From assembly GCF_965641715.1 (NCBI RefSeq), contig NZ_OZ282454.1: a stretch of 64,000 bases of DNA; one strand, written 5' to 3'. This DNA is from Escherichia coli. GTDB lineage: Bacteria; Pseudomonadota; Gammaproteobacteria; Enterobacterales; Enterobacteriaceae. Below, in pieces: positions 1-64,000 of the stretch. How positions within the stretch are numbered: the stretch's first letter is position 1; every line of letters begins with the position of its first letter. The translations under genes and the position numbers were made by a program. The notes below the pieces were generated by a model that saw only the letters and a list, made by a program, of their open reading frames with translations, was not told where the DNA came from and ran no database searches.

Positions 1-198
1 AACCTGCCTGCCGTTGCTGAGGCGGAACCAGCGGGGGGCTGGCTTTTCTGTCCTGGCTGACGTGCCTGCTGCAGGTTGTGCAGGCTGCGCGGCCATGCCC
101 TGCGGATTCCAGAGTCGTTCAATTTCATCCCGGGTGGAGGCCTGCACGGCAGCGGCTGCCAGCAACAGGGTGAACAACAGTGATTTAATGAGAGACAT
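1..198 (-). CDS. trbB: TrbB periplasmic thiol:disulfide interchange protein, 5' portion only (gene runs off window start)
   Basis: minus-strand ATG at 198-196 gives MSLIKSLLF...; sits immediately downstream of traQ as in F tra operon order; recalled homology. Confidence 0.7.
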   Translation of the reverse strand, partial: MSLIKSLLFTLLLAAAAVQASTRDEIERLWNPQGMAAQPAQPAAGTSARTEKPAPRWFRLSNGRQV

Positions 199-469
199 GT
201 CTGCCCTCCTGCTGCCCTTCCATCATGGCCTGTTGCCTGGCTTCCAGTGCCTCACGCTCTTCCCGGCTGACACGGGCAATCCATGCATCCAGCACCTGGT
301 ATGCGCCGAACAGCACAAGGATGGCCGCAATCAACTCCGCCAGAAAAAAAGCCATCCAGGGTTTGCTGTAAACAAGACGGGCGACGATATGAAACCAGAC
401 ACCCAGGGAAAATACCCACATTCCCGTAATATCAAGCCGGGGTAAAGAGAATCTGCGTTTACTTATCAT
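185..469 (-). CDS. traQ: TraQ pilin chaperone
   Basis: 94 aa ORF matching recalled F TraQ (MISKRRFSLPRLDITGMWVFSLGVWFHIV...); operon position. Confidence 0.9.
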   Translation of the reverse strand: MISKRRFSLPRLDITGMWVFSLGVWFHIVARLVYSKPWMAFFLAELIAAILVLFGAYQVLDAWIARVSREEREALEARQQAMMEGQQEGRHVSH

Positions 470-587
470 GTTAAACTCCGGTTATTATTTACATGAGAGT
501 ATTTATGTCTGTAATATTCGCGTTTGTGTGATATTAATCAGATCAACCTCATTATTTTGTATGGTTTTTATTACCGTTTTATATGAC

Positions 588-935
588 TTAGCCTGTCATA
601 AGCCCCCTTATAAAAAACCACATCACTCCGGACCATACTGATGACAACATAATACAGATAAATATTCTTCTGAACCCGTCGAAGCTCGTAACGTTCGGTA
701 ATGAGCCAATAACCATTGGAACAACCATTGCTGCGCCCTGATTCATAATTGCACCACACAGAAACCAGAGACTGGCAGTCAGCACATATAAACACGCGAT
801 ATTAATAACAAGGAAAACCAGTGAGCTCAGGAGAAACATTTTCCTGTCATTACGCTCAGAAAAGAAATAACCGGCAATAATGACAAATATTAACAGAACA
901 ACACCTGTAAACATTTTCAAACAATCTTCACTCAT
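588..935 (-). CDS. trbA: TrbA inner-membrane protein
   Basis: 115 aa hydrophobic ORF, same length and position as F trbA. Confidence 0.8.
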   Translation of the reverse strand: MSEDCLKMFTGVVLLIFVIIAGYFFSERNDRKMFLLSSLVFLVINIACLYVLTASLWFLCGAIMNQGAAMVVPMVIGSLPNVTSFDGFRRIFICIMLSSVWSGVMWFFIRGLMTG

Positions 936-950
936 AAATCAAATCCGCGA

Positions 951-1694
951 TTAAAAATTGGGTTTAAAATCTTCAGAAACGTTCAGGAATTGTTTTGCCA
1001 GGTCGTCCTGCGAAATAAAACCGTATGATAACGGACGAACACTACCCTGTTTCGGGTCAACCAGCATCATGGCCGGGAAATATTTCACGCCGAGGCGCTG
1101 CGCCTGCCCCTGGTCAGTCCGGGAATCCGGCAACAGCGGATTAATCACGCCATCCACGGAAACGGGAATAACACTCAGACCATAGGTATCCCTGAAGCCA
1201 TTAATGACCTGCGCCAGCTGCCCGTCGATGGGGTCCTGCCCCCGGTAAAAGAACATGATGCCGTAGTGTTCAGCCAGTTTCGCAATGGCCTGTCGCTGCT
1301 GCGCCTGGTCTGCCGCCAGCTGGTTCCGGACCGTGCCGTTGTAATGGCTGTACTGCAGGTTATAGTCCAGTTCGGGATGCGCCAGTATGGCTTTTTTGGC
1401 GCTCATGGTGAAAAGCCCGGCCTGCTGAGTCCAGTAATTCTGCAGCCGGAAATATTTCACAAAATTATCCACGCCGGGATACAGAATAGCTTCGTACAGC
1501 GCCCGCTTTGTTGCCGTCTGCAGTGCGGCCAGTTTCTGCATAATGTCCGGCTCCTGACGGGGGGCTGCAGGTACTGGTTTATTTTCTTTTTCCTTCGGAT
1601 TTATTTTCTCGTTATACCACTGCCAGCCTGCATCTTTTCCTGACGCCGGAAAAATAAAGCAGCAGAGTAACCGTGGCAGTAATGCTTTATTCAT
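951..1694 (-). CDS. traF: TraF pilus assembly protein (thioredoxin-like)
   Basis: ORF 951-1724; start placed at internal Met (MNKALLPRLL) giving 247 aa as in F TraF. Confidence 0.88.
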   Translation of the reverse strand: MNKALLPRLLCCFIFPASGKDAGWQWYNEKINPKEKENKPVPAAPRQEPDIMQKLAALQTATKRALYEAILYPGVDNFVKYFRLQNYWTQQAGLFTMSAKKAILAHPELDYNLQYSHYNGTVRNQLAADQAQQRQAIAKLAEHYGIMFFYRGQDPIDGQLAQVINGFRDTYGLSVIPVSVDGVINPLLPDSRTDQGQAQRLGVKYFPAMMLVDPKQGSVRPLSYGFISQDDLAKQFLNVSEDFKPNF

Positions 1695-1947
1695 CTTCAT
1701 TCCTTTCATCACTTTTTCTTTCATCAGGTTTCTGCAGGTCAGTCAGGGCAGAAAAACAAAAATACAGAATAAACAGGAGCACACCGGAGTAAAAAATAAC
1801 GAAAGCAGCAGCAAGTATCTCACCTGCAGTGGTTTCTTTTACCGTATCCCACGACCAGATAATTACCGGGGAAATGACAATCGCTGTAATCAAAAGCCGG
1901 ATAAGAAAATCAATAAAACGGTTCGACGTGAATATGACTTTCATCAT
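1687..1947 (-). CDS. trbE: TrbE small membrane protein
   Basis: 86 aa ORF, hydrophobic, position between traN and traF as in F. Confidence 0.8.
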   Translation of the reverse strand: MMKVIFTSNRFIDFLIRLLITAIVISPVIIWSWDTVKETTAGEILAAAFVIFYSGVLLFILYFCFSALTDLQKPDERKSDERNEDE

Positions 1948-1970
1948 TTTCCCCGGTTATTTTCCCTACC

Positions 1971-3779
1971 TTACTGTCCTGCCTGTTTCAGCTGGTCAGC
2001 AATCTGCTCTTTCACTTTCTGCGTCAGAACACCACTGTCCGGGATTTTCTGGTTATTCATCAGGTCTTCGTAGAAGTTAGTGAAATCCAGTCTGTCGAAC
2101 TGAATTTTCTGCAGCTCATCAACCGTAATCCCCCGACAGTCAGGATGTTTCGCACTGCCAAAACTGATACGCAGCTGTCCGTTGCGCCCCTGCTGCTGGA
2201 CTATCTGCGCCAGCTTCGAATCAAACTGACAGTAACTGCGTTTTTTCTCCAGGCAGACACCCAGCACTTTCTTCGAACAGAACTCTCCGACACTGACGGT
2301 CAGTTTGTTTGATTTTGCTTTAGCCAGGGCCTTTTCATCACTGCTGCATTTGGCCAGCCCGATATCCTGTCCCCAGCCGCTGTCCTTACAGCAGTTGCTG
2401 TATCCGGCTGCAGCCTTCTTACAAAATTTCGCCTGACCGGTGAAAGCACGGACATCCACCCCGTTCAGCGCCGCAACATCCTTACCTGCTGCGGCCAGTG
2501 CCGCCAGCTGAGAAACGGCTTCGGCAAAATCATTACTCTGCCCGCTCTGAGCCTTATCACATTCGCCATCGAGACAGAAGACGTCTCCCCCACAGACCAT
2601 CACTTTCCCGGATGTTTTTGACTCACAGGAGTAGGTGGCATATTCATGCAGACAGGCACCTTCTTCGGAGTAAAAGGCGCACTGGTGTGACACCAGGGTA
2701 CAGGCAGGATTGTCGGTGTAGGTCTGACAGGTTCCCTTGTCTGCTGACTGCGTGACATACGTGTCCCGGTATGCCCAGCAGCTCTGGTACATGCTGTATG
2801 ACTGACCATCTTTCACCAGCGTCCTGTTCTCGCCAGCCTCCGTACATTCTGTTTTTGTCAGTTTCCCCAGCTCCTTGCTGAACGGGCAGCTTTCAGACCA
2901 GACAACATACGGGGTGTACGAGGCTTTTTTTACCCTGACAACCAGACGCAGCTTCATTGCCGTATGACGTCTGAATTTTGTATTCCCGACCCGGACGGGG
3001 TGAGATGACGTAAAAGCAACACCGGCAGTCAGTGTTTTCTGTACTGGTGTAAATGAGGCATCTGCTGAGTATTTGGCATTCCAGCTCAGTGGGGTTCCCA
3101 GTACTGTAATTGTCATAGGTACACTCTTCTGCAGGTAAGTACGACTCCAGCTGTAATGCGCATCGACAATTTCACCGGTAACGGGAGAGGTAATGGAGAC
3201 AACATACTGACCATTCACTTCACGTGCAGGTAGCTGACTCATTTCATACTCCAGCGTCCGGGTTTCCCATGTGGTACTCCCCTGCAGCTCCATACGGGCA
3301 GTTCGTGTGCAGTACTGCTCCACCTGTAAATCCCTCTCACAGGAGTAATTCGTGTATTCACTCCGGCTAATCTCCTGCGCACTGCACTGCTGCCCGGTGT
3401 TTCCCACAATGCTGTCAGCCCGGTTCACCACATCCCTGCCGGTCTGGATAAACGGTGCATCCGGTGAAAGAATGTCTTTCGGCTTGTTCATGAATGACTC
3501 TGTGATGGTTTTTCCGGTTTCACCGGTCGCCCATTCCGTGGTGCCGTCATTTTTCAGGCCACCATCCCCGCCGGCAGTCACGCCACCGTAATATTTTGTC
3601 TCGTCCGGATTCGCGTTATAGCCGGGGATACTCTCCTGTGGCTTAAAGCCCTGAATACTGCTGCTTCCCTGTCCTTTGATCTGGTGAGCAAAATCAGAGC
3701 CGGCCCGGTAATCACTGTTGCTGTCAGCCTGTGCCATGCCGGCAACCAGAGCCAGTATCAGAGGTAAAATACGTTTCAT
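1971..3779 (-). CDS. traN: TraN mating-pair stabilization outer-membrane protein
   Basis: 602 aa Cys-rich ORF with signal peptide; length and position match F TraN. Confidence 0.92.
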   Translation of the reverse strand: MKRILPLILALVAGMAQADSNSDYRAGSDFAHQIKGQGSSSIQGFKPQESIPGYNANPDETKYYGGVTAGGDGGLKNDGTTEWATGETGKTITESFMNKPKDILSPDAPFIQTGRDVVNRADSIVGNTGQQCSAQEISRSEYTNYSCERDLQVEQYCTRTARMELQGSTTWETRTLEYEMSQLPAREVNGQYVVSITSPVTGEIVDAHYSWSRTYLQKSVPMTITVLGTPLSWNAKYSADASFTPVQKTLTAGVAFTSSHPVRVGNTKFRRHTAMKLRLVVRVKKASYTPYVVWSESCPFSKELGKLTKTECTEAGENRTLVKDGQSYSMYQSCWAYRDTYVTQSADKGTCQTYTDNPACTLVSHQCAFYSEEGACLHEYATYSCESKTSGKVMVCGGDVFCLDGECDKAQSGQSNDFAEAVSQLAALAAAGKDVAALNGVDVRAFTGQAKFCKKAAAGYSNCCKDSGWGQDIGLAKCSSDEKALAKAKSNKLTVSVGEFCSKKVLGVCLEKKRSYCQFDSKLAQIVQQQGRNGQLRISFGSAKHPDCRGITVDELQKIQFDRLDFTNFYEDLMNNQKIPDSGVLTQKVKEQIADQLKQAGQ

Positions 3780-4417
3780 TTCCCGGAATCTCCTTTCCCT
3801 GCCAGTAAATCATGAGCCACCTGCCGGCAGTCACCCGTGGCGGCCACTTTCTCCAGCGCCTGGCCGACCCGCAGGTTTCCCCGGATGATGTCGTATCCCT
3901 GACTGCAGAACACCACCAGTGCCGGTACACTGCGAATGCCGTACTGTGAAAACAGCGTCGGGTCGATCTGAACACCATCAGTCGCGCCGTCTTTCACCAA
4001 GGACAGCACGGCTTCAGCGGTGGTCTTCAGGTCATTGTTCACCATGCCCCGCAGTGTGGCGGGTATACCGTAGTGCCGGGTTTCGCCCAGCATTCGTTTC
4101 AGCCCCTCTTCGGGAATGGAAAACGACACAAAATACAGAGCACCCTGCCGGGGTTTCCCGTCCTGCGAAGCCTGCTGTTTACGAACCAGCTCATCCAGGA
4201 AATGGTTATCTGAACGCTGAAGGGGGTTTTCCAGCACCTGTTTCCCCGCCCAGGCTTTCAGCTGATGGTCAGGTTTTTCACGCAGTTGTCTGCTTAAATT
4301 TTCCTGCTGCTTCAGGAACTGGCGGTTTTCAGGAGTGTTCACGTTTTCTGACGCCATAACCGCCCCGTTCAGCATCATCAGCAGTGCTGCCAGAGATTTC
4401 ATACTCAGCTTCATCAT
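3776..4417 (-). CDS. trbC: TrbC pilus assembly protein
   Basis: 213 aa ORF with signal peptide; operon position. Confidence 0.88.
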   Translation of the reverse strand: MMKLSMKSLAALLMMLNGAVMASENVNTPENRQFLKQQENLSRQLREKPDHQLKAWAGKQVLENPLQRSDNHFLDELVRKQQASQDGKPRQGALYFVSFSIPEEGLKRMLGETRHYGIPATLRGMVNNDLKTTAEAVLSLVKDGATDGVQIDPTLFSQYGIRSVPALVVFCSQGYDIIRGNLRVGQALEKVAATGDCRQVAHDLLAGKGDSGK

Positions 4418-4422
4418 TCACC

Positions 4423-5415
4423 TCACAGGAAGACACAGTTACGTTTACGCCACATCAGGTAGCCGAAGTTTTTCTTTGTATTGGGCGGATTTTTCCCGGT
4501 TTCCCAGCGGGTCACACTGCGCCCGAACGGGTGGCACTGTCCGCTGTCCGGGTACATATTCACCATCTGATAACGCCAGCGTTCTTTGGGCAGGATTGGG
4601 GACGGATATTCATTACAGACGGCGTTATTTTTCCCGATGGTTTCCATAATCATGCCCTGACGGTGCAGCTTGAACGCCATGCGTTCACTGACCAGCAGGG
4701 AGGACTGCAACGGACTGGACTCATTACTCACCCAGCCATTGAACGGGTACATACTGCCCTGCGAACCGGCACACTAGAACAGAACATCGAGAGGCATATT
4801 AAAGGCGCTGGCAATGGCATCTGCTGCACAGGCCCCCTGTGCTATCGGATTGGCAAAGATGACAGCTTCCGGATTGAGAATGGTGGTCAGGCTGCTGTCC
4901 GTCCAGGTGGGGTCAATTTCAGAAAGATAAGCGATATCCAGGTCACCACCTTCCAGACAGCCCAGCGATGTGATGATGTTAAGCCAGTACGTCAGCGGGT
5001 ATTTGTACCAGTGAACGTGATAGAACGCCCCGTTCACCTGCTTCTCATCTTTTTTCGCCGTTCCCTGTGCCGTTTTACCAAAAGCCGGCAGGCTGAAGCC
5101 CAGGTTAACCATGCATCCCGGTGACCGGGTGACGTCCGTCAGCGCCATCGGCTCCCAGTAACCAATGGCCAGCCCGATACGCCTGAACAGCGGCGGCGGT
5201 GCCGGACAAATCTGAATGGGCATCGACGGGTTCGCCGTGTCGGGGACCTTACCCTGACTGACTTTGATACTGCCCAGCGAGAGCGGGAAAATACAGCTCC
5301 AGCAGATATCCGTGATCGGGTTTACAAAACGCCCCTCACAGGCAGAATCCGCAGACGCTGCAGGGACATGACCGGCGAGAAGGAATAACATCAGCAGCCA
5401 CAGGCTTCGCTTCAT
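4423..5415 (-). pseudogene. traU: traU interrupted by an in-frame amber (TAG) stop at 4774-4776
   Basis: ORFs 4774-5415 (213 aa) and 4423-4752 (109 aa) are in the same frame, separated by TAG plus 7 sense codons (CAGSQGS); combined 330 codons equals full-length F TraU. Confidence 0.8.
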
Positions 5416-6044
5416 TTTCTGCCCTCCTCTGCCGGAATAAATTCCACCTTCAGGAAGCGATCGCCGGGAACGGCGCTCACCCGTGCCGGGACCTGATCAA
5501 TGCCGAGGCGCTGGCAGAGCACACCGTTCTGGTCAAAGTAAACACGGCTGTCCAGAGACTTCTGCATCTCCGGGATACTGCCCTGCACGAGGATAATTTT
5601 GCTCTCCAGTGTGGGCGGCGTCTGGCGTTTCATCCAGGCCACCTGCGCCGGATCATCGCCATTGATGAAATACAGCGTCTGGTTAAAAGGAACATACTGC
5701 AGCGGATTCATCACTTCACCCTGACGGGCAAACACCCGCCCTTCGTTATCCCGGATATCCGCAGCCAGTCTGACGGACGGGTCAAACAACCGGCTACCGT
5801 ATTTCTCCGTGCGTCCGATACCGGGCACGGCAGGGGGCCGCAGACTGTTGCGGATCACCCGCTCCTTAAAGGCATCCATTTTCCGGCCCATCTCACCGGA
5901 CTGCTCCAGTGCCGTCAGGCGCTGCATGATCACCGTCAGCATGTCCGGCTCCTTTACCGGCCACAGATCGCCCCAGGTACCAAGATCGGCGGCGGCCACA
6001 CTCTGCCCCCATATCAGCAGGGCAATCAGCCCCCGGCATCTCAT
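5412..6044 (-). CDS. traW: TraW pilus assembly protein
   Basis: start placed at internal Met (MRCRGLIALL) for 210 aa as in F TraW; signal peptide. Confidence 0.85.
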   Translation of the reverse strand: MRCRGLIALLIWGQSVAAADLGTWGDLWPVKEPDMLTVIMQRLTALEQSGEMGRKMDAFKERVIRNSLRPPAVPGIGRTEKYGSRLFDPSVRLAADIRDNEGRVFARQGEVMNPLQYVPFNQTLYFINGDDPAQVAWMKRQTPPTLESKIILVQGSIPEMQKSLDSRVYFDQNGVLCQRLGIDQVPARVSAVPGDRFLKVEFIPAEEGRK

Positions 6045-6427
6045 GGTTCCGCCCTCATTCGCCGGGCAATATCCTGCTGGATTTCCCGGGTGATATCCGG
6101 TGCCCCCTGTACCACAGCAGGCGACACCAGAATGACCGCGTGGTGTTTCTGCTGCCACGCCTGCAGGCTGGCTTCCAGTGCCGTGTTAAAACGCGCTGAA
6201 AGGGCTTTTGACTGTGCTTCTGACAGTTGTTTCTGACTGGCGCTGTCAAAAAACGCATCCACGGTCTGTTTCATGTTGAAGGCGACAGTCACCGGTGCGT
6301 TCAGTCTGACAATGCCGTAGCTGACGGCTGCGTTCAGTAACACTATTGCCAGGCATCCCGGCACCGTCCACCACCAGTGGCTGCGTCGTTCTGCCGTGAC
6401 GTCGGCGGGTTTCTGCGTTGAACTCAT
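6041..6427 (-). CDS. trbI: TrbI pilus retraction protein
   Basis: 128 aa ORF; operon position directly after traC. Confidence 0.85.
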   Translation of the reverse strand: MSSTQKPADVTAERRSHWWWTVPGCLAIVLLNAAVSYGIVRLNAPVTVAFNMKQTVDAFFDSASQKQLSEAQSKALSARFNTALEASLQAWQQKHHAVILVSPAVVQGAPDITREIQQDIARRMRAEP

Positions 6428-9054
6428 GCCACACTCCTGTATTTCTCATGTTCTTCCAGCCAGGCTTCCAGCGAAGCCATCTCCGGCCCTGACTTCTTCC
6501 ACGCCAGCTGCCACACCGCCTCATGAATACTCAGCCCCTCTTTACGCTTCTGCTGCACAAACTCAAAATCCGGGCCGTCAGAGCTGTACATGGCGCGGCT
6601 TAACGGGTCCACAAACAGACGGTGCCAGGAGGAGTGGTTCTCCACCTGCAGCAGGAAGGAACTGAACCACTGGTCTTTGGCCGCACCAAACTTACCAATC
6701 ATGTCGCGCTGCAGTGGCAGGAACTGGTCCGGATACAGCTGGTTGTATTTCGCGAACTCCTTCGCACTCTGTTTGAGGATCATTTTGTAGGAGGAGTTAC
6801 CCCATGCCGCGCGGGCAGCACTGGAGGCCTTGTCAGAGTCAAAGTCGACGATGTTCTGTGTGATGGTGATATAGGCACCGGTATGACGGCGGGCGGTACG
6901 GTAGCCTTTCTCAATAAATTCACCGACCTTGTGATTTTTGAAGTCCAGCAGACGCCAGCCTTCATCAATAACGTTCAGTTTCTTGAGGTTACGCGGCGTG
7001 CGGTACATCCTGTTCTCGATGTAGATAATCAGGGAGAACATCACCGCAACCAGCAGTGACGGACGGTCTTCCAGTCCGCCCAGCTCCAGCACCACCATTT
7101 TTGCGTCATCCCGCAGGGACGGCTCATCAGAGTTAAAATACTGGCCGTAAGTGCCGTTGGCAGTGTACTGGTCAAGCAGCACAATCATTTCGTCCAGACG
7201 GCTGCGGATAGTCGGTGACTCGGCATACTGCTCGCTGTCACTGGCGTTTTTCAGGAAATCCACCACGTCATCAATACGTGCCCTGTTCTCTTTGGCCAGC
7301 CATGATGCCCTGACCGCCTGCAGCAGCAGACCTTCATGCACTTCATCCAGGTTACCGTTGGGGCTGGCCATCACCGACAGCTGGTCGCGGACACGCTCCG
7401 CTGACTGGTCAATATCGGTGATGTTCGCAAACGGGTTAAAGCGCAAGGTTTCACCGTCCAGATATACGCCCCCCATGTTCTCACACAGGGACTTGTAGCC
7501 ATCCCCCATGTCGAACACCACGGCAAAGCCCCCGGAGTCCAGCACGCTGCGGATAAGTGGCTGTATCAGCCCGGTTTTACCGGCCCCGGAGGTGCCACAG
7601 ACCGCCATGTTGTAGTTGGTGTTATTCATCCCCCGGAAGAAAATATCGATAAACGCCAGCTGGTTACGGTAGGTGGGTGCCAGCAGACCTGCCGGTGTCA
7701 GGGGGTTATCCGCCACTAACGGCATCAGGTTGGCAACATTAAAGCTCTCTGCGCGCTGAACCACTCCGGCCTCTTTCAGCTGTTTAAACAGCCCTTTCCC
7801 GGCCATAAAGGGCAGGCAGGTCAGGAAATTGCGCATGTGGTTAAAGCGCGGTGAAATCAGCTCAAAACCGTTTTTACGAAAGCTGTTCAGGATGTCCTGC
7901 TCCACTTCCAGCGCCGTTTCATTATTGTCCTTGCAGAATGCTGTGATGTTGAGGAAGTAGGACACCACGGAGGACTGACCGGAGCCCAGCCGCTGACGCA
8001 GTTCCCCCCACTCCTTCGCCTCTTTCTCCACGGACGGAAACCATTTGGCATAGGAGGTCTTCGACTTTTTCTCCAGGTCCATGTACTTCAGGCTGGCTTC
8101 GCTGTGGGTTTTCACCTGGTCTTCCACCACCAGAGTCAGCGTCAGGATGAACGGACAGGAGATGGATAATTCCGGGTTCAGCAGGTTGCTGTAGTTGTCG
8201 GCCATGTTCCACAGGAAGGCGATTTCCGGGTTACGGGCCAGATGGAAATTCAGGATGCGGGCCGTGCTGTTCCTGCCGTTCTCACGCAGGCCCAGCGTCA
8301 GGTAATCAGCCCGGACTTTCAGATCAAAACTGTCCTCCACACACTGATAATTCAGATCAGAATACGGGTCCAGCTGACGTCTTTTCGGGTACAGGGAGTC
8401 CGGGTTATGGTTAATCATCTCCCCGACAATATCGATAAAGGCCTGTGCATCCACCGTCTGTGTGGTGATACTGGCCCCCTGTAACGACGCCCGGATGATT
8501 TTCACCAGGTTTTCCATTTCCAGAATGTCGGCCCGGCTTTTTTTCTTCGAAGGAGAACAGTACGAGATAAACACCCGGTAATGGCGCAGGGTCAGGGGCA
8601 GATTCATCCCCTCCGGCAGCGGAAACTGTGTCGCTGCCGCTTTCATATAATAGGCCCGGGTAATGGCGTTAAACCGTTCAGCCTGTTCACCTGACCAGGA
8701 GAACTCACGCAGCCCGTATTCAATCCTGTCACCAACCAGCTGACTGGACATCAGATGGATACACAACGGAATACCGCGCGGCAGTTTGGTGCGCAGCATG
8801 TGATCGAGGGCCTCCACAATGGACTCATTCGCCCCATTGATGGGAATGGCTTCCAGCATAAAGCCCATCGTGGTGTCATTCATGAACAGACCGGATTCCT
8901 GGTTATAATCACGGTACGGCAGCAGACGGCTGAACTGCGGGAAGCTCATTTCGCCCAGAACTTCATTGGCCTTTGCGGATTCGTCAGGCAGTTTCAGTGC
9001 TGTGACGAGGGAGTTAACCGCCTGAGTGACGGCCTCAAGTGGGTTATTACTCAT
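6424..9054 (-). CDS. traC: TraC conjugative ATPase (VirB4 family)
   Basis: 876 aa ORF near-identical to recalled F TraC N-terminus (NNPLEAVTQAVNSLVTALKLPDESAKANEVLGEMSFPQFSRLLPYRDYNQESGLFMNDTTMGFMLEAIPINGANESIVEALDHMLRTKLPRGIP); Walker A GTSGAGKT. Confidence 0.96.
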   Translation of the reverse strand: MSNNPLEAVTQAVNSLVTALKLPDESAKANEVLGEMSFPQFSRLLPYRDYNQESGLFMNDTTMGFMLEAIPINGANESIVEALDHMLRTKLPRGIPLCIHLMSSQLVGDRIEYGLREFSWSGEQAERFNAITRAYYMKAAATQFPLPEGMNLPLTLRHYRVFISYCSPSKKKSRADILEMENLVKIIRASLQGASITTQTVDAQAFIDIVGEMINHNPDSLYPKRRQLDPYSDLNYQCVEDSFDLKVRADYLTLGLRENGRNSTARILNFHLARNPEIAFLWNMADNYSNLLNPELSISCPFILTLTLVVEDQVKTHSEASLKYMDLEKKSKTSYAKWFPSVEKEAKEWGELRQRLGSGQSSVVSYFLNITAFCKDNNETALEVEQDILNSFRKNGFELISPRFNHMRNFLTCLPFMAGKGLFKQLKEAGVVQRAESFNVANLMPLVADNPLTPAGLLAPTYRNQLAFIDIFFRGMNNTNYNMAVCGTSGAGKTGLIQPLIRSVLDSGGFAVVFDMGDGYKSLCENMGGVYLDGETLRFNPFANITDIDQSAERVRDQLSVMASPNGNLDEVHEGLLLQAVRASWLAKENRARIDDVVDFLKNASDSEQYAESPTIRSRLDEMIVLLDQYTANGTYGQYFNSDEPSLRDDAKMVVLELGGLEDRPSLLVAVMFSLIIYIENRMYRTPRNLKKLNVIDEGWRLLDFKNHKVGEFIEKGYRTARRHTGAYITITQNIVDFDSDKASSAARAAWGNSSYKMILKQSAKEFAKYNQLYPDQFLPLQRDMIGKFGAAKDQWFSSFLLQVENHSSWHRLFVDPLSRAMYSSDGPDFEFVQQKRKEGLSIHEAVWQLAWKKSGPEMASLEAWLEEHEKYRSVA

Positions 9055-9179
9055 ATGAGTATTCCTTAGTGCGTTTAAAAAAGGAAAATATCAGTCTGTG
9101 GCCGTGGATATATCACGCAGTGCCATTCCTGAAACCACAGCACAAATAAGAGATGGAGGCTTTTAACAGGAAACTAGGA

Positions 9180-9569
9180 TTAACGTTCCTTTACTGAATG
9201 AGCATCATTTAATGCCTGAATTTGTTTTTCGCGAATCTTATTGCGCTCATTTTCTCTTACCCGTTTCACCTCTGCCATTTCGTTTCTTTCTCTACACGCT
9301 GATGCAAGCTCTTTTGCCTTACCAAGACTTAAAGGTTCAGGCTGATAATCAGATGTGTCAGACTTAATAGCTTCCTTAAATGCTTCTGCTGCACAGGGGA
9401 TATCCTGTGTAATCTCTGTCAGTTGTTCTGGTGTTGCAGGTTGTTGCTCAAGGTAGTCATTGTAAAAAAGACCACATATCAACATAGCCATAACGCCAAC
9501 AAATATAAAAGCCAGAACAGATTCTAAATATATCGACTTCATTTCATTTTCCTTTGAAGCAGTAAGCAC
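9180..9569 (-). CDS. hypothetical membrane-anchored protein (cargo inside tra operon)
   Basis: 129 aa ORF with one N-terminal TM helix, charged C-terminus; AT-rich relative to flanking tra genes; no homolog recalled. Confidence 0.5.
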   Translation of the reverse strand: MLTASKENEMKSIYLESVLAFIFVGVMAMLICGLFYNDYLEQQPATPEQLTEITQDIPCAAEAFKEAIKSDTSDYQPEPLSLGKAKELASACRERNEMAEVKRVRENERNKIREKQIQALNDAHSVKER

Positions 9570-9785
9570 TCATTGCCCCCCATTCAGTGTATCCATCACG
9601 TTGTTCAAAGGTTTATTTGTTTTAACTTCAATACATTCCCCTGTATTTCCAAATCCCCTGCCTCCGTGTGATTCGATTGTCCGAAGAACCTGCACGCATA
9701 CGTCCGTATTTGGCATGGGTGTAATATTCCAGCTTCCGCCACCGTTAATATTTTTTATCAGCACAAGAAAAATAAAGGTATGCAT
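9570..9785 (-). CDS. hypothetical small protein (cargo inside tra operon)
   Basis: 71 aa ORF abutting 9180-9569 (stop/start adjacent); AT-rich. Confidence 0.35.
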   Translation of the reverse strand: MHTFIFLVLIKNINGGGSWNITPMPNTDVCVQVLRTIESHGGRGFGNTGECIEVKTNKPLNNVMDTLNGGQ

Positions 9786-9864
9786 TCTTTATTACCTCCG
9801 CTTGTATATTAATCACTGAATATCCCTTCAGTTAACTTATGAGGTCATAAAACACTGCAGATTC

Positions 9865-10338
9865 TCATTCGGATTTATTCCCTTCAGTAAACTTCCGAAT
9901 AGTATCCTGTTCACGCTGACGGGTGGCAGACTCCTGCATTGCATCCACTTTCTCCTGCCAGAGACGCCGGATATCCTTTTCATCCCGACCAGTCAGTTTT
10001 TTACCGGACAGCAGACGGTTAAGCAGTTCCTGTCTCGCATCCGGTACGTCTTCAGTCAGACGCATAAGCTGAACCAGGCTCTGACGGCTGAGGACCATGA
10101 GTGATTCCGGCAGGAGGGTGAAGAAGAAAATAAAAAAGCATACCGCACCACAGCAGGCAAGGACCGCAAACAGGATTTTCAGATATATACCATCAACGCC
10201 GAACGCAGCAATAATACAGGGAATCCATGCAATACACGCACAAAACGCCAGGATGTTATATATCCGGTTATGTCTGCAATATATCTGTTGATGTTCATCC
10301 AGAATAAAATCTATTTTTTCATTTTCTGATTTATGCAT
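9865..10338 (-). CDS. hypothetical two-TM membrane protein (cargo inside tra operon)
   Basis: ORF 9865-10377; likely start at internal Met (MHKSENEKIDF); Cys-rich hydrophobic hairpin then charged tail. Confidence 0.5.
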   Translation of the reverse strand: MHKSENEKIDFILDEHQQIYCRHNRIYNILAFCACIAWIPCIIAAFGVDGIYLKILFAVLACCGAVCFFIFFFTLLPESLMVLSRQSLVQLMRLTEDVPDARQELLNRLLSGKKLTGRDEKDIRRLWQEKVDAMQESATRQREQDTIRKFTEGNKSE

Positions 10339-10552
10339 AGTGTTTCCTCTGCCTTTCCTGATACGCCTGACATTCAACGCACAACGTCACACCGGGAAAT
10401 ATTTTCCGCCGGGCTTCCGGAATAGGATTTCCGCATGCTTCACAGAGATAAACAGGAATACTATGAACATTTATTTTCTGGCGTATCCGGTTTATTCCTG
10501 TCATGGTCAGTTGTTCTGTCACTGAATATGCTTCATCGGCTTCATCACTCAC
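10331..10552 (-). CDS. traR: TraR (DksA/TraR C4 zinc-finger family)
   Basis: 73 aa with CxxC...CxxC (CEACGNPIPEARRKIFPGVTLCVECQ). Confidence 0.9.
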   Translation of the reverse strand: MSDEADEAYSVTEQLTMTGINRIRQKINVHSIPVYLCEACGNPIPEARRKIFPGVTLCVECQAYQERQRKHYA

Positions 10553-10686
10553 GGAATATTCCTCCCGACATGTTCTGACACGCTACCGCCCATCCCTTTT
10601 CACGCACAGGGCACTCGTTTTACAGGCAGATTATGAATACAGAAAGCCCGCCGGCATTGCCGGCTGATATACAACTTCAGGGCCAG

Positions 10687-11202
10687 TTAATTAATGCGTG
10701 GTTTTCCCCACGCAGACGGTTTAATAACAAAAAACACGCTGGATGGCTGATGATAAACATCCTGATTATCAATATAAGGCGCTATCCATAATGCTGCCGT
10801 CTGCTCACCCGTTCTTAGCGGACGGGGAGGTGTTACCGGCGCAACTGAACTGACCGGAACAACCGTTTTCACTTCCCGGGCAGCCGTAAACAATGGACGT
10901 GGTGCCAGCAGTTTCTGCTCCGGAAGTGCTGTCACCGCTGGTCTGCTGCCGGACGGAGTGGTCGCGGTGACGGTCTGCACCGGCATTGTCCGGAAGTTCC
11001 CTTCAGCCAGGCGCGGCAGTGATGCCGCAACCGGCTTTGCTTCTGAGGACTGCTCCAGTTTTTTGGCCTTCTCATTGGCCTGCTCCATCGTCATACAGGT
11101 ATCGGATGTGGTGGCGTTACACTCAAATTCCGTATTTGTTCCAGCGCAGCCGGAAAGTAATAAGGTCCCCAGCAGAGGAATAAATAAAGAAATCTGTTTC
11201 AT
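10687..11202 (-). CDS. traV: TraV outer-membrane lipoprotein
   Basis: 171 aa; lipobox LLLSGC; operon position. Confidence 0.9.
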   Translation of the reverse strand: MKQISLFIPLLGTLLLSGCAGTNTEFECNATTSDTCMTMEQANEKAKKLEQSSEAKPVAASLPRLAEGNFRTMPVQTVTATTPSGSRPAVTALPEQKLLAPRPLFTAAREVKTVVPVSSVAPVTPPRPLRTGEQTAALWIAPYIDNQDVYHQPSSVFFVIKPSAWGKPRIN

Positions 11203-11450
11203 TGCCCTTCACCTTTTTTATTACTCCCCACAACAGCAGAAATTAACTCTGCTGTCAGATTTGTTTTCCCTGCACAGGGATGTCCGGAGACCACTGTATT
11301 TCCCGGAGAAGAAAATAAGCTCATCGACATTCCCTTCTTCATCACACCGACAGCAGCCATATTAAAATTGTGCGGCAATGATTCAGAACTGAACTCCTTC
11401 GGAGCAGGAAGAACTATTTTTGTGGTGCAGTTACTGAGAACAGCATGCAT
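11199..11450 (-). CDS. trbG: TrbG
   Basis: 83 aa from internal Met of ORF 11199-11567; length and position as in F; trbD location not resolved. Confidence 0.6.
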   Translation of the reverse strand: MHAVLSNCTTKIVLPAPKEFSSESLPHNFNMAAVGVMKKGMSMSLFSSPGNTVVSGHPCAGKTNLTAELISAVVGSNKKGEGQ

Positions 11451-11505
11451 AAAATCATCTGATACGTTTTTATCTGGCACAACGCGGGCTGTAATAACAT
11501 TAATA

Positions 11506-12096
11506 TTACGCATGTTCATTTTTATCTCCGTTGCTTCTGTTTGTTCGGTCATCAGGGAAATAAACATGGCATTTCCTGATTTTTCCCGGCAGGGAAGCGT
11601 CTTCCGTATAAACGTCCTTCAGATATTCATCTGCGGTTACCACCCGGATACATTTCATTTTTCCGGGCAGCACCGGATATTTCCCGGTGATCGCTGCCAG
11701 CGAGACATACATCAGTGCCAGTGTTGCCCATAATGCGGTGACCAGTTGCATCAGTGACCGGTCAGTCTCCCTGACATAATCTGCAGCATCAGCCGCGCGG
11801 TAATGGCAGATATCCTGTATTTCTGATCTGCCTGAAGAATCAGAGGAAGAAAACCAGCATTCACTGACCGGGAACTGTCCGGCAGGTGCTGTTTGTCTTA
11901 CGAAGTTAATCTCCTTAACCAGTAATTTCCCCGGCGTGGTGTTGTCCTTCCATAAAACAAACAGAGCCATCAGGGCCATTGTGGCCAGAGGCAGAATGAC
12001 GGTGTACTTCAGACACCAGAACAGTCCTCGCAGAACCCGGGCGACAACATACCGGGCGGCATGGCACGCCTGACGGGCCGACATATTATTTGCCAT
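11506..12096 (-). CDS. traP: TraP inner-membrane protein
   Basis: 196 aa as in F TraP; operon position. Confidence 0.85.
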   Translation of the reverse strand: MANNMSARQACHAARYVVARVLRGLFWCLKYTVILPLATMALMALFVLWKDNTTPGKLLVKEINFVRQTAPAGQFPVSECWFSSSDSSGRSEIQDICHYRAADAADYVRETDRSLMQLVTALWATLALMYVSLAAITGKYPVLPGKMKCIRVVTADEYLKDVYTEDASLPGKIRKCHVYFPDDRTNRSNGDKNEHA

Positions 12097-13513
12097 CGTT
12101 GCCTCCTCCCTGGCTGCCGGACATAAACTGCTGCGGATTCAGGTTGCCCAGCTGCTTCAGCATCTGGTCAGTATTAAAGCCGTTAAGATGACTTTCAGCT
12201 GATGGCGGAACAGGAACCGGACTTTCCGGATTATCTTCTTCCGCTCTGTTCTGCGTGCGCTCCAGCGCCATCTCTTCCACGGTTTTCAGCTGGAAGCCGT
12301 CCTGGAACACCACGGTCACTTCGTTGCCCGCACCAATCGGTATCACCGGGTGATACTGTTCGGCACGTTTGATGTAGTAGTCACTGAGCGTCTGTGCGGC
12401 TTTCGATGCGCCGCCACCGATACCCATTTTAAGGACATCGCCGGCCCCGTAAGCAGCAGTGGCACCCAGCCCGACAGCCGGCTGGGAAGCACGCTCCATT
12501 CCCTGACCGATACCGTCAACAAATCCCGCGCCCCATGCCCAGCCGAGGATTTTGCCGTTACGCATCACCACTTCGCCCTTAATACCGTTTTTACCCCGGA
12601 AGCTGACATGCCCCTTAATCGGCATATCAATGGTTTTGCCGTCCTTCAGGCAGCTGATATTGCGGGTACGTACAATGGCACGCTCACTGGAGACATCCCC
12701 CCAGGCTTCCAGACCCACAAAACATCCCTTTGCGTCATACGTTTTGCTGTTCGGCATTTCCACCAGGCCGATGATACGCAGCTGCATCGGCACCGTGGAT
12801 TCATTACCAGTAACAGAGGCATTGGCATCCGCCCCTTCAATCAGCATGGCTTTCGCAAAACTTCCTGACGGAATGTACGGCAGCGAGGGGCCCTGTTTTC
12901 CCTCATTACGGGTGAACACCTTACGCTGTATCCGGTTAGGCACCGGTACAGACTGGTACGTCACCTGCGGTGGTGGCGTGACACCATTCCCGGGATAAAA
13001 CGCCGTCGGCGGTGGAACAGCAACGCTGCCCTGCGGCGGGAAAGATACGGGTGTGTTTCCTGGCTGTGGTTCGCCTTCCGGGCCGGGCGGTGAGGCTGGC
13101 GTCTGCGGTACTGGCTCACCGGTCGCGGTGACAGGATTTGCACCCAGGGCTTTCACCTGCTCTGCCAGTGCAGCATTGTCCTGTCCCAGCTTTTCAATAC
13201 GACGCTGGTCATCACCGCGCTGTTTGTTCAGGACATCCAGCTCACGACGGATTTCCTCATACTGCTTCTGCATCTGTGCTGCCGTCACCTGCATCTCTGT
13301 GGTGGCATGCTGACGCACCTTGTCATCAAAGGTCGTATCCACCACACCGGTCATATCCGGCACAGGCTCCTGTTCAGCCACGGTTTCACCGTTACCGGAC
13401 ATGTCCACATCAGACAGATACAGTGCCCCACCAATCGCGGAGGCTGCACCGACAACCACAATCCCCAGCCACAGGTACTGCTTGCGTTTCACAATGGTAT
13501 TGATACTGGCCAT
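12086..13513 (-). CDS. traB: TraB (VirB10-like)
   Basis: 475 aa, N-terminal TM, Pro-rich linker, conserved C-terminal domain. Confidence 0.93.
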   Translation of the reverse strand: MASINTIVKRKQYLWLGIVVVGAASAIGGALYLSDVDMSGNGETVAEQEPVPDMTGVVDTTFDDKVRQHATTEMQVTAAQMQKQYEEIRRELDVLNKQRGDDQRRIEKLGQDNAALAEQVKALGANPVTATGEPVPQTPASPPGPEGEPQPGNTPVSFPPQGSVAVPPPTAFYPGNGVTPPPQVTYQSVPVPNRIQRKVFTRNEGKQGPSLPYIPSGSFAKAMLIEGADANASVTGNESTVPMQLRIIGLVEMPNSKTYDAKGCFVGLEAWGDVSSERAIVRTRNISCLKDGKTIDMPIKGHVSFRGKNGIKGEVVMRNGKILGWAWGAGFVDGIGQGMERASQPAVGLGATAAYGAGDVLKMGIGGGASKAAQTLSDYYIKRAEQYHPVIPIGAGNEVTVVFQDGFQLKTVEEMALERTQNRAEEDNPESPVPVPPSAESHLNGFNTDQMLKQLGNLNPQQFMSGSQGGGNDGK

Positions 13514-14241
13514 CAGTTGCCCTCCCCGTCACGGATGACATACACATCCATGCGCGCACCTGCCAGTAACTGGCTGGCAGGCTGGCTGAACATCACGGCA
13601 CGGGTTCCCGGCTGCCAGAAGTCACTTTCCCGGATATTCAGGGCAGACAGCGTTTTATTTTCCACGGCAAAGCGGATCATCTTCAGGTGATTCCCCGTCC
13701 ATACAGCATCTGCCACTGAAGACAGCCCCGCCGGGGTCTGCAGGGTTTCTTTTGTCACCGGGACCTGATACCAGCCTGCAGGTAATTTTCCGCCACGGAC
13801 GGCTTGGCTGATGGTCACAAGCAGGGATTCGTAAGGCGTGGACGTTTCCCACGCTCCGGCTTCTTCTCCGGTTCCGCGCAGGTCACTGACCAGCTGAATG
13901 GTACGCCCCGCGCCTTCACGGGGAACGGCCTGAATGGAAAGATTCAGACCACGTTCTGTTTCCAGAATGAACGTAAAGGGCTTTTTGTTGACGGTGGCCA
14001 CCACCACACCGCCGGAGGCGGTCTGCTCATTATTGGTCAGGGCACCATCCAGACTGTTCACGGCGATAATCCGGTCACCGGGAACGGTAAACAGATTCGG
14101 GCTGGTATTGCTGATGGCAATACTGGCCTGACCACCGTTCACCATTGGCACCACGGTGGGGGCCAGCGTACCGTTTGCGGCCATCACGCTGCAGGAAAAA
14201 AACAAGCTGCCGAATATTATTGCCGTATTATTTTTTCTCAT
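13513..14241 (-). CDS. traK: TraK (VirB9/secretin-like)
   Basis: 242 aa with signal peptide; operon position. Confidence 0.9.
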
Positions 14242-14794
14242 CGTCTGTTTCCCCGAAATTATCCAGCCAGGTCACCCCGTTTTCCCGCTTCAGAATAAGG
14301 ATGTAATGTTTGATATCAGTGAAAGGTTTTGAATCACCAATCCAGGTTTTAAGCACACCACGAATTTCCACACGGCCATACTGAGGCCAGACACGAACAC
14401 TGGTCTGGAAAAAGGCTGAGTTCACGTTATCGTTTTTAATACGCTTCGCTTCTTCAGCCAGAATAACTTTCATCTGGTTCTGTGCGCCCGGGCGGATATA
14501 TTGCAGAAGCGCCTGATGTGAGGCATCGACGGTTTCTGATGAAACATTCAGACGGAGGGCAATAAATGACAGCGCCATCTGCTGTAAATAAGAGGCGTCG
14601 GCACTGTTCTGTGACACGGCAAAGGGGGCATTAAATGCCATTGGCGTCACGGCAGTGCGTTGCTCATTCTGAAGACGGTAGTTATTCACCACCTGAATGA
14701 CGTTAACAGAGAGGCTGAGAACAATAAGCACTGACATAAATATAAAGGCGATGGCCATTACACGACTGGTACTTAAACGGGCACCGTGTTCCAT
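14228..14794 (-). CDS. traE: TraE pilus assembly protein
   Basis: 188 aa, single N-terminal TM; length matches F TraE. Confidence 0.9.
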
Positions 14795-14815
14795 ATAACA
14801 ATCCTGGTATCAGTT

Positions 14816-15127
14816 CTATTTAATCCACTGCCGGAAACACGAATCGGGAACATTATGAAAAATACCGCGCAGCAGGGCTGTTGGCATATACCAGTAAATC
14901 AGGTCTCGTAACCAGGAACTGCCCCGCCCTTTTTTCAGTTTTTTAATCCCGAAATAAACCAGAACCGCTGCACCAATACCGAACAGATATTTCGATGTTG
15001 TGATACCCCAGCCAATACAGATTGCTGCGGGGATCAGTTCATCCAGTGGCAGGCCAAACCAGCGGCTCTGGTTGGTCAGTGTTTCCGGGAAACGATATTT
15101 CTTAAGTTTATTCTCGTCTCCCGACAT
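14816..15127 (-). CDS. traL: TraL pilus assembly protein
   Basis: small membrane protein directly downstream of traA; true start may be internal. Confidence 0.8.
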
Positions 15128-15141
15128 CGTTTTATTTCCTG

Positions 15142-15501
15142 TCAGAGGCCAACGACGGCCATACCCACAGCAATAAATACAGAGATGATGGCAAAACCGG
15201 CCAGGAACTTGACGTTTTTGGTCATCATGTACATGACCGCACCGACCAGAACTTCAGCCAAAACGACCCATTTAACAACACTGGAGTCCTTACCGAAGGT
15301 CGCCTTAACCGTGGTGTTACCGCTTGCCATCAGGTCCTGGCCCTGTGCTGCCATTGCCAGTTGCGGGAAGAACATCATCAGAACAGCAGCCGGGATCACA
15401 GCGCGAGCCAGGCGAAGCATATTCAGACGAGTGAATTTAGAAAAAAACGACTTCTTTTTGACGGGCGCAGAAGCACCCTGAACACTTAAAACAGCATTCA
15501 T
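15142..15501 (-). CDS. traA: TraA propilin (F-pilin precursor), group II / ColB2-like N-terminus
   Basis: 119 aa; leader ...FFPQLAMA then mature [21 protein letters not shown]...; 2 aa shorter than recalled F (AGSSGQDL). Confidence 0.92.
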
Positions 15502-15533
15502 AAGTTACCTCAATTTCGGATAAATGAATAAAA

Positions 15534-15935
15534 CTAGAGTGTATTAAATGTTATATCTTCCTCTTTATCTGCCTCCCTGAATATCTCCGAGTTATAAAAA
15601 TCAGGAAACTTGATCAAATGATCAATAACTCTGTCTGCAGCCTCATCTGTTTTACACCATCCACTACGATTTTTGGCTGCAATAAGTAGCTGGTTAGTTT
15701 CATCATCCAGACGCATTGTCAGATACTTAACCAGCGACTTACCATAGATATTCCCTGCCCTGTTAAACTTTGGATAGCGGTGAAGATGATCTTTAAGTCT
15801 TATTACTGCCTCAAACGATCGACTTCTTCCGCTTCTGTTACTTGCCTCAATTAATAGACTTTCCACATCTACAGGTAATTTTAGTTTTACCATCTTACCT
15901 GTTGCAGAACGTGTACCAAATCTTTTCAATAACAC
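15534..15935 (-). CDS. traY: TraY (ribbon-helix-helix oriT-binding protein)
   Basis: near-identical to recalled F TraY (KRFGTRSATGKMVKLKLPVDVESLLIEASNRSGRSRSFEAVIRLKDHL); probable non-ATG start. Confidence 0.88.
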   Translation of the reverse strand: MLLKRFGTRSATGKMVKLKLPVDVESLLIEASNRSGRSRSFEAVIRLKDHLHRYPKFNRAGNIYGKSLVKYLTMRLDDETNQLLIAAKNRSGWCKTDEAADRVIDHLIKFPDFYNSEIFREADKEEDITFNTL

Positions 15936-16027
15936 CTCCCGCTGTTTATCTTCTGGTTACCACTTATGTTTGCAGAATAATCAGAAAAGGTAAATAGACG
16001 GAAAGTCTATATTTTATTAACACTTTA

Positions 16028-16717
16028 TTAACGCGTATTTATGATACACATAGCCTTCTCGTACAAATAATGAATAAACTTTTTATTGTAGAGTAAGATG
16101 ATTAACTCATCTTTATTAGAAACAGAGAAGTAGTCGCATATCAGAGATGCGTGTTTCTTTGATGTGGAGATGGATATGTTTAATATTCTTGCTATAGCAT
16201 TATGACTGATTCCGGTGCTATATAAGTAAAAGACATCATTTACATATGATGATACAGAAGAATCATCACTCATTCTTCTGATTATATTTCTGATATCATC
16301 ACTGACAATCGTTTTTTGATTATAACTGTCTTTATGACGAACATGAGCAGCATCATAAAATTGCCACAGAATGATATTTCTGTGTCCATTAAGAAATGAC
16401 TGGACAGATATTGTCCAGAATCTGTTCTGAATAAAAACATCCTCTACAAGATTAAGATGCGTATGCTCATTCCTGTATGCTTCCATCTCTGTGACAGAGA
16501 TCAATTCACAAAAATCTCTCTGCGACAGAAGCCATTTTTCAGCACTTTGATCTTGTGTAAGAAATGACTCATGAAACAGCGTATTGCAAAAAATAAATTT
16601 TCCAGTTTCGTCCCTGATACAGGCTGGATTTGGATAATCCTGAATAACTGCCGTCAGATTTTCCAGCAGATCTATTTGACGAGCATGTTTTTGTTGAATA
16701 CGATCCATCGGATACAT
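16028..16717 (-). CDS. traJ: TraJ transfer activator
   Basis: start at internal Met (MYPMDRIQQKHARQIDLLENL) with GAGGAGG RBS upstream; 229 aa as in F. Confidence 0.9.
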   Translation of the reverse strand: MYPMDRIQQKHARQIDLLENLTAVIQDYPNPACIRDETGKFIFCNTLFHESFLTQDQSAEKWLLSQRDFCELISVTEMEAYRNEHTHLNLVEDVFIQNRFWTISVQSFLNGHRNIILWQFYDAAHVRHKDSYNQKTIVSDDIRNIIRRMSDDSSVSSYVNDVFYLYSTGISHNAIARILNISISTSKKHASLICDYFSVSNKDELIILLYNKKFIHYLYEKAMCIINTR

Positions 16718-16797
16718 AGGAACCTCCTCACAAAGGATTCTATGGACAGTCGATGCAGGGAGGAGAGAACTCCCTGCATCGGCGATTTTCAAATTCA
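16715..16797 (+). ncRNA. finP: FinP antisense RNA (approximate ends)
   Basis: antisense to traJ leader/RBS; perfect hairpin GATGCAGGGAG...CTCCCTGCATC followed by GATTTT. Confidence 0.5.
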
Positions 16798-16903
16798 AAT
16801 TTTAACGTGGCATTAACCACGTAATTAATATACTAATTATCTTTCGTACTGTCACCCTTTTAAATCATAAAAACTCTGATGTTTGAACGAAGTCAAATTT
16901 CTT

Positions 16904-17287
16904 TTATTCATCATCATTTTTTGGAAAAAATCGTTCCATCTCAGATGATACCTTCTCCCTGATATCTTCAACCATATTGGCATATTCAAACTTTGGATTT
17001 CCGGAGACATGAGGACTGAGAGACTCAATACCCAAAATTTTCGCTACTGATGATTGTGTTTTTACAACGCATTCAAGAAGCAATTTATTAAACTCAGTCT
17101 GATTAAATGCAGACTCTTTACGCTCCATCTGAGCCTCATGTACACGAAGCCCCAGTTCAAGAAGCATTGACGCTGTTGCTGAAAAACTGACATCTTTTTC
17201 CCTTGCCCCTTCCTGTCGACGCTTCTCAATAATCGCATTTATTTTTTCATAGGCATCATTGCTGATATACAGGTTCACCTTAGCCAT
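16904..17287 (-). CDS. traM: TraM relaxosome accessory protein
   Basis: 127 aa identical over its length to recalled F TraM (MAKVNLYISNDAYEKINAIIEKRRQEGAREKD...). Confidence 0.95.
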   Translation of the reverse strand: MAKVNLYISNDAYEKINAIIEKRRQEGAREKDVSFSATASMLLELGLRVHEAQMERKESAFNQTEFNKLLLECVVKTQSSVAKILGIESLSPHVSGNPKFEYANMVEDIREKVSSEMERFFPKNDDE

Positions 17288-17289
17288 TA

Positions 17290-17640
17290 GAGATTACCTT
17301 TTTTGAACATAAAATAAAGTTAATTTCGAAACACTAAAATTCATAATGCAAACAGGGACGCACCGCTAGCAGCGCCCCTAGCGGTATCCTATAAAAAAAC
17401 ACACCGCGCCGCTAGCAGCACCCCTAATATAAAATAATGTTTTTTATAAAAATAGTCAGTCCCCCCCCTACAAAGCGGTGTCGGCGCGTTGTTGTAGCCG
17501 CGCCGACACCGCTTTTTTAAATATCATAAAGAGAGTAAGAGAAACTAATTTTTCATAACTCTCTATTTATAAAGAAAAATCAGCAAAAACTTGTTTTTGC
17601 GTGGGGTGTGGTGCTTTTGGTGGTGAGAACCACCAACTAG
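17290..17640 (+). promoter_or_regulatory. oriT: oriT region with F-type nic motif; inferred nic between 17609 and 17610
   Basis: TTTGCGTGGGGTGT/GGTGCTTTTGGTGGTGAGAACCACC at 17597-17635; GCTAGCAGC-containing direct repeats and a long inverted repeat (17479-17516) upstream; lies between traM and geneX. Confidence 0.8.
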
Positions 17641-17700
17641 TTGAGCCTTATTGTGGAGTAGGTTAAATTATTTCCGGATAATGTCACCAGAGGTGAAAAA

Positions 17701-18210
17701 ATGAAAAAGTGGATGTTAGCAATCTGCCTGATGTTTATAAATGGAATCTGCGAAGCCGCCGATTGCTTTGATCTTGCAGGTCTGGATTACAAAATAGACC
17801 CGGATTTACTGAGAGCGATATCATGGAAAGAATCCCGTTACCGGGTTAATGCCATTGGTATTAATCCGGTAACGGGATATGGCAGCGGACTGATGCAGGT
17901 AGACTCCCAGCATTTTAACGAACTGGCCCGCTACGGAATTAAGCCAGAACATCTGACAACAGATCCCTGCATGAACATTTATACCGGTGCCTATTATCTG
18001 GCAATAGCATTTAAAAAATGGGGCGTATCCTGGGAAGCCGTTGGTGCATACAATGCCGGATTCAAAAAGAGTGAACGCCAGAACCGGAGGCGTCTTGCTT
18101 ATGCATCAGACGTTTACCGGATTTATACCGGGATAAAGAGCAGTAAAGGCATCCGGGTTCCGACCACGAAGAAATCACTCCCCCAAATTAACAGTGTGCA
18201 GAACAATTAA
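17701..18210 (+). CDS. lytic transglycosylase GeneX/Orf169 (P19 family)
   Basis: 169 aa with signal peptide and SLT-like motifs (ISWKESRY...GLMQV...AYNAG); first gene beyond oriT. Confidence 0.88.
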
Positions 18211-18468
18211 TATTGTATACATTGTCAAATACCGGTTATGCCGCGACAGCGGCATGGAAGGCCACACACAAAAATATCATATGAGTGATAATGCTGACTG
18301 GCCGAAGCCCCGCAAAGCGGGAACCCATCTTATATATATCCGGTAACTACGCAGCCTCCTGCCAGACCATTTTTCGCGGGCACAATATTTACAGACTACC
18401 GAAAAGCCAGTTGATGAAATTGAGGTATATCAGACGACACAGCAATGCCGCAGGATGATAATATAAGT

Positions 18469-18492
18469 AAAGCCCCGAAAAATTTTTCGGGG
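18469..18492. terminator. palindromic hairpin, possible bidirectional terminator
   Basis: GCCCCGAAAAATTTTTCGGGGC followed by T-rich run; between convergent geneX and ORF 18666-19328. Confidence 0.4.
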
Positions 18493-18665
18493 CTTTACTT
18501 ATATTATCATGACTTCCACTCCCTGAACTGTTCGGCAATCATCCATAATGCTTTGTTGATTCGGATATCACCGTCAATGCCTGTAATTGCTCTTGTTCTG
18601 GTATTTTTACCGGAGGCACTTCGCCCCGATAATCCACCTTTTATCATATTCTCCTGAACCCGCTG

Positions 18666-19328
18666 CTAGGTTGTCCAGAGATCGTTCTGTTTATCCTCCC
18701 AACGGCGGGGAGTAATTATTTGTTCAGGCGTCACTGGCGTTTTATTTTCATCTTCATACCTGACCATCAATGCAGCTCTGCCAAATAAATATTGTTCGTC
18801 ACTGTTAAGATGTATCCCTTTCATTGTCTCCATATTTTCAGTGACTTTATCAAAGACACCGGGCACTTCATACGCTCCCTCAATAACCTGCCCGACAATA
18901 TCACCTTTATGTGGAACGCGGATTTCGCCAAAATTATTCCCGCACACCAGGCCATTTGTGTAGACAAAACGAAAAATTCCTGGGATCATCTGATAACTGG
19001 ATGAACCATCATGTGAATTAAGCAGGGTAATTTCAGGAACTTCTTTCCCGTTAATATGCCCTTCCCTGCGAAGACGTAACATATGTTTACTGTATTCGCG
19101 GCGTCCCAAATCACGAACCCGACTCTGACAGGCAAAGAACGGCTGGAAACCTTCATCACGTAACTTATTGATGATATTGATGGTTGGGATATATGTATAA
19201 CGCTCACTCCGGGATTCATGTTTATCACCAGAAAAAACAGATGGAACAAACTGCATTAATTCGTCATCCGTTAACGGGCGCTCACGGCGAATAGAATTAT
19301 ATCGACCAAAACGGGAAGCTAATCGCAT
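18666..19328 (-). CDS. hypothetical leading-region protein (possibly DUF932-like)
   Basis: 220 aa ORF; family assignment from memory only. Confidence 0.55.
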   Translation of the reverse strand: MRLASRFGRYNSIRRERPLTDDELMQFVPSVFSGDKHESRSERYTYIPTINIINKLRDEGFQPFFACQSRVRDLGRREYSKHMLRLRREGHINGKEVPEITLLNSHDGSSSYQMIPGIFRFVYTNGLVCGNNFGEIRVPHKGDIVGQVIEGAYEVPGVFDKVTENMETMKGIHLNSDEQYLFGRAALMVRYEDENKTPVTPEQIITPRRWEDKQNDLWTT

Positions 19329-19438
19329 AACAGTAACTCCTTTATGAAGGCATAAAATTAATAAAAATTTTTTCGCTTAATATCATCCCCCCTCGGTTAT
19401 CGTTAACAAAAAGACAACAATTCCGAGGGGAAGGACCA

Positions 19439-19735
19439 TCAAATCAGGTCAGTTCGGGACTGACCAACCTGCCGAGTGAAAAGCAGTAACAGCGCGATCA
19501 ACTCATCAGCGTTTTTTCTGACAAGAGGAGTATGATTCTCCAGGCTATCCAGTAAGTCATGCAGCTCATTATTGACCTGGTGGAGCACCTTAAAGAGTGC
19601 ACCAGAATCCCGGCAGCTCTGATATGCAAGGTTTGCCTGAACTGCACGATTCTGCATAATCCCGATTTGTGCGATTGCGTCTTTCTGCTGATCGCCTGTT
19701 GGCTGATAAGTGGTGTTAAAAGAAAATGCGCTCAT
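19439..19735 (-). CDS. hypothetical leading-region protein
   Basis: 98 aa ORF immediately downstream (in transcription sense) of repeat copy A. Confidence 0.45.
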   Translation of the reverse strand: MSAFSFNTTYQPTGDQQKDAIAQIGIMQNRAVQANLAYQSCRDSGALFKVLHQVNNELHDLLDSLENHTPLVRKNADELIALLLLFTRQVGQSRTDLI

Positions 19736-19749
19736 AATTCCTCCTGTAT

Positions 19750-20100
19750 CTGATGTTTTCAGCCCCCATCATCTGTTGAGTTTCGGGACCCGCCGCAACG
19801 ACGAAGAGCGCGTGCGCGAAACGGCGTTGCCCCTTACATCCCGGCGGCTTTTTGCCGGGATGCAAGGAGCGCAGGCCACGGCGCGACAGAGGCGGCGCGA
19901 CCGGAACGGTCGCTGCAAGCCCGGGGTTTTCACGCATCGGACCGTAGCGACAGCCCGAAACCGCGCCAGCGGGTTCGGCGGAGACTGGCAGGTGCGCCAG
20001 CAGCTGCCTGTCGGAGTCGGGCCTGACGACCGGATGCCGCCAGGCAGCCGGGAGCCGAAGGTGCGCCCGGCAGACAGGACAACACTGCTGTAGTCAGAAT
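19750..20100. repeat. Frpo/ssi-like leading-region repeat, copy A (shorter; lacks the 5' block)
   Basis: about 330 bp near-identical to 25431-25770 and similar to 28750-28890. Confidence 0.7.
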
Positions 20101-20351
20101 CAGAGCAGGAAGAAAAAGAGAATAATCACGGGAAAGGTAATGTCATTTCTGACAACTGACCATAAACAGAGAAGGCGGGGGAAAAGAACGGGCGCCGCAG
20201 GCGCACGTTCATCCCCTTTCCCGAAGGGAAAGCGCCTTCCAGGCAGTCTGGTTGTTCATGCCCGTACAATGCCAGCAAGGAGAAAGGGGCCACCGGCGAA
20301 CCAGCAGCCCCTTTATAAAGGCGCTTCAGTGCAGTCAGACCAGCATCAGCC

Positions 20352-20378
20352 CTGAAAAGGCGGGCCTGCGCCCGCCTC
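20352..20378 (-). terminator. rho-independent terminator of hok mRNA
   Basis: minus strand GGAGGCGGGCGCAGGCCCGCC then TTTTCAGGG, just 3' of hok stop. Confidence 0.5.
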
Positions 20379-20385
20379 CAGGTTG

Positions 20386-20547
20386 CTACTTACCGCCGGA
20401 TTCGTAAGCCATGCTTGCCGTAACCTCCCTGTATCCGTCCTTCAGCCGTATTTCGCACAGACGATTCCGGGTCAGGAGTGTGAATATCAACAACGTGCAG
20501 CACACGATTAATACGCACCAGATAAGGGCGTTTCCCGGTAGTTTCAT
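20386..20547 (-). CDS. hok: Hok/Gef family toxin (FlmA/Hok-like)
   Basis: hand translation [53 protein letters not shown] (53 aa); not in supplied ORF track (under 60 aa). Confidence 0.85.
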
Positions 20548-20605
20548 GGTTTACTCCTCCTTGCAATTTGCACGGTAAGAGGCCATACTGACGTGGACTA
20601 GACAT
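20390..20605 (-). CDS. mok: Mok-like overlapping reading frame
   Basis: 71 aa ORF overlapping hok in a different frame, as in hok/mok/sok loci. Confidence 0.55.
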
Positions 20606-21064
20606 GCAAAGGCCTCGTGGGTTAATGAAAATTAACTACGGGGCTTTTGTCCTTCTGCCACACGACAGGATAACAAACCACCTTCACGTCATGAGGCAGA
20701 AAGCCTCAAGCGCCGGGCACATCATAGCCCATATACCTGCACGCTGACCACATTCACTTTCCCTGAAAATAATCCGGTCGTTCAGCCAGTTCACGGGCAA
20801 TCAGTTCATCCGCAAACAGTGGTGCATGCCTGTTGATACGTTTCTCCAGATTCCGCCGTCGTACCACAGCCTTACGTTCTTCGCTCCAGCGGCGCACCTA
20901 GCGGTCAGAAATAAAATCCAGACAGACCGCATACCCTGCACCGGCAACCCAGCGTGACATAACGGATGCCGGTGCAGGCTGCCCCGCCTCCACCACTTCT
21001 GAAACCAGTTCATGCTCGCCAGGACAGGGAGAAGGCAGTTTCCAGCGCAATGAGTAACGCCACT

Positions 21065-21784
21065 TCACGCCGCCTCCCGGAGTTTGTTCGGCACCATCCA
21101 CCGCTCCATCTCACGGACAGCGTGACCGGCCTCTCTTGCTGCAAGACTGGCTTCCGCAATAACCTGCCAGAACGGCATATTCTGCCACTGCCAGCGTTCC
21201 ATTCCGGACAGTGACGGAAAACGCTCGCCCCACTGCCAGAACAGGGTTTCCAGGTCATGCTCTGCCACCCGGTCACTCCAGCGTGCATGCCAGCTTCCGA
21301 CTGTTTCCGGCGAATGGAATGCCAGTTCGATTTCAGCCTGAGCGACCAGCGCCTGGTACGCACGGGCTTTCTGCTCTGCCTCCCGTGCCTGCTGGCGGCT
21401 GTACTTCTGCATGACCAGCGCGGATTTATGGCGACTTCGCTCCCTGACACGAAACCGCACCGACGGAAACACCCCCTCTGCTGCATCACCGGGAAGGGGA
21501 AGGAGGCAGACCTCGCCCTGTGTTTCAATCAGCACATCGATGGCATACAGCCACTGAAGACGGTTGCCGTGCAGTTCTTCTGCGGTCAGGGACGGCATGA
21601 AAAATCGCAGGTCAGACAGCGATATCCTGCGGCTTCCGTTCAGACAGCGGAAAAACGCCCCCGCATACGGATATTCCGCCAGCGTGTTACCCTGATGGCG
21701 GCGTTTTTCTGTCTCCGCCACCGCCCGCCATGCGGCCTGTTGCTCTGTGCTGAGGGGAACCAGTGCCTGTGAACGTGCGCTCAT
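21065..21784 (-). CDS. psiA: PsiA plasmid SOS-inhibition protein A
   Basis: 239 aa, same length as F PsiA; directly downstream of psiB. Confidence 0.9.
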
Positions 21785-22218
21785 ACCTGACCTCCTTCCG
21801 CCATCAGGATATGGATGATGTCGTTAACGCTGTACCCCTGCGTATCCAGTGACGCCGCCAGTGCCAGTGAATGGCTGACTGCTTCCGGTGCAAACCGCCG
21901 CTGCACCTGAACCACCGCAAACGGCTCACCACCGGCATTCACCAGAACCAGCACCCAGACCAGAGAGACATTTCCCGGTGAACATAACGCCAGGTGAAAA
22001 CGTTCGTGGACAGGCGTGAAACGGACCTGGACGGGGAAAAAGCCGCCAAACTCGCTGCCGTACTCGCCGTTCAGCGTCCAATTGTCCGGCGCATCCAGCT
22101 CCCGCATCACGGCGTGTGTCAGCTCACGACGTTCACCACTTCCGGCAGCCCGGATATCCTCATATTCCTGTGCGCTCATGGTCTGTAATACATCCAAGGT
22201 CAGTTCAGTTTTCATCAC
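21781..22218 (-). CDS. psiB: PsiB plasmid SOS-inhibition protein B
   Basis: 145 aa; recalled PsiB sequence ([47 protein letters not shown]...). Confidence 0.92.
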
Positions 22219-22269
22219 GGTATCTCCCTTGCTGCCGCCCCGTCTCCGGCGGGGCGGTGTGGTTGTTCA

Positions 22270-24228
22270 TCAGGCGGCATCAGCCAGGTTATCGGCGCGT
22301 TCAGTGGCATCCGTCTGTGGACGTGGTGAACCCATCCAGCCAGGCACCCAGCGGTTGTCTTTCATGTGGAACTCTGCATGTTCAGCGGCATCGCCTTTCT
22401 TCATCTTCTCCGCGTCCTGTGCGGCACCGGACAGTCCGGCATCATTCAGGGCTGCGATAATCTGCGGCTTTTTCAGGTGTCCGAAGAAGTTTGCTTTCGT
22501 CGGCTGCCACCAGTCGCGCATGTGAAAGCCGATAGCGGTTTCCAGCGAGTCAAGCGGACTGCGTGACGTGTGACCATACTCACGGGTCTGAACACCGTGG
22601 ATGCTGCATGCGGTGCAGAAACTGAGCAGGGATAACAGCACCTCCTGACTGAGTGACAGGAACGTCGTCATGTTCCGTGCCCCCCCCTCCGGCAGCAGGG
22701 CAGCAAGACGGGCTTTTTCTGCCATCATCGCCATGAATGCGGCACCTTCCTTCCCCGATGGCGCATCGCTGGTCAGCGAATAATGTTTACATTCCAGGCT
22801 GATTTGTGCTGGTTTACTGTACGCTCCGCTGCCAAACACATTCAGACAGAGCGTCCATGCCAGCAGTGCCAGAGATTTGTCCGGCTGTTGCATCAGCGCC
22901 GCCTGGACTGCCAGCGTGCGCTCTGAAGACATTTTCGTCAGCAGTGGCAGACTGATTTCCTCCACTGACGCTTTCTCCTGCACCTGTTCCGTGCGGTCAG
23001 CGTCGGCAGCCGCGTCATCCTCGCTGCGCAACTGCACACCACGCTGGACACATACGTTGCCATAACGCCAGGACACCACCACACCGCTTCCGGCACGCAT
23101 CTCCGGCGTCCACGCCATGACCTTCGCCATGCAGTCAATCAGCTTCATTTCAGCTTCCAGCAGGTCGGATTCCTCACAGTGGTTTTCCAGCGCGTCGTAA
23201 CGTGCCATCAGTTCGTTCAGGCGTTCTTCTTCCGCCTCGGTCAGCACCGCTTCCGGCTCCGGCAGACAACGGTATGTTCCGGCATCCTCACGGCAGAAAC
23301 CGACAGGCTCCATACGTCCGGCGCACCATTCCCAGCCTTCAGCTTCCCGAAGGTGTTCAGCGACAGCCTGGAGTTTTTCCAGCAGGGCTGCATCGAGCGC
23401 AACACAGTCCACATAGCCACCCTCGTCGTCGCTGAACAAATCGGTGCGCAGTTCGTCTGGCGAGAAGGCATCAGCCCCCACGAAGCGGAATTTACTGTTC
23501 CCCGCCACCGCCACTTCACTTTCGGTCACCAGACGACGAATGGTCTGCACTTCCGGTTTTCCACCCCATCCCGACTGACAGGCAGCTTCAAACACCTGCA
23601 CCTGACGCGCGGTGTCGTTCTCCAGCGCCAGCGCCTGACAGTGCTCTGTGGTGATGCGGTCTTCTGCCAGCGCACCGAGGATGACTGGTGCAAGGTCTGC
23701 CAGTTTCAGCATTCGCTGAACGTGGCGGGGTGAATAGCCCAGCAAATCACCGATTTGTGCAGGTGTTTTGCCTTCCTGCGCCATTGCGCGGAATCCGGCA
23801 ATCTGTTCGGCAGGGTGCATATCCCGACGCTGACCGTTCTCGGTCAGCGATGCAGCCGTCGCCAGTTCCTGCGGGATAACCTTCACGCGGACAGGCCAGT
23901 CCGCCGGAATGATTCCACGCTCTGCCAGCATATTGAGTGCTGCCAGTCTGCGACCACCTGCGGCGACACCGTGGCGGTCACCTGGCAGGGCATGCACGAC
24001 CAGATTCTGCAGCAGGCCGACGCCTTTAATGGACTCCGCCAGTTCGCTGACTGACTCCGCAGAATACGGCACCGTGCGCACATTCAGTGGTGATTTAATC
24101 AGTGAGGCCAGCGGCACGCTCACTTCCGCCGTCTGCGCCAGCAGGGCTGACAGGGCAGTCTCCTGCTCTTTTGACGGTTTACGGCTGGATTTACGCTCCG
24201 TTTTTGTCTTAGACTCTGTAACTGACAT
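22270..24228 (-). CDS. ParB/Srx-like nuclease-domain protein (F Orf652/YubM type)
   Basis: 652 aa; N-terminal ParB-like region; conserved leading-region position upstream of psiB. Confidence 0.85.
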   Translation of the reverse strand: MSVTESKTKTERKSSRKPSKEQETALSALLAQTAEVSVPLASLIKSPLNVRTVPYSAESVSELAESIKGVGLLQNLVVHALPGDRHGVAAGGRRLAALNMLAERGIIPADWPVRVKVIPQELATAASLTENGQRRDMHPAEQIAGFRAMAQEGKTPAQIGDLLGYSPRHVQRMLKLADLAPVILGALAEDRITTEHCQALALENDTARQVQVFEAACQSGWGGKPEVQTIRRLVTESEVAVAGNSKFRFVGADAFSPDELRTDLFSDDEGGYVDCVALDAALLEKLQAVAEHLREAEGWEWCAGRMEPVGFCREDAGTYRCLPEPEAVLTEAEEERLNELMARYDALENHCEESDLLEAEMKLIDCMAKVMAWTPEMRAGSGVVVSWRYGNVCVQRGVQLRSEDDAAADADRTEQVQEKASVEEISLPLLTKMSSERTLAVQAALMQQPDKSLALLAWTLCLNVFGSGAYSKPAQISLECKHYSLTSDAPSGKEGAAFMAMMAEKARLAALLPEGGARNMTTFLSLSQEVLLSLLSFCTACSIHGVQTREYGHTSRSPLDSLETAIGFHMRDWWQPTKANFFGHLKKPQIIAALNDAGLSGAAQDAEKMKKGDAAEHAEFHMKDNRWVPGWMGSPRPQTDATERADNLADAA

Positions 24229-24291
24229 ATATTTCTCCTTTGACCGGGATGGTTGTATGTCTGCCGGACGCGTTCCCGTCCGGCACCTCTC

Positions 24292-24564
<273 letters not shown>

Positions 24565-24582
24565 TTATCACAGTCAGCCCGA

Positions 24583-25116
24583 TCAGAACGGGATGTCGTC
24601 ATCGAAGTTATATTCGGGTTCAGACGGCGGCTGAGGCTCCGGCTGCGCGGCCTTACGTCCACGGCCTTTCGTTTTTGCGCCTCCTTTTTTCGTACCGGCC
24701 TCCGCCTGTGGTTCCGGCTGAGACTGACCGCTGAACTGTTGCCCCTCTTCCGGCTGAGTCTGAGCACCTGCGGCACGTCCCAGCATCTGCATGGTGCCCG
24801 TGGTCTTAACAAGGATTTCGGTGACGTAACGGGTGATACCGTTATCCTCCCAGCTACGGGTGCGAAGCTGACCTTCGATGTAGACCTGCGCGCCCTTGCG
24901 CAGATATTCACCTGCCACTTCCGCGAGCCTGCCGAACAGCACCACGCGATGCCATTCTGTCTGCTCCCTCATCTCCCCCGTCTGTTTGTCACGCCAGCTT
25001 TCTGACGTGGCCACCTGCAGGTTTGCCACTGCGCCACCGTTGGGGATGTAACGGACTTCCGGATCTTTTCCCAGGCGTCCTACGAGAATGACCTTGTTAA
25101 TTCCACGAACTGCCAT
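24583..25116 (-). CDS. ssb: plasmid single-stranded DNA-binding protein
   Basis: start at [25 protein letters not shown]-fold N-terminus, Gly/Gln-rich linker, acidic tail ending DDDIPF. Confidence 0.93.
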
Positions 25117-25140
25117 GATGTGTCTCCTTCTGTTGATGTT

Positions 25141-25770
25141 TTCAGCCCCCATCATCTGTTGAGTTTCGGGAGCCGCGGTTTTGACGTTTTGCGGGGACCT
25201 GCCTTTTGTTCCCTCCGGTATTCACCATCACCTGTTTGAGAACCTTCGCCGCAAGGGGCATCACTGCCACGGCCGGAAACGACTGTCCGGGGGCAGACCG
25301 CAAAAGTTTTTGCCGGCTTTTGGGCAAAAACTTTTGTGGGATGTGCATTTCACCCCTGGACTGACGGAGACGGTTGTGGCTGTCTTTGCCCCCGGCGACA
25401 GGGGTTCAAACAGGTGCAGGGCACCGGACACAACAACGGGCAGGCACCCGCCGCAACGACGTGAAGCGCGGTTTGCGAAACGGCGTTGCCCTCACATCCC
25501 GGCGGCCTTTTGCCGGGATGCCAGGAGCGCAGGCCACGGCGCGACAGAGGCGGCGCGACCGGAACTGTCGCTGCAAGCCCGGGGTTTTCACGCATCGGAC
25601 CGTAGCGACAGCCCGAAACCGCGCCAGCGGGTTCGGCGGAGACTGGCAGGTGCGCCAGCAGCTGCCTGTCGGAGTCGGGCCTGACGACCGGATGCCGCCA
25701 GGCAGCCGGGAGCCGAAGGTGCGCCCGGCATACAGGACAACACTGCTGTAGTCAGAATCAGAGCAGCAGG
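25141..25770. repeat. Frpo/ssi-like leading-region repeat, copy B (full length, about 630 bp)
   Basis: GC-rich, hairpin-rich; directly upstream of ssb in transcription sense. Confidence 0.7.
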
Positions 25771-25972
25771 AAAAAGAAGAACAGTAGCAGTAGCAGGAAC
25801 AACAACATCAGTAACAGACAAATGACAGGCATGAAGAAACAGAAGCCCCCATCAGAACGTCCGCGTAATGAAAGGGGCGGTGCGTCAGCGCGCCCCCTTT
25901 CAGCGCCACCGGCGCGCGGTCTTTTCCCGGCGCGGGCAGACGGGCATTTATCCTCCCGCCTGCCCTGTGTCA

Positions 25973-26536
25973 TCAGGCACGCAAACGAATAATCATCGTC
26001 GGAACACGGGTATAAGCAAACGTCCCGCGCGGCAGCTCCTCGCGGATGTCAGAAAACGGTAACAGCTTCTCCTGCTGGCGTGGCCCGTTCAGACAGACGG
26101 CGACCAGCACGCCACCCGGACGCAACAGGGAAAAGGCCCGCAGGATATGCCGGATATCCTGCCCGTGACTGAACGGCGGATTCATGATAATCCGGCTGTA
26201 ATACTGCGCTGGCTGCCAGTCCATGAAGTCATCACACTGCACCCTGACACCGTTAAAATTTTCCCGCAGATACCGGACCAGCCCGCTGTTAATCTCCACC
26301 GCATCACACATGGCCCCCGGCGCGATATCCCGAATCGCCCGCAGTATGGCTCCGGTGCCGGCAGAGGGCTCCAGAATGTGATCATGGTTGCTGATCTCCG
26401 CCAGCGTCACCAAGCGATCACAGACCGGGGCAGGTGTCACAAAGAGCTGAGATTCAGCCCGGATTTCAGCAACCGGTGCAGCGTTATCCAGCCCTGCGCG
26501 CATCAGCCTGATACGTTCTTTTAACTGACTGTGCAT
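25973..26536 (-). CDS. SAM-dependent N6-adenine DNA methyltransferase (small orphan MTase)
   Basis: 187 aa; motif I-like EPSAGTGA and motif IV NPPF. Confidence 0.75.
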   Translation of the reverse strand: MHSQLKERIRLMRAGLDNAAPVAEIRAESQLFVTPAPVCDRLVTLAEISNHDHILEPSAGTGAILRAIRDIAPGAMCDAVEINSGLVRYLRENFNGVRVQCDDFMDWQPAQYYSRIIMNPPFSHGQDIRHILRAFSLLRPGGVLVAVCLNGPRQQEKLLPFSDIREELPRGTFAYTRVPTMIIRLRA

Positions 26537-26583
26537 GTCATTATCTCCGTTATCCCCCGGGGATTTTCCCCGGGGGATAAGTC

Positions 26584-27945
26584 TTATTTCTGCGGGATTT
26601 CCGTGATTTTCATGTCGGTGATATACACATTCACCAGACGGAAATTGTTGTCCATTGTGCGGCGGTAACGATATGCTCCGTGCTCTTCTGTCTCTGCCAC
26701 ACTGCGCACGGCCTTACAGTCCCGGGGCAGGGCGGCCCACTCTGCCTTTGTCATTTCCCGGAAGCCTTCCCCCGGATAGTTGACTACAGGCGGACGCTTC
26801 GCGGCCTGTCTGGCGACAACGGCCTCTTCTGCCGATGGCGCTTTGTAGTCCGTGATGCGATCAGGCGTCACTTTCATCGTGCCACTGTACCCGAGGAAAC
26901 TGTAATTCGGCGTTGTGACTGAACTCACCGCCCCGTTGCTTTTGTTCACGCGGATGATGGTCAGCCACTCGCCCCGGCTGCAAACCTGCCCGCCCGGCTC
27001 AAAATCTTGTGTCCGGGTAACCACGCCGCCGCTTTCGTCCAGCATGGCACGCTCATAGATCAAGCGGTTCTGATAGTGGTTAACCCAGCGTTGCTGACGC
27101 TGAATCTGCCGTTCATGGCAGCGGATCGCAATTTCGCGGGCCTGCTCCGTGGTGATAATGTCATCATCCAGGGCCGACCATAACGATCGACTCCCTTCAT
27201 ACTGGCTTTTTTCTGCCGGGCGCGGATACCTGTCCAGCGGGAAACAGGCACTGATTCGGTCATAACTGCTGATAAGTTTTGCCATATTCAGATCCAGCGA
27301 TTCAGCCCGCCACATCGTCAGATATTTCTGCGACTGTGCGATGGTCTTTTCAGCCTTGCGCAAATCAGCCTCGATTTTTTTGATACGACGCCAGCGAACG
27401 TCCGGACGTTCTTTATACTTCGCGAGAAGCAGTGCCGACCGCGCCCGCGCCTCCCAGTATTCCGCACGTTCAAAGAGCATCACGGCACGTTTCATACCAT
27501 TTTCAATACGCTGCGCATCACGACGGGCGCGGCGTTCGCTGTGATGTCCCACAAGGATCGGCTGACCGGGCGGGATCATCGCGGCCAGTCTTTCCACTTC
27601 ATCAAGTGCCTGTGCGGATTCACTGGCCCGCTTTCCGCTGTATCCGGTAAACCGCTCCGCCCGTGCTTCCTGACGTTCAGCGAGCGTACTGTCTTCATCC
27701 TCAATCTCTCCGGCAAGTGAGAGGAGCACGTCTTCCCGGCCCGGTGTCCAGGCAGGAGCCACAAACAGCGCCTGTTTGGGTGCCCAGCGGAAACCGGCAT
27801 CATGGACTTTTTTATACGTCTCCGGGTCAAGACGTGACGCGGCATACAGGCGCAGTTTGTTGTCATCCGGTGAGTAGGTCGCGCGGTACATCTGCACAGG
27901 GCTGGCGGCTTCCGGGGCGGTCATGGTGATTGCTGCTAATGTCAT
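26584..27945 (-). CDS. hypothetical leading-region protein (possibly DUF3560-like)
   Basis: 453 aa ORF; family from memory only. Confidence 0.6.
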   Translation of the reverse strand: MTLAAITMTAPEAASPVQMYRATYSPDDNKLRLYAASRLDPETYKKVHDAGFRWAPKQALFVAPAWTPGREDVLLSLAGEIEDEDSTLAERQEARAERFTGYSGKRASESAQALDEVERLAAMIPPGQPILVGHHSERRARRDAQRIENGMKRAVMLFERAEYWEARARSALLLAKYKERPDVRWRRIKKIEADLRKAEKTIAQSQKYLTMWRAESLDLNMAKLISSYDRISACFPLDRYPRPAEKSQYEGSRSLWSALDDDIITTEQAREIAIRCHERQIQRQQRWVNHYQNRLIYERAMLDESGGVVTRTQDFEPGGQVCSRGEWLTIIRVNKSNGAVSSVTTPNYSFLGYSGTMKVTPDRITDYKAPSAEEAVVARQAAKRPPVVNYPGEGFREMTKAEWAALPRDCKAVRSVAETEEHGAYRYRRTMDNNFRLVNVYITDMKITEIPQK

Positions 27946-27996
27946 AAAATGTTCTCCTTCCGTCTGTTGCCGCCCCTCGCGGGGCGGCTCACCTCA

Positions 27997-28227
27997 TCAG
28001 TTAAAAGCGCGTTTCAGTTCGAGTGTGCGGAGCACCTGCCCGAAAGCCGTGTTTTTCATGGCGGGGATGTGTACACCACGCCCCCGGTGAAAACTCCGGG
28101 CTATGTGTCGCCCGAAGGCTTTCAGCACGGGGGCAATTTCCGGCGCGGGGATGTCTTCGCGTCTGAAACGGGGATGACGGCGGGGCTTTACAGCCGCTGC
28201 GGAAGGTGAAACAATACTTAAAGTCAT
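27997..28227 (-). CDS. hypothetical small protein
   Basis: 76 aa basic ORF first downstream of repeat copy C. Confidence 0.4.
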   Translation of the reverse strand: MTLSIVSPSAAAVKPRRHPRFRREDIPAPEIAPVLKAFGRHIARSFHRGRGVHIPAMKNTAFGQVLRTLELKRAFN

Positions 28228-28454
28228 AATTTAGCCTCTTATGACGGTTGAATGGAGCCGCAAAAACTGTTCGTGCAGTCTCTGCGGCGTGGATTAAGCA
28301 GGTCCCTGACCTGCTTTTTTCATATCTGCATCTGACGTTCTCCGGTGTTTTCCTCCTTCTGTTCCTGCGTTTTCATTACCTGCCAGCCGGATGACTGGCA
28401 GAATACATAAATGCGTATTGCCGGAGCCTGAAATAAATCCTGATTTTTAAAGAA

Positions 28455-28895
28455 CATCACCCGTTGAGTTTCGGGAGCCGCGGTTTTGACGTTTCGCGGG
28501 AACCTGCTGCTGTATTCCCTGTGGTATGAACTTCACCCGTTTGAGAACCTTCGCCGCAAGGGGCATCACTGCCACGGCCTGACGCACCTGTCCGGGGCAG
28601 AACGCAAAATTTTTTACCGGGTTCTGGGTAAAAAATTTTGTGGGCTGTTCATTTACCCTGGACAGTCAGTGCGACAGGTTGTGGCTATATGAGCCCCCGG
28701 CGACAGGGACTCATACGGGTGTGTGGCACCCGGCAGGCAATGAGCAGGGACCCGCTGCAACGACGGAGAGCGCGTGCGCGAAACGGCGTTGCCCCTTACA
28801 TCCCGGCGGCCTTTTGCCGGGATGCCAGGAGCGCAGGCCACGGTGCGACAGAGGCGGCGCGACCGTTCCGGTCGCTGCAAGCCGGGGGTTTTCGC
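28455..28895. repeat. Frpo/ssi-like leading-region repeat, copy C
   Basis: shares 5' block (GTTGAGTTTCGGGAGCCGCGGTTTTGACG...) and 3' block with copy B. Confidence 0.7.
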
Positions 28896-28931
28896 GCGGG
28901 CTGACAGGCGGCCTCCACCGCCTACCCTGTA

Positions 28932-29123
28932 TCACCTGTGTCTGCTGCCCTGAAGGATGTACTGACCACCGAGGAAAACAGCCTGCTGATTCGCTACAAA
29001 ATCGCAGATTTCATCAACAATCTGCGCGGTGGTGAGCGGTTTCTGTCCCATTTCACGACGCCGCGCATTAATCACGGCCCTGTAATTACGCAGAATTTCG
29101 CGGGTTTCCGTGCTGATATTCAT
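28932..29123 (-). CDS. hypothetical small protein
   Basis: 63 aa ORF abutting the next gene. Confidence 0.35.
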   Translation of the reverse strand: MNISTETREILRNYRAVINARRREMGQKPLTTAQIVDEICDFVANQQAVFLGGQYILQGSRHR

Positions 29124-29542
29124 TACCCGTTCTCCCCGTCCAGCGCCTGACGCATCACCCGCATAATCTCACGTTCTTCCCTGACAAATGCGTCACCGTC
29201 GCCCCCGTTCTCGCACCCGACAGCATGGAGGCGATAAATTTCACTACCAGCCATCACCATCACTTTTTCCAGCAGCACCGCAGGGACTGTTACAAGACGG
29301 TTTACGCGCTTTTCCTCCATCAGTTCATTGACAATATCGGAAACAACTCTGTCACATGCGCCATATACAAAAGCATCGTCCAGCCGCTGCATGACGGTTT
29401 CCAGCTCATCGTCTGACAGGTTCCAGTCCTGAGCCATATGGCGTACATCCCCACGGGTCAGCACTACGGCAAAAACGCATTCACTGTCCGGCACGTCTGT
29501 ATCCAGTACATCGCGGATAATTTCTTTAACAGTACAGTACAT
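29123..29542 (-). CDS. hypothetical protein, paralog of 32231-32698 (possibly DUF1380-like)
   Basis: 139 aa; shares motif NRLVTVPAxLL and acidic character with ORF 32231-32698. Confidence 0.55.
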   Translation of the reverse strand: MYCTVKEIIRDVLDTDVPDSECVFAVVLTRGDVRHMAQDWNLSDDELETVMQRLDDAFVYGACDRVVSDIVNELMEEKRVNRLVTVPAVLLEKVMVMAGSEIYRLHAVGCENGGDGDAFVREEREIMRVMRQALDGENG

Positions 29543-29588
29543 GTTCTCGTCTCCTTTACAGGGGCGGCATTGCCGCCCCGTCCGTTAA

Positions 29589-30014
29589 TCAGTCCAGTGC
29601 CGCATAAATCGCGTTACATTCGGGGTGAAATTCGATGTGGCTCCACAACTGCGCATCACGCATCCTGTACAGGTGTGCCAGCCCTGCGTTACCGCTGTCG
29701 TGGTACAGCCACAACTGGCGGTTAATCACAAGAGACATCAGAATGATGCCTGCGGCATCGGCACTGACCGTGCGGTCAAACCAGTTTTCACCGTTAACCA
29801 GATGAAAACGGTCGCCATCCGGCATCATGTAGCCGCCACCGTCCGGCAGGCGGATGAAATGCCAGAAGCCTCCCTGATATTCCGGCATCATTTTTTTCGC
29901 CAGCGCATACACTGATGCCTCGGCATACAGAAAATCGTTGCCAAACAGGTAAGGCAGAAAAGACAGACGGTCGATTTCTTCAACGTTCAGGGTGACAGAT
30001 TTTGCATACTGCAT
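29589..30014 (-). CDS. klcA: KlcA/ArdB-family anti-restriction protein
   Basis: about 141 aa from MQYAKS; recalled KlcA pattern DRLSFLP...FG...EASVYA...GGFWHF..LPDGGGYM.PD...VNGN...SADAAGI...AIYAALD. Confidence 0.78.
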   Translation of the reverse strand: MQYAKSVTLNVEEIDRLSFLPYLFGNDFLYAEASVYALAKKMMPEYQGGFWHFIRLPDGGGYMMPDGDRFHLVNGENWFDRTVSADAAGIILMSLVINRQLWLYHDSGNAGLAHLYRMRDAQLWSHIEFHPECNAIYAALD

Positions 30015-30120
30015 GGGATTTCCTCCGTTGTTCACATATTCCGCGACATCGGGCGGTGCCGGCGGCGACTTCCTTTGTGCTCTGTCCGGGGACCGGCAGG
30101 AAAAAGGCGGGGATTCTCCC

Positions 30121-31459
30121 CATAAGCGCTAACTTAAGGGTTGAACCATCTGAAGAATGCGACGCCTCGGTGCCTCGTTAAGACGATGCCTCGCGTTCTT
30201 CAATTGCGTTTTGTAGGCTGTCAGGGATACTGTCCCACGAATGGCCACCTGTAAGCTCCAGATGACCATTTTTGTTATTCTCCACAACGAGTTAGTTCTT
30301 CTTTTCGGATCCGGCACTTCTGGGGGGGAAATCCAGCGATGGCTGGATTATGTCGTCAATTAAAAATGCGGCGAGTAGATTAGCAAATATCCACGCTTTC
30401 GCGAGTTCAGGTTCCTTTGCACGCAAAGCATCCAGGTGCAGCAAACTTTTGAGCCGCTTAAAAGCCAGTTCAATTTGCCATCGCAGACGGTAACAATCAG
30501 CCACTTGCTCTGCTGAATATTCATCTTCCGGTAATGATGTTAGCAATAGCACATGGCCCGCTGCTTCCAGCGTTTCCGCCTGAACTACTCGTCCTTTTCG
30601 ACGATTCTCGCTGAGCAGTCGGGTTTTACTGATTAATGCTTTTTCGGGAGGAAGTGATACGGCAATGAGACGTGCCGGAAAGGGAGCTCCGGCTTTTTTA
30701 TTACCTGAATTGCCTATCATTACAGTGGTTTCACCGTTCTTACCGCAATCCAGCCCGCGCAGAAAACCCATCATGTCAAAGCGCATTCCTTCTGCAGTTA
30801 ACCAGCGCAATCCTCGCCAGTGAACCCGGACGATATAATCAGCTTCTCCAAAAGCAAGTGAGCGGATACATTCGGGACGCGAACCGAATCCCCGGTCAGC
30901 AATGCGTATCTCGTCTGCCGTTTGCGCAAATCGGTCCAGCCGTTCAGCGTCTCTGCTGTCGGTTAGCTCAAAATCAGTGAACTGACAGGTATGAGGATCA
31001 TATCCCATATGTAGTCGCCATTCAGCGCTGCCGCCCCCGGGCGCACTGATTGCTGTTCCATCGACAAGACGCAATCTCTTTCCGCTTGTACAACCCGTAA
31101 CTGCGGCGCGTACAGCAAGTGTTTGTGCGGCAAGTATGCCAAACCAGTCGGCGGCATTCCGCAGCCGCTTCAGGAGAGCCACGTCAGATAATGTTGCAAC
31201 GTCATGGAGCTGAGCCCATGCAGTGACTTCACGTAATGACATCCCCCCGGGGCCGTAAGCCAGCCCCAGACGTAGCAGAGTTGCAGCATCACGAATTTCG
31301 CGGCGGCGGGTTAGAGCCCCGGCATTACGTGCCGAAGTATCCAGTTCTTCGGGCTTACCAATATGGGCCAGAATTGCTGACCAGTTATCGTGAGAGTAAT
31401 TCATCGGCACGTTAAATCATATCAGGCGTAATACCACAACCCTTAAGTTAGCGCTTATG
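30121..31459 (-). mobile_element. IS186 (IS4 family), complete, with target-site duplication
   Basis: 1339 bp; terminal inverted repeats CATAAGCGCTAACTTAAGGGTTG (30121-30143) and CAACCCTTAAGTTAGCGCTTATG (31437-31459); flanking direct repeat GGATTCTCCC(C). Confidence 0.9.
30292..31410 (-). CDS. IS186 transposase
   Basis: 372 aa ORF matching recalled IS186 transposase (MNYSHDNWSAILAHIGKPEELDTSARNAGALTRRREIRDAATLLRLGLAYGPGGMSLREV...). Confidence 0.92.
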   Translation of the reverse strand: MPMNYSHDNWSAILAHIGKPEELDTSARNAGALTRRREIRDAATLLRLGLAYGPGGMSLREVTAWAQLHDVATLSDVALLKRLRNAADWFGILAAQTLAVRAAVTGCTSGKRLRLVDGTAISAPGGGSAEWRLHMGYDPHTCQFTDFELTDSRDAERLDRFAQTADEIRIADRGFGSRPECIRSLAFGEADYIVRVHWRGLRWLTAEGMRFDMMGFLRGLDCGKNGETTVMIGNSGNKKAGAPFPARLIAVSLPPEKALISKTRLLSENRRKGRVVQAETLEAAGHVLLLTSLPEDEYSAEQVADCYRLRWQIELAFKRLKSLLHLDALRAKEPELAKAWIFANLLAAFLIDDIIQPSLDFPPRSAGSEKKN

Positions 31460-31477
31460 GGATTCTCCCCGCCATCA

Positions 31478-32185
31478 TCAGCCCCTGATTTTTGCCAGGG
31501 CATCCGCCATGCTGCGGATTTCGACCCGGGCTTCCCGGACAACTTCCCGCAGAACACCACGGTCAAACCACCGGCGGGACGGTTCATCCAGTATACGCAG
31601 CACATCGCAGGCCAGCCCACTGGCCAGGATATGCTCAATACAATCGCTGACCAGATACATTTCCACCGCCGAAAAACGTGCGCCCCGGTTCAGAATGGCA
31701 TCGAGCACCACGGGCAGGTTTTCGTCGTCTTCATCGAGCCAGCAGGGGTGATCGCTTTCCTTCACGACCAGGCGAAAGCGGCGCGTCTGGCGGGTCAGCA
31801 ACGTCTGACCGCTTGTGGTCAGCGCCGCCCGGATACGCCGCGCATCTTCTGCCAGCCATTCGCCGGCATACGGGAAAGACACCTGCGTTTCGTCTGCCGG
31901 AAGTACCGGAAGCGACTGCCACTGACTGCCGGACAGAACAAGTTCCGCTCCGGTTCCGGTCAGTTTCTGAATGGCGGAGGCCAAGTGCGGCGGCAGTACG
32001 CCGCCGTGGCGGTTGATAAGTAACGTCGCCAGCCGGGGCGCATCCAGCCGCACGTAAATGCTGATCCAGCCCGGATACTTCGGGTTCCGCTGGTCAACAT
32101 CCGTCTCTTCCGGCCAGCCCTGCGCCAGTAGCAGGTTACGAGCGTGGCGATAAATCAGTGCATTCAGCGTTGTGTTTTCGTTCAT
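31478..32185 (-). CDS. hypothetical leading-region protein
   Basis: 235 aa ORF ending 18 bp from the IS186 right end. Confidence 0.55.
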
Positions 32186-32230
32186 GATTAATCGTTCTCC
32201 CTGTATCGCCGCCCGCAGGCGGCGATAACA

Positions 32231-32698
32231 TCAGTCGTTTTCGTGTGTGTTGTTTTTCAGCAGGGTGCGGGCCTGATTAACCACCGCCTGACGGCGGGTA
32301 ACGCATTCCGGGACGGCGAGGCCGTAATCACGGGCGGCCCATTCACGTTTCCACAGTGCCTGTTCGGCGGTCTGAATCAGGGACGCCAGCAGTTCAGCCG
32401 GGACGGTCACCAGGCGGTTTTCTCTCACGTTATTGATGATCTCCATCGCCACGCCGGAAGATATACCGGATTCAGTCCGCTGGTCTTCCGGGATGTCCTC
32501 CAGACGCGCCAGGACGGTCCTGATTTCATGATCGGACAGGGAAATATCCATTCCGTCAGCGAGGGCCTGAATCTCTTCCGGGGACCAGATAACCAGCATC
32601 AACGGCGTGTCTCCCGGATACTTTGCTGCCAGCGCCCGGCACAGCGTTTCGCATGTTCCGTACATTCTCATCTCCTTCTCAGTCTTTAAAGCACGCAT
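32231..32698 (-). CDS. hypothetical protein, paralog of 29123-29542
   Basis: 155 aa; shared NRLVTVPAELL motif. Confidence 0.55.
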   Translation of the reverse strand: MRALKTEKEMRMYGTCETLCRALAAKYPGDTPLMLVIWSPEEIQALADGMDISLSDHEIRTVLARLEDIPEDQRTESGISSGVAMEIINNVRENRLVTVPAELLASLIQTAEQALWKREWAARDYGLAVPECVTRRQAVVNQARTLLKNNTHEND

Positions 32699-32900
32699 CC
32701 AGTTCCAGAATTTCGGTATATGCCTCCATCAGGAGGCGGTTTGCGCGAAACAACGTCTGACGCACCAGACGTTCCGGCAGGGTGTCAGCATTAAAGCTGT
32801 ACCGCCGCTCCATCTCATTCATGGTTGTACGCAGGTCGCACATGACATTGGCCACCTCCGCCACTTCGGCGCGAAGTATTTCGTGTCCGGCATAGTTCAT
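32679..32900 (-). CDS. hypothetical small protein
   Basis: 73 aa ORF, translationally coupled position. Confidence 0.4.
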   Translation of the reverse strand: MNYAGHEILRAEVAEVANVMCDLRTTMNEMERRYSFNADTLPERLVRQTLFRANRLLMEAYTEILELDACFKD

Positions 32901-33635
32901 TTACGCAGCCTCCGGCATAAACCAGTCATCATTCGCGGCCCCCTGCTGCATGGGCCGTTGCACGGCGGCAAGGCGTTGCTGCCCGGCACGGTGATACTGC
33001 TCAAGCAGCTCGATACCGATATACCGGCGTCCGGACTGGAGGGCGGCGACGCAGGTTGAGCCGCTGCCTGCAAACGGGTCCAGCACAATTGCGTTCGGGT
33101 GTGTGAAGCTCTCAATCAGCGGTTACAGGCTGGTAACGGGCTTTTCCGTCGGGTGATGGCGATTGCCCGAATATTTCCAGCCCAGCACGTCCGGCGGCGG
33201 GTTTTGTGGCAGACGTGGACGGCCTTTTGCCAGGATGTAGGCGCATTCGTGGCGATAGCCCACATATGCGGCCTTCGATGTGTAGTTTTTGGTGAAGACC
33301 AGGTGACCAACAACGCTGAATCCCGCATTTTTCCAGGCGGCCATAAAGCGATCGGCGCGGTTCCAGCCGTAGAAGCTGACCATCAGCGCATCTTTTTTGA
33401 GTACGCGGAACATTTCATTACAGGCCGGTTGCAGCCATTCATCGGTTTTATCGCCGGCAATGGTACGCCCTGAACGGTCACGGACCCCCACCAGGTAAGG
33501 CGGGTCGGTAAGTATGAGATCAATGGCGTTATCAGGGATACGGGCCATAACATCGATGCAGTTACCGAGGACAAAACGGGACATAACAACTGTATGAACG
33601 CATCCCCGTTTGCAAGGCATCCGTTGTTCTGACAT
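32901..33635 (-). pseudogene. beta-class DNA methyltransferase interrupted by in-frame ochre (TAA) at 33123-33125
   Basis: upstream ORF has DPPY and ...HHPTEKPVTSL; after TAA the same frame continues PLIESFTHPNAIVLDPFAGSGSTCVAALQ (motif I). Confidence 0.75.
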
Positions 33636-33699
33636 CGACGATTAGTTGCAGCTCTGTATCCGGCCTTATTGCAGCCAGAGCTGCGGGCCACTATGAGAT

Positions 33700-35200
33700 T
33701 CGCTGACCTGAGCCTTATTCTCCTTACGGACTTTATATCCCGGCTGTTATTCAGATTTATCAGGTCACGGTCTTACCTGTCGTTGTCATCACTCGGGCCG
33801 CCAGAGCAACCTTTCAGCATTCACCCTTTTGTTAAGAGTTCATTATTTATCGGTATCAGCGATTAATATGGTCTGATACTGACATGGTTCCTGTCATACT
33901 TACGGTCATGGGCAGCTATCGCCCATACTGTTCGTGCCAGCTTGTTTGCCATGGCGACGATAGCCACACTGGCTGGACGACGTTTTTTCAGTTCGGTTAT
34001 CCACGGACCAGGTTCTTTAGTCAGTAATGCTGCCGCCCTTGCGCCATGAATAAACAGGGTTCGCAGATATGTATCACCACGTTTGCTTATCCCCAGCAGG
34101 CGAATTTTCCCTCCTGAGCCAGTCTGTTTGGGCACCAGACCAACATAAGCCGCGAACTCTCGCCCTGATTTAAACGCTGATGCTTCCCCCATGGTGGCCA
34201 CCGCTGCCGTCGCAATAAGTGGCCCAACACCAGGAATATCCAGCAACCGCTTACAGGTCTCATTCTGTTTCGCCACGCTGGCAAGCTGTTTTTCGATGTC
34301 TTCTATCAGGGAGTCCAGCTCATTCAACCGCTTATACTGGTTTTTCAGTACCGTGATGAGATACGGTGGCAGTCTCTCTTTCATTCGTTCCAGTGCTTCA
34401 GGGAACTCCCGCTCCATTGCTGCCCGACCTTTGTGGATGGTTTCACCAAACTCCAGTAACGTCCCGTGTAGGGCGTTAATTTGTGCGATCCGGAACTTCA
34501 CCAGTTGCATGCGGGTACGGTGCAGAACCAGTACCGACTGCTGTTCTTCTGTTTTGACGGCAATTTCTTTACCGGGCTGCTGAACCGCCATCCAGATAGC
34601 CCGGGCATCCATCACGTCGTTCTTGTTTCCCATGACGAATGCCTTAACGAAGCGGGCCTGTAACAAGCGGACGTTATGCCCCAGCTTTGTCAGCTCCCGT
34701 GCCCAGTGCTGAGAGCCTCCACAGGCCTCCATACCAATCAGGCAGGGTTCCCGGTTGCTGAAATATTCAAGAAAATCTCTGCCACGAAGTTGCTTATCCA
34801 CCACTTCACCTGTGTTCTCATCAATGAAGTGAACCTGAATCAGATGTTTTGCGATATCAACGCCAACCGGTGTATATTTCATTTGTGGAGTCTCCAGTCT
34901 GAGGGAACTTTATGCATCCCGTATTGGGCACAATGATGCCGGAAATCTGCGAGGCTCCACACCTCTCTGATTTCCCCCTTTATTCATCACTGTGCTCCGG
35001 ATTTAATGTTGGGGGATGCGTTCATCTCATTCTCCTTCTCTTACAGAAGACACCGGGAGGGCCCCCCTGTGGTGCCCGTTCCCCGCTGCCTGTGGGTTGT
35101 TCACCGCGTCCGGTAACGGGTCAGGCCGACCGTGGAATATCGCAGCCGTCGTCTTTTTGACGGCGAGAATATGCCGTGAAAGCGGCTTGAAGGGCGTTCA
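33700..35200 (-). mobile_element. IS110-family element (boundaries approximate, not determined)
   Basis: transposase gene plus non-coding flanks; this family lacks clear terminal inverted repeats so ends cannot be fixed by eye. Confidence 0.3.
33863..34882 (-). CDS. IS110-family transposase/recombinase
   Basis: 339 aa; MEACGGS...NKND.MDA (DEDD N-terminal) and LLDIPGVGPLIA...GLVPKQ.GSGGK...GISKRGD C-terminal motifs. Confidence 0.85.
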   Translation of the reverse strand: MKYTPVGVDIAKHLIQVHFIDENTGEVVDKQLRGRDFLEYFSNREPCLIGMEACGGSQHWARELTKLGHNVRLLQARFVKAFVMGNKNDVMDARAIWMAVQQPGKEIAVKTEEQQSVLVLHRTRMQLVKFRIAQINALHGTLLEFGETIHKGRAAMEREFPEALERMKERLPPYLITVLKNQYKRLNELDSLIEDIEKQLASVAKQNETCKRLLDIPGVGPLIATAAVATMGEASAFKSGREFAAYVGLVPKQTGSGGKIRLLGISKRGDTYLRTLFIHGARAAALLTKEPGPWITELKKRRPASVAIVAMANKLARTVWAIAAHDRKYDRNHVSIRPY

Positions 35201-35408
35201 TCAGAAAAGGGCGACAGGCTGGCGTACACTGTCACCGACGCCAGCCGGAAGTGGTAAAGGCGCCCGTCCCGTGCCCGCCGGACGCGGGACACTGACCACA
35301 GGCAGCGTTTATGCCGCGCCGCGTCAGCCGGCGCAGTAAAAAGAGGAGCACGGCGACATCCTTTACCGGAAAAGAAACGGGCGGTTGCCCGCCCGTCTCC
35401 GTCATACT

Positions 35409-36035
35409 TCATCCGCCATAATGCACCACATTGTCGACTATCCACGCAGGTCCGGTGACTTCCGGCAGCTCATCGTCATCTGTCGGGGAAGACCATTCCA
35501 GTTCCCCCCACAGCACATCAACGAGCTCTCCGCGCTCATACAACTGCCAGCCACAGAAATCACAGCCCTGTTCGGCATACCAGTGCTCCAGCGTGCAGCT
35601 GAAACGGCGGCTTAATTCTGCAATAACGTCGCTTTCCGGCTGACACCACGGAGTGTCGAAATCAACCTGAATGAAGTTGTCTCCCTGACTACTGATATTC
35701 ACCTCATACCCCACAGGCCACTTCACGCCATACCGTTCCGTATACCAGTGATATGCAGAAGGAACACCGTTCAGAACACCACCGTTAAAGCCATTCACTT
35801 CAACATCCAGGCGGGTCGGCAGAACCGTCAGCAGGTCAAACGGCATGGTATTTTCCGGCAGTACGTTGTCACACAGACGGTTCCACCACACCGATACATC
35901 CTCGTTACTCCAGAAGCCACACCAGTCACCTCTTTTTGCGGTGAAAAGTGCGGTGATGGTATCCCTGACATCGTCCGGTAATCCTTCCCAGCGACGCTGT
36001 CCAGTACCGCTCTGCAGCCAGAGTTCATGCAGCAT
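35409..36035 (-). CDS. hypothetical acidic Trp/Cys-rich protein
   Basis: ORF 35409-36302; start placed at internal Met (MLHELW...) because upstream part overlaps umuD-like remnant on opposite strand; hairpin terminator after stop. Confidence 0.4.
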   Translation of the reverse strand: MLHELWLQSGTGQRRWEGLPDDVRDTITALFTAKRGDWCGFWSNEDVSVWWNRLCDNVLPENTMPFDLLTVLPTRLDVEVNGFNGGVLNGVPSAYHWYTERYGVKWPVGYEVNISSQGDNFIQVDFDTPWCQPESDVIAELSRRFSCTLEHWYAEQGCDFCGWQLYERGELVDVLWGELEWSSPTDDDELPEVTGPAWIVDNVVHYGG

Positions 36036-36094
36036 CAGGCAGTTTTGCTCATCCAGCAGTACACCGTCCTGCACAGCCAGCGGTGAATCGATGA

Positions 36095-36336
36095 ACCAGG
36101 CTGGCGTGCAGAATGGTGATCTGCTGGTAGTGGACAGGGCCGAAAAACCACAACACGGGGACATCGTTATCGCTGAGATCGACGGGGAGTTCACCGTCAA
36201 ACGACAGCTGTTGCGCCCACGCCCGGCACTGGAGCCGGTTTCAGACAGCCCGGAGTTCCGCACACTGTATCCGGAAAACATCTGTATTTTTGGTGTTGTC
36301 ACTCACGTGATACACAGGACGCGGGAGTTATGCTGA
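36095..36336 (+). pseudogene. UmuD/MucA-like (S24 peptidase) gene, 5'-truncated
   Basis: C-terminal part ...SGESM...GDLLVVDRA...HGDIVIAEIDGEFTVKRL...FGVVTHVIH matches UmuD'; N-terminal region absent. Confidence 0.6.
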
Positions 36337-37576
36337 TGTTTGCACTGGCTGATATCAACAGTTTCTACGCCTCATGTGAAAAAGTTTTCCGCCCGGACCT
36401 TCGCAACGAACCGGTCATCGTACTCAGCAATAACGATGGCTGTGTGATCGCGCGCAGCCCGGAGGCAAAAGCTCTTGGCATCAGAATGGGGCAGCCCTGG
36501 TTTCAGGTCAGACAAATGCACCTGGAGAAGAAAATACATGTATTTTCCAGCAATTATGCACTGTACCACAGCATGAGCCAACGGGTTATGGCTGTTCTGG
36601 AGTCGCTTTCTCCCGCAGTTGAGCCCTACTCAATTGATAAAATGTTCATTGATTTGCGGGGGGTGAACCGTTGCATCTCTCCGGAGGTTTTGGTCATCAG
36701 CTCAGGGAACAAGTAAAGAGCTGGACAGGACTCGCCATGGGGGTGGGCATTGCGCCTACAAAAACGCTGGCCAAAAGTGCACAGTGGGCAACAAAGCAAT
36801 GGCCACAGTTTTCCGGTGTGGTCGCGCTGACGGCAGAAAACCGTAATCGAACCTTCAAGTTACTGGGGCTGCAGCCTGTTGGTGAAGTCTGGGGAGTAGG
36901 ACGCAGACTGACGGAAAAGCTGAATGCGCAGGGTATTAACACAGCGCTGCAGCTGGCGCAGGCTAACACGGCATTCATCCGGAAAAACTTCAGCGTCATT
37001 CTTGAGCATACAGTACGCGAACTCAACGGCGAGTCCTGCATATCTCCGGAAGAAGCCCCACCGGCAAAACAGCAGATTGTCTGTAGTCGCAGTTTTGGTG
37101 AACGAATCACAGACAAAGATGCCATGCACCAGGCTGTTGTTCAGTATGCAGAGCGGGCCGCAGAGAAACTACGTGGGGAGCGTCAGTATTGCCGGCAGGT
37201 GGCGACATTTATACGAACGTCACCCTTTGCAGTGAAAGCCCCCTGTTACAGCAATTCCGCTGTGGAAAAGCTTCCATTGCCTACACAGGACAGCCGGGAC
37301 ATTATTGCCGCAGCATGCAGAGCGTTAAACCATGTCTGGCGTGAAGGGTACCGCTATATGAAGGCAGGAGTCATGCTGGCTGATTTCACACCATCGGGTA
37401 TAGCGCAGCCGGGATTATTTGATGAAATCCAGCCCCATAAAAACAGCGAAAAGTTAATGAAAACACTCGATGAACTGAACCAGTCGGGAAAAGGGAAAGT
37501 GTGGTTTGCGGGGCGAGGAACCGCCCCTGAATGGCAAATGAAACGGGAAATGTTGAGTCAGTGTTATATGTATTAG
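36330..37576 (+). pseudogene. UmuC/MucB-like Y-family polymerase gene, frameshifted at T4 run 36688-36691 and 3'-truncated by IS
   Basis: ORF 36330-36716 (LADINSFYASCE...) and ORF 36671-37576 are consecutive parts in different frames; C-terminus ends inside IS481-family left end. Confidence 0.8.
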
Positions 37577-38769
37577 TCGCGACTTGATCTGACACATGAC
37601 CTTGAAAGGTTGAGAGTTACCGGTTTTGATATGGGTGTCGAATCCTTATACAAAACACGAGGTAACTCTCATGCTTCATACTACCAATCCCGTCATCAAA
37701 CACAAAGCCGGTTTGCTCAATCTGGCTGAAGAACTCAGCAATGTATCAAAAGCCTGTAAAATCATGGGCGTTTCGCGTGATACATTTTATCGCTATCGCG
37801 AACTGGCCGATGAAGGCGGTGTGGATGCGCTGGTTAATCGTAGTCGCCGCGCCCCTAACCTTAAGAACCGTACCGATGAGCTAACTGAGCAGGCCGTTGT
37901 CGATTATGCCGTCGCTTTCCCGGCGCACGGTCAGCACCGGACCAGCAACGAGCTGCGCAAACAGGGCGTTTTTATCTCAGGAAGTGGTGTCCGTTCTGTC
38001 TGGCTGCGCCACAATCTTGAAAACTTCAAAAAGCGTCTGAAAGCACTGGAAGAAAAAGTGGCTCGTGATGGCATTGAACTGACCGACAGCCAAATAGCCG
38101 CGCTGGAACGTAAAGCCAGCGATGACGAGGCTTGTGGTGAAATTGAAACCGCCCATCCAGGTTATCTGGGTTCACAGGACACATTCTATGTCGGCAATCT
38201 GAAAGGTGTCGGGCGTATTTATCAGCAAACATTCGTTGATACCTACTCGAAGGTTGCTCATTGCAAGCTGTATGTCACCAAAACACCGATTACTGCGGCT
38301 GATTTACTGAATGATCGTGTGCTGCCGTTTTATGCGTCTCAGGGCCTGCCAGTGCTCAGAATACTGACAGACAGAGGCACAGAATATTGTGGCAAAGTGG
38401 AGCAGCATGATTACCAGCTTTATCTGGCAATAAATGACATCGACCACACAAAAACTAAAGCGATGTCACCGCAGACGAATGGTATCTGCGAACGGTTCCA
38501 CAGGACGATATTGCAGGAATTTTATCAGGTCGCGTTCCGCAAAAAGCTGTATGGCGAACTCGACACATTACAGTCGGATCTTGATGAATGGCTGGCTCAC
38601 TATAATAATGAGCGAACCCATCAGGGGAAAATGTGCTGTGGCCGGACGCCAATGGAAACGTTACTTGATGGAAAGCACATCTGGGCTGAGAAAAATTTAA
38701 GCCAGATGTAATCTGACAGATACCTGTATAAATAACCGGTAACTGTCAGATCAGGTCTGAGCTAATACA
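37569..38769 (+). mobile_element. IS481-family insertion sequence, copy 1 (ends plus/minus about 10 bp)
   Basis: ends TGTATTAGTCGCGAC...GAGCTAATACA; one DDE transposase ORF; identical copy inverted at 48591-49790. Confidence 0.75.
37626..38711 (+). CDS. IS481-family DDE transposase
   Basis: 361 aa; N-terminal HTH; integrase core with SPQTNGICERFHRTILQEF. Confidence 0.85.
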   Translation: MIWVSNPYTKHEVTLMLHTTNPVIKHKAGLLNLAEELSNVSKACKIMGVSRDTFYRYRELADEGGVDALVNRSRRAPNLKNRTDELTEQAVVDYAVAFPAHGQHRTSNELRKQGVFISGSGVRSVWLRHNLENFKKRLKALEEKVARDGIELTDSQIAALERKASDDEACGEIETAHPGYLGSQDTFYVGNLKGVGRIYQQTFVDTYSKVAHCKLYVTKTPITAADLLNDRVLPFYASQGLPVLRILTDRGTEYCGKVEQHDYQLYLAINDIDHTKTKAMSPQTNGICERFHRTILQEFYQVAFRKKLYGELDTLQSDLDEWLAHYNNERTHQGKMCCGRTPMETLLDGKHIWAEKNLSQM

Positions 38770-39016
38770 ATTTATCAGCCGATTTACACGCCATAGGTGA
38801 ATCATGTTGAACGACTATGGCTGTTACTTCACAACACAATAACGCGTAATCATCAGTGCTGCTCAATGTGGCAACTGTTGAAAGATGTTCGCCATTTTAT
38901 AGAAACCGTCAGCCCATTCTCCGGAGGCAAACATGGGCTGGCGAAAGTGTAGTGGTATTAGGCACAGCTACTGAGTACGGATTTAACTTCGTATTGGATT
39001 TTATTGCCTCTGTTTA

Positions 39017-39718
39017 TTATAAGTACATCTGTAATTTATAAATCTCACTAAGCTTTACAGACGGATAATAATAACCTTGCCCCCCCCACAGACTTACATC
39101 TCTAATTTTATCCAGAATATATTGTGATTCAATTCCCTCAGCTATTACTTTTGAACAATGAGTTGAAATGCGCTTTATAATTTCACTGAAGTATTCTTTA
39201 TTAAGCGTTCTATAAAGAAAGTCTTTATCAAGCTTAACCGCCCCAACATCTTGTAATTGAGATATATTTATTTTACAGTTGTCAGCACCAAAATCATCGA
39301 CCCATATATGATTTGTAATATTTAGTAGCTTATTAACAATAATTCTACTATTTTCATGAAAATACGGAAATGTTTCTGATATTTCAAGAGCAATGAAGTC
39401 ATTCTCAATTATAGTTTTCTGAAGTTCCTTACAGTTAAAGATAAAAATGCAAGTATCATAATCAATATTAATTGAGCAAATTAAATCATTTTTGATAAAA
39501 AATGATTTTTGTTCAGCTATGGATTTTATTTGTTGCTGTAGTATATTTATCTTCATTGCTGAAGATAACCTCAGAAATGTATGTTGTGTTGATAATTGCT
39601 CGCCGCTTTGTGTATAAAAGCGACTTAGTACTTCAACAGCAACTAACTTGTTGTTTTTTATATCAACAATTGGCTCAACAATAAAATAAACACCCAAAAT
39701 ACAGCTCCAGTTTATCAT
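39017..39718 (-). CDS. EAL-domain protein (c-di-GMP phosphodiesterase-like, possibly degenerate)
   Basis: 233 aa, AT-rich; EVL in place of EAL, DDFGADN, KLDKDFL, EGIES. Confidence 0.65.
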   Translation of the reverse strand: MINWSCILGVYFIVEPIVDIKNNKLVAVEVLSRFYTQSGEQLSTQHTFLRLSSAMKINILQQQIKSIAEQKSFFIKNDLICSINIDYDTCIFIFNCKELQKTIIENDFIALEISETFPYFHENSRIIVNKLLNITNHIWVDDFGADNCKINISQLQDVGAVKLDKDFLYRTLNKEYFSEIIKRISTHCSKVIAEGIESQYILDKIRDVSLWGGQGYYYPSVKLSEIYKLQMYL

Positions 39719-40776
39719 ATGCTCTCATGAAATACAGTCGACTGTATTTCATGAGTATGTGGTAGTGTTTGCTACGATTAGCATCACCATCTAAAGTGAT
39801 AATGCGTGATAAATAAAATATAAACCACATAAAAAAAACATCAATCATCACAATATAAATTAAATATTTTTAATTTAAAAATGATGTAATGACTATAGAT
39901 GACATTTGCTCACGACGCACTTATATAGCAAAATAAATTTGCTGAGTCACATATGTTACCCTTCTTTTTAGATCTAACCCTTGCTGGCTAAGGATATATA
40001 TTTAAAAACCGCACTTTTTTTAGTGCTCAGTTTTTAAATACTGAGTGGATATCCTGTCGCTCTATTTTTGAAGATTAATTGATCTTATTATCCCCACATC
40101 AAGAATAAAAAGCAATAACAAAACTGAACATTATGTGAACTCCCAAGGGTTTTGCCCCTCTTGTCCGATACGGCATGATGTAACATATCGAGAAAATACT
40201 CTATTCTTATCTGTACAAAACTTTGAGTGAAGAGCGGGAAATCACGGAGAAGTAGTTATCAAAATATAATACTGGGGGAATACTAACCGAACCATTATTT
40301 AGGCAGGATAACAAAAAATGCATGGGACGATACTTGACGAACAGGCATGGAGGGGTTCCTGTGTAATTGATTCCACAAATTATTAGATCAATAAGCTCTA
40401 TGCCTACCCCCCCCATTACAGGGATTCCTCAGCACAGCTGTAAGTTCGGACTATGGGTAAAAAAGATACCCGTCAGGTAACGAGCTAACGCATTAATCAT
40501 CAGATGAGCGAAGTATCGTTTATTGTAAGTATGACCGCCACCAGAATGAATATTCAGCCTGTAACGCATTCTGGCGAATAGTCGGCTTCGATACAGTAAA
40601 CGACTCATTTGATAACGATCTTTATCAATAACTCAATTTTATGAGGTAAAAAAAACAGCACCGTATCTGCTATTACAGAATGAAGAACATTAAATAAACC
40701 TGAGTTATTATCCAACGCGGAAAACCGCCAGTGCTGTAAAATTACCAATAAAACAACCAGCAAGTCACGATTCTTT

Positions 40777-41163
40777 TTATTTCTTATATTTTGACAACAT
40801 TAAAAAATTAATTATTAGCTTATTATGCGCCCCCTCTCTATCGACGTAGCACCCTCTGCACCAGAACTCCCTGTTCCTGTATTTGAATTTCAAATCCCCA
40901 AACTGCTCGTAAAGCATCCGACTGCTTTTCCCTTTCAGATATCCCATAAAGCCGGATACGCTCATTTTGGGCGGGCTCTCCACAAGCATATGGATATGAT
41001 CTACGCAGCATACAGTTTCCATAATCCGTACACTTTTCCACTCACACAGCTTTCTCAAAATACTGCCTATTGCTCTACGCCTCTCTCTGTAGAATACCTG
41101 TCTTCGGTATATTGGCGCAAAAACGATGTGATATTTACAGTTCCATTGGGTGTGCGTCCCCAT
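40777..41163 (-). CDS. IS200/IS605-family TnpA-like (Y1 transposase), possibly degenerate
   Basis: WNCKYHIVFAPIYRRQ...CCVDHIHMLVESPPKMSVSGFMGYLKGKSS...; C-terminus diverges. Confidence 0.6.
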   Translation of the reverse strand: MGTHTQWNCKYHIVFAPIYRRQVFYRERRRAIGSILRKLCEWKSVRIMETVCCVDHIHMLVESPPKMSVSGFMGYLKGKSSRMLYEQFGDLKFKYRNREFWCRGCYVDREGAHNKLIINFLMLSKYKK

Positions 41164-42567
41164 TGCCCCCCCCCCCTTCCTTTTGATTTCTTGTCTGACA
41201 CTTGCAGTTGCCAGACCGCAGGGTGTTTTAACAAATCAAAAGTTTTTTTCTGTGCACAAAAAAAAACCGCCATGCCAGGCGGTTTGAAGCATAAGAATAC
41301 ACATTTTATACTTTGAGGTGTCGGGTGCCTCCCGAAATACCCGCCCAAAGACAGATATTGTGATTCCCCCGCTAAACCACTATATAAACCACCCTCGCAC
41401 TGAGGAACACCTCTGTAGTGTTATTCACAACACAGAAATGCCACATCACCGACACTACCAGAAACAGGAGAATTCCACCAATAATGCAGCATTCCTGTAT
41501 TGTGAAATATTAATACTGCAACTATACCTGACTTGGTATCATAGTAAGATACACTTGTTATCCCGTCTGTCGACATGAAATAAAAAAGCATTACTACATC
41601 TTTACAACTTTTAAGGTTGATACTACCGATGGTTCATATTAAATCAAAAATATAATTAGTTATAATGTGTTAACATATGTATATATTTGTATCAGACATG
41701 TGCATTTTATTCCTCCTTCTACTGCTCTCGCATTGGATTTTGCAAAAAACACCATGAACATGAACCATTTGGGATTGCACTCATTCAATTCTCGCAATGA
41801 CAGAAGAGTCACTTCGGGTTAACCGGTATATTGAAATGCCATCAGAGAATATATTTTAAAAAAGAGATAGGCTTGAATATATGATTAACACAAGTTCTAA
41901 TTTTGAGATGTTCTTTGCTATGCTGGTACTCTGTTAGCGCCCCCTCAGGGAAAAATCGTTTTTATTCGGCAGAACATGGAGTCCGGCATCCACGTGTTCC
42001 ATGTGGCTCAGGTTTATGGTATTTGCCCCCCCCCCGTTGTTTAAATATCAGGAAGGAAATCCTATTGCTGTTGCCGCAGGTGAAGATGTCGTTCCTTCTT
42101 CAACTCTATAAAACAAATAAAAGAGTTACAGCCCATGATGAGCAAAAAAATGGCTAGTGAGATCTTCTCAAAGAATCAGTGGAGTACGCTTTGTCGCAAA
42201 AATGAATAGCACCGCCCTAGTTGCCAACGGACATTGAATAAACCCTAGTAAGCCGTATTCTGGGCGTGTAGCGCACACAACAAGTATAACGAATGAAAAT
42301 CTTGGTAAGAAGACAAATAAATGGTTCGTAAATGCAAAGCGCGTTTATAGAATAAAAGTATGCGAGCGTACGCCTATAGTCACGTTACTTTATAGAAAAG
42401 GTATCTGGGCAGAAAAAATCTGAACCAGATTTGAGACGGTACATAGATTTGTGTAATTGCCTGATTTTGATATGTTCAATCCAGCATCAAATGAAGGTTA
42501 ATTTATGACGAAAAACAGTTACAGGCTCTGGCTAACTAACTGGCCAAAAACCTCAATCCCCTTGAAG

Positions 42568-43300
<733 letters not shown>

Positions 43301-43549
43301 TCATGTTGGCGCGCGAATTGCGTCAGATTAAAAAAAAGGATAACGTCAGACCTCATCTTTTCAGAAAAAGATATCTTTTAGTCGCCACGACACAAGAAAA
43401 AAAACTATTATTATTAAGAATGTGTTTTGATTGTTACTATGGGTAAATAGTATTATCCAGAAAATTACCAACATATATTAAACATTTTTTTAAGATTTTA
43501 TTATATTATTTTCTGGTTATCTTGGATATTACATTATATAGGAGGGATT

Positions 43550-55113: not shown

Positions 55114-55614
55114 CACCGTTATATGTATTAGTCGCGACTTGATCTGACACATGGCCTTGAAAGGTTGAGAGTTACCGGTTTTGATATGGGTGTCGAATCC
55201 TTATACAAAACACGAGGTAACTCTCATGCTTCATACTACCAATCCCGTCATCAAACACAAAGCCGGTTTGCTCAATCTGGCTGAAGAACTCAGCAATGTA
55301 TCAAAAGCCTGTAAAATCATGGGCGTTTCGCGTGATACATTTTATCGCTATCGCGAACTGGCCGATGAAGGCGGTGTGGATGCGCTGGTTAATCGTAGTC
55401 GCCGCGCCCCTAACCTTAAGAACCGTACCGATGAGCTAACTGAGCAGGCCGTTGTCGATTATGCCGTCGCTTTCCCGGCGCACGGTCAGCACCGGACCAG
55501 CAACGAGCTGCGCAAACAGGGCGTTTTTATCTCAGGAAGTGGTGTCCGTTCTGTCTGGCTGCGCCACAATCTTGAAAACTTCAAAAAGCGTCTGAAAGCA
55601 CTGGAAGAAAAAGT
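55114..55614 (+). mobile_element. IS481-family element, copy 3, 3'-truncated by IS66
   Basis: identical to first 500 bp of copy 1; transposase ORF 55181-55618 cut after ...KALEEKV. Confidence 0.75.
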
Positions 55615-55651
55615 GTAAGCGTACAGCGAGGGCCGTATTGACGGGGATGTG

Positions 55652-57190
55652 TTATTCAGCTGGCAGTGCTATGCGCCACGGAAGCAGTTCGCTGACCCGG
55701 TTGACCGGCCAGTCTGCTATGACGCCAAGCACATGGCGAAGGTAGCTTTCTGGATCCACGTCATTCAGTTTGCACGTCCCGATCAGGCTGTACAGTAGCG
55801 CTCCCCGCTCACCACCATGGTCAGAGCCGAAGAACAGGAAGTTTTTACGACCCAGACTGACCGCCCGCAGGGCATTTTCAGCGATGTTGTTGTCGATTTC
55901 CACCCAGCCATCGTTCGCATAGTACGTCAGTGCCGGCCACTGGTTAAGTGCGTACGCGAACGCCTTCGCCAACTCTGAGTGTCGCGACAGGGTCTTCATC
56001 TTTTCACGCAACCAGCTTTCCAGGGATTTCAACAGCGGTTTCGTTTTTCGCTGACGTTCAGCAAGCCTCTGCTCTGCCGGCATTCCCCTTATATCCGCCT
56101 CTATGGCGTACAACTGACCGATCTGCTCCAGGGCTTCTTCCGTCAGTGCTGACGGGATGCGGACGTGCACATCGTGGATCTTTCGGCGGGCATGAGCCCA
56201 GCAGACAGCTTCCGTTATCCCACCATTGCGATACAGCTCGTTGAACCCGGCGTACGCATCCGCTTGCAGCACACCGCTGAAGCAAGCAAGATGAGTCTGC
56301 GGATGGATGCCTTTTCTGTCCGGGCTGTAAGCGAACCACACTGCAGGTGCCAACGCTGACCCAGCATTGCGGTCATCACGAACATACGCCCACAACCGCC
56401 CGGTCTTCGTCTTCTTATTACCCGGCAGCAGTACCTGGACCGGGGTATCATCGGCATGGAGTTTGCCGTCAGTCATGACATAGCCATGAAGCGCCTCTTC
56501 CAGCGGAGACAGCAGCCGGCAGCATGCATCCACCCAGCCCGACAGCAGTGAACGGCTCAGCTCCACACCTTGCCGGCCGTATATTTCTGACTGGCGATAC
56601 AGCGGGGTGTGCTCTGCATACTTCGAGGTCAGCACGCGGGCCAGCAGCCCCGGTCCGGCGATACCCCGCTCGATGGGCCGCGAAGGTGCAGGTGCCTGCA
56701 CGATGGCATCGCACTGAGTACAGGCATGTTTTTCCCGTACCGTCCGGATAACCCGAAAGGCGCTACGCATCAACTCCAGCTGTTCGGCGGTATCCTCGCC
56801 CAGATAGCTCAGTGAACCGCCGCAGTTCGGGCAGCACGGCGCCGCAGGCAACAGTCGCTTTTCGTCACGGGGTAGTGATTCAGGGAACGGCTTACGGGTG
56901 CGGGTCTGAGGCAACGGACGCTGTACAGCCGGGTCATACACCCTACCAGTCAGCGTATCGCTCTCTTTCTGAAGCCGGTTCAGATCGGCTTCCATTTGTG
57001 CGATACGGCGGGAGACTTTTTCGGAACGACTGCCGAAGTTCATCCGGCGGAGTTTATCCAGCTGCGCCTGCAGATGGTCTATTTCGCGCTCCCGGTTGCT
57101 CAGCTTTTCCTGCAGGGCGTGGATCAGCGCCTCCTGTTCGGCCAGGCGCTGTTTCAGCAGGAAGATGTCGTCAGAAGAGATGTCGTTCAT
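55652..57190 (-). CDS. IS66-family transposase TnpC
   Basis: 512 aa; leucine zipper, CPNCGG zinc-finger-like motif, DDE core. Confidence 0.9.
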
Positions 57191-57239
57191 AAGCCCGTAT
57201 TTTACCGGGCTTATTCTGTGACAACCAGGATAAAGAGAT

Positions 57240-57587
57240 TTACAGCATGGTCAGGGAGGTCAGCAGCCGCTTGGGCTGTCGCCAGTCGATACCTTCCAGC
57301 AGCATCGCCAGCTGCGCCTGCGTAAGGAACACTTTGCCATCACGGGCTGACGGCCAGGCGAAGCGCCCACGCTCCAGCCGTTTGGTCAGGAGGCACAGTC
57401 CGTCACCGGTGGACCACAGCAGTTTAACCTGACTGCCGCTGCGGCCCCGGAAAATGAAAACATGGCCGGACATGGGATCGTCTTTCAGCGCCGTTTGTAC
57501 TTTCGCAGCCAGGCCGTTGAAGCCATTTCTCATATCGGTGATACCGGCAACCAGCCAAATTTTGGTCCCGGAAGGTAACGGGATCAT
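57240..57587 (-). CDS. IS66-family TnpB (orf2)
   Basis: 115 aa ([31 protein letters not shown]...). Confidence 0.88.
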
Positions 57588-57985
57588 CGCTTCAGTTCCT
57601 GTATCAGCAGAGTCAGGAGCTTTTCGCTGACATTGCCATTGAAGCGGAGCGTCCCGTGCCGGAACGTTACCTCACAGCTGATACTGAGGGTTTCCGGGTC
57701 CTCTGCGAGCGATTCTGGCTGTTCGGCAGCTGCATCGAGAGTCACAGGAAGTAGCTGGGGGCTCTCTGAAGAAGGTAATAGCAGCTTTCCCTCGCGCCAT
57801 TGTTGTCGCCATTTGAACAACAGATTGGCGTTAATGCCATTTTCAAGAGCAAGTTTTGAGATGGATATCCCGGGTTCACAGGAGGCAGCAACGAGCAGCT
57901 GTTTAAATTCGGGAGGATAATTAGGGCAGCCTTTTCGCCTGCCGGGAGTCACATTTTTCTGCATATCTGACACTTTGGTTCCCAC
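57584..57985 (-). CDS. IS66-family TnpA (orf1, HTH)
   Basis: 133 aa, overlaps tnpB start. Confidence 0.85.
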   Translation of the reverse strand: MGTKVSDMQKNVTPGRRKGCPNYPPEFKQLLVAASCEPGISISKLALENGINANLLFKWRQQWREGKLLLPSSESPQLLPVTLDAAAEQPESLAEDPETLSISCEVTFRHGTLRFNGNVSEKLLTLLIQELKR

Positions 57986-58086
57986 TACTTATTTGGTGGA
58001 CACCACTTTGTCTAATTCGTCAGATTCTGACCAGACGGTTCAGGCTGTACGCTTACCTACAAAAATTACTCTCCGAATTACCTCCT

Positions 58087-58662
58087 GTGTCAGCGTTATC
58101 CGTGTTCGAACTTGCCGAATGGTTGCCCGGGATCGTGGGAATGAAAGAGGACGACATTACTCTCTTCAGCAGACAACCAGAACAGCAAAAAACGGAACAT
58201 GACACAAACAGAAGACTTCGTAGTGGCTTTTACTGGCGCTTTTATTTTGCTTTTACCGCCCCTAGGGATGTCCGTTCGCCAGACTTTTTCAGCCGGATGT
58301 TCATTTTAGCAGGCGATCCTGACCGTCAGCGTGAACTAAGCGAACTTCTCTTTGGCGAGCTTGAAGAAACAGGTTTCTCCTCGCGGACATGGTTTGAACA
58401 CGTTATTGATAAACTCACCATGGAAATGCTCTCCCAGGCAACTCCCGCACAGTGCCTAGGATTACTCCGCTTTATATTTATTAATGGCACAAAGATCTCC
58501 AGGTACTATCGACAGCGGGATGGAATCATGGGGCTGGAATCCGCTGGGTTGACAGAACTGGCGGACAGGCTTTTTCAACTTACACTTAATGCCACTCATA
58601 GGGGGGGATCGACTGTTTTAGCCATGCCCAGCAAGATCGGCAAACGTTCAACTGGGCCATGA
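58087..58662 (+). CDS. hypothetical protein, probably a fragment of a larger gene truncated by IS66
   Basis: 191 aa ORF starting 31 bp from IS66 end. Confidence 0.35.
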   Translation: MSALSVFELAEWLPGIVGMKEDDITLFSRQPEQQKTEHDTNRRLRSGFYWRFYFAFTAPRDVRSPDFFSRMFILAGDPDRQRELSELLFGELEETGFSSRTWFEHVIDKLTMEMLSQATPAQCLGLLRFIFINGTKISRYYRQRDGIMGLESAGLTELADRLFQLTLNATHRGGSTVLAMPSKIGKRSTGP

Positions 58663-59132
58663 CGTATCTCCGTCATCTGCTCTGGCAAAATGGTCTGGCC
58701 GGTACGCGACCAGTACCACCGAATGAAAGGGTGCTAGGTAATGATGATTTAAGACATTTGTGTCAACAGGCTGCTGCATGGCTGGAAAATCCAGATAACC
58801 AAGAAGCCATTCTGGCGAACGGCGAACTGTCTGATTTGGTGTATGCCTGGCGGGAAATCAGCACCACCGAATCTGTTGCGACGTGGCTAACCTCAGTAAC
58901 TGACAAGGATGATGTTTTTCTTGAGGTCTTGCTGCGGCTCCGTTATGACGGTATCCGGACTAATATTGGCCGTTATCAGGGATTGAAACTAAATACCTTG
59001 GCTGAATTCTTTGGCGGAGAAGAGTATATCCTGAAGAGATTAGATAATATTGAAGCTAAAGGGCATCTGACTGAACTGACCAGTCAAGTGAGGAAAGCTA
59101 TCGAACTCGACTCTCCAGACATTCCCCGATAG
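58659..59132 (+). CDS. hypothetical protein (coupled to or frameshift continuation of 58087-58662)
   Basis: 157 aa ORF overlapping the previous one by ATGA. Confidence 0.35.
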   Translation: MTYLRHLLWQNGLAGTRPVPPNERVLGNDDLRHLCQQAAAWLENPDNQEAILANGELSDLVYAWREISTTESVATWLTSVTDKDDVFLEVLLRLRYDGIRTNIGRYQGLKLNTLAEFFGGEEYILKRLDNIEAKGHLTELTSQVRKAIELDSPDIPR

Positions 59133-59255
59133 ATCACTACGTCTGCTCAGGAAAGAGCAACTGAGAAAACTGACTAAGCTAATGCAGATTGTACACTTCG
59201 CCATACACTGTCTCAAAGGCCCATAACGGGCCTTATTCTTATAAAATGAACAGAA

Positions 59256-60188
59256 TCAGGCGCTAAACGCTTTTTCTTTATCAAAAGGAACACCTGCATA
59301 CGCCAGTTCGCTCAGCAGCTTGCGTTTCCATCCACCATGTTCATCAAGCTCGGTATAAAGTACGCCTGCGAGATCGGAAGGTATTTCGATGTCACCCTTC
59401 TTGAGTACCAGTACTTTCCCGCGACCAAGTTTCCCCGCGAAATATCCGAGTTCATACAAGACATTTTGACGTGCACGCAGTCGCGTGCTTTCAGATGCCA
59501 AGGCATTCCCGCTATCGTCAGGCGTCATCAGCACGATGGCAAAGCTGACATCTCCTGACTCCGCTTCAAACTTCTCGATAACCGTCCTTGAGCCGTCAGG
59601 GCGTTCAGAAAGTATGATCTCCTCAAGCCCTACACGAGAGATAAAACGGGCAACAGATTGAAGGGCATCATTATCATGGCCATGAACAATAAAAACTTTT
59701 CGGGAAACCGGACGTAGCACTGCTGGCTCAGGAGCGAACTGATTTTCCACATACAACTGGTAATCACGGACGAATGGGACAAGTAATGATGAGGTAAACT
59801 TGCGGACAGATTCAATAACCCTGCGGTCGTAGAAAAATGTATGCCAGAAATTAAATGAAAAATTGTTATCGATCGCCATTTTCTGTATCAGCAGCAACTT
59901 CAAGCCCAAAATATCAGCTGGTTCTTCAGGCCATTGCAGCACAGCGGAACCAGCCATGCTGGATTCAGTATCTCCACTCCTGGCCAGAAAGGCATCAAGC
60001 TCAATATTGCGGGTCAGGCGTTCATTAACTGCCTGCAAGTTATCTGAGTTCAATAGCCGGGCCAGTTGTTTAAGAGGTTGCTGATAGTTCTGAACGTCAG
60101 CGCGCTGAAGATCGAATACGCAATTTTTAAGTGACTGAAAGATATCAATCGCCATCCTGTCCGCTCTCCTGTCTTTGTTGTTCTGCAC
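59256..60188 (-). CDS. protein with C-terminal TIR-like nucleotide-binding domain (Cap12/pfam10137-like) and unknown N-terminal domain
   Basis: 310 aa; residues about 165-300: KVFIVHGHD...IEKFEAE...FAIVLMTPDD...RARQNVLYELGYF.GKLGRGKV..L.KG...PSDL.GV.YTEL; alternative start Met at 60155. Confidence 0.6.
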   Translation of the reverse strand: MQNNKDRRADRMAIDIFQSLKNCVFDLQRADVQNYQQPLKQLARLLNSDNLQAVNERLTRNIELDAFLARSGDTESSMAGSAVLQWPEEPADILGLKLLLIQKMAIDNNFSFNFWHTFFYDRRVIESVRKFTSSLLVPFVRDYQLYVENQFAPEPAVLRPVSRKVFIVHGHDNDALQSVARFISRVGLEEIILSERPDGSRTVIEKFEAESGDVSFAIVLMTPDDSGNALASESTRLRARQNVLYELGYFAGKLGRGKVLVLKKGDIEIPSDLAGVLYTELDEHGGWKRKLLSELAYAGVPFDKEKAFSA

Positions 60189-60435
60189 TGTCCAGAATCT
60201 GTTGGCGCAGATTTTCTTTCATGTGTTCGATTAATGGACTGACCATAGGATTAGTGGCATAACCAGAAGCGCGTTCGTCCACCATGGAGTAGGCTTCCTG
60301 AATTGCGTTCTCAATGCTGCTAGGATCGTTAGCATCAAAACGAACATCATAACTTCCGTTTAAGGCCTCCGTTGCTCTCTCAACCTCTTTTAGCTGTTTC
60401 TGCATTTTGTCTAAACCTGTGATTTTGACGCCCAT
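60145..60435 (-). CDS. hypothetical small acidic protein, upstream partner of TIR-like gene
   Basis: 96 aa ORF overlapping the start of 59256-60188. Confidence 0.45.
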   Translation of the reverse strand: MGVKITGLDKMQKQLKEVERATEALNGSYDVRFDANDPSSIENAIQEAYSMVDERASGYATNPMVSPLIEHMKENLRQQILDSAEQQRQESGQDGD

Positions 60436-61342
60436 AACAACCTCCGGACTAAATGAGATGTACCAGCCTGTATAGATAGCACGCCGGAAGAATGGGGTAG
60501 TGGATATCAGTCAAATTCTCCGTAATTTCATTAAGTTCCGGTTTTACCTTTTTCGGATCTTATTAGTGTAGAAGAACGATTGTTGCGGTGAGGGGATTAT
60601 TGCTTAGGAAGCAAAATTCAAAACTGACTAAGCCAGAAATAGCAACAACAAGATAAGGAAATTTTCCCCCTCAGCCCCTGCATGCCGTGAGGGGGAGCAA
60701 CTACCCAACTACAGTTTTCATTTTATGATACGTCTTCACTAGGTAATACCTGTGAACTGACAGAGTCTTTACGGAGTGTATGGCGGACCTAAATTTGATC
60801 CCTGAAAACTGCCAGCGCTGCGAGGACGAAGAAAGTATTACGGCTAAAGCCGTAATACCTCCCCATCCAGCTTCAAGCTATGTAGAAACTTATGTGGGTA
60901 GAGCAGTCCCGACAGGGCAGTACCGCATTGACAGGCCGTCAGGGCCGCTTACGAGCTTGTATGACAAGGGGGGCCGCCTGGATATAGCGAATTATTGTAC
61001 GGTAAGCCTTTTTTGAACAGCCTTACCTATTGCTATAGAGGGGAACTCCTACGTTATACGCCGCTTTCAGGGGATTCGACCTTAATGAAACAACTCAAAT
61101 ATGATCGACAACTTAAACGCGATAGTTGCTGATAAAATCAATCCATTACGCGTTTCAATTGATTAAATAATGCACTTAATGTACAAAAATTCCCGATCTC
61201 AAAACTGAACCCTAAAGATACCAGGCATCTCCCCCAGGAAGCGCCCTCATGCGTTTTCCTGTTCCGCCCCTGCCACCTACCTTCTGTTTCATACTTGTTG
61301 TATTATTGTTTTTGTTTTCAATCCCCAAGGAGACGTCGCTAT

Positions 61343-61510
61343 ATGACTGTGCGGGAGACAGAGGAAAACATTGAACAAATCTTCCCTGAGCTTTCGAACT
61401 TAATTGATATTATTAATAAATGGCTTTCCCATGGAAACATTGATCCTGAACTGGCACACTTCATCATTTATCTTCTTGATTACCTAACCACCACACACAA
61501 AAGCATATAA
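61343..61510 (+). CDS. hypothetical small protein
   Basis: 55 aa from ATG at 61343 with AAGGAGA RBS; followed by hairpin terminator. Confidence 0.3.
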   Translation: MTVRETEENIEQIFPELSNLIDIINKWLSHGNIDPELAHFIIYLLDYLTTTHKSI

Positions 61511-61620
61511 AAAATTTCCTTGCACATCCATTTTTTTGCGAATATTATTATTCCTGCTGAATATGATTCAATATCGCACGCTACTCATCCATCCCAGGAT
61601 AATAAGTACATAGGTTGAAG

Positions 61621-61650
61621 TTTCACCCCCCCCACTACGGGGGTGTTTTT
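61621..61650 (+). terminator. rho-independent terminator
   Basis: CACCCCCCCCACTACGGGGGTG followed by TTTTTTTT. Confidence 0.45.
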
Positions 61651-62552
61651 TTTACCAATAAACACAAATCACACCATCGCCATACTCTGTTTGCCAGACA
61701 TCGATTGGTAAATATGCGTAACTCGCTATAATACAAAAAGAAAAATCAGAACCAGAAACCAGTTTCCAGATAAAAAACACCCTCCCGAAGGAGGGGACAG
61801 ACACATTCATATTTCCCAAAACAGGAATTTTTATTTTTATGACGCATTAATGAAGTTACTTCATCTCCAGTAGATTAACTTCATTTAAAGTGGCGATCAA
61901 TCATATTTATTACGACTCTAAACTATTACAACAACCACAATAAGATATCACCTCAAATATAAAAGATAATTCTTACAAAAACGTTCCTAAAACAAAAAAT
62001 ACAGATAAACACCAATAAAAAACAGAAAACTCTTACACATTTAAATATGGTAAAATAATATAGAACTGTTAGTCTAATGGAGAAGGCGCATCTAATTCAG
62101 AGCAATCTATTGCGAAGAATCAGAGTAACAGGGCCCCATGATATAATCATGGGGCCCTGTTGCTTTTACAGATGTAAAAACGACCAATCATTTAACATCT
62201 GTTATCGGCACCGCCCCGGACGGGTTCGGCGCAAATATGGTATGGTACCAGCCCGGCAATTCACCTGCCGTGCAATCTGACGAAGCAGTACCGGCGTATG
62301 CAGATATATCGTCCAGACATATCTGCCGCATTCAGTCGGTGAGTAAAGCCTTCTCTCTCAAAAGAGGAGCAACAGTTATCCACAGATTCTGGGGATAACT
62401 GCGAAAAGAATATGTGCCAGGAAAGTCGGCTCCCGGGAAAAAGACCGCTGGCGGCGCAGCTGCTGGATACGAAAGCTGAGCTGAAAGGATCCCGGGAGGA
62501 CGTCCGTAAACTTCAGTCCCTGGCCCGTCATGACGGGAAGGTGAAAAAGTGA

Positions 62553-63161
62553 ATGCGGACACCTGGACCCGCCTGCAGGCCTTCCGACATGCTCTGCGCC
62601 GGGTATGATCACCTGAAGGATTTCCCGGCCGGTTGCAGCGAGCTGGCCAGCCAAACGCTGACTGATTATCTGACGGAAGACGGCAGCAACCTGTACTCCT
62701 GTATTGTCGGTACGCAGTGGGATAATGGTCCTGGCAGATACGGCCACGTCATTGCCGCCCCTGCCAGGGACTATATCGACCTGACCCTTGATCAGTTTCC
62801 AGGCTATCATAACCGGATTGTGGCAGAGCCCGTTGAGTCCGGCGGACAGCTCGCGGCAGACCTCAACAGGGAGCCTGCCATCAGTACAGCTGATGGAATA
62901 GTGGCCAGCGCATCAGATAAGGTTAATTACATTACTGAACAGAAAAATCGCCAGCCAATGGTGATCATTACAGAATGTTACAAACTGATCAGAATGACGG
63001 CAAGATTTATACCAATGTGCCAGTCATCTCAACTCTTCCAGCACCAGATATTCCCTCGCTTATTTATCATTTCAGACGTTGGCTCCTGCAGTTTGTCCAG
63101 GAACACCTTAGGTCGTTTAGCTACTGACTGGAAGGTGACACTGTCCGTCCTGTCGCTATAG
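62553..63161 (+). CDS. hypothetical protein (possible gene fragment)
   Basis: 202 aa ORF, no recalled homolog; overlapped by ORFs on the other strand. Confidence 0.25.
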   Translation: MRTPGPACRPSDMLCAGYDHLKDFPAGCSELASQTLTDYLTEDGSNLYSCIVGTQWDNGPGRYGHVIAAPARDYIDLTLDQFPGYHNRIVAEPVESGGQLAADLNREPAISTADGIVASASDKVNYITEQKNRQPMVIITECYKLIRMTARFIPMCQSSQLFQHQIFPRLFIISDVGSCSLSRNTLGRLATDWKVTLSVLSL

Positions 63162-64000
63162 GGCTTGATATAAACCAAGCAGGCAAGGGATCTGGTTAAC
63201 ACCTTTCCTTCCATAAAGTGTTTGAAGATCCAGAGATACGTATCCACAAGCTCCAGCCCTGTACTCAGTGTCCCCGACTGGAAGACCTGCGGTTCAGCTG
63301 GTATTTCCGTTACATCCATGACCGGTGTCTGCGCAGCAGTGCCTGTCATCAGGATATTCATGGAGCCAGTCTGTATGCGCCTCTGGCGTTGAAACAAACA
63401 TATGAAGTGTATTTCGGATATGACTGTACGCTCAGGAAGTACGGCAGATTCCGTCAAAAATTACCTGTAAAGACAGACTTCAGAAAAAACGGTGCTCGCC
63501 GCAGACCGGTGACCGGGCGAAGCCCGCGAACCGGCGAGGAAGCGCAATGGATCTGTAATCACAGTGAGCAGGTACGCCCTGAAGCCTTCATAATCGGTAG
63601 TGTATGCTGTTTTTCCGGAATGATTTATCCACATATCCAGAGGCCCGATCCAGTAAATAGATCCATGAATGATCAATAAAGGATCCATTAAAGATCCCCA
63701 TATCGCTACAAACCTTGTCACTCATGGGCCGGGACCACGATCACATAAGCTGTGGCATGTTACTGATAAACTGTAATATGCTAATGATAAGCTGTATTCA
63801 GTAATGCATATACTGAAGTAAGTTAATGACATAAACTATGGTCAGTACGCCAGACTCTGTTGTTAAATACAGACTGCAGGTTTTTCTTCAGTCAGTTAGC
63901 GGGGCTCTGACACACGATTTGCTGTTTATTCTTTTACTGTCCACAGGCAGGAGGCTTTCTGGAAAACGAAAATTCAGACATCAAAAAACTGTTCGGCGAG

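Follow-up and report, generated by a model that had tools for sequence, protein, structure and literature searches.

An amber codon at Trp214 interrupts traU of a field-type F-like plasmid of Escherichia coli

On the minus strand of the 64,000-nucleotide stretch of E. coli DNA analyzed here (the window), the program-made ORF list and the sequence place two ORFs in one frame, 4774..5415 and 4423..4752, where relatives carry a single traU. The arrangement raises the questions of whether the two ORFs are the parts of one interrupted gene, whether the interruption is a heritable feature of the plasmid, and what it would cost the plasmid in conjugation. The upstream ORF comprises 213 amino acids followed by TAG at 4774-4776, the downstream ORF comprises 109 amino acids followed by TGA at 4423-4425, and the 21 nucleotides between them form seven sense codons (CAGSQGS), giving a codon count of 213 + 1 + 7 + 109 = 330. 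The initial annotation had read this arrangement as a TraU of F length, 330 codons, with the TAG as its sole lesion; all of its coordinates and arithmetic are correct, and a single-frame translation of 4423-5415 encounters no internal stop other than codon 214. The mutated base is window position 4775, where a transition (nucleotide 641 of the gene, G>A; C>T on the plus strand) changes codon 214 from TGG (Trp) to TAG (amber) in the local sequence TTC TAG TGT. The frame 3′ of the amber codon is open and identical to that of intact orthologues up to the normal traU stop, which is overlapped by the Shine-Dalgarno sequence of trbC itself (GAGGTGA). Judged from the sequence, the split pattern is not due to chance. 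The parts of the locus, its neighbors, and the derived coding changes discussed below are collected in Table 1.

Table 1. Parts of the interrupted traU, flanking genes, and derived tra coding changes (window coordinates)
Feature	Position	Strand	Basis
traU 5′ fragment, codons 1-213, with signal peptide and N-terminal two thirds of the TraU domain	4777..5415	-	NF010297 positions 1-213, 443.6 bits; identical to NZ_CP024151.1 traU
Amber codon TAG, codon 214, ancestral TGG	4774..4776	-	relatives, outgroups, F
traU 3′ remainder, codons 215-330 and TGA (4423-4425), in frame and unchanged	4423..4773	-	NF010297 positions 222-330
Mechanical ORF within the traU 3′ remainder, beginning at Met222	4423-4752	-	ORF list
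traW (context), 4-nt overlap with the traU start as in intact relatives	5412..6044	-	annotation of relatives; gapless collinear alignment
trbC (context), beginning 6-9 nt past the traU stop	3776..4417	-	annotation of relatives
traF L8R, hydrophobic core of the signal peptide	1672 (codon 8)		
traU W214*	4775		
traP S7A	12078 (codon 7)		
traB T248I	12771 (codon 248)		
traE G35V	14691 (codon 35)		

The identity of the gene is supported by family models and by its position. Both fragments align to the NCBIfam TraU equivalog NF010297 (330 positions), the first to positions 1-213 and the second to positions 222-330; with the cutoff at 298 bits, the repaired protein reaches 732.9 bits and the N-terminal fragment alone 443.6 bits, while the C-terminal fragment alone, at 247.1 bits, falls short of it. 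The Pfam TraU family (PF06834) is matched as one domain covering residues 28-328 of the repaired protein (E = 8.9e-110). The gene occupies the slot between traW and trbC of an F-type tra operon, collinear with annotated relatives, but an uninterrupted ORF of about 330 codons spanning the whole TraU domain is missing, the TAG standing at codon 214. As in a nonsense pseudogene, the stop takes the place of a conserved sense codon and leaves the remaining frame unchanged. By sequence and synteny, then, the gene is assigned as traU, in the form of a nonsense allele or incipient pseudogene rather than an intact member of the family.

Comparison with relatives identifies the ancestral codon. Over 993 nucleotides, the window traU and the intact, annotated traU of NZ_CP024151.1 differ at the amber base and are otherwise 100% identical, bearing out the TAG as the only lesion in the gene; the same lone traU difference is seen against CP057088.1 (pRHB38-C15_2), the nearest whole-plasmid relative. 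An alignment to F traU (NC_002483), which the initial annotation had suggested as a check, gives TGG at codon 214 and thus Trp214 as the ancestral residue, and the ancestral base is present at the position of window 4775 in all 11 of the outgroup tra loci aligned. Among 4,764 PLSDB and 2,956 RefSeq complete E. coli records with traU, none matches the window traU at 100%, the best matches in both collections being one mismatch away. A search of 1.84 billion representative proteins yielded 56 full-length homologues (31-47% identity), which were aligned with the repaired TraU. Tryptophan occupies the Trp214 column in 56 of these 57 sequences, within a conserved motif, LFWCAGxQGxxYP. All 57 continue for 110-136 residues beyond this column, which disposes of the concern that reference TraU proteins might genuinely end here.

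The stop removes the last 117 of the 330 residues of TraU and, with them, 4 of its 11 cysteines (215, 267, 294, and 327). Twelve of the 28 invariant or near-invariant columns lie at or past the stop (W214, C215, G217, G220, P224, G227, C267, K277, P287, G298, C327, and C328). TraU is a periplasmic, cysteine-rich, F-specific component of the type IV secretion system with an N-terminal signal peptide (PMC7555446, section 4.3). It is described as a “Class II” F-specific factor, deletion of which strongly attenuates, and does not abolish, transfer and piliation (PMC10939261); in traU nulls both are strongly reduced and some residual pili persist (PMC10939261; summarized in the review PMC7555446). 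No relative of TraU was found among solved structures in the PDB. A scan of 4300-5500 for promoters and terminators revealed nothing relevant.

In the sequence of events that we propose, the single G>A transition at 4775 produces W214amber, and translation would end after residue 213. The 213-residue product would be exported by means of its signal peptide, lacking the C-terminal 117 residues of the single TraU domain, and is very probably non-functional, although a fragment of this length may retain some residual function. The 3′ part of the gene would either go untranslated or be reached by re-initiation at the ATG of Met222, giving a 109-residue fragment that has no signal peptide, would be expected to remain in the cytoplasm, and so should be unable to complement a periplasmic protein. 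In non-suppressor hosts, with the other tra genes intact, the plasmid is expected to be attenuated in transfer. It is likely to be strongly transfer-attenuated and poorly piliated rather than absolutely transfer-dead. The initial annotation had proposed that the plasmid is probably transfer-defective; impaired transfer is indeed predicted, but “defective” is too strong, and since deletion of traU attenuates transfer without abolishing it, “transfer-attenuated” is the more accurate term (PMC10939261). As trbC has its own strong Shine-Dalgarno sequence, translational polarity on this downstream gene need not be severe. Taken as a whole, the explanation that W214amber is a real and heritable allele, that its product is non-functional, and that the plasmid is transfer-attenuated seems to us very likely to be correct.

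An alternative is that a suppressor tRNA of the host, or efficient natural readthrough of the UAG, still allows functional expression of traU, with the stop serving as a conditional down-regulator of transfer instead of a knockout. This would be in keeping with the perfect preservation of the frame 3′ of the stop and with the persistence of the allele in at least two genomes; a preserved frame is, however, what a very recent mutation would also show, and only 11 SNPs in 30 kb separate the window from its relative. No tRNA gene lies in the 64-kb window, which thus carries no suppressor of its own, and a recoding signal is not evident; a suppressor might, however, be encoded on the host chromosome, which lies outside the window. 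Natural E. coli seldom carry amber suppressors, and termination is efficient at a UAG with U as the next base. Even where suppression did occur, a residue other than tryptophan at a position conserved in 56 of 57 sequences might itself harm TraU. We therefore regard continued expression as very unlikely.

It is less probable still that both fragments are made and reassemble as a working split TraU. Met222, seven codons past the stop, is an ATG with a weak AGGG Shine-Dalgarno-like element upstream, and gene callers do call the 109-residue ORF, so that synthesis of a second fragment is conceivable. Against a working pair, TraU is periplasmic (PMC7555446) but the C-terminal fragment has no signal peptide; residues W214-S221, in the most conserved motif (LFWCAGxQG), are lost at the break; and a natural TraU encoded by two genes was not encountered among the full-length representatives.

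We return to the preferred reading, a nonsense allele, and to the evidence that it is real. An exact look-up of the 213-residue product mostly matched contigs whose sequence simply stops at codon 213, an artifact of exact matching, and only one match was a true amber allele. This was found in a reads-only Logan assembly, ERR15204800, in which the 213- and 109-residue ORFs adjoin and the latter is called by gene callers. An exact look-up of the 109-residue ORF was uninformative on the amber allele, its matches being for the most part error-ridden assemblies of long reads in which many tra genes are frameshifted. Window 1-15415 and the ERR15204800 contig match at 100%, and the contig shares all seven SNPs that distinguish the window from CP057088.1 in that span. 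The TraF-L8R protein, a lineage-specific marker, was found on about nine public contigs. One of them, in an NCBI draft (GCA_036953225.1, contig JAQOBE010000023.1), has the same TTC TAG TGT, and no traU product is called there. Over 13.2 kb, a single SNP, in traG, separates ERR15204800 from GCA_036953225.1, so the two are distinct genomes. Persistence of the allele in at least two distinguishable genomes would fit vertical inheritance, and would also fit some retained transfer.

The initial annotation had allowed for a sequencing substitution, the real plasmid carrying TGG and an intact traU. The difference is a single base, and the allele is absent from the complete plasmids of PLSDB and RefSeq E. 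coli, as an error of sequencing or assembly would predict; yet the identical TAG recurs in two further public data sets, each assembled independently, one of them reads-only and the two separated by a SNP. Moreover, over 30,121 bp the window differs from CP057088.1 by 11 substitutions and 0 indels; the absence of indels over 30 kb indicates that, unlike the error-ridden assemblies, it is not a noisy one. With two other genomes sharing the identical allele, the change is real and heritable, and we reject a consensus error as highly improbable.

The plasmid background bears on the origin of the allele. The window is approximately 99.9% identical to pRHB38-C15_2 (CP057088.1), an E. coli plasmid from pooled pig feces in the UK that is typed as IncFIA/IncFIB, MOBF, and MPF_F. 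Within the window, the cargo includes tet(A), numerous IS elements, and an AIDA-I autotransporter with its heptosyltransferase; for the STb (stb) and EAST1 (astA) toxin genes, the only known site is in pRHB38-C15_2, in a part of that plasmid beyond the coverage of the window. From its gene content, the plasmid is assigned as a wild, field-type F-like (IncFIA/FIB-type) plasmid of E. coli. The other fallback of the initial annotation, a classical laboratory tra amber allele (e.g. traU526 of F-lac) on a laboratory plasmid, deserves practically no credence: G>A at TGG is a typical mutagen-induced change and F tra amber mutants were isolated historically, but the window traU differs from that of F (NC_002483) at 23 nucleotides (22 with the amber base set aside) and, apart from the stop, at 3 residues, its content matches pRHB38-C15_2 from pig feces, with AIDA-I, tet(A), and IS elements, instead of an F (K-12) tra backbone, and the allele recurs in field-type assemblies. 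Moore et al. are said to have described, in 1990, the amber allele traU526 and the kan insertion traU347. A literature search on amber traU in the F plasmid found no report.

The window and CP057088.1 also differ at places away from traU. An insertion of 1,337 bp in the leading region (30122-31458), absent from CP057088.1, encodes a 372-residue IS4-family transposase (30292-31410, minus strand) and may be an IS186-like element. Past about 37.6 kb the window is joined in inverted orientation relative to CP057088.1 through a copy of an IS481-family element (junction 37644-38775), window 1-38775 corresponding to CP057088.1 78603-41178 reversed and window 37644-64000 to 114166-140512 forward, an arrangement suggestive of an inversion, mediated by an IS, that distinguishes the two plasmids. 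A 7-bp indel, TTACTGG, is present in the window at 50991-50997, and further small indels, several of them of 1 bp, are found at 39831, 40407, 42026, and 62142-62145; the 1-bp indels at 39831, 40407, and 42026 lie in a stretch without long ORFs in either plasmid. Upstream of orf169/traM, the gene at 18666-19328 (minus strand) is an ORF of only 220 residues, whereas a DUF932 (PF06067) gene of 273 residues stands at the matching place in another F-like locus. The PLSDB table of CP057088.1 has no annotation for the 220-residue ORF, which may be a leading-region gene that has been truncated or pseudogenized.

Within the tra operon, the window and the amber-lineage contig show no gene-breaking lesion other than the amber codon. 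From traM through traQ and the in-window part of trbB, the window shows only point substitutions relative to CP057088.1, and the amber-lineage contig carries traH (457 residues), traG (940), traS, traT, traD (735), traI (1756), and traX (248) at full length. With SNP polarity set by the outgroup tra loci (n = 11), all five of the derived tra coding changes of the window lineage are non-synonymous or nonsense, and no derived synonymous change was found (Table 1). Approximately 77% of random substitutions in traU would be non-synonymous or nonsense, so that five of five, against an expectation of about 0.77 per mutation, is not a significant excess (P ~0.27), and the pattern is suggestive at most. 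It remains unlikely, though it deserves mention, that the amber codon was selected, either by letting its bearer evade pilus-specific phages or by sparing it the cost of piliation and transfer, in an AIDA-I IncF plasmid that spreads clonally and also acquired other function-altering changes in pilus-assembly genes. In effect, the lesion marks either an early stage in the decay of the tra operon or a loss of piliation favored by selection, in a plasmid lineage that is passed on vertically.

The sister plasmid is damaged elsewhere. In pRHB38-C15_2, a frameshift divides traI into ORFs of 1574 and 251 residues (CP057088.1 87149-92549), and a frameshifted TraI was otherwise found in only one run, SRR11948820. 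Prior damage to traI in the amber lineage was considered and rejected, TraI being of full length there (1756 residues). The sister plasmids thus appear each to carry a different, independent tra-inactivating lesion.

The traU lesion is ordinary pseudogenization of an already-known kind and reveals no new mechanism. Its relevance is mainly to annotation and epidemiology: typing by gene content, by which MOB-suite classed the sister plasmid as conjugative, would over-call this one, and if transfer is, as seems probable, poor, vertical inheritance should account for most of the spread of the resistance gene tet(A) and the adhesin gene of AIDA-I. Mating and phage-sensitivity tests could, in addition, draw on the allele as a naturally occurring traU null.

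The closest point of comparison is the intact traU of F, which encodes 330 residues and has the same length and the same traW-traU-trbC-traN synteny as the gene described here, with 97.7% nucleotide identity. At codon 214, F has TGG and the window plasmid TAG, so only residues 1-213 would be made in a non-suppressor host. Loss of TraU is common to the window plasmid and the traU nulls of F and pED208 (the Christie-lab deletions, traU526, and traU347); those, however, are engineered or classical alleles, whereas the present one arose spontaneously on a wild plasmid and occurs in field isolates, its phenotype being predicted from theirs. Natural inactivation of tra genes is commonplace in IncF plasmids, where pseudogenes, IS insertions, and deletions lead to non-conjugative derivatives. 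Here, likewise, a single inactivating lesion accompanies a plasmid lineage that has been maintained, but the window plasmid stands at the very first step of such decay, with one nonsense codon.

Follow-up and report, generated by a model that had tools for sequence, protein, structure and literature searches.

What are the three small genes that lie between traR and traC in this Escherichia coli DNA, and did they arrive there as cargo? The window, the whole stretch of 64,000 nucleotides that we analyzed, carries a typical F-like tra operon segment on its minus strand (6424 to 14241), with the gene order traK, traB, traP, trbD, traV, traR, three small open reading frames (ORFs), and traC. An earlier note on this DNA had described the three ORFs as an AT-rich cassette of membrane protein genes, co-oriented with the tra operon and inserted between traR and traC. 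The ORF listing bears out the position, coordinates, and orientation. Upstream, the cassette is bounded by traR (10331 to 10552, minus strand), which encodes a 73-aa DksA-like zinc-finger regulator and matches the NCBIfam TraR model NF010268 over its full length (4.4e-53). The downstream boundary is traC (6424 to 9054, minus strand), which encodes an 876-aa type IV secretion ATPase and is annotated as traC in matching plasmids.

As longest ORFs, the three genes occupy 9865 to 10377 (170 aa, TTG start), 9570 to 9785 (71 aa), and 9180 to 9569 (129 aa, GTG start), and these are the sizes first reported. The starts of the first and third are probably not the true ones. For ORF1, the most likely start is an ATG at 10338 that overlaps the end of traR at its stop codon (ATGCATAA, reading …CAC TAT GCA TAA) and gives a 157-aa product (9865 to 10338, minus strand). 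ORF3 most likely begins at the ATG at 9542, downstream of AAGGAAAA, and encodes 120 aa (9180 to 9542, minus strand). Both starts match the annotation in near-identical plasmids and in the reference plasmid R100, which puts the probable product sizes at 157, 71, and 120 aa, and only the size of ORF2 (9570 to 9785, minus strand) stands as it was. On the same strand, a spacer at 9786 to 9864 separates ORF1 from ORF2 and carries a GGAGG ribosome-binding site ahead of ORF2, and a second spacer at 9055 to 9179 separates ORF3 from traC and includes the traC ribosome-binding site ACTAAGGAAT.

Homology identifies the three ORFs as yfiA, yfiB, and yfiC, a set of conserved hypothetical genes whose names go back to the annotation of R100 (NC_002134). 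The traR-traC interval of R100 contains four ORFs of 137, 157, 72, and 115 aa. We found that ORF1, ORF2, and ORF3 are homologous over their full length to the last three of these, with 94% (157 aa), 94% (72 aa), and 78% (115 aa) amino acid identity. They also share with R100 the position between traR and traC, the orientation of the tra genes, the gene order, the overlap with the traR stop, and a near-identical spacer before traC. Database names of homologues agree with this assignment (yfiA; YfiB among AFDB matches; "YfiC protein" in UniRef), and the alignments with R100 and F, which could have contradicted it, bear it out. R100 differs in having an additional first gene, yfhA, whose 137-aa product is a paralogue of ORF1 (62% identical); a 2009 paper already recorded that R100 has this extra copy and F does not (PMC2762410).

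Two allele types of yfiA can be told apart. The b type comprises the gene in the window and the 157-aa gene of R100, and the a type comprises R100 yfhA and full-length genes in other plasmids; the window carries the b type only. R100 yfhA is a C-terminally truncated a-type paralogue that ends in the last six residues of TraR, and its end forms the same ATG-overlap junction as that at traR. These two features indicate that the tandem yfhA/yfiA pair of R100 arose by unequal crossover. The a and b alleles differ by a dS of 0.3 to 0.45, while the adjoining traR genes have a dS of ~0, which shows that the alleles are exchanged by recombination. We searched the literature for yfhA, yfiA, yfiB, and yfiC, for the traR-traC region, for comparisons of R1 with R100, and for small membrane proteins encoded by F-like plasmids; the papers covered by this search include no functional study of the genes. 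The cassette is already known, as annotated but uncharacterized genes of a reference plasmid. The earlier note would have given up its reading for identical ORFs already characterized at this position; we found named homologues at 94, 94, and 78% identity and no functional characterization of them.

If R100 has these genes, then what happened in F? As the earlier note correctly stated, traC lies close behind traR in plasmid F (NC_002483), with 160 nt from the traR stop to the traC start and no annotated gene. The absence of the genes from F, a GC content below that of traC and traB, and membrane segments in two of the three proteins all favor horizontally acquired cargo that entered an F-type traR-traC junction and serves exclusion, phage-receptor masking, or recipient manipulation. 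However, the "empty" site of F holds a gene remnant rather than an intact junction. At the start of the F spacer, an ATG overlaps the traR stop just as in the window, and the sequence continues with MHKSVAEHSDLIPDEHEWIFRKQKSLYM…, the N terminus of an a-type yfiA/yfhA; a frameshift follows, and then a membrane-helix remnant (…GALITGIPFMATAFLALFFN, then a stop) that runs directly into the traC ribosome-binding site, which is the same as in the window. F keeps ~34 codons and the frameshifted helix remnant of this a-type gene and lacks yfiB and yfiC. On either side, F is near-identical to the window in traR (dS, 0.06) and in the N-terminal region of traC (dS, 0.06). Because its spacer is the remnant of a decayed yfiA-family gene, F has lost DNA and is a deletion derivative at the traR-traC junction.

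Other observations also argue against cargo. R100 and a Klebsiella IncFII plasmid both carry homologues at this site. In the window, the cassette has no flanking inverted repeats, and no direct repeats lie at its ends; the sole direct repeats are short, of a size expected by chance, and elsewhere. Mobility genes are absent, traR and trbD are equally AT-rich, and the three proteins match no defense or exclusion family. A near-identical plasmid already has a separate surface-exclusion protein and TraT, encoded between traG and traD. Recent insertion of cargo is essentially refuted, and the polarity implied by "inserted" is largely so, with the direction of change reversed; we regard cargo as a highly improbable explanation. 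The cassette instead appears to be an ancestral, optional tra operon segment of F-like plasmids. We hold this account of its identity and evolution with great confidence.

The GC content of the cassette is 0.42, compared with 0.545 in traC, 0.567 in traB, and 0.493 across the whole window. This AT-richness is genuine yet unexceptional, since the neighboring genes traR (0.446) and trbD (0.415) are comparably low and 16% of windows of equal size have a GC content equal to or lower than that of the cassette. We found no sigma-70-like promoter and no terminator on the minus strand between 8900 and 10800, and the start of ORF1 overlaps the traR stop, so that coexpression with the transfer genes, as the earlier note expected, is plausible. 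According to this model, yfiA, yfiB, and yfiC would be transcribed together with the transfer genes by read-through from an upstream tra operon promoter (PY in F), and translation of yfiA would be coupled to that of traR. An Rfam search of 8500 to 11500 gave no matches, and in RNA folding the yfiC-traC spacer showed no significant structure (z = 0.27). This spacer is near-identical in R100 and has only its last ~15 nt in common with F.

How widespread is the segment? We counted plasmids in PLSDB (72,556 plasmids). At least 80% of the cassette is covered in 1,169 to 1,213 plasmids, and the F-type junction is found in 2,231, in 1,869 of them at an identity of at least 99%. Together, the two states make up nearly all of the ~3,500 plasmids of this traR/traC type, the cassette being present in about one-third of E. 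coli-type F-like plasmids and the deletion in about two-thirds. Since more plasmids in nature have the deletion than the cassette, any benefit of the cassette must be small or conditional.

Searches by tblastn extended the distribution to Klebsiella. They found yfiB in 3,603 plasmids (2,344 of them from Klebsiella) and yfiC in 3,473 (2,237 from Klebsiella). Both genes are almost confined to conjugative plasmids (~97%), and all the loci that we inspected are F-type. One Klebsiella IncFII plasmid has seven small ORFs between traV and traC, with a YfiB homologue in third place (65% identity) and a YfiC homologue in sixth (37% identity), so the order is kept; we looked for a traR or yfiA homologue in this interval and found neither. 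In a pSLT-like plasmid, traR is accompanied by a yfiA homologue (47% identity) and by two small membrane protein ORFs that are unrelated, and yfiB and yfiC are missing. Signs of recombination at the site comprise the two yfiA allele types, the tandem duplication in R100, and the unrelated small membrane protein genes in pSLT-like and Klebsiella plasmids. The interval between traV or traR and traC is thus an old hotspot for the turnover of small genes, many of which encode membrane proteins.

That two-thirds of related plasmids deleted this DNA without obvious cost raises the question of whether the ORFs are real genes or decaying, nonfunctional leftovers, neutral DNA that persists inside the operon. 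We compared the genes by pairwise Nei-Gojobori estimates of dN/dS. For yfiB, dN/dS was 0.14 to 0.27, and this range includes the comparison with Klebsiella (dS, ~1.4). The value for the whole yfiA gene was 0.55 to 0.72, and it was unevenly distributed: residues 79 to 127, in the C-terminal domain, gave 0.25 to 0.32 and the N terminus gave ~0.4, whereas the membrane hairpin gave ~1.1 to 1.2 between a and b alleles. Against R100, yfiC gave 0.70. The N-terminal region of traC gave 0.04 to 0.23. The purifying selection seen in these values indicates that yfiB and the cytoplasmic domain of yfiA encode functional proteins. The fast evolution of yfiC and of the yfiA hairpin could reflect relaxed constraint rather than function.

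Those high values fit leftovers, as do frameshifted yfiB variants in the databases and the lack of a family or fold assignment for the proteins. In contrast, the low dN/dS of yfiB holds even across the divergence of E. coli and Klebsiella, and the C-terminal part of yfiA stays at ~0.3, with its motif kept in IncI1 and IncI2 homologues of only 27 to 41% identity. The reading frames were intact in all seven of the other cassettes that we extracted and translated, full-length intact forms dominate the large protein clusters, and the AlphaFold2 models are confident and compact. Neutral decay is therefore possible for yfiC and unlikely for yfiB and the C-terminal domain of yfiA; as an explanation of the cassette, we judge it to be decidedly unlikely. 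What this leaves is a set of genes that are under measurable purifying selection and have no assigned function, inside the best-studied conjugation operon.

What do the three proteins look like? A Kyte-Doolittle scan placed two membrane helices, which form a hairpin, in ORF1, none in ORF2, and one N-terminal helix in ORF3. Two of the proteins therefore have membrane segments; the earlier note gave hairpins to two, but only ORF1 has one. Of the three, YfiB shows the strongest conservation, and it has two conserved cysteines; its AlphaFold2 model (pLDDT, 79) is a small beta-beta-alpha-beta-alpha fold. We considered a signal peptide for YfiB and rejected it: the hydrophobic N terminus is modeled as a beta-strand, and no 19-residue window reaches the hydropathy of a membrane helix. 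In YfiC, the membrane helix is followed by a conserved segment and then by a charged helical tail. YfiC homologues share this segment, ATPEQL...PCAxExF (ATxEQL…PCAxExF is invariant in the alignment), and two cysteines are kept in most of them.

None of the three proteins had a significant match in Pfam, NCBIfam, PHROGs, or PADLOC; the best match to a PADLOC defense model (E = 0.027, 11.7 bits) was not significant. In NCBIfam, none of the three ORFs matched TraS or TraT. The PDB sequence search and the fold searches were uninformative. Together with the separate surface-exclusion and traT genes noted above, these results leave the proposed roles in exclusion, phage-receptor masking, and recipient manipulation unsupported.

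YfiA is the member about which comparison says most. Its predicted layout is an N-terminal cytoplasmic helix, a membrane hairpin at about residues 26 to 78, and a C-terminal cytoplasmic helical domain. The AlphaFold2 model (pLDDT, 81) is all helical, with helices at 5 to 47 and 51 to 75 and a three-helix C-terminal domain; the long N-terminal helix continues into membrane helix 1, and membrane helix 2 follows. In the family alignment, YfiA, YfhA, and YafA share the N-terminal motif MxKSxxEKIxFILDxH, the hydrophobic hairpin, and the C-terminal motif RLLSGKxLTGRDE. An exhaustive profile search (1.84 billion representatives) returned 116 matches, all of them members of this same narrow family or fragments, and the family profile had no match among PDB sequences.

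By tblastn, yfiA homologues are present in 2,923 plasmids, and some lie outside tra operons. The IncI1/K homologue yafA encodes a protein of 37 to 41% identity and sits just downstream of the FinO-domain gene yafB/fopA, near repA. The IncI2 homologue is 27% identical and lies beside hicAB. YafA of R64, pCol1B9, and pESBL resembles ORF1 in its full-length identity, in its architecture, and in both motifs. It differs in being replicon-proximal and outside the transfer operon and in having a longer C-terminal tail. The paper that named FopA describes the function of yafA as unknown (PMC7491321). In pESBL, transposon sequencing gave YafA (O3K_25762) a probability of 0.96 of being nonessential and of 0.00 of being required for transfer (PMC4288162). 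An 88-aa ORF downstream of yafA in IncI1 was considered as a relative of yfiB or yfiC and rejected; it shows just a weak echo of the yfiA motif.

The presence of homologues on IncI1 and IncI2 plasmids, which have different mating systems, argues against an F-pilus-specific role for ORF1, and yfiA at least may be unrelated to the F transfer apparatus. Are the three genes then one unit? YfiA/YafA might instead serve plasmids more generally, as a membrane factor with no link to the F pilus (a regulator or sensor, say, or a holin-like protein, or a specificity protein of the immunity or competition type), with only YfiB and YfiC specific to the F-type transfer apparatus. Consistently with such a division, the yfiA homologues accompany MPF_I in IncI1/K and MPF_T in IncI2, whereas yfiB and yfiC are, as noted earlier, nearly all on conjugative plasmids and at F-type loci. 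The Klebsiella interval has yfiB and yfiC without yfiA or traR, pSLT-like plasmids have yfiA without yfiB or yfiC, and the a and b alleles of yfiA have diverged on backbones whose traR genes have not. However, the three genes stay linked in ~1,200 plasmids, and the IncI1 homologue showed neither a maintenance nor a transfer phenotype in the transposon screen. We consider the division of the cassette into two systems unlikely.

The pattern of YfiA evolution, with conserved cytoplasmic domains, a hairpin that changes at or above roughly the neutral rate, deeply diverged alleles shuffled between near-identical backbones, and in some cases, such as R100, tandem a and b copies, resembles that of immunity- or exclusion-type proteins in conflicts between plasmids or over toxins. 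YfiA/YafA might thus be a specificity determinant shared across IncF, IncI1/K, and IncI2, part of an unrecognized system of plasmid competition or immunity. By analogy, such a function is conceivable, and we think it very unlikely. In that case, yfiB and yfiC would form a pair of their own, specific to F.

What, then, would yfiABC do in the tra operon? The genes do not belong to the type IV secretion and pilus components that every F-like system needs, as F and the 2,231 plasmids with the F-type junction lack them. Where they occur, the genes are maintained by selection, yet F is a classical transfer-proficient plasmid. Its lack of yfiABC and the dispensability of IncI1 YafA in the transposon screen suggest that the genes are dispensable. 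We favor, on balance, an ancestral, optional yfiABC segment that encodes dispensable accessory proteins as the best overall explanation of the locus. Its functional part, accessory proteins coexpressed with the transfer genes, we propose only tentatively. As predicted, YfiA would be an inner membrane protein with a hairpin and cytoplasmic domains, YfiB a small soluble protein of the alpha/beta class, and YfiC a protein that crosses the membrane once. They would be neither core parts of the secretion machine nor exclusion factors and might act as dispensable modulators of donor cell physiology or of the biogenesis of the transfer apparatus, under conditions that are not captured in the laboratory.

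The closest parallel is one of context. The small Tra and Trb proteins of F (TrbD, TrbE, TrbA, TrbJ, TrbI, TraP, and TraR) are likewise small, often membrane anchored, embedded in the tra operon, and co-oriented with it. Established F genetics shows that laboratory transfer does not need them, as Maneewannakul and Ippen-Ihler, for example, reportedly described in 1993 (cited in PMC5102898). They differ in having no sequence similarity to yfiABC, and the analogy is of context only. The practical weight of the cassette is low, as its genes entered the annotation with the R100 sequence, occur in thousands of plasmids, and are missing from most F-type plasmids. Because the laboratory model F lacks them, work on F cannot reveal what yfiABC does in resistance plasmids of the R100 and R1 types.

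One further trace of rearrangement lies within the cassette itself. The spacer between yfiA and yfiB contains a 16-nt repeat of the 3' end of yfiA (9823 to 9838 compared with 9879 to 9894), which may be a scar of an event resembling unequal crossover.

R100 carries yfhA (L004, the R100 locus, 2699-3112), which encodes a truncated, 137-aa a-type paralogue of YfiA. We found that the final six residues of YfhA, QRKHYA, together with the ATG-overlap junction that follows them, duplicate the 3' end of traR. This duplication indicates that yfhA arose by unequal crossover. The nominally intergenic DNA between traR and traC in plasmid F is a yfiA/yfhA pseudogene that has been truncated and carries a frameshift (L002, the F locus, 3574-3741), and this F-type junction also occurs in 2,231 PLSDB plasmids. 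In the window, the yfiA-yfiB spacer echoes the 3' end of yfiA as a 16-nt direct repeat (9823-9838 and 9879-9894; 15/16 identical). This repeat may be the scar of an earlier tandem yfiA copy.

Farther upstream in the operon, the window has the long, 122-aa form of trbD (11199-11567, minus strand), and traV directly adjoins it with no trbG between them. The same trbD/traV arrangement is found in R100. In contrast, plasmid F has a 63-aa trbD and contains trbG.

We also found the cassette, at 100% identity, in pRHB38-C13_2 (L011, CP055625, 23861-24773), a plasmid typed only as "mobilizable." Whereas traC is intact in the window, the stretch from traC to traI is entirely lost from this plasmid, and yfiC is followed by a 48-aa ORF and then traX.

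In the Klebsiella IncFII plasmid pCAV1193-78, the traV-traC interval (L005, 1018-3435) holds seven small ORFs, the majority of which encode membrane proteins. Homologues of yfiB and yfiC are present in this interval, and neither traR nor yfiA was found there. Two of its ORFs (94 and 134 aa) have a Cys-containing domain in common.

On three IncI1/K plasmids (L007, L008, and L010), the yfiA homologue yafA lies directly downstream of fopA (yafB), a FinO-domain RNA-chaperone gene. In L008 and L010, yafA is followed by an overlapping 88-aa ORF, which weakly echoes the C-terminal motif of YfiA.

What the first reader, a model, noticed from the sequence alone, without database searches (positions are those of the whole stretch)
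15142..15501. Pilin N-terminus is not F-type (AQGQDLMAS instead of AGSSGQDLMAS)
The mature pilin N-terminus determines serological group and sensitivity to some pilus-specific phages. This propilin carries the shorter N-terminus I associate with ColB2-type F-like pili, whereas the TraM, TraC and TraY sequences look F-identical, suggesting a mosaic tra region.
Basis: partly seen in the sequence, partly recalled or inferred. Interest (0 to 1): 0.25.

Follow-up and report, generated by a model that had tools for sequence, protein, structure and literature searches.

The report
Common non-F pilin allele in traA
The conjugative pilin gene of this F-like plasmid carries a well-known and very common natural variant of the short flexible tip of the pilin protein (AQG instead of F's AGSSG), set in an otherwise F-type transfer operon by ordinary recombination between related plasmids.

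Summary
traA lies on the minus strand (15501 to 15142) and encodes a 119-aa propilin. It is identical to F TraA (121 aa) except just after the leader-peptidase site, where the mature protein starts AQGQDLMAS rather than AGSSGQDLMAS.

The variant is not new. The exact protein is the Swiss-Prot-derived UniRef entry PIL6_ECOLX and was seen on at least 1000 contigs. The exact N-terminal peptide occurs in 839 of about 4,600 traA-bearing PLSDB plasmids, against 1,115 with the F type.

The "ColB2-type" label matches my recollection of Finlay 1984 and Frost 1985. Those papers are not held, so I could not check the prototype sequence.

The mosaic idea is supported at nucleotide level:
- traY is 402/402 identical to F and traL differs at 1/312.
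- traA carries 10 substitutions plus a 6-nt indel, clustered in about 200 nt (pS 0.12 against about 0.01 in the flanks).
- The same traA haplotype occurs in IncFIC-type plasmids with unrelated traJ and traY.

Patchiness is pervasive, however. traB, traC and traF are equally diverged, and trbD-traV is R100-like.

The changed residues lie in the flexible N-terminal tail, the most variable part of F-like pilins. The likely effect is on antigenicity and perhaps RNA-phage binding.

Verdict: real, ordinary, already known.

The parts
15142..15501 (-). traA, propilin gene: 119 codons plus stop
   Evidence: ORF list. NCBIfam NF010294, F-type pilin TraA, 231.7 bits against a cutoff of 150; TIGR02758, 129 bits against 76.6. 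100% nucleotide identity to the annotated traA of CP057088.1.
15349..15501 (-). 51-codon leader peptide, ending in the signal-peptidase site Ala-Met-Ala; protein-identical to F
   Evidence: Translation and alignment with F. Cleavage between Ala51 and Ala52 by LepB is taken from the F literature (PMC7555446) and is inferred here.
15340..15348 (-). Codons 52-54, GCA CAG GGC = Ala-Gln-Gly: the variant N-terminal tail of the mature pilin. F has GCC GGC AGC AGT GGT = Ala-Gly-Ser-Ser-Gly.
15145..15339 (-). Codons 55-119, the body of the mature pilin (QDLMAS...VVGL). It is identical in protein to F pilin and to the 65-residue modelled chain of the F-pilus structures 5LER/5LFB/6NM5.
   Evidence: where query residues 55-119 align with chain residues 1-65 with no mismatch.
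15238..15439 (-). Locally diverged nucleotide patch relative to F: 8 silent substitutions plus the recoded and shortened tail codons. This is the recombinant segment.
15534..15935 (-). traY, F-type long (duplicated) allele; 402/402 nt identical to F
   Evidence: NCBIfam NF010303, 301.7 bits against a cutoff of 232.
16028..16717 (-). traJ, F-type allele, 228/229 aa
   Evidence: NCBIfam NF010275, 541 bits; all other TraJ sub-models fall far below their cutoffs.
16904..17287 (-). traM, F-type allele, 126/127 aa
14816..15127 (-). traL, 103/103 aa identical to F. It is also only 1-3 nt different in every F-like plasmid compared.
185..469 (-). traQ, the pilin chaperone needed for propilin insertion; 93/94 aa to F
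   Evidence: TIGR02741, 179 bits.

Best explanation
Window 15142-15501 (minus strand) is a functional traA gene. It encodes an F-like propilin of the allelic type I recall as ColB2 / group IIa.

By analogy with F, the processing runs as follows. The 119-aa propilin is inserted into the inner membrane with the help of TraQ. Leader peptidase cleaves it after Ala-Met-Ala51. TraX N-acetylates it. The result is a 68-residue pilin starting (Ac-)AQGQDLMAS.

Residues from Gln55 onward, which form the whole structured body of the pilus subunit, are identical to F pilin. Only the short, flexible N-terminal tail differs, with 3 residues in place of 5. Pilus assembly and DNA transfer should therefore be as in F. 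What changes is the tail, which in the F literature is the dominant type-specific epitope and may touch the maturation protein of RNA phages.

The allele reached its present neighbourhood by homologous recombination among F-like plasmids. That neighbourhood is an F-type traM-traJ-traY specificity cassette upstream and conserved traL-traE downstream. The tra operon as a whole is a patchwork of F-identical, F-diverged and R100-like segments.

Shown here: the sequence difference, the frequency of the allele, the patchy divergence, and haplotype sharing across backbones.

Inferred: cleavage, acetylation, the serological and phage consequences, and the direction of transfer.
For: Identity of the gene:
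- ORF and Shine-Dalgarno sequence.
- NCBIfam pilin models pass their cutoffs.
- Operon order is traM-traJ-traY-traA-traL-traE-traK-traB... with traQ present.

The difference from F is confined to the tail. The modelled F-pilus chain (5LER and related entries) starts at the Gln that follows the variable residues. PMC6635492 states that the first five residues, AGSSG, are flexible and unresolved in the apo pilus, and that extra density from a pilin N-terminus enters a hydrophobic pocket of the MS2 Mat protein.

The allele is common:
- The exact protein is PIL6_ECOLX and was seen on at least 1000 contigs.
- The exact 37-aa peptide occurs in 839 PLSDB plasmids, against 1,115 for the F-type peptide, out of about 4,613 with traA.

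Recombination:
- Per-gene mismatches to F are traY 0/402, traA 10/360 plus 6 gap columns, traL 1/312 and traE 2/567.
- pS is 0.119 for traA, against 0.000, 0.014 and 0.008 for the flanking genes. Fisher p = 1.4e-5.
- All sampled AQGQ alleles share the linked silent sites T63, T102, A141, A147 and A153, whether next to F-type traJ/traY (pE2863-3) or next to a different traJ and a short traY (five IncFIC-type plasmids).

Pervasive mosaic:
- pS is 0.11 in traB and traF and 0.075 in traC.
- TrbD is 99% to R100 against 80% to F, and trbG is absent.

The tail is the hypervariable part of F-like pilins. Seven different tails occur among 13 natural alleles.

traX and a full-length finO are present in the 99.96%-identical plasmid pRHB38-C15_2.
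Against: - The ColB2 prototype sequence could not be retrieved. The type name rests on memory plus an uninformative Swiss-Prot identifier.
- traX and the distal tra genes lie outside the window, so acetylation and transfer competence of this particular element are not shown.
- traL and traE are nearly invariant among all F-like plasmids. Their identity to F says little about ancestry, so the downstream boundary of the recombinant patch is poorly defined.
- No experiment or paper consulted here shows that AQG versus AGSSG changes phage sensitivity. The RNA-phage contact residues cited in PMC6635492 (e.g. Ala18) are unchanged.
Confidence: 0.9

Rival explanations
1. The allele arose in this lineage directly from F-type traA, by an in-frame 6-nt deletion plus point changes under selection on the pilin tip. 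No DNA was imported from another plasmid.
For: The protein differs from F only in the tail, and the flanking genes are F-identical. The tail is a hotspot of length variation among alleles.
Against: - Eight additional silent substitutions surround the tail within about 200 nt, while 402 nt of traY have none.
- The same silent-site haplotype occurs in plasmids with unrelated traJ/traY.
- The tail codons cannot be derived from F's by a simple deletion: GCA GCA CAG GGC CAG against GCC GCC GGC AGC AGT GGT CAG.
Confidence: 0.04
2. traA is not the imported piece. The plasmid backbone is a 5-12% (silent-site) diverged relative of F. The F-identical stretches (traM, traY, traL-traE, traW) are the recent imports from an F-like donor, and traA is a remnant of the resident sequence.
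For: traB, traF and traC show the same silent divergence as traA (0.11, 0.11 and 0.075), whereas the near-identical segments are short and scattered. In a spread sample, 5 of 6 AQGQ plasmids carry non-F traJ/traY.
Against: No evidence obtained here decides the direction. traL and traE are conserved everywhere, so they need not be imports. This is a variant of the main explanation, with the same mosaic and the opposite polarity, not a contradiction of it.
Confidence: 0.35
3. The difference is a sequencing or assembly artefact, or the gene is a decaying pseudogene.
For: No evidence obtained here supports this.
Against: - The ORF is intact, has an RBS and is in frame.
- The exact protein occurs on at least 1000 contigs, and the peptide in 839 complete plasmids.
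- One complete plasmid matches at 100% nucleotide identity.
- The neighbouring tra genes are intact.
Confidence: 0.01

Closest known systems
ColB2 (group IIa) F-like pilin; Swiss-Prot PIL6_ECOLX
   Same: The window protein is the exact sequence behind the UniRef representative PIL6_ECOLX. I recall from Finlay, Frost and Paranchych 1984 and Frost et al. 1985 that ColB2 pilin equals F pilin except for Ac-Ala-Gln-Gly in place of Ac-Ala-Gly-Ser-Ser-Gly, which is exactly what is seen here. ColB2 is listed as its own traA subtype (IIa) and as one of five pilin types in PMC2836999 and PMC3245843.
   Different: Identity to the prototype could not be checked, because the papers and the ColB2 record are not held. 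From memory only (Finlay et al. 1986): ColB2/ColB4-K98 carries its own 'type II' oriT, traM and traY alleles, whereas this window has F-type traM, traJ and traY. On that recollection the element is not a ColB2-like plasmid, only a carrier of that pilin allele.
F pilin (TraA of plasmid F, PIL1_ECOLI; PDB 5LER/5LFB/6NM5, 9MOQ)
   Same: The 51-aa leader is identical, and so are mature residues from QDLMAS to the C-terminus. Operon position and accessory genes (TraQ 93/94) are the same.
   Different: The mature N-terminal tail is AQG against AGSSG, giving a 68-residue pilin against 70. At nucleotide level there are 10 substitutions plus a 6-nt indel.
traA regions of pRHB38-C15_2 (CP057088.1), pE2863-3 (AP018805.1) and related plasmids such as the 77.7-kb plasmid of E. 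coli O111:H- 11128 (NC_013366.1)
   Same: - pRHB38-C15_2 has traA 360/360 nt identical and is 99.96% identical to the window over 30 kb.
- pE2863-3 has the same combination of F-type traM/traJ/traY, the AQGQ traA and the same finP loop.
- For NC_013366.1 only a 99.4% traA match was seen; its flanks were not examined.
   Different: - The window has an extra IS4-family insertion at 30121-31459 and is rearranged beyond 38775 relative to pRHB38-C15_2.
- pE2863-3 differs at 2 silent sites in the 3' half of traA.
R100/R100-1 (group IV) pilin
   Same: The length is the same (119 aa), and so are the family and the operon position.
   Different: There are 14 substitutions. The tail is AGKG-DLMAKGND, and the leader and C-terminus also differ.

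Membership tests
F-type conjugative pilin TraA (NCBIfam NF010294 / TIGR02758) | Profile match above the curated cutoff over the full length | tested here: met
   NF010294 scores 231.7 bits against a cutoff of 150, covering residues 1-119. TIGR02758 scores 129.2 against 76.55.
F-type conjugative pilin TraA (NCBIfam NF010294 / TIGR02758) | Long (about 51 aa) leader ending in an Ala-X-Ala signal-peptidase site, followed by a roughly 70-aa hydrophobic mature pilin | tested here: met
   The leader is identical to F and ends A49-M50-A51. The mature part is 68 aa. Cleavage itself is inferred.
F-type conjugative pilin TraA (NCBIfam NF010294 / TIGR02758) | Position between traY and traL in a tra operon that also encodes the chaperone TraQ | tested here: met
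   Gene order. TraQ matches TIGR02741 at 179 bits.
F-type conjugative pilin TraA (NCBIfam NF010294 / TIGR02758) | N-acetylation of the mature N-terminus by TraX | not testable with these tools
   traX lies outside the window. It is annotated in the 99.96%-identical pRHB38-C15_2. The chemistry cannot be tested in silico.
F pilin sensu stricto (group I: F, ColVBtrp) | Mature N-terminus AGSSGQDLMAS | tested here: not met
   The window has [10 protein letters not shown] (NC_002483) and PDB 9moq_A have AGSSGQDLMAS.
ColB2-type pilin (group IIa) | Mature N-terminus AQGQDLMAS, with the remainder identical to F pilin | tested here: inconclusive
   The window sequence has exactly this. That this is the ColB2 sequence is recalled, not verified: PMC214732 and PMC219321 are not held, and no held paper contains the peptide. 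Indirect support comes from the exact match to the separately curated PIL6_ECOLX.
ColB2-type pilin (group IIa) | Reaction with anti-ColB2 pilus serum and not with the F N-terminus-specific monoclonal antibody | not testable with these tools
   This is a serological property and needs purified pili.
R100-1-type pilin (group IV) | N-terminus AGKGDLMAKGND, plus leader and C-terminal substitutions | tested here: not met
   105/119 identity to R100 TraA, with a different tail.
F-type (allele I) traM-traJ-traY specificity cassette | TraJ, TraY and TraM proteins of the F allele | tested here: met
   TraJ is 228/229, TraY 133/133 and TraM 126/127 to F. Against R100 the figures are 24% for TraJ, 50% for TraY over a partial alignment, and 90% for TraM. 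The F-specific NCBIfam equivalogs NF010275 and NF010303 pass their cutoffs.
F-type (allele I) traM-traJ-traY specificity cassette | F-type finP / traJ-leader loop sequences | tested here: not met
   The loop of the long stem-loop is TTCTCTC here and ACGTGAA in F. The stem and the second hairpin are identical.

The most novel reading that the evidence does not exclude
The pilin tail and the finP loop are two tiny, fully recoded 'micro-cassettes': 3-5 codons and 7 nt respectively. Each is embedded in otherwise F-identical sequence. The most novel reading is that both are targets of diversifying selection, with each short specificity determinant exchanged or re-invented independently of its gene. 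For the pilin tail, selection would come from RNA phages, whose Mat protein may grip the pilin N-terminus (PMC6635492), or from host antibody. For the finP loop, it would come from escape from cross-repression by co-resident plasmids. If the AQG tail measurably lowers MS2/R17/Qbeta adsorption or infection relative to AGSSG, natural tail variation would be a plasmid-borne phage-escape polymorphism, present in thousands of clinical and livestock plasmids.
Probability: 0.15. Interest if true: 0.4.

Novelty: already known. Interest (0 to 1): 0.1.

Why it matters
It matters little on its own. Pilin N-terminal types of F-like plasmids have been catalogued since the 1980s, and this allele is carried by roughly a fifth of sequenced traA-bearing plasmids.

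Its practical relevance is threefold:
- Annotation: the gene should be labelled as a non-F, ColB2-type pilin allele in an F-type regulatory context.
- Typing: traA tail type, traJ/traY type and finP loop type assort independently, so none predicts the others.
- Phage-based anti-plasmid strategies: male-specific phages are proposed as tools against resistance plasmids (PMC6717204), and natural pilin variation limits their host range. Whether the tail contributes to that is still untested.

Tried and rejected
- Retrieval of the primary ColB2 and F-like pilin papers and the 1994 and 1996-1999 reviews and comparisons (PMC214732, PMC219321, PMC372961, PMC94017, PMC178070): none is held.
- Full-text search for the peptides AQGQDL, AGSSGQDL or their three-letter forms. 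It found only PMC6635492, for AGSSG. All 11 papers mentioning ColB2 were listed and none gives the sequence.
- AP001918 as the accession for F was not found. NC_002483 was used instead.
- A DNA query spanning F-type traY plus the 5' part of traA, meant to count the exact traY(F)/traA(AQGQ) combination, was uninformative. The variable site lay at the query end, so F-type hits were simply truncated. The combination frequency therefore remains unknown beyond the sample (window, pRHB38-C15_2, pE2863-3, and H89/H90 at 100% and 99.6% over full length).
- The traU line of the dN/dS script is an alignment artefact and is not used. tblastn gives TraU 326/330.
- Rejected readings: artefact or pseudogene; simple deletion derivative of F traA; R100-type pilin. 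See the rival explanations and membership tests.
- Structure prediction and the large protein-database searches were not run, because the answer did not depend on them.

Full report
**What is at the coordinates.** The interval 15142..15501 is exactly one ORF including its stop codon, but it is on the minus strand. It is preceded by TTGAGGTAACTT-ATG, a good ribosome-binding site. The 119-aa product passes NCBIfam's F-type pilin models: NF010294 scores 231.7 bits against a cutoff of 150, and TIGR02758 scores 129 bits. It sits in the canonical order traM (16904-17287), traJ (16028-16717), traY (15534-15935), traA, traL (14816-15127), traE, traK, traB, and so on down to traQ (185-469), all on the minus strand. 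The window is 99.96% identical over its first 30 kb to pRHB38-C15_2 (CP057088.1), an IncFIA/FIB plasmid from pig faeces, whose traA is 360/360 identical.

**Check of the observation.** I aligned the window gene against the reference F plasmid (NC_002483, traA at L002:8266-8631) and against the full-length pilin chain PDB 9moq_A. The window protein is identical to both except directly after the leader. F reads ...PQLAMA|AGSSGQDLMAS and the window reads ...[15 protein letters not shown]. The leader (51 aa) and everything from Gln55 to the C-terminus are identical, so the predicted mature pilin has 68 residues instead of 70. The companion claims are close: TraY is 133/133 to F, TraM 126/127 and TraC 872/874. 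TraC is also 868/876 to R100, so it is not diagnostic. TraJ is 228/229.

I could not verify this. Those papers and later reviews are not held. No held paper contains the peptide, and the 11 papers that mention ColB2 do not give the sequence.

The tools do show three things:
- The exact window protein is the sequence behind the UniRef representative PIL6_ECOLX, a curated entry distinct from F's PIL1_ECOLI.
- Held literature recognises ColB2 as its own pilin type. PMC2836999 lists subtype I (F, ColVBtrp), IIa (ColB2), IIb (R124), III (R1) and IV (R100). PMC3245843 names five types that alter phage sensitivity.
- The window is neither type I nor type IV.

The label is therefore probable but rests partly on memory.

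**How common it is.** A tblastn search with the 37-aa peptide spanning the site found it exactly in 839 PLSDB plasmids. The equivalent F-type peptide is exact in 1,115, out of about 4,613 plasmids with a traA match. The exact full-length protein was seen on at least 1000 contigs, which is the counter's cap. This is one of the two most frequent pilin tails in sequenced F-like plasmids.

**Is the region mosaic?** At nucleotide level the answer is yes.
- Against F, traY has 0/402 mismatches, traL 1/312, traE 2/567 and traM 2/384. traA has 10 mismatches plus six gap columns, all between traA nucleotides 63 and 264, which is window 15238-15439.
- Ten of the 13 coding substitutions in the 1.7 kb from traY to traE fall in that 208-nt stretch (binomial p about 1e-7).
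- Eight of the changes are silent. Synonymous divergence is 0.119 in traA, against 0.000, 0.014 and 0.008 in traY, traL and traE (Fisher p = 1.4e-5).

I then took six plasmids at even steps through the 839 carriers.
- All share the linked silent variants T63, T102, A141, A147 and A153 with the window.
- Only one (pE2863-3) has F-type traM/traJ/traY.
- The other five, mostly IncFIC-type, have an unrelated traJ and a short 75-aa traY.

So the pilin haplotype and the regulatory cassette have reassorted.

Two qualifications apply. First, traL and traE differ by only 1-7 nt in all but R100 of the F-like plasmids compared; R100 traE differs at 35/567. Their identity to F is therefore uninformative and the downstream breakpoint is undefined. 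Second, traA is not the only diverged patch. traB, traF and traC have pS of 0.114, 0.113 and 0.075. TrbD is 99% to R100 against 80% to F, TraV is 98.8% to R100 against 95.9% to F, trbG is missing, and R100-like ORFs lie between traR and traC. The direction of exchange cannot be decided from these data: either traA was imported into an F-type region, or F-type segments were imported around a resident traA.

**What the change probably does.** The steps below are inferred from F biology as summarised in PMC7555446:
- TraQ-assisted membrane insertion.
- LepB cleavage between Ala51 and Ala52. The -3/-1 Ala-Met-Ala motif is unchanged.
- TraX acetylation of the new N-terminus. traX is outside the window but present in pRHB38-C15_2.

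The variant residues lie wholly in the segment missing from the F-pilus models, since chain 5LER begins at the Gln that follows them. PMC6635492 says the five residues AGSSG are flexible and unresolved in the free pilus. It adds that in the MS2-bound pilus extra density from one pilin N-terminus enters a hydrophobic pocket of the phage maturation protein, and it suggests their absence in pED208 pilin may weaken MS2 binding.

In an alignment of 13 natural alleles, the tail and residue +14 are the most variable columns. The tails seen are AQ--GQ, AGSSGQ, AGK-G-, AQGAGQ, SG--SQ, ASSSGQ and AGG-SQ, and the membrane-embedded body is almost invariant. The most likely consequence is a different N-terminal epitope, perhaps with a modest change in RNA-phage adsorption. 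Pilus assembly and DNA transfer should be as in F. No source consulted here tests this tail specifically.

**Comparison and verdict.** The gene is a member of the F-type TraA family: all testable features are met. It fails the defining feature of F pilin sensu stricto. It matches the sequence recalled for ColB2/group IIa pilin. It is embedded in an F-type traM-traJ-traY cassette, which itself carries a non-F finP loop. Nothing here is new in kind. Pilin types, allele-specific regulatory cassettes and mosaic F-like transfer regions are textbook features of IncF plasmids, and this allele is abundant. I score interest at 0.1 and novelty as already known.

The least ordinary reading still open is that tail variation is a phage- or antibody-driven polymorphism exchanged as a micro-cassette. 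I give it about 0.15 probability and moderate interest if shown.

Noticed in passing
window 16711-16822 (FinP on +, traJ 5' UTR on -); loop at about 16763-16769: Rfam finds FinP and the traJ leader. The long stem-loop GATGCAGGGAG-[loop]-CTCCCTGCATC has loop TTCTCTC here and in pE2863-3, but ACGTGAA in F, although TraJ is 228/229 identical to F and the second hairpin is unchanged. Other plasmids show further loops: AGCGAC in R100, CTTGTCC, and GTCTGAA. This is a non-F finP specificity allele inside an F-type traJ, and a second 'micro-cassette' like the pilin tail.
   Followed up: partly
L006/L007 against L008/L009 (loci from PLSDB), finP long stem-loop: The loop is GTCTGAA in two plasmids and its exact reverse complement TTCAGAC in two others, with identical palindromic stems. 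This looks like an inversion of the hairpin.
   Followed up: no
window 10300-11520 and 9070-10290: The trbD-traV-traR segment is R100-like: TrbD is 105/106 to R100 against 47/59 to F, and TraV is 169/171 against 164/171. trbG is absent. About 1.2 kb between traR and traC has no counterpart in F but matches R100's small ORFs.
   Followed up: partly
window 30121-31459: A 1.34-kb insertion relative to pRHB38-C15_2 encodes a 372-aa IS4-family transposase (NF033592, 133 bits). It has terminal inverted repeats CATAAGCGCTAACTTAAGGG and is flanked by a GC-rich direct repeat, GGGATTCTCCCC. From memory this is IS186-like.
   Followed up: partly
window 38775 onward; 39001-64000: Collinearity with pRHB38-C15_2 breaks at an IS481-family element. 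The rest of the window matches a distant part of the same plasmid (coordinates 102958-140512), which carries the AIDA-I autotransporter adhesin with its heptosyltransferase, tet(A), TnAs1 and several IS elements. The replicon is a pig-associated virulence and resistance plasmid. pRHB38-C15_2 also carries STb and EAST1 toxin genes, which I did not locate in the window.
   Followed up: partly
window 20545-20715 (-) and 28222-28319 (+): The leading region contains the sok antisense RNA of a hok/sok-type module (98 bits) and the Rfam family AS-pc01 (107 bits).
   Followed up: no
window 17608-18210 (+) and 18510-19328 (-): The lytic transglycosylase gene (orf169 / gene X homologue) and the DUF932 gene next to oriT are only 92-93% identical in nucleotides to F, while the adjacent oriT-traM segment is 98.8-99.5% identical. 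This is another sharp mosaic boundary, near 17600.
   Followed up: no
L006 and L007 (PLSDB plasmids pRIVM_C039205_2 and RCS28_pI); L013: Some alleles, including AQGQ-type ones, carry one extra C-terminal lysine (...VVGLK, 120 aa). This may be the distinction between pilin subgroups IIa and IIb, but I could not check that.
   Followed up: no
L020 (CP057088.1 94324-94884): The near-identical relative has a full-length finO (561 nt). In F, from memory, finO is disrupted by IS3. Pilus expression from this plasmid type is therefore probably repressed, not constitutive.
   Followed up: no

Follow-up and report, generated by a model that had tools for sequence, protein, structure and literature searches.

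The DNA that follows the transfer origin in our window (a 64,000-nt stretch of Escherichia coli DNA, contig NZ_OZ282454.1) very probably serves an E. coli plasmid of the F kind (IncF; IncFIA/FIB, MOBF) as its leading, or establishment, region, in a copy that is partly disabled. The circuit of this copy has lost its Frpo1-position and ssp2 hairpins, carries IS421 and an IS110-family element, and contains two nonsense-bearing genes. The anatomy of the region, its homology, hairpin folding, deletions, a gene fusion and purifying selection were all observed here. The system itself is known, and its interpretation is already published (Samuel et al. 2024, Couturier 2023, Wen 2025); our additions to the literature are the proposed DUF3560/methyltransferase split, the hairpin deletions, and the decay of this copy by IS elements and nonsense mutations.

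Results

We take GTGGGGTGTGGTGCTTTT to be the F nic sequence and used it to place the nick at 17601-17618, where the + strand exactly matches the F oriT nick sequence GTGGGGTGT|GGTGCTTTT (0.04 matches expected by chance). Because the nick sequence lies on the + strand, it marks this strand as the transferred one, and the + strand 3' of the nick enters first, toward higher coordinates. Below 17.3 kb, the minus strand carries traM, traJ, traY and traA, with FinP and the traJ 5' UTR at 16.7 kb. The preliminary description had placed nearly all genes from oriT outward on the minus strand, with the entering + strand as their template, and both statements hold: from the nick to 36.3 kb, 21 of the 22 genes are minus-strand genes, for which the transferred strand is the template. 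The sole + strand gene in this span encodes an SLT lytic transglycosylase (17701-18210; F orf169/gene X; Pfam SLT, E 1.4e-21; pN/pS 0.11). The range first described ended at 33635, but the island runs on to about 36.3 kb, which adds a hairpin at 35084-35308 and a minus-strand DUF1281 (YubB/Api92-like) gene (35409-36302; Pfam DUF1281, E 1e-26, plus DUF1281_C) that closes the conserved island distally.

The whole region is 100% identical to CP057088 except for IS421, and more than 5000 plasmids carry it at 90-95% identity, colinear with F and pSE11-2. Compared with F (NC_002483, 53.1-66.2 kb), gene order and orientation are colinear, with 76-99% nucleotide identity per gene. The members named in the F leading region are Frpo1/Frpo2, ssp2, ssb, yfjA, yfjB/herB, psiB, psiA, flm, ygeA, ygeB and orf169. 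F and the window share an identical nick sequence, class-1 Frpo repeats upstream of ssb, the opposite orientation of the SLT gene, and a conserved hairpin ahead of the DPPY methyltransferase gene. Unlike F, the window contains a further module driven by Frpo (a 76-aa ORF, DUF3560 and a 187-aa methyltransferase) and a non-homologous 98-aa gene at the ygeA position; it lacks the Frpo1 long hairpin and ssp2, has gained IS421 and the IS110-family element, and bears nonsense codons in ygeB and the DPPY methyltransferase gene. The DUF3560 module, with the 98-aa, 76-aa and 187-aa methyltransferase genes, occurs as in the window in pSE11-2 (NC_011413) and thousands of IncF plasmids. On its distal side, the island of pSE11-2 ends with a DUF1281 gene, after which come dinI/umuD; unlike the window, pSE11-2 retains all three Frpo-type (class-1) copies and full-length DUF932 and DPPY methyltransferase genes, and its island is free of IS elements.

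Known early functions had been proposed for the region, and profile matches bear out most of them, all on the minus strand. These are psiA (21065-21784; NCBIfam PRK13704, 418 bits against a cut-off of 243), the SOS inhibitor gene psiB (21781-22215; PRK13701, 264 against 100), the plasmid ssb (24583-25116; PRK13732, 366 against 265) and the type I toxin-antitoxin locus hok/mok/sok (20386-20715), with hok at 20386-20547 (NCBIfam 103 bits, cut-off 73), mok at 20390-20605 and a match to the sok family (Rfam RF01794) at 20545-20715. The klcA/ardB anti-restriction gene (29589-30014; Pfam Antirestrict, E 2e-25) is 91.5% identical in nucleotides to F yfgB, whose function is treated in a preprint (10.64898/2026.01.09.698686). 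The gene for the 652-aa ParB-like protein (22270-24228; ParB N-terminal domain) is 92% identical to its F counterpart across 1959 nt, with a pN/pS of 0.20. The protein had been counted among the known early functions of a probable anti-defence island, but it is an orthologue of F YfjB/HerB, which reprograms host transcription and lowers the cost of acquisition, and whose deletion leaves transfer frequency unchanged (PMC13370423). By analogy with F, the ParB-like protein is HerB and would act as a host reprogrammer, not in anti-defence.

One of the two genes first described as orphan methyltransferases needs correction. The N6_N4 (DPPY) DNA methyltransferase gene (32901-33584, minus strand; NCBIfam PRK13699, 330 bits; Pfam N6_N4_Mtase), which corresponds to the M.EcoGIX-type gene of F, is a pseudogene with a nonsense mutation at codon 154 of 227 (33123-33125), before the DPFAGSGST motif. 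The ORF at 33123-33635 that had been read as this enzyme takes its first 17 codons from the end of an IS110-family element. This element (33589-35031, minus strand), delimited by comparison with F and with its transposase annotated in CP057088, sits directly ahead of the ATG of the methyltransferase gene and cuts it off from its Shine-Dalgarno sequence; the transposase gene of the element (33863-34882) is not an island gene. The element now parts the methyltransferase gene from the conserved long hairpin at 35084-35308 (+ strand; z -4.2; 93% identical to F; conserved at 90% or more in no fewer than 5000 plasmids), a candidate class-3 ssDNA promoter. Class-3 promoters stand upstream of M.EcoGIX homologues (PMC12672017). 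The second insertion is IS421 of the IS4 family (30122-31458, minus strand), upstream of klcA, with inverted repeats and the 12-bp target duplication GGGATTCTCCCC. Its site is empty in CP057088, and CP082637 carries IS421 at the same position with a different target allele; its transposase gene (30292-31410) likewise does not belong to the island. The second nonsense-bearing gene is a DUF932 pseudogene of the F ygeB/YubP family (18507-19328, minus strand; Pfam DUF932, E 5.9e-40), in which TGG has become a stop at codon 221 of 273 (18666-18668) relative to the 273-aa F and pSE11-2 proteins.

Two class-1 ssDNA promoters are intact, both on the + strand. The first, at the Frpo2 position (25138-25587), is 96% identical to F Frpo1, contains a long hairpin at ~25163-25485 (MFE -134 kcal/mol, z -8.1) and lies upstream of ssb-DUF905-herB-psiB-psiA. 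The second (28455-28896; 91% identical to F Frpo2; hairpin ~28476-28780, MFE -139 kcal/mol, z -8.5) lies upstream of the genes for the 76-aa protein, DUF3560 and the 187-aa methyltransferase. The class-1 hairpins are 87-96% identical to F Frpo, and none of 100 shuffles folded as well. Their consensus comprises 115 pairs in 7 copies, with 7 compensatory pairs, and a consensus scan found no canonical -35/-10 pair in the hairpin.

Two further promoters have lost their hairpins. At the Frpo1 position, a class-1 remnant persists (19738-19928, + strand), from which the long hairpin of ~264 nt has been deleted between GGGA microhomologies; alignment with intact copies shows the loss, and folding gave a z of -1.9, against -8 in the intact copies. 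At 30053-30062 we found a deletion scar of the class-2 promoter ssp2, where F has a 289-nt segment with a hairpin of ~240 nt (z -6.3). The ssp2 hairpin is missing before klcA, and a search of the entire window gave no match to it. Could these losses be assembly artefacts, long palindromes having collapsed in an island that is in fact intact? Long palindromes are difficult to assemble and to clone, and of 72,556 plasmids, at least 5000 have kept the ssp2 hairpin and 2 show the junction without it, both from related farm isolates that a single project sequenced. However, two like hairpins were assembled intact in the same sequence, each junction falls on a short direct repeat (GGGA or GCCG), as slipped-strand deletion would leave it, the Frpo1-position junction recurs in 282 independent PLSDB plasmid records, in some at other positions, and decay is also indicated by independent nonsense mutations and IS insertions. 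We therefore consider an artefact very improbable and genuine deletion the better reading. Loss of the hairpins need not abolish expression of the downstream genes, which read-through from upstream operons or IS-borne promoters could still drive.

All nine interleaved ORFs of the preliminary description that lacked an assigned function were found at its coordinates, with two amendments to start sites: 24292-24552 is annotated as starting at 24525, and 32231-32698 may start at 32665. Each has a Shine-Dalgarno sequence, and for eight of the nine pN/pS is 0.1-0.45 in the annotated frame and mostly ~1 or more in the other frames; the 76-aa ORF has too few substitutions for a judgement. On these two criteria the nine ORFs look like real genes. 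All are on the minus strand. The 98-aa ORF at the ygeA position (19439-19735; 'YeiA' in UniRef; pN/pS 0.34) is 68% identical to a 98-aa protein of pSE11-2, has no Pfam match and gave no BLASTP alignment with F YgeA, to which it is unrelated in sequence. The DUF905 gene (24292-24525; F yfjA; YkfF/YubL family) matches Pfam DUF905 (E 3e-31) and PDB 2HJJ YkfF (E 6e-19). A 63-aa ORF (28932-29123; pN/pS 0.11-0.13 against F and pSE11-2) has no family match in NCBIfam, PADLOC, PHROGs or Pfam. Two DUF1380 paralogues are 30% identical to each other (E 3e-10): paralogue a (29123-29542; 139 aa; pN/pS 0.30), with a weak Pfam DUF1380 match, has a pI of 4.4 and a net charge of -14, and paralogue b (32231-32698; 144-155 aa; Pfam DUF1380, E 5e-53) is also acidic. 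Natural 375-aa fusions in 11 clusters join paralogue b to the 235-aa protein of the 'YchA' family (31478-32185; F yffB by position; pN/pS 0.25-0.44; phrog_8919, function unknown), which has 438 homologues, with identity of at least 76% among the 120 listed, named only from Escherichia, Shigella and Salmonella. The 73-aa ORF (32679-32900; pN/pS 0.26 against F) matches phrog_4830, also of unknown function.

Discussion

For ssDNA-dependent transcription, its timing and the protein functions, we infer the following course from the literature on F and pESBL. TraI would nick the + strand at about 17609/17610, and this strand would enter the recipient 5' first, with 17.6 to 36 kb arriving earliest and single-stranded. 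The class-1 Frpo/ssi palindromes (25.1-25.6 and 28.5-28.9 kb) would fold into stems of ~115 bp and serve as promoters for RNA polymerase. The co-oriented operons would be transcribed before the complementary strand is present and silenced after its synthesis, as in zygotic induction. SSB would then coat the incoming DNA, PsiB/PsiA would block RecA and the SOS response, KlcA/ArdB would inhibit type I restriction, orphan methyltransferases would pre-methylate DNA, HerB would transiently reprogram host transcription, and Hok/sok would penalise loss of the segment. In F, Frpo1/2 drive early expression (PMC9849209), and the leading region has three ssDNA promoter classes and four operons (PMC12672017; 10.64898/2026.01.09.698686). 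pESBL/ColIb-P9 (IncI1; PMC12672017, PMC7736820) carries class 1, 2 and 3 ssDNA promoters and M.EcoGIX. The window shares this operon logic, and its DPPY methyltransferase gene is homologous to the M.EcoGIX-type gene of F and preceded by a long hairpin, as in pESBL/ColIb-P9, but its class-2 element is deleted and its class-3 candidate is severed from a methyltransferase gene that is itself dead.

An earlier study described the islands of leading regions, with their orientation, and termed them anti-defence islands (PMC11541004). The families of the window appear, as uncharacterised and enriched in leading regions, in Supplementary Table 1 of that study (Samuel et al. 2024), DUF905, DUF1380, DUF3560 and DUF1281 by DUF name and the remainder, such as YchA, via gene name or position. 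Unlike those islands, the window contains no recognised anti-CRISPR gene and lacks the distal umuCD boundary, and several of its early units are inactivated. The proposal that this interval is an anti-defence island fits in its framework of KlcA/ArdB, PsiB/PsiA, SSB, methyltransferases and minus-strand operons. Its extension to the nine unassigned ORFs drew no support from the tests run here: profile searches in NCBIfam and PADLOC gave no match, those in PHROGs gave only families without a known function, and PDB sequence searches with five of the nine returned a single match, a hypothetical protein, for DUF905.

We regard it as rather unlikely that most of these ORFs are new anti-defence proteins, each inhibiting one recipient immune system. 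They are placed and oriented like klcA, psiB, ssb and the methyltransferase genes and co-transcribed with them, they are under purifying selection, their families rank among the largest enriched in leading regions, and the acidic DUF1380 paralogues adjoin klcA and a methyltransferase gene. However, known anti-defence proteins give no homology or structural match, the precedent of HerB is a host reprogrammer, and the lineage tolerates lost early expression of several of these genes.

Alternatively, the ORFs could quite possibly be establishment factors without a counter-defence role; functions in host-physiology reprogramming, incoming-strand handling, complementary-strand priming or early-operon regulation are conceivable. 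The one such gene to be solved recently, YfjB/HerB, reprograms host transcription. Deleting ygeA or Frpo1 in F cuts conjugation 4- to 25-fold between isogenic K-12 strains (PMC9849209), an effect that appears without any differing defence barrier. Anti-defence families were unmatched here, and Samuel et al. found essentially no sequence or structure match between these families and anti-CRISPR and anti-restriction sets (PMC11541004). On the other hand, bona fide anti-restriction and anti-SOS genes sit in the same operons, anti-defence genes are statistically enriched in leading regions (PMC11541004), and F without the ssp2-driven operon pays a 5- to 36-fold or greater cost in restricting or non-isogenic recipients (10.64898/2026.01.09.698686). 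The DUF1380 proteins are also strongly acidic, as DNA mimics are, although this is a resemblance only. The DUF1380 pair, DUF905 and the 63-, 73-, 76-, 98- and 235-aa proteins are best described as putative establishment factors, some of which may be anti-defence.

The ninth ORF belongs to the module past the second Frpo copy. The first gene of this module encodes a very basic 76-aa protein (27997-28227, minus strand; 'YdaB', pI 12), conserved in pSE11-2 and in a cluster of 1103 members. A + strand match to the Rfam antisense RNA AS-pc01 (28222-28319; RF02875, 107 bits against a gathering score of 79) is antisense to the 5' end and leader of this ORF. Two minus-strand genes follow, for a 453-aa DUF3560 protein (26584-27945; Pfam DUF3560; pN/pS 0.11) and a 187-aa class I SAM methyltransferase (25973-26536) with the motifs EPSAGTG and NPPF. 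The catalytic domain of the latter resembles N6-adenine methyltransferases. The families closest to it in sequence, which score below the cut-off, are rRNA adenine methyltransferases, and its substrate may be DNA or RNA. Of 150 distant homologues, about 90 unite DUF3560 and a methyltransferase domain in one chain. The methyltransferase domain is collinear in 73 of 74 DUF3560 homologues of 601-720 aa and in 15 of 16 longer ones. We propose that DUF3560, as the non-catalytic half, and the 187-aa protein, as the catalytic half, are the split form of one adenine methyltransferase.

The AlphaFold2 model of DUF3560 has a pLDDT of 93.8, and comparison with solved folds returned no structural relative; therefore, it is the fusion alone that argues for a DNA-binding role. 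From this fusion, the most likely role of DUF3560 is that of a partner that binds DNA for the 187-aa N6-adenine-type methyltransferase or directs it to its target, and the two halves, once split, could have diverged in function. If this assignment is true, DUF3560 belongs to the methylation arm of the island.

Results

The interval 17701-33635 is the leading region of an F-type plasmid

A megablast search of 17701-33635 against 72,556 plasmids returned at least 5000 matching records, and the matches listed are mostly conjugative plasmids of Escherichia, Klebsiella, Salmonella and Shigella at 90-95% identity. The top match, E. coli pRHB38-C15_2 (CP057088; IncFIA/FIB, MOBF, MPF_F), is 100% identical, and the sole departure from identity over 17701-33635 is about 1.3 kb in the window without a counterpart in CP057088. 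CP057088 and F (NC_002483) share one gene order, with traM-traJ-traY on one side, followed by SLT/orf169, DUF932, hok, psiA, psiB, the ParB-like gene, DUF905 and ssb. Moreover, blastn showed that F and the window are colinear over 16.0-36.1 kb. Because of this shared gene order and colinearity, we assign the interval to the leading region of an F-type plasmid.

Rfam placed FinP and the traJ 5' UTR at 16.7 kb. The F nick sequence, which we take to be GTGGGGTGT/GGTGCTTTT, has a single exact match, at 17601-17618 (+), where chance alone predicts 0.04 matches. The island directly adjoins the oriT nick on its leading side, with the tra operon across the nick. Since the 5' end made at the nick leads into higher coordinates, the + strand is the transferred strand, and therefore the template of the minus-strand genes. 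Both this and the near-uniform minus-strand orientation from oriT outward had been proposed in the preliminary description, and both are borne out: 21 of the 22 genes from the nick to 36.3 kb lie on the minus strand. The sole + strand gene, SLT/orf169, is oriented likewise in F. Of six leading genes tested by Couturier et al. 2023 (PMC9849209), the YgfA fusion alone was expressed only after conversion; by analogy, and without equating ygfA with SLT/orf169, the opposite orientation of SLT/orf169 fits this result.

On the distal side, no umuCD boundary follows DUF1281 in the window, unlike in the related plasmid pSE11-2 (NC_011413), which has dinI/umuD there; umuCD is a frequent, not an obligatory, distal boundary of leading-region islands. 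Past about 37.6 kb, rearrangement sets the window apart from CP057088, and accessory genes within 36000-60000 include an AIDA-I adhesin with its heptosyltransferase, tet(A), a Tn3-like transposase, and IS481 and IS66 elements.

The known early genes are in place

PsiA, PsiB, SSB, Hok, a DPPY DNA methyltransferase and the ParB domain passed NCBIfam cut-offs, and Pfam additionally identified Antirestrict (KlcA/ArdB), SLT, DUF932, DUF905, DUF3560, DUF1380 (twice) and DUF1281. KlcA/ArdB, PsiB, PsiA, SSB and the methyltransferases are thus present as the preliminary description had listed them. The Antirestrict domain (PF03230) spans the full length of KlcA/ArdB (E 2.2e-25), and klcA is 91.5% identical in nucleotides to F yfgB; inhibition of type I restriction is reported for the R64 ArdB/KlcA homologue and inferred for F yfgB (10.64898/2026.01.09.698686). 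The hok/sok locus is complete, with the Hok toxin ORF, the overlapping mok and the sok RNA region (Rfam sok family at 20545-20715).

The ParB-like protein carries a ParB domain at residues 15-220, and its gene shares position and 92% nucleotide identity across the whole 1959 nt with F YfjB. Judged from sequence, it is the orthologue of F YfjB/HerB. A July 2026 preprint (PMC13370423) describes YfjB as HerB, a reprogrammer of host transcription that lowers the acquisition cost, and at least one conserved leading gene is therefore not anti-defence. The earlier reading of the interval as a probable anti-defence island is right as a framework, which is already published. Leaving the intergenic hairpins aside, single-strand folding is predicted to be strongest within the herB coding sequence, at 23600-24050, where the raw energy on either strand reaches -85 to -90 kcal/mol per 350 nt.

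Two class-1 single-strand promoters are intact and a third has lost its stem

In F, early and transient expression is driven by Frpo1 and Frpo2 (Couturier et al. 2023, PMC9849209), and transcription on ssDNA, ending after conversion to dsDNA, was shown in the same work. Wen et al. 2025 (PMC12672017) and a 2026 preprint (10.64898/2026.01.09.698686) distinguished three classes of promoter and four operons in F, and showed that in restricting recipients the ssp2 element, located upstream of yfgB (ArdB/KlcA), makes a difference.

The F Frpo repeat (class 1) matches the window on the + strand at 25138-25587, upstream of ssb, and at 28455-28896, ahead of the genes for the 76-aa, DUF3560 and methyltransferase proteins, with 87-96% identity. 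The predicted folds are -134 kcal/mol (z -8.1) and -139 kcal/mol (z -8.5), respectively. Both intact copies form stems of about 320 nt on the + (transferred) strand, each upstream of a co-oriented operon, and a 115-pair consensus stem is kept in 7 copies from three plasmids, with seven compensatory pairs. The 76-aa/DUF3560/methyltransferase module with its Frpo copy is found in the window and not in F. A consensus sigma-70 scan of the Frpo hairpin gave no -35/-10 site, and we therefore leave these elements unassigned; by eye, the 5' arm of the stem contains the partial hexamer candidates TTGACG-N17-TTTTGT and TTGAGA-N17-CATCAC.

The long stem-loop is absent at the Frpo1 position (19738-19928). 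About 264 nt are gone, exactly the long stem, between GGGA repeats, leaving a local z of -1.9. This hairpin-less junction occurs in 282 plasmid records. Not all of them concern the Frpo1 position: NZ_CP010123.1 (69172-74239) carries the junction upstream of ssb, with an IS110-family element immediately adjoining. The long stem has therefore been lost at more than one Frpo position, and IS110-family elements recur in the Frpo neighbourhood.

A 68-aa ORF lies wholly inside each class-1 Frpo hairpin, at 25142-25348 (-) in the window and at 2421-2627, 8083-8289 and 11397-11603 in a comparison plasmid locus (L003). NCBI names it 'single-stranded DNA-binding protein' (cluster of 686 members), and it offers 1-4 substitutions to the selection test. 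It is probably a mis-annotated promoter element. Its identification with YdaB/YdfB/YgdA, the largest family of Samuel et al., which would have made that family spurious, is unsupported, as the name YdaB belongs to the 76-aa ORF.

The window carries a partly decayed leading region

The F ssp2 hairpin (class 2) lies between yffB and yfgB, with z -6.3. In the window, this 289-nt segment is absent between the yffB-like gene and klcA (local fold z -0.9) and has no match anywhere in the 64 kb. The junction, at about 30053-30062, is clean with GCCG microhomology. Only 2 of 72,556 plasmids have the ssp2-less junction, whereas the hairpin persists in 5000 or more, with an identity of about 95% or higher.

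A hairpin at 35084-35308 (z -4.2), conserved at 90% identity or better in no fewer than 5000 plasmids, is a candidate class-3 promoter, positioned as expected for an M.EcoGIX-type methyltransferase. Between this hairpin and the DPPY methyltransferase gene lies a 1.44 kb IS110-family sequence (33589-35031), which separates the AAGGAG from the ATG of that gene. The DPPY motif is kept, and a nonsense codon at 154 removes the AdoMet-binding DPFAGSGST. With its reading frame interrupted and its Shine-Dalgarno sequence parted from the ATG, a complete M.EcoGIX-type enzyme is absent; of the two orphan methyltransferases noted earlier, the DPPY one is broken. A 'hypothetical protein' annotated upstream of the DPPY methyltransferase (window 35101-35445 (-); F 53784-54089; many plasmids) overlaps the 35084-35308 hairpin and may not be a gene.

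DUF932/ygeB has a nonsense codon at 221 of 273, so that the window holds a truncated ygeB whose promoter hairpin is gone; in F, ygeB could not be deleted alone. At the ygeA position the window carries a non-homologous replacement, the 98-aa 'YeiA' (19439-19735; F counterpart 64032-64319), common to pSE11-2. Deletion of ygeA in F lowers conjugation (PMC9849209).

IS421 (30122-31458) is inserted about 100 nt upstream of klcA with a 12-bp duplication, GGGATTCTCCCC. Its site is empty in CP057088, and apart from this one insertion the interval is identical to that deposited plasmid. IS421 occupies exactly the same position in a Salmonella plasmid whose target allele differs and whose ssp2 is intact: the alleles are GGGATTCTCCCC in the window (30110-30121 and 31459-31470) and GGGATTTTCCCC in the comparison locus L004 (12711-12721 and 14060-14071). 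The target is a small palindrome, terminator-like, that follows the 235-aa gene, and insertion at the same position in two lineages with differing alleles suggests that this palindrome is an IS421 hot spot. In sum, the window copy is a partly decayed leading region.

The nine uncharacterised ORFs are genes without recognisable anti-defence relatives

An AGGAG/GGAG-type Shine-Dalgarno sequence precedes each of the nine ORFs. Comparison of the window ORFs with F and pSE11-2, at 2-23% nucleotide divergence, gave pN/pS of 0.11-0.44 in the annotated frame for eight of them, versus about 1 or more in most shifted frames. The values were 0.11 for DUF3560, 0.11-0.13 for the 63-aa ORF, 0.26-0.29 for the 73-aa ORF, 0.29-0.38 for DUF1380b, 0.30-0.33 for DUF1380a, 0.34 for the 98-aa ORF, 0.36 for DUF905 and 0.25-0.44 for the 235-aa ORF. 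The 76-aa ORF, with five substitutions in all, has too few for pN/pS. The Shine-Dalgarno sites and the low pN/pS therefore indicate that these ORFs are real and under purifying selection, the 76-aa ORF being unjudged by pN/pS.

None of the nine gave a significant sequence or structure match to characterised anti-defence proteins (Acr, Ard, Ocr-like and others) in the searches made here: NCBIfam and PADLOC gave no significant match, PHROGs matches were to families of unknown function only, and a PDB sequence search with five of the nine returned solely DUF905 against the hypothetical protein YkfF (2HJJ). A literature text search by DUF names found no functional study. The suggestion that these ORFs occupy anti-defence positions thus gains nothing from known anti-defence families in NCBIfam, PADLOC, PHROGs or PDB sequences. 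Supplementary Table 1 of Samuel et al. 2024 (PMC11541004) places the window families among the largest leading-region-enriched families: DUF905 ranks 2, DUF932/YubP 3, ParB 5, DUF1380/YcgB 7, YchA 10, YcgC/DUF1380 14, DUF1281 27 and DUF3560 28. Judged by position, the 63-aa and 73-aa ORFs seem to correspond to ranks 6 and 11. For the window families, that study reports essentially no matches to anti-CRISPR or anti-restriction sets.

A homologue search named the 235-aa protein YchA. Natural fusions of DUF1380b with this YchA-family protein (375 aa) occur in 11 protein clusters (P0163, P0174, P0183, P0235 and others; window 31478-32698). In two single-contig proteins (P0152, P0204) the 235-aa protein is fused to an N-terminally truncated KlcA, implying deletions that span the ssp2 region in other plasmids. 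At 28222-28319 (+), a match to the Rfam family AS-pc01 (RF02875, 'antisense to pHK01_035'; 107 bits, gathering score 79) runs antisense to the leader and start of the basic 76-aa ORF. Antisense RNA may therefore control this ORF, which comes first after the second Frpo copy.

DUF3560 and the 187-aa methyltransferase may form a split enzyme

A full HMMER scan gave 3854 DUF3560 relatives. Among the best 150 representatives of these, a methyltransferase-like C-terminal domain is present in 73 of 74 relatives of 601-720 aa and in 15 of 16 longer ones. The fused domain is 40-47% identical to the 187-aa methyltransferase of the window, the order is collinear, and precomputed Pfam domains of one fused homologue are DUF3560+MTS. 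Contigs encoding fused homologues are short or unannotated, one being probably phage, and their gene context shed no light on leading regions. In IncF plasmids the two are separate ORFs, each with its own Shine-Dalgarno sequence and low pN/pS.

The 187-aa protein has motif I (xxGxG), motif IV (NPPF) and a Rossmann fold closest to adenine-N6 methyltransferases; this catalytic half carries no target-recognition module. Because the two are fused in most homologues, we propose DUF3560 as the supplier of target recognition. AlphaFold confidently modelled DUF3560 alone (pLDDT 93.8, pTM 0.83) and a natural fusion (pLDDT 93.1, pTM 0.77) with a DUF3560 part comprising a small alpha/beta domain, long helical hairpins and a beta-rich domain, a fold for which we found no solved relative. 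We infer that DUF3560 would be the non-catalytic partner of a putative split orphan adenine methyltransferase, and that it probably engages nucleic acid.

Discussion

Taken together, our data confirm, with corrections, the observed layout of the interval and partly support its interpretation, which is already known: F-type leading regions, transcription from the transferred strand, and enrichment in anti-defence and uncharacterised families have all been published. In the proposed mechanism, genes for establishment and anti-defence would undergo zygotic induction from single-strand promoters. This mechanism rests on experiments with F and pESBL, and the anatomy of the window agrees with it.

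We advance one joint proposal tentatively, as possible and somewhat closer to doubtful than to probable. DUF3560 and the 187-aa protein would be a two-subunit orphan adenine methyltransferase, its DNA-engaging half having a fold that lacks a solved relative; made from a single-strand promoter, it would methylate the incoming plasmid before restriction enzymes act. In addition, at least one of the acidic DUF1380 pair and the 63-, 73-, 98- and 235-aa proteins would inhibit a recipient defence system of an undescribed kind.

The split methyltransferase and the promoter-deleted lineage are minor, testable leads. Through the split pair, DUF3560, which belongs to the larger uncharacterised families of leading regions, would gain a functional assignment. 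The window lineage, having lost ssp2, one Frpo hairpin, the DPPY methyltransferase and DUF932, is a natural multiple knockout. Such a lineage could gauge the weight of zygotic induction and anti-restriction outside the laboratory and, ssp2 being a roadblock to replication in F, could tell whether the hairpins carry a cost.

Follow-up and report, generated by a model that had tools for sequence, protein, structure and literature searches.

Three Frpo units in the leading region of an IncF plasmid: two probable single-strand promoters and a copy without its hairpin

We analysed a 64,000-nt stretch of Escherichia coli DNA (contig NZ_OZ282454.1; hereafter the window), which represents the leading region of an IncF plasmid. 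The nick-region sequence GTGGGGTGTGGTGCTTT, which we take to be the nic site of F, was found as an exact match on the + strand, and traM, FinP and traJ lie to its left on the − strand. Its location there shows that the + strand is the one transferred, and the three repeat copies described below (A, B and C) enter the recipient in that order. All leading genes in the window are on the − strand, and A, B and C have the orientation relative to them that is the rule for class-1 promoters. Each copy lies upstream, in the sense of transcription, of − strand genes, as the first-pass annotation of this DNA had claimed (A of a ygeA-like gene, B of ssb, C of a 76-aa ORF). The database record CP057088 was 99.965% identical to the window (~6 of 17,122 aligned bases differ) and was our source for the gene names of the ssb operon. 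The window carries an extra IS421 and the two are thus separate records. The DUF932/ygeB homologue beside the ygeA-like gene has a premature stop in the window. The features are as follows.

17601–17617, + strand: oriT nick region GTGGGGTGTGGTGCTTT, exact match, marking + as the transferred strand
19439–19735, − strand: ygeA-like gene (98 aa), first gene downstream of copy A, with its own AGGAGG ribosome-binding site
19767–20119, + strand: copy A, at the place of F Frpo1, very probably a remnant that has lost its hairpin (from alignment and fold)
19767–19784: 5′ flank and ~8 nt of the stem base of copy A
19785–19788: deletion junction GGGA of copy A
19789–19836: base of the 3′ arm of copy A, ~48 nt
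19837–20119: GC-rich flank module of copy A
24583–25116, − strand: plasmid ssb, first gene of the copy B operon (ssb, DUF905, ParB-like, psiB, psiA)
25163–25481, + strand: probable promoter hairpin of copy B, class-1 Frpo, corresponding to F Frpo2, directly upstream of ssb; apex near 25316–25325
25181–25186 and 25236–25241: −35-like boxes TTGACG and TTGAGA of copy B
25482–25777, + strand: GC-rich flank of copy B, 98% identical to the flank of copy A
27997–28227, − strand: 76-aa ORF, first gene downstream of copy C, followed by DUF3560 and methyltransferase genes
28468–28784, + strand: probable promoter hairpin of copy C, class-1 Frpo, upstream of the 76-aa ORF, DUF3560 and SAM methyltransferase genes
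28486–28491 and 28541–28546: −35-like boxes TTGACG and TTGAGA of copy C
28785–28897, + strand: flank of copy C, shortened

The three copies are direct repeats and were recovered no more than ~20 nt from where the annotation had placed them (A 19767–20119, B 25146–25777, C 28455–28897). The near-identical blocks that it had noticed were also found: over 289 nt, A and B are 98% identical, and all three copies have a 151-nt block in common (85–93%). As judged from the sequence, this sharing is far beyond chance. Copy A indeed lacks the block at the low-coordinate (‘5′’) side, about 275–290 nt. Copy C is shortened too, on its high-coordinate side, which had gone unmentioned. The full unit consists of an imperfect hairpin of ~320 nt (class-1 Frpo/ssiD) and, on its 3′ side, a GC-rich multi-hairpin flank of ~300 nt.

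The ORFs inside the repeats had been regarded as artefacts, and our results agree. A 68-aa ORF in copy B (25142–25348) is named ‘single-stranded DNA-binding protein’ by PGAP; its start codon is not kept in copy C. NCBIfam gave no family for this ‘ssb’ ORF, for the + strand ORFs of 125–127 aa in the flank, for the ygeA-like protein or for the 76-aa ORF. Neither the hairpin nor the flank module had an Rfam family at the gathering or the permissive threshold; the sole match, a miRNA-precursor model on hairpin B (E = 0.53), was rejected as chance.

We used the 351-nt ssiD/Frpo of F (Supplementary Table 2 of PMC11541004) as reference. Copy B was 95.1% identical to it over 348 nt (25146–25491) and copy C 78.5% over 340 nt; the copy C hairpin was 88–89% identical to the copies in pRHB24-C09_2. 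With copy A, ssiD aligned over its last 53 nt only (E = 1e-11). The earlier assignment of the repeats to the Frpo/ssi family is thus upheld for B and C by ssiD homology and a long + strand hairpin, and fails for A. The GC-rich block common to all three copies had been taken for the promoter element itself. Since copy A has lost the Frpo hairpin itself, the block is the flank adjoining the hairpin and not the promoter.

Folding of the + strand, which had been proposed as a check, revealed the expected long imperfect hairpin in B and C; in A, only short local hairpins were obtained (z −3.6) and a long stem-loop of ~300 nt was not found. The z-score was −11.0 for the whole of copy B, −8.6 for hairpin B alone and −9.0 for a 461-nt stretch covering the copy C hairpin and flank. 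In a sliding scan with 300-nt windows, hairpins B and C reached −82 to −92 kcal/mol against a background of −48±12. The + strand folded better as DNA than the − strand (hairpin B, −102 vs −91.2 kcal/mol; hairpin C alone, −94.6 vs −85.9), a difference of 8–11 kcal/mol, with 8–9 G·T pairs vs 1–3. Covariation among seven homologues (81 pairs) pointed in the same direction: 93.8% of cells were paired vs 38–46% with slid partners, 22 cells showed double changes vs 1–6, and the score was reached in none of 500 shuffles.

These results bear on the idea that the repeats are pieces of an unrelated mobile element, for example a palindromic MITE-like one. A long inverted repeat present in several copies, with a distal flank bounded by 16–17-nt direct repeats, would fit such an element. 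However, we found no transposase or terminal-repeat signature; one copy is 95% identical to an experimentally characterised promoter, and the structure shows strand bias and covariation support. In addition, the units have a fixed orientation to the transferred strand and a fixed place before operons in F, ColIb-P9 and thousands of plasmids. We consider a mobile-element origin scarcely credible.

A strict scan for sigma-70 promoters (≥9/12 matches, spacer of 16–18 nt) turned up no pair of hexamers on either strand of B or C. A relaxed search yielded two positionally conserved candidates on the 5′ arm; their −35 boxes, TTGACG and TTGAGA, are invariant and their −10 boxes weak. The boxes of hairpins B and C are candidates only, strong at −35 and weak at −10.

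The original work on Frpo of F is reportedly that of Masai and Arai in 1997, and ssi1–3 of ColIb-P9 are said to go back to Bates et al. in 1999. Frpo1/ssiD and Frpo2 of F are also called ssp1a and ssp1b. The class-1 promoters of F are located upstream of ygeA/ygeB (Frpo1) and ssb (Frpo2) (Couturier et al. 2023, PMC9849209). Early leading-gene expression depends on both in vivo, and transcription and priming at Frpo depend on ssDNA (PMC9849209; PMC12672017; PMC7690428). F carries two full units, both with a hairpin, ~5.4 kb apart and with hok/flm between them. The window resembles this arrangement: copy B (~95% identical to ssiD, with a ~320-nt hairpin on the transferred strand) precedes ssb like Frpo2, copy A precedes ygeA like Frpo1, and the two are ~5.7 kb apart with hok/sok between them. 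It differs from F in three respects. A third unit, C, with cargo (the 76-aa ORF, DUF3560 and a 187-aa SAM methyltransferase) is absent from F at this place; the copy at the Frpo1 position is without a hairpin; and in F the distal part of the GC-rich flank exists as another sequence variant.

In IncI1 plasmid ColIb-P9, ssi1–3 belong to class 1 (Wen et al. 2025, PMC12672017). As in the window, there are three copies per leading region, each before an early operon; the apex is homologous (78–81% over about 90–115 nt), and the proximal small hairpins of the flank are kept with different stem sequences. The overall identity is far lower, however, and BLAST does not align the basal half of the hairpin. 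A class-2 promoter (ssp2) lies upstream of antirestriction genes of the ardB/klcA type (PMC12672017; bioRxiv 10.64898/2026.01.09.698686). The window keeps the flanks of ssp2 upstream of its antirestriction gene, but the ssp2 sequence is unrelated to copies A–C and its hairpin itself is deleted in the window.

PriA-type sites (n′-pas, phiX-type ssi) and Frpo were both isolated as ‘single-strand initiation’ signals on plasmid ssDNA. The two differ in that priming at Frpo is ascribed to RNA polymerase (review PMC7690428), and the earlier reading of the repeats as primosome-assembly elements is not borne out.

The repeats are copies of the well-known Frpo unit and therefore a known kind of element. 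We regard it as highly probable that B and C are class-1 single-strand promoters and that A is a dead remnant which kept its flank after a slippage-type loss. The basis of this reading is homology, fold, strand bias, covariation, and the deletion junctions with their rarity. Promoter and primer activity is predicted from what has been published for F and ColIb-P9. Once oriT is nicked near 17610, the + strand would enter the recipient 5′ to 3′, and copies A, B and C would arrive in that order as single-stranded DNA. Hairpins B and C would then re-create double-stranded boxes of the −35/−10 type, from which the sigma-70 RNA polymerase of the host could read the transferred strand towards lower coordinates before any complementary strand has been made. 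The genes from ssb to psiA would be expressed from copy B, and the 76-aa ORF, DUF3560 and the methyltransferase from copy C. These transcripts could also prime complementary-strand synthesis, and conversion to double-stranded DNA would turn the promoters off. At the Frpo1 place, a slippage-type deletion of 275 nt between GGGA tetranucleotides at the stem base would have removed the hairpin of copy A.

Alignment of copy A to an intact relative showed these 275 nt to be missing between two GGGA tetranucleotides. An intact version of 476 nt is present in ~278 plasmids with the same flanks. Both −35-like boxes of the class-1 hairpin are deleted from copy A, and a scan for a sigma-70-like hexamer pair inside it found none. 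With the hairpin and both boxes gone and the flank alone left, copy A is very probably a remnant and not a single-strand promoter; the ygeA-like gene, as predicted from this alignment, is now without one.

An alternative is that all three copies work as single-strand promoters and that the GC-rich common block is the promoter hairpin. All three do lie upstream of blocks of leading genes in the right orientation. Moreover, the flank of copy A reached −84 to −91 kcal/mol per 300 nt in the sliding fold and so passes the published mining threshold of −75 kcal/mol per 300 nt (PMC12672017), and copy A would also be called, through its ssiD match, by BLAST at E ≤ 1e-6 with the published reference sequences. 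This alternative has against it that the characterised ssiD maps to the module absent from A, that A has neither the conserved boxes nor a hexamer pair and forms short local hairpins only, and that the hairpin is still present in the ~278 relatives whose flanks are the same. We consider it very unlikely. Annotation by homology and annotation by energy threshold would both count copy A as a promoter in spite of its lost hairpin, and published copy-number censuses may therefore include dead remnants.

It is also conceivable that copy A is no class-1 promoter but that the ygeA-like gene is still expressed early, so that the loss of the hairpin was nearly neutral. Just upstream of the flank of copy A, a sigma-70-like site with 9/12 matches is present on the − strand (20146–20119); together with the good fold of the flank, this site means that the gene could be expressed otherwise. 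Expression might come from this site once the DNA is double-stranded, or transcripts started at copy B might run on through ssb, psiB, psiA and hok. In the stretch from hok to copy A, we found no convincing intrinsic terminator, only weak 5-bp stems in a number near chance expectation, and the copy A junction persists in plasmids from several sources. On the other hand, deletion of Frpo1 in F abolished early production of YgeA-sfGFP and lowered the frequency of transconjugants from ~92% to 25% (PMC9849209), and the premature stop in the adjacent DUF932/ygeB homologue suggests decay of the module rather than a kept function. A nearly neutral loss thus appears unlikely, and we prefer the reading of copy A as a dead remnant.

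Three deletions were found in this lineage, each between direct repeats (4 nt in copy A, 9 nt at the class-2 promoter, 16–17 nt in copy C). Flanks of the class-2 promoter are present at 29977–30121 upstream of the antirestriction gene; the hairpin (~289–298 nt, with boxes TTGCAT...TAAGAT) is gone, with the junction at 30053–30061. From the flank of copy C, ~314 nt of the distal part are deleted between the repeats CC[A/G]GGGGTTTTC[A/G]CGC (junction 28881–28897). We infer that these deletions arose by replication slippage. Deletions of ~300 nt at GC-rich hairpins and repeats, which are hard to sequence, could instead be assembly artefacts, the real plasmid having three intact units. The class-2 and copy C junctions occur, besides the window, in only two database records, both from one farm-surveillance project. 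Several independent submissions, however, contain the copy A junction, and the same Frpo junction occurs at the ssb copy in NZ_CP010123. In addition, the window is separate from CP057088, the junctions lie at short direct repeats as slippage predicts, and they are new sequences that a graph assembler would not be expected to invent. We consider an artefact highly improbable.

With a known unit that has its hairpin in two copies only and a remnant as the third, there is little unusual in the finding. Its sole mildly new point is the natural loss of hairpins, and nothing new on mechanism emerges. Frpo-type promoters time the first plasmid genes in a new host (SSB, SOS inhibitors, anti-restriction and methylase functions), and this timing affects how well resistance plasmids establish. 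In this pig-associated IncF lineage, two different single-strand promoter hairpins were lost by short-repeat deletions. Such plasmids are natural material on the question of whether plasmids outside the laboratory can do without Frpo1 and ssp2.

The + strand of the copy B flank folded at −82.7 kcal/mol (z −5.5) vs −69.2 (z −2.7) for the − strand. MAFFT misaligned the ColIb-P9 and Salmonella flanks, and we therefore judged conservation of the flank hairpins by inspecting the sequences themselves rather than by counting pairs. In F-like, insect-metagenome, ColIb-P9 and Salmonella homologues, the small hairpins recur at the same places although their stems differ in sequence. A scan of the flank for terminators gave no consistent terminator. 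A protein-coding flank was rejected; the F copies differ from those of the window by several indels whose lengths are not divisible by three, and there was no family match. The flank may be a separate functional ssDNA element, as suggested by its presence in all three copies, its conservation with compensating changes from IncF to IncI1 and Salmonella, and the better fold of the + strand. Single-strand promoter hairpins, in turn, may be natural deletion hot spots, as suggested by the loss of Frpo1, the class-2 hairpin and part of a flank in one lineage, each between short direct repeats. These two proposals, taken jointly, are tentative and rather doubtful. If hairpins are such hot spots, plasmids of this kind would be natural knock-outs for the contribution of each promoter in the wild. 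The flank could, for example, protect the promoter hairpin against transcription reading through or against the oncoming complementary-strand replisome, which would resemble the roadblock recently described for ssp2.

A repeat search of 18500-30500 returned a 289-nt pair with 98% identity (19831-20119 and 25489-25777), a 151-nt block present three times at 85-93% (starting at 19785, 25443 and 28747) and blocks in copies B and C only (25150-25430 and 28455-28735). Given its length, this identity is not due to chance. Alignment of the copies defined a complete unit of ~630 nt consisting of two modules; the low-coordinate module is missing from copy A, and the high-coordinate end of copy C is truncated. 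The search and the alignment thus bore out the three repeat copies of the first-pass annotation, and also its remark that copy A lacks the 5' block. The main features are:

17601-17617, + strand: exact match to the F-type nick sequence GTGGGGTGTGGTGCTTT
18507-19328, - strand: DUF932 (ygeB-type) gene
19767-20119: copy A
25146-25777: copy B
28455-28897: copy C
30122-31458: IS421 (IS4-family), 12-bp target duplication, absent from the near-identical CP057088
30292-31410, - strand: IS421 transposase, 372 aa

From left to right, the - strand carries traM, the oriT region, DUF932, ygeA-like, copy A, hok/sok, psiA, psiB, ParB-like, DUF905, ssb, copy B, methyltransferase, DUF3560, a 76-aa ORF, copy C, a 63-aa ORF, DUF1380 and the antirestriction gene. 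The SLT gene in the oriT region is on the + strand. We take the nick sequence to be the nic site. Since it lies on the + strand, this strand is the one transferred and also serves all leading genes as template, and the copies enter the recipient in the order A, B, C. A 91.6% match to ssiE, the other single-strand initiation sequence of F, was found near oriT, between the SLT and DUF932 genes (18205-18393). E. coli plasmid pRHB38-C15_2 (CP057088; IncFIA/FIB, MOBF, MPF_F) matches the region with 99.965-100% identity, and thousands of IncF plasmids do so at 90-95%. About 6 substitutions in 17 kb and the IS421 insertion separate the window from CP057088, making it an independent record of the same lineage.

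We compared the window by BLAST with five reference Frpo/ssi sequences (Supplementary Table 2 of Samuel et al. 2024, PMC11541004). F ssiD (Frpo, D90178) matched copy B (25146-25491) with 95.1% identity over 348 nt and copy C (28466-28798) with 78.5% over 340 nt, whereas only its last 53 nt aligned with copy A (19785-19836). The ColIb-P9 references matched the apex regions of B and C. These positions show that the low-coordinate module, which is a long hairpin, is the characterised promoter; the GC-rich sequence common to all three copies is the flank 3' of it. The F plasmid has two full units, both with the hairpin. These correspond to Frpo1, which precedes ygeA/ygeB, and Frpo2, which precedes ssb; the two are "about 5 kb apart" and separated by flm/hok (PMC9849209). 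The positions of copies A and B are exactly those of Frpo1 and Frpo2. The close relative pRHB24-C09_2 has three full units, indicating that three copies are the normal state for this plasmid group.

Folded as single-stranded DNA, hairpin B (25161-25492) reached -102 kcal/mol (z -8.6), with z -11.0 for the whole of copy B and -9.0 for copy C. In a 300-nt sliding scan modelled on Wen et al. 2025, hairpins B and C gave -82 to -92 kcal/mol against a background of -48±12. The + strand of the hairpin was 8-11 kcal/mol more stable than its complement and contained 8-9 G.T pairs versus 1-3; the regional background was slightly biased to the - strand. This + strand bias of the predicted folds is what marks a structure under selection on the transferred strand. 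An alignment of seven homologues (copies B and C of the window, Frpo1 and Frpo2 of F, one Serratia and two insect-metagenome sequences) gave a consensus fold of 81 pairs, nine of which showed compensatory double changes. Paired cells amounted to 93.8%, compared with 38-46% for slid partners, and double-change cells to 22 versus 1-6; none of 500 shuffles reached the observed covariation score.

Neither B nor C had a sigma-70 hexamer pair in a strict scan. In a relaxed search of the transferred strand, only two candidate promoters were positionally conserved among the seven homologues, both on the 5' arm: TTGACG with a 17-19 nt spacer and a T-rich hexamer, and TTGAGA with a 17-18 nt spacer and CATCAC or TAAACC. 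Their -35 boxes were invariant and their -10 boxes weak. The predicted promoter function of B and C is accordingly assigned by homology to the characterised element and not by box detection. Both belong to the class-1 Frpo/ssi family and are unremarkable within it; members of the family have been annotated in thousands of plasmids (13,089 copies in 6,006 elements; in 74% of PsiB plasmids). The first-pass assignment to Frpo/ssi therefore holds for B and C, with their ssiD homology and long imperfect hairpin, and fails for A, which lacks the defining structural features. Its term primosome assembly is inappropriate because priming at Frpo is carried out by RNA polymerase (PMC7690428). A known system was correctly recognised, with one copy mis-assigned; only the naturally occurring losses of the hairpin and the conservation of the flank are modestly new.

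The ORFs predicted inside the repeats had been considered artefacts, and we agree. The PGAP 68-aa 'single-stranded DNA-binding protein' (25142-25348, - strand) falls within the 5' arm of hairpin B. NCBIfam yielded no family for it, not even SSB, and the corresponding frame of copy C lacks a start codon. This ORF is probably an artefact with a wrong name that has been copied across many records. Downstream of hairpin C, Rfam AS-pc01 (antisense RNA to pHK01_035) matched at 28222-28319 (+ strand; 107 bits, E = 5.5e-19), accompanied by a strong + strand terminator (28296-28316). Because it lies between hairpin C and the first gene after it, this RNA is antisense to the copy-C operon leader.

Copy A is a remnant left by a deletion, and it should not be annotated as a promoter. 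Alignment with NZ_CP010123, a cattle IncF plasmid, revealed a clean 275-nt loss between GAGTTTC[GGGA]GCCGCGG... and ...GGGCA[GGGA]CCCGCC, with the 4-nt direct repeats GGGA at the stem base. The loss removed both -35 candidates; the remainder folds into local hairpins only, and a sigma-70 scan found no hexamer pair in it. A 201-nt probe over the junction was contiguous in five plasmid records (CP057088, CP055625, NZ_CP080228, NZ_OQ420466 and CP122749), of pig origin wherever a source was stated; ~278 other records with the same flanks had a 476-nt version instead. In NZ_CP010123 the ygeA-proximal Frpo copy is intact, while the ssb-proximal one (1501-1570 of locus 70175-73244) shows exactly this hairpin-less junction, GAGTTTC|GGGACCCGCC; its flanks differ, as does its distal flank variant. 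Loss of the hairpin thus recurs or spreads between copies by conversion. Nevertheless, the GC-rich flank alone gave -84 to -91 kcal/mol per 300 nt (at 19750-19825 and 25375-25475), beyond the -75 kcal/mol threshold for homology-independent mining of single-strand promoters (PMC12672017), and the terminal ssiD match to copy A has E = 1e-11. By either of the usual annotation routes, copy A would therefore be counted as a promoter despite its missing hairpin.

Downstream of copy A, the DUF932 gene has a single premature stop (220-aa ORF vs 273 aa); it is intact in relatives including pP136-5, which has the same deletion. Just upstream of the copy A flank, a sigma-70-like ATGACA-16-TATTCT (9/12; 20146-20119, - strand) is a possible conventional promoter candidate towards the ygeA-like gene, and F Frpo1 has a similar sequence at this position.

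Over 9.1 kb of colinear genes, large differences from pRHB24-C09_2 were concentrated in structured non-coding elements. The class-2 (ssp2-type) hairpin, present at the antirestriction (ArdB/KlcA-like) gene in F and in some 3,200 further plasmid records, is absent upstream of this gene in the window (29977-30121). The loss comprises ~289-298 nt between direct repeats GCGGTGCCG and GCGGAGCCG (junction 30053-30061); of the 4,632 plasmid records matching a 71-nt junction probe, 2 contained it without interruption. The copy C flank is truncated: ~314 nt have been deleted between direct repeats of 16-17 nt, CC[A/G]GGGGTTTTC[A/G]CGC (28881-28897); among the matches listed, this junction was contiguous only in CP055625 and CP057088, the same two records that carry the class-2 junction. 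In a recent preprint, complementary-strand synthesis is reported to stall where the ssp2 stem ends. We infer from this that the deletions may have arisen by slippage during such stalling at a hairpin. The IS421 insertion site is occupied in 77 complete E. coli genomes, where the class-2 hairpin is retained. A further ~1.45-kb insertion relative to pRHB24-C09_2 (33586-35031) has a counterpart in CP057088 annotated as IS110-family transposase.

The copy B flank alone (25493-25780) folded at -82.7 kcal/mol on the + strand (z -5.5) and -69.2 on the - strand (z -2.7). Its proximal small hairpins keep their positions between homologues with different stem sequences: CATCCCGG/CCGGGATG (F-like), CGCCCCGG/CCGGGGTG (insect), CACACC/GGTGTG (ColIb-P9) and ATGCCGGC/GCCGGCAT (Salmonella). 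The flank had no Rfam match, supported ORF or consistent terminator; a protective or insulating role on single-stranded DNA is possible. The small flank hairpin GCGACCG-GAA-CGGTCGC of copy A (19897-19913) has a stem mismatch in copy B (CGG to CTG; 25555-25571) and the loop TTC in copy C (28853-28869), as in some other plasmids. This GAA/TTC inversion has the appearance of a flipped hairpin or a template switch.

Follow-up and report, generated by a model that had tools for sequence, protein, structure and literature searches.

A pseudogene of a conserved small gene downstream of psiA in an F-type plasmid leading region, very probably disrupted at a Dcm site

Organization of the leading region and of the interrupted frame

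The window analyzed here, a stretch of Escherichia coli DNA of 64,000 nt, contains the leading region of an F-type plasmid, whose genes run along the minus strand. Followed in that direction, it comprises a ParB-like gene (22270-24228, minus strand), psiB, psiA, the interval that is the subject of this work, the hok/mok locus, a 98-aa ORF, a DUF932 gene, an SLT transglycosylase gene, oriT and traM. Both psi genes are intact: psiB (21781-22215, minus strand) would be the first gene of a psiB-psiA-pseudogene unit, and psiA (21065-21784, minus strand), which encodes an SOS inhibitor of 239 aa, lies directly upstream of the pseudogene. The window is 100% identical in both stretches compared (601 and 921 nt) to pRHB38-C15_2 (CP057088.1), an IncFIA/FIB plasmid of E. 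coli from UK pig faeces. A 68-aa fragment annotated as "single-stranded DNA-binding protein" is located just 5′ of the full ssb gene, at 25141-25347 (minus strand) in the window and at 53256-53462 in CP057088.1, and a similar ssb fragment is found 5′ of a ygeA-like ORF in other plasmids (3936-4142 in two relatives, one of them CP058103.1). These short ssb fragments may be a reflection of the duplicated Frpo1/Frpo2 regions described for F.

The interval between psiA and hok is occupied by a pseudogene (20754-21068, minus strand) of a conserved small gene that lies 3′ of psiA, matches phrog_27524 and is named "theronine dehydrogenase" (sic) by PGAP, an assignment that draws on its translation, intact alleles, homologues, dN/dS and a RefSeq call. 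Translation of the minus strand from 20754 to 21101 yields, as an earlier note on this DNA had described, a single frame that is interrupted solely by a TAG at 20898-20900 and ends at the TGA at 20754-20756. The ORF start at 21101 and the length of 114 aa proposed in that note have to be revised, the GTG at 21101 being merely the first possible start after the preceding in-frame stop. The homologues point instead to a GTG at 21066-21068 (minus strand), which corresponds to the annotated starts in relatives, overlaps the psiA stop codon TGA (21065-21067) as GTGA and is preceded at a distance of 4 nt by a Shine-Dalgarno-like GGGAGG (21073-21078, minus strand). The corrected gene comprises 104 codons: 56 sense codons, the premature amber as codon 57 (minus strand; CAG or CCG in intact alleles) and a further 47 sense codons, followed by the TGA stop. 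The length previously given for the 47-codon tail stands, with one residue amended: the tail ends in LAERPDYFQGK, where LAERRDYFQGK had been read.

The terminal TGA ends 3 nt before a TGGTCA hexamer (20745-20750) that forms, together with an 18-nt spacer and a TATGAT box, a promoter-like site (20721-20750, minus strand); in view of the 5′ end of the R1 hok mRNA, we take this site to be the hok promoter. The gene therefore takes up all of the interval between psiA and the hok promoter, its stop codon being 3 nt away from the −35 hexamer. The flm/hok toxin locus is its downstream neighbour (20386-20605, minus strand; mok at 20390-20605, hok at 20386-20547), and the hok/sok leader is marked by a match to the sok family of Rfam (RF01794) at 20545-20715 (minus strand; 98.2 bits, E 1.2e-22). 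The pseudogene lies clear of both the hok mRNA leader and the Sok RNA region. The possibility, named in the earlier note as a refutation, that the region is non-coding hok/sok leader DNA fails on this point, since the sok match falls downstream of the ORF stop at 20754.

The DUF932 gene (18507-19328, minus strand; 273 codons) carries an internal TAG of its own at 18666-18668. Its position and length, taken with what Loh et al. 1989 reportedly described, suggest that it corresponds to orf273/ygeB of F, the gene after ygeA downstream of Frpo1. Couturier et al. 2023 (PMC9849209) were unable to obtain an F derivative with ygeB deleted; a nonsense allele occurring in nature, with its stop at codon 221 of 273, therefore deserves attention. 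The frame downstream of psiA had previously been counted as the third in-frame-stop ORF, and the DUF932 gene is clearly one of the other two; our scan of ORF pairs was too noisy to name the remaining one. In that scan, well over a hundred places in the window showed one stop codon dividing two runs of 45 or more open codons. With this pattern so common, the sequence alone could not decide whether a gene is present at all.

Intact alleles and the protein family

We accept the psiA-downstream gene as real because intact, conserved homologues span the junction created by the TAG. WP_000872086.1, a 104-aa hypothetical protein encoded by NZ_CP093550.1 (94.8% identical to the window over the 601-nt query region), reads through the TAG position with Pro (CCG) at codon 57, and its gene presents 7 nt differences from the window copy over 315 nt. 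The closest intact alleles are those of CP058065.1 (QMQ78315.1) and NZ_AP027489.1, which encode Gln (CAG) at codon 57 and present 4 differences over the 315 nt, the window DNA being 98.7% identical to them. The intact psiA-downstream genes (WP_000872086.1, QMQ78315.1) are thus akin to the window copy in nucleotide sequence (96-99% identity), in their length of 315 nt, in the GTGA overlap and in ending just before the hok promoter, but they have CAG or CCG at codon 57 where the window copy has TAG.

A family search with WP_000872086.1 identified 224 proteins at E <= 0.001, mostly of 104-108 aa, with a best E of 7.6e-65 at 100% coverage. The best 120 of these 224 were listed, and the hosts among the matches listed include E. 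coli, Salmonella, Klebsiella, Enterobacter, Citrobacter, Cedecea and Atlantibacter, with the genes located on plasmid-sized contigs. A profile search against 1.84 billion cluster representatives yielded 394 relatives at E <= 1e-3, and the intact protein matches phrog_27524 across residues 2-104 (E 4.8e-23). An alignment of 30 family members contains 23 invariant columns and protein-like conservative substitutions, position 57 being occupied by Q or P. Pairwise Nei-Gojobori comparisons among the E. coli, Atlantibacter, Klebsiella and Salmonella copies return dN/dS values of 0.09-0.20 with saturated dS, and the family is under strong purifying selection overall.

The genomic context is conserved as well. 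The gene order ssb-DUF905-parB-psiB-psiA-gene-hok is kept in Atlantibacter-type, Klebsiella and Salmonella contigs, and in all of these the start of the gene and the stop of psiA overlap by 4 nt (psiA end at 4004, gene start at 4001), as ATGA in distant homologues and as GTGA in the window. A Shine-Dalgarno-like motif is present 5′ of the start in every copy checked, with GGAG at the equivalent position in distant homologues. With these data, the conserved homologue whose presence across the junction the earlier note had proposed as a check has been found, in the form of intact 104-aa proteins in several plasmids. These homologues, the dN/dS values and the RefSeq pseudogene call described below all support the proposal that a nonsense codon is the sole lesion in a genuine gene.

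Relatives also occur outside this context. On a plasmid-like contig, a distant relative (4001-4351) lies directly after an orphan C5 DNA methylase gene, with a kleA/kleC-like gene further upstream, and further distant phrog_27524 relatives are located amid early-region-like phage genes, at 3153-3755 of a phage-like contig and at 35312-35647 of Rhodobacter phage RcapNL. The range of the phrog_27524 family suggests a small mobile-element protein that is not confined to psiA operons.

Scanned against Pfam and NCBIfam, the intact protein had no match even at E <= 10, and nothing was obtained from a Pfam scan of ten distant, longer family members, from PADLOC, or from sequence and fold searches of the PDB. 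The AlphaFold2 model of the intact protein (mean pLDDT 89) predicts strands at residues 2-9, 20-27 and 46-53 and helices at 63-81, 83-96 and 98-102, separated by a linker (residues 51-60, pLDDT 73) that is the stretch of lowest confidence and contains the TAG position. Threonine dehydrogenases, in contrast, possess ADH/SDR domains with a nucleotide-binding fold and span ~250-350 aa, whereas the protein encoded downstream of psiA has 104 aa, modelled as a three-stranded sheet and three helices. Because a protein of 104 aa without a Pfam, NCBIfam or PDB match has a predicted fold unlike that of a dehydrogenase, the misspelt and propagated PGAP name "theronine dehydrogenase" is a misnomer. A literature search for this term did not find it in any paper of the library searched, and the papers on leading regions found there make no mention of a gene between psiA and hok/flm.

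Full-length similarity and a position 3′ of psiA with the 4-nt overlap place the window copy within this family, but its frame of ~104-108 codons is not uninterrupted, with a TAG at codon 57. The window copy is hence a pseudogene of the family and not a functional member.

Origin and spread of the amber codon

In the nearest intact alleles, the CAG of codon 57 sits in GCCAGGTG, the ancestral context being CCGCCAGGT, where the window has CTAGG. In codons, CP058065.1 and NZ_AP027489.1 read GAC CGC CAG GTG versus GAC CGC TAG GTG in the window, and over a longer stretch GACCGCCAGGTG versus GACCGCTAGGTG. The mutated site (20897-20901) is CTAGG on the minus strand and CCTAG on the plus strand, against CCAGG in intact relatives, and the changed base, at 20900, is the inner C of a CCWGG motif. 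When tested for a Dcm-site mutation, the substitution proved to be a C-to-T change at precisely this base. The inner C of CCWGG is the position methylated by Dcm, most E. coli strains are dcm+, and C-to-T changes there (CAG to TAG, TGG to TAG) are the classical signature of 5-methylcytosine deamination escaping very-short-patch repair. Amber hotspots at Dcm sites were reportedly described in lacI by Coulondre, Miller, Farabaugh and Gilbert in 1978. The change in the window resembles those hotspots in its CCAGG ancestor, its inner C-to-T transition and its conversion of CAG to TAG, with the DUF932 gene providing the opposite-strand case (TGG to TAG), but differs from them in that it is reconstructed solely from natural plasmid alleles and not measured.

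The DUF932 stop follows the same pattern. Intact relatives read ACC TGG CAG, and CCTGG has become CCTAG through the same transition on the opposite strand; two of these relatives, one of them CP058103.1, read AACCTGGCAG versus AACCTAGCAG in the window. Deamination at Dcm sites would explain why both stops are amber codons. A third lineage-specific C-to-T change at a Dcm inner C is located in psiB, at 22197 (minus strand), where ACC CTG GAC has become ACC TTG GAC, a synonymous change in Leu; this base is C in all five comparator plasmids. Region-wide, 2 of the 62 lineage-specific differences are Dcm-site changes against about 0.5 expected (32 target positions in 3785 nt), and many of the 62 are clustered like recombination tracts; the excess is modest and only suggestive, and our argument does not depend on it. 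Among the alleles compared, none of the intact ones departs from the window copy at codon 57 alone; since the nearest differ at three further positions, it is by parsimony that we take CAG to be the immediate ancestor. As judged from these allele comparisons, deamination of 5-methylcytosine at the Dcm site is the most likely cause of the TAG.

The allele is not unique to the window. The identical 315-nt TAG allele is present in three UK pig plasmids and in pPE041_2, a South Korean pig plasmid (E. coli PEC41, NZ_JBXSFL010000003.1) that is 99.92% identical to the UK copy over 7.1 kb, with 5 mismatches and one gap, and in which both TAGs are present. Looked up via its truncated 56-aa and 67-aa products, the identical allele was recovered from 11 further independent assemblies, for a total spread of about 15 independent assemblies from several countries; two loci from the 56-aa look-up end at contig edges and are uninformative on the TAG. 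In pPE041_2, RefSeq annotates AC13O1_RS26280 as a "theronine dehydrogenase" pseudogene with an "internal stop" at the exact psiA-overlapping coordinates, and flags the DUF932 gene with an "internal stop" as well. AC13O1_RS26280 is identical to the window copy over the 315 nt, including the TAG, and likewise has a stopped DUF932 neighbour, but it comes from another isolate, another country and a plasmid of different size, and its annotation is silent on a Dcm-site origin. In the numbering of CP057088.1, one locus tag between psiA and hok has no entry in the protein table, consistent with annotation as a pseudogene. The disrupted state of the gene is, in consequence, already flagged in public annotation.

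Gene loss, alternative readings and significance

At least 5000 plasmid records match the region, but only 311 of them contain all of it, and at least 80% of the gene is found in 256 of 5426 complete E. coli genomes. In classic F (NC_002483.1, interval 5660-5960) and in most F-like plasmids the gene body is gone and ~49 nt of its 3′ end are left by the hok promoter. The psiA-flm (hok) interval of F has the same flanks as that of the window (end of psiA on one side, hok promoter and leader on the other), but its ~49-nt 3′ remnant is degenerate with in-frame stops, whereas the window has a full-length gene with one nonsense codon. As a speculation, the 3′ remnant in such F-like deletion variants may have been retained as upstream promoter context. 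Other disruptions include an independent E24* (G70T) in NZ_CP024291.1 and the same E24* plus a 1-nt deletion in NZ_CP023164.1, and in CP058103.1 the psiA-hok slot (2420-2938) holds an unrelated 172-aa ORF. In E. coli F-like plasmids, repeated loss of the gene has been tolerated because it is dispensable.

Our reading of the locus is that 20754-21068 (minus strand) is very probably a recently inactivated copy of a real and conserved 104-codon gene, dispensable and interrupted by a CAG-to-TAG change at a Dcm site. In the leading regions of some IncF plasmids and of related plasmids from enterobacteria, the intact gene would follow psiB and psiA as the third cistron of their unit, a membership suggested by its position and its coupling to psiA: the GTGA overlap and the GGGAGG motif make it most likely that its translation is coupled to that of psiA. 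If F is a guide, the recipient would express it early, together with the ssb...psiB-psiA genes. A 5-methylcytosine at the inner C of CCAGG would then have been deaminated spontaneously to thymine and have evaded very-short-patch repair, this single C-to-T change turning codon 57 from CAG (Gln) into TAG. Translation would end after 56 residues; going by the structural model, this would leave the three-stranded beta half and remove the C-terminal half (residues about 63-102), which is basic and helical. The truncated 56-residue product is probably non-functional.

It is improbable, in our estimation, that the gene is split but still working, with reinitiation at a GTG or amber readthrough giving rise to two fragments or to some full-length protein. 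A GTG does follow the TAG directly, and a 47-aa ORF is called at 20754-20897, but no Shine-Dalgarno-like sequence precedes this GTG. The TAG falls, according to the model, in the lowest-confidence linker between the two structural halves. Programmed readthrough or suppression finds no support in the window or in the relatives: position 57 is a sense codon (Q or P) in the latter, and ARAGORN found no tRNA in the window, and hence no suppressor tRNA. The allele is widespread without further decay, but this is what would be expected of a young allele, the UK and Korean copies being as close as described above, and other lineages lose the gene by deletion, early nonsense or frameshift, so that selection for its retention is not apparent in the F-like plasmids of E. 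coli. It is likewise a long shot that the amber-split fragments still act together and, more broadly, that Dcm sites constitute recurrent off-switches for dispensable leading-region genes, as the two ambers in this lineage might prompt one to propose.

We consider it very improbable that the TAG is a sequencing or assembly artefact, generated by a nanopore miscall of CCAGG as CTAGG in a hybrid assembly. Nanopore base-calling is known to be error-prone at Dcm-methylated CCWGG motifs, both in-frame TAGs lie exactly at would-be Dcm sites, and three of the complete plasmids with the allele stem from one sequencing project; however, the identical allele is present in the unrelated South Korean assembly and in the 11 further independent assemblies, which are mostly short draft contigs of different projects together with one Logan SRA run, and 136 intact CCWGG sites remain in the window. 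Wholesale sequencing error at Dcm motifs is ruled out by these intact sites and by the recurrence of the allele in independent assemblies. Finally, there is next to no chance that the frame opened fortuitously in non-coding spacer or hok/sok leader without any gene, a reading that could invoke how very often, in a GC-rich window, one stop divides two runs of 45 or more open codons, the lack of Pfam, NCBIfam and PDB matches for the family and the absence of the segment from most F-like plasmids, but that is refuted by the selection and conservation data, namely low dN/dS with saturated synonymous change and a frame, length, psiA-overlapping start and Shine-Dalgarno-like motif kept across genera, and that is further contradicted by homologues in phages and other plasmids, by a confident structure prediction and by a sok match lying outside the ORF.

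The recently inactivated gene that we favour is an ordinary young pseudogene of an uncharacterized accessory gene and matters little in itself. Both premature stops in this leading region are nevertheless C-to-T changes at Dcm sites, and together they illustrate the 5-methylcytosine amber hotspot cleanly in natural DNA. Intact, amber and deleted alleles all occur naturally and could serve as controls in testing the role of the protein in plasmid establishment, and if the split-gene or off-switch reading were true, the CAG, TAG and deletion alleles would be a ready-made test of a psiA-coupled protein during that process. For the F-like plasmids and their relatives at large, catalogues of the leading region should count the gene as the third cistron of the psi operon, one that is conserved, absent from classic F, without a literature and burdened with a misleading name.

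Follow-up and report, generated by a model that had tools for sequence, protein, structure and literature searches.

Paired DUF1380 paralogs beside different anti-restriction genes in the leading region of an Escherichia coli plasmid

On either side of a klcA/IS186 locus in an E. coli plasmid lie two small open reading frames, ORF A and ORF B, which a sequence-only reading had described as acidic proteins sharing the motif NRLVTVPAxLL despite overall divergence, and had taken for duplicated copies under diversifying selection, as seen for anti-defence proteins. This raises the question of whether the two genes are indeed paralogs, what kind of selection acts on them and what role they might play. 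We addressed it in the surrounding window (the whole stretch analysed, 64,000 nucleotides), which contains traM/oriT at ~16.9-17.7 kb and a umuD-like sequence at ~35.8-36.3 kb and beyond. Both ORFs are located between oriT and umuDC, on the strand of ssb, psiB and psiA and with the T-strand as template, in agreement with the proposed leading-region location, and they flank klcA and IS186 as described: ORF A lies 46 nt downstream of klcA, and ORF B upstream of a yubH-like gene and IS186. The surrounding anti-defence island includes KlcA/ArdB, an M.EcoGIX-type ssDNA methylase, ssb and psiB. The relevant features are as follows.

28455..28897, plus strand: ssDNA-promoter repeat of the Frpo/ssi (class-1) type, a ~320-nt hairpin (dG -133, z -9)
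28932..29123, minus strand: 63-aa ORF at the YubK position, overlapping the stop codon of ORF A
29123..29542, minus strand: ORF A, assigned as a YcjA/YubJ-type DUF1380 paralog, 139 aa, pI 4.4
29589..30014, minus strand: klcA/ardB anti-restriction gene, leading the operon that contains A (Pfam Antirestrict PF03230, E 1.7e-25)
30096..30121, minus strand: downstream part of the intrinsic terminator of the B operon, stem GGCGGGGAGAATCCCCGCC followed by T5
30122..31458, minus strand: IS186/IS421 copy of 1337 bp with an IS4-family transposase, between the two operons
31478..32185, minus strand: YubH/YchA-like gene, last in the operon that contains B (phrog_8919, E 8.6e-120, in two stretches)
32231..32665, minus strand: ORF B, assigned as canonical DUF1380 (YcgB/YubF type), 144 aa, pI 4.8
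32679..32900, minus strand: YubE-family gene of 73 aa, directly upstream of B (phrog_4830, E 1.6e-32)
32901..33584, minus strand: pseudogene of an M.EcoGIX-type ssDNA adenine methylase (Pfam N6_N4_Mtase)
33586..35031, minus strand: IS110-family element of 1446 bp, between the RBS and the ATG of the methylase in comparison with L001
35032..35440, plus strand: structured T-strand region (dG -97 kcal/mol, z -4.8) at the position of a published class-3 ssDNA promoter

Both ORFs were found on the minus strand where they had been reported, but the reported start of B at 32698 adds 11 unsupported codons. The Pfam match in this 155-aa version begins at M12, an RBS (GAAGGAG) stands 6 nt upstream of 32665, and a start at 32665 reproduces the MYGT N-terminus present in all family members; the true start is thus most likely 32665, giving 144 aa. 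The ATG of ORF A is preceded by an RBS (AAGGAG) at a distance of 8 nt, and its stop codon overlaps the start of the 63-aa ORF (TAATG), which suggests translational coupling. F, pESBL and other plasmids also keep this 192-bp CDS behind their A-type gene. The start of klcA was inferred from 141-aa homologues, and homologues in related plasmids are labelled antirestriction protein.

Comparison of the two proteins established that they are homologous across about 107 residues, i.e., that they are true paralogs, as had been proposed. BLASTP aligned residues 1-104 of A with residues 12-117 of the 155-aa version of B at 30% identity (E 3e-10), and a profile-profile comparison (hhalign) of the two allele families gave a probability of 97% (E 8.4e-11, 107 columns). 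Their Smith-Waterman score was 101, compared with 28.7 +/- 4.9 for shuffled sequences (n=5000, z 14.7), none of which reached 101. The 80 residues N-terminal to the motif scored z 8.5 on their own, so that the similarity extends beyond the motif, and the ~45 residues C-terminal to it scored z 0. Both proteins are acidic, as stated (A, pI 4.41, net charge -14; B, pI 4.78, net charge -8). The motif NRLVTVPAxLL is exact in both, yet 6 of the 10 identical residues use different synonymous codons, indicating that it is maintained by selection and not by recent gene conversion. In most other plasmids the motif reads SRQVTVPAVML in A and NRQVTVPAELL in B, so the exact 11-residue match is partly particular to the present alleles; the family-wide core is R-x-V-T-V-P-A-x-x-L.

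Nothing apart from the low overall identity (23-30%) speaks for a coincidental motif in unrelated or non-coding ORFs. That reading is rejected by the shuffles, with and without the motif, by the profile comparison, by the purifying selection on both genes described below and by hundreds of conserved homologues, and we consider it practically excluded.

Sequence assigns ORF B to canonical DUF1380 and ORF A to a divergent subfamily of it. ORF B matches Pfam PF07128 over positions 1-137 of 137 (179.4 bits, cut-off 26, E 4.6e-53), is a full-length member of the same length as PF07128/PHROG 9024 proteins (F YubF = YcgB/YceB/YfcB), and carries every hallmark of the DUF1380 alignment: ~135-145 aa, MYGT, an acidic residue with an LLVW-type hydrophobic segment, R-x-V-T-V-P-A, and two long C-terminal helices. 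ORF A scored 18.6 bits (E 0.0021, model positions 1-105 only), under the Pfam gathering score of 26 bits, and was therefore filed as a divergent homologous subfamily rather than as a Pfam-threshold member. It is nonetheless homologous to bona fide DUF1380 proteins, being collinear end to end with 31 diverse members (30 of the 33 proteins in the joint alignment match Pfam DUF1380 at E <= 1), and it shows the hallmarks MYCT at the N-terminus, VFAVVLT and NRLVTVPA, with the helix order of B in a low-confidence model. A-type alleles 77-80% identical to it have precomputed PF07128 matches. A protein identical to ORF A in CP057088.1 is labelled 'DUF1380 family protein', the name that NCBI gives to ORF A, and depositors use 'YcjA'. 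ORF A has database members at 99-100% identity and 385 database relatives in all.

When 1.84 billion representatives were searched exhaustively with an HMM, only 278 family members came up, all A-like or B-like. Acidity is conserved in the family (net charge -11 to -18 in A-types, mostly -6 to -13 in B-types). The pair is carried by at least 5000 other plasmid records, as well as by F (yubF, B-type; yubJ, A-type) and pESBL, within a seven-gene module common to F, pESBL, IncI-gamma/K1, IncI1/B/O, and Klebsiella and Salmonella plasmids. Samuel et al. 2024 (Nature, PMC11541004) counted both groups among the largest uncharacterised leading-region families: their Supplementary Table 1 lists YcjA/YcgC/YfeC/YubJ as gene families 14 and 218, with YcgB/YubF clustered apart as family 7. 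Like the former group, which always follows klcA, ORF A stands after klcA, and its C-terminal hairpin is unrelated in sequence to that of B; ORF B occupies the same leading-region place as YubF of F and pESBL, after the methylase and YubE. The profile-profile comparison and the end-to-end collinear alignment show that these two large groups are a single family split by an old duplication. The pair is already annotated in databases, and the original observation is correct but ordinary; we found no functional evidence for any DUF1380 protein in the literature searched.

In a neighbour-joining tree and identity matrix, A-types group in a single clade, which spans lineages <50% identical to each other; they are 34-46% identical among themselves and 17-30% to B-types. 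This pattern shows a single duplication, older than the split of the plasmid lineages that carry A and B. The neighbours of each copy are fixed as well. B follows N6_N4_Mtase and YubE in 8 of 8 diverged lineages (L012, L014, L016, L017, L020, L022, L024 and L025), as the third gene of the M.EcoGIX cassette (MTase-YubE-DUF1380) known from pESBL and F, and PF27407 YubE was found in homologues at every distant locus examined. A follows Antirestrict (KlcA) in 4 of 4 (the window, L012, L020 and L022); in two lineages klcA is present and an A-type gene is missing, which shows that KlcA can do without A. Synteny and co-transcription are not in themselves proof of a functional link.

By a counting method applied to 10-11 diverged, recombining plasmid alleles, dN/dS was 0.27 for A and 0.26 for B, compared with 0.09 for klcA, 0.10 for the MTase, 0.33 for ssb, 0.27 for DUF1281 and 0.10 for the 63-aa ORF; A and B are thus less constrained than klcA or the MTase and similar to ssb and DUF1281. 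Selection on both genes is purifying, and none of the 15-codon sliding windows of A and B robustly exceeded 1. The tightest constraint fell in the C-terminal hairpins, at residues 86-110 of B (pN = 0) and residues 106-125 of A (pN/pS 0.02-0.09). The maximum of gene A (pN/pS 0.6) lies in an indel-rich variable segment, residues 56-75, in which site-specific positive selection may act.

An AF2 model of B (pLDDT 85.7) is all-helical, with seven helices, two of which form the hairpin (H90-113/H120-142); a fold search with this model gave no informative match. The model of A was poor (pLDDT 55), and its architecture accordingly rests on the collinear alignment and on matching low-confidence secondary structure. 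On this basis A and B are predicted to be small, acidic, all-helical cytoplasmic proteins with a common architecture, i.e., an N-terminal domain of ~85 residues, the R-x-V-T-V-P-A strand motif and a long C-terminal helical hairpin. Identity in the N-domain is 32% among A-types, 39% among B-types and 27% between them; in the hairpin the values are 35%, 30% and 17%. The divergence of A and B is thus concentrated in a hairpin that is strongly conserved among A-types and among B-types but unrelated across the two, which points to subfunctionalisation rather than to an arms race between copies.

When these genes would act can be deduced from work on F and pESBL. RNA-seq showed that the KlcA and M.EcoGIX operons of both plasmids are strongly induced early, and 5'RACE mapped new ssDNA promoters; both operons are transcribed from such hairpin promoters within minutes of recipient entry (PMC12672017). 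TnSeq of pESBL tolerated insertions in Hp9, Hp10, Hp12 and Hp13, each scored non-essential at 1.00 (PMC4288162). We checked that Hp10 and Hp12 are the two DUF1380 genes, which are hence dispensable for maintenance and for transfer into permissive E. coli K-12 (PMC4288162). For F, deletion of ssp2, the promoter of the klcA operon, cut transfer at least 21-fold into wild E. coli and 36-fold into a host with EcoGIII; ssp3 in place of ssp2 restored transfer into the EcoGIII host and rescued wild-strain transfer only partly or not at all, leading the authors to invoke 'other potentially important leading genes downstream of ssp2' (preprint 10.64898/2026.01.09.698686).

Taken together, these results make it fairly probable that A and B, as functional, ancient, position-locked DUF1380 paralogs, serve as early, protein-binding establishment or anti-defence accessories. 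Since the single duplication, each copy has stayed locked to a different neighbour, the B-type as the third gene of a cassette of ssDNA methylase (M.EcoGIX type), YubE and DUF1380, at times with YubH, and the A-type directly after KlcA/ArdB, where it is probably coupled in translation to the 63-aa ORF. Both proteins would act at an early stage in the transconjugant by contacting proteins and not DNA, most likely as conditional accessories to establishment or anti-defence. Their common N-terminal domain would perform a shared job, and the clade-specific hairpin would steer each paralog to a different partner or target, for instance a protein encoded in the same operon (methylase/YubE for B, KlcA/YubK for A) or a host defence protein that differs between the two. 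An anti-defence role for either is plausible by association only. Like the DNA mimic ArdA, KlcA/ArdB and PsiB, A and B belong to the same island, are oriented along the T-strand, would be expressed early from ssDNA promoters, are of comparable size and acidity, and are not needed in permissive matings; they show no sequence or fold similarity to known factors (ArdA, ArdB/KlcA, Ocr, anti-CRISPRs and the PADLOC set were compared).

A narrower version, which we advance only tentatively, holds that the family forms two branches of establishment factors in which the hairpin pairs each paralog with a different anti-restriction module. If so, the B-type would be the partner of M.EcoGIX and YubE and might, for instance, recruit the methylase to the SSB-coated T-strand or activate it there; the A-type would serve KlcA/ArdB and the product of the 63-aa ORF. 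On the A-type side, this could then explain how the klcA operon (ssp2) protects F beyond type I restriction, as the EcoGIII defect and its rescue by a substitute promoter indicate. Protection from type II restriction by the methylase is the sole function shown for the M.EcoGIX cassette of pESBL and F (PMC4288162, PMC7736820); in the window, by contrast, the methylase is a pseudogene.

Other readings account for parts of these data. The diversifying (positive) selection suggested by the sequence-only reading, taken as an arms race against host defence, would fit two genes set among anti-restriction genes in a leading region, with high allelic diversity (73-99% identity among close homologues), the variable segment of A and dN/dS values 2-3 times those of klcA and the MTase. 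Yet neither the gene-wide ratios nor any window robustly supports diversifying selection, the duplication predates lineages that are <50% identical to each other, the positions and partners of each copy are fixed, and the stretch of greatest difference between A and B is also the one that each clade conserves best; we regard an arms race as improbable. Small, helical, acidic proteins expressed early from ssDNA could alternatively be decoys akin to ArdA or Ocr, and would directly block a DNA-binding host enzyme (restriction endonuclease, RecA/RecBCD) independently of their operon neighbours. F without the klcA-operon promoter is also more sensitive to a type II system. Since KlcA is not known to counter anything but type I systems, this protection could come from another gene of its operon. 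DNA mimicry seems unlikely, though worth keeping in mind.

A regulatory role has likewise to be weighed: R-x-V-T-V-P-A-x-L-L-E followed by two helices is an RHH-like topology, and the motif and LLVW segments are unpaired and extended in the monomer model, as if a strand paired across a dimer, so that a strand-helix-helix C-terminal half might bind DNA and shut off or autoregulate the early operons once the plasmid is double-stranded. The weak RHH_5 matches (5 of 33 members, best E 0.03) were lost on C-terminal fragments, and the proteins are acidic; we hold this reading to be quite improbable. Least convincing among the functional readings are toxin-antitoxin-like addiction pairs, in which B would be matched with the 73-aa YubE and A with the product of the 63-aa ORF. 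The genes are TA-like in size, in their close packing and in the overlap of start and stop codons, and TA genes are frequent in leading regions (PMC11541004), but the two small ORFs are mutually unrelated, each pair has its genes in the reverse order of the other, and Pfam and PADLOC toxin and antitoxin families matched none of these genes. The tolerance of all four genes to insertion in pESBL (PMC4288162) largely refutes such pairs, making them very improbable.

DUF1380 genes are among the commonest in the leading regions of the IncF/IncI plasmids that spread antibiotic resistance in Enterobacteriaceae. What the present analysis adds is that two families can be unified, that each branch is tied to a different anti-restriction gene, and that the branches differ in a helical hairpin. 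The specific deletions, partners and restricting recipients thereby suggested make the family experimentally tractable.

In the plasmid at hand, the ssDNA expression of both operons is probably impaired, judging from four lesions: deletion of the promoter hairpin upstream of klcA, IS186 in the terminator, the IS110-family insertion and a nonsense codon in the methylase. IS186 has inverted repeats and a 12-bp target duplication, GGGATTCTCCCC, and is missing from CP057088.1, which is otherwise 100% identical. It splits the terminator of the B operon, whose remaining part lies at 31459-31473; a terminator scan of the uninterrupted sister plasmid gave 8 pairs, 7 of them GC, and a TTTTT run. The IS110-family element, labelled IS110-family transposase in CP057088.1, separates the structured region at 35032..35440 from the methylase operon, for whose promoter the class (class 3) and position are taken from PMC12672017; the homologous region of L001 folds with dG -116 and z -7.4. 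A gapless alignment to the intact L001 methylase shows a Gln codon turned into a premature TAA at codon 154 (33125-33123), and alignment of the YubH/YchA-like gene to L001 shows 23 aa of the 258-aa form deleted in frame. The Frpo/ssi repeat at 28455..28897 lies downstream of the A operon and would drive the next operon rather than A or B; further copies stand at 25150-25593 (83% identity) and 19785-19935 (93%).

ORF A (29123-29542; YcjA/YubJ type, downstream of klcA) and ORF B (32231-32665; canonical DUF1380 of the YubF type, third gene after a methylase and YubE) were both called on the minus strand of the window. The sequence-only reading had assigned them a common motif, NRLVTVPAxLL; this is present in both, and the homology reaches far past it and is stronger than first stated. 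BLASTP aligned residues 1-104 of A with 12-117 of B (30% identity, E 3e-10), the local alignment score lay 14.7 SD above 5000 composition-preserving shuffles (z 14.7), and a profile of 21 A alleles matched one of 36 B alleles with 97% probability (profile-profile, E 8.4e-11); the motif match is thus not a coincidence. In shuffle tests, the 80 residues N-terminal of the motif reached a z of 8.5 alone, and no similarity between A and B was detectable in the ~45 residues C-terminal of it. Since 6 of the 10 identical motif residues are encoded by different synonymous codons in A and B, the motif is maintained by selection, and recent gene conversion was ruled out as its source. In most other plasmids the A-type reads SRQVTVPAVML and the B-type NRQVTVPAELL; the real core of the DUF1380 family motif is R-x-V-T-V-P-A-x-x-L.

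B is an entirely typical DUF1380 protein (PF07128 at 179 bits; PHROG 9024), and its start should be placed at 32665 rather than 32698, because an RBS (GAAGGAG) lies 6 nt upstream and the resulting N-terminus, MYGT, is family-wide. A scores 18.6 bits against Pfam DUF1380, under the cut-off of 26, and already bears the names 'DUF1380 family protein' (NCBI) and 'YcjA' (depositors). The paralog pair is already in the databases and very widespread, and its novelty is low. Samuel et al. 2024 (PMC11541004, Supplementary Table 1) place the B-type in gene family 7 (3957 members) and divide the A-type between family 14 (3145 members) and family 218; both types rank with the largest families enriched in leading regions and are labelled uncharacterised there. 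The literature searched contained no functional study of DUF1380, ycjA, yubJ, yubF or related names, and a paper on protein translocation by the F T4SS does not cover DUF1380 proteins. PADLOC and NCBIfam searches returned no matches for the two proteins, nor did tblastn against 50,697 phage records.

The window derives from an IncFIA/FIB F-type plasmid and matches pRHB38-C15_2 (CP057088.1) identically save for one IS186 copy. With traM and oriT at ~16.9-17.7 kb and all leading genes on the minus strand, the plus strand is therefore the transferred strand. A and B belong to a seven-gene module, in the order methylase, 73-aa YubE, DUF1380-B, YubH-like, KlcA, DUF1380-A and a 63-aa ORF, which is found in at least 5000 plasmid records and is also present in F, pESBL, IncI-gamma/K1, IncI1/B/O, and Klebsiella and Salmonella plasmids.

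When 1.84 billion representative proteins were searched exhaustively with an HMM built jointly from A and B, only 278 relatives were recovered. Full-length DUF1380 relatives are collinear end to end and come in two forms, A-like and B-like. The A-types form one clade, with 34-46% identity among themselves; to B-types, even the one encoded in the same locus, identity is 17-30%. Synteny was counted in lineages whose proteins share less than 50% identity with those of the window: the B-type was preceded by N6_N4_Mtase and YubE in all eight, and the A-type by an Antirestrict/KlcA gene in all four; klcA occurred without an A-type in two diverged lineages. Segmental duplication was ruled out: the small ORFs adjoining A and B are not related to each other, nor is klcA related to the yubH-like gene. 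The single A clade, the fixed neighbours, the collinear relatives and the unrelated small ORFs indicate a single old one-gene duplication followed by stable retention. The RBS and start regions of the two genes are similar (A, 29542-29560, AAGGAGACGAGAACATGTAC; B, 32665-32682, GAAGGAGATGAGAATGTAC), so the duplication seems to have covered the translation-initiation region.

The earlier reading was half right: the two genes are paralogs and lie in an anti-defence island, and the diversifying selection that it proposed is not supported by their substitution rates. Across 10-11 diverged plasmids (Nei-Gojobori), A had a dN/dS of 0.27 and B one of 0.26, compared with 0.09 for klcA, 0.10 for the methylase, 0.13 for psiB and 0.33 for ssb. 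In neither A nor B did any 15-codon window robustly exceed 1; A peaked at 0.6, in an indel-rich segment (residues 56-75). The strongest constraint in both proteins lies in stretches of the C-terminal hairpin of two helices, with zero non-synonymous changes in B residues 86-110 and a pN/pS of 0.02-0.09 in A residues 106-125. Among distant members, identity in this hairpin is 35% among A-types, 30% among B-types and 17% between A and B, and in the N-terminal domain 32%, 39% and 27%, respectively. Because the hairpin is conserved within clades and divergent between them, and dN/dS is low, the pattern points to the hairpin as the route of subfunctionalisation and away from diversifying selection. 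Of note, A-type alleles resemble mosaics of two haplotypes (residues 58-72, 79-83, 95-105 and 125-131), their variable segment carries 4-residue repeat indels (VVHG), and synonymous divergence is uneven along the gene (pS 0.05-0.40); the mosaic with its indels and the varying pS suggest recombination among plasmids.

Structure prediction, which had also been proposed, gave a confident model of one paralog. The AF2 model of B (diverse 33-sequence alignment) is all-helical (pLDDT 85.7, pTM 0.57), with residues 5-82 folded into five helices, R-x-VTVPA as an extended segment, and a long antiparallel hairpin (H90-113/H120-142). That of A (shallow 31-sequence alignment) is poor (pLDDT 55), shows the same helix order and was left out of fold searches. 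The N-terminal domain resembles one uncharacterised 92-aa Erwinia phage protein (BFVD fold search), a marginal match (E 3e-3) that we regard as uninformative.

Early in transconjugants, the KlcA and M.EcoGIX operons of pESBL and F show strong induction, driven by newly reported hairpin ssDNA promoters whose start sites were mapped by 5'RACE: klcA and ardA are preceded by class 2, M.EcoGIX by class 3 (PMC12672017). In a sister plasmid, the klcA-upstream spacer is 96% identical to its F and pESBL counterparts and folds into a large DNA hairpin (dG -109, z -5.6). In an IncI-gamma/K1 plasmid this region is duplicated upstream of ardA (L001 177-529 vs 7116-7520, 95% identical), in agreement with the published single class for the two promoters. 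A strong intrinsic terminator 3' of the yubH-like gene divides the two operons. In a 2026 preprint (10.64898/2026.01.09.698686), F lacking ssp2, the promoter of the klcA operon, was transferred at least 21-fold less well into wild E. coli strains; the loss was 36-fold for recipients with EcoGIII and 5-fold for those with EcoKI. When another promoter took its place, transfer recovered in the EcoGIII host and not in the EcoKI host, and the wild strains were rescued partly or not at all. The authors name 'other potentially important leading genes' downstream of ssp2, and the klcA operon has three genes only, the A-type among them.

We propose that A and B may be protein-binding accessories for establishment or anti-defence, useful conditionally, in which a common N-terminal module would be steered by the hairpin to each paralog's own partner or target. 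Hp10 and Hp12 of pESBL, whose identity with the two DUF1380 genes was checked, are fully non-essential by TnSeq for maintenance and transfer to K-12, and the surrounding known conditional anti-defence genes have the same score (PMC4288162). These data contradict membership in toxin-antitoxin pairs, a less likely reading that we rejected on them. RHH-like regulators, to which weak Pfam matches had pointed, are likewise less likely, as the matches were not reproduced on C-terminal fragments. Net charge is -11 to -18 in A-types and mostly -6 to -13 in B-types, and acidity is conserved across the DUF1380 family; direct inhibition by DNA mimicry is also less likely than the proposed role as protein-binding accessories. 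The residual interest of the pair lies in DUF1380 function and in this testable, partner-specific hypothesis.

In the window plasmid both operons are damaged, and the A and B genes themselves are intact:

junction at ~30058: 299-bp deletion of the klcA-upstream hairpin (compare L004, another plasmid locus, 5584-6000)
30122-31458: IS186/IS421, with a 12-bp target duplication at 30110-30121 and 31459-31470
33586-35031: IS110-family element of 1446 bp, between the RBS and ATG of the methylase

The deletion lies at the published position of the class-2 ssDNA promoter called ssp2, which doubles in F as a roadblock to replication. This region is matched at 99% identity or more by only two plasmid records, so the deletion appears to be lineage-specific and the window plasmid looks like a natural ssp2 deletion variant. 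The insertion point of IS186 falls precisely within the GC-rich hairpin GGCGGGGAGAATCCCCGCC, the terminator of the methylase operon; because L001 has IS421 at this spot and most of the top plasmid matches have IS421 annotated within the matched stretch, this inter-operon terminator looks like an insertion hot spot. With the IS110-family element in between, the methylase ATG is cut off from both its RBS and the structured region further upstream (35032-35440). Codon 154 of the M.EcoGIX-type ssDNA methylase (32901-33584), Gln in intact homologues, is a premature TAA here (33125-33123), which makes the gene a pseudogene. The YubH/YchA-like gene (31478-32185) lacks 23 codons in frame, corresponding to residues 112-134 of the protein in its usual 258-aa form; the missing segment has similar sequence at its two ends (AEDE/AEDA).

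Hairpin-seeking mobile elements are grouped on structured DNA of the leading region, where further ssDNA-promoter repeats also lie:

28455-28897, 25150-25593 and 19785-19935: three copies of the Frpo/ssi (class-1) ssDNA-promoter repeat, 83-93% identical
33586-35031 in the window, and 5980-6951, 2520-4187 and 1160-3061 in the comparison loci L007, L004 and L006: mobile elements on structured DNA

The plus (transferred) strand of the 28455-28897 copy folds into a ~320-nt hairpin (dG -133 kcal/mol, z -9). ISEc32 (IS110 family) sits inside the klcA-upstream hairpin of pAPEC-O78-ColV, and two other plasmids carry group II introns in non-coding spacers downstream of the A-operon, at or near the Frpo-like spacer position. 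Finally, the RBS of ORF A is separated from the stop codon of klcA by a perfect GC-rich hairpin, GGGGCGGCAaTGCCGCCCC (29561-29579); as it lacks a T-run, it might serve to stabilise the mRNA or act as an attenuator, and not as a terminator.
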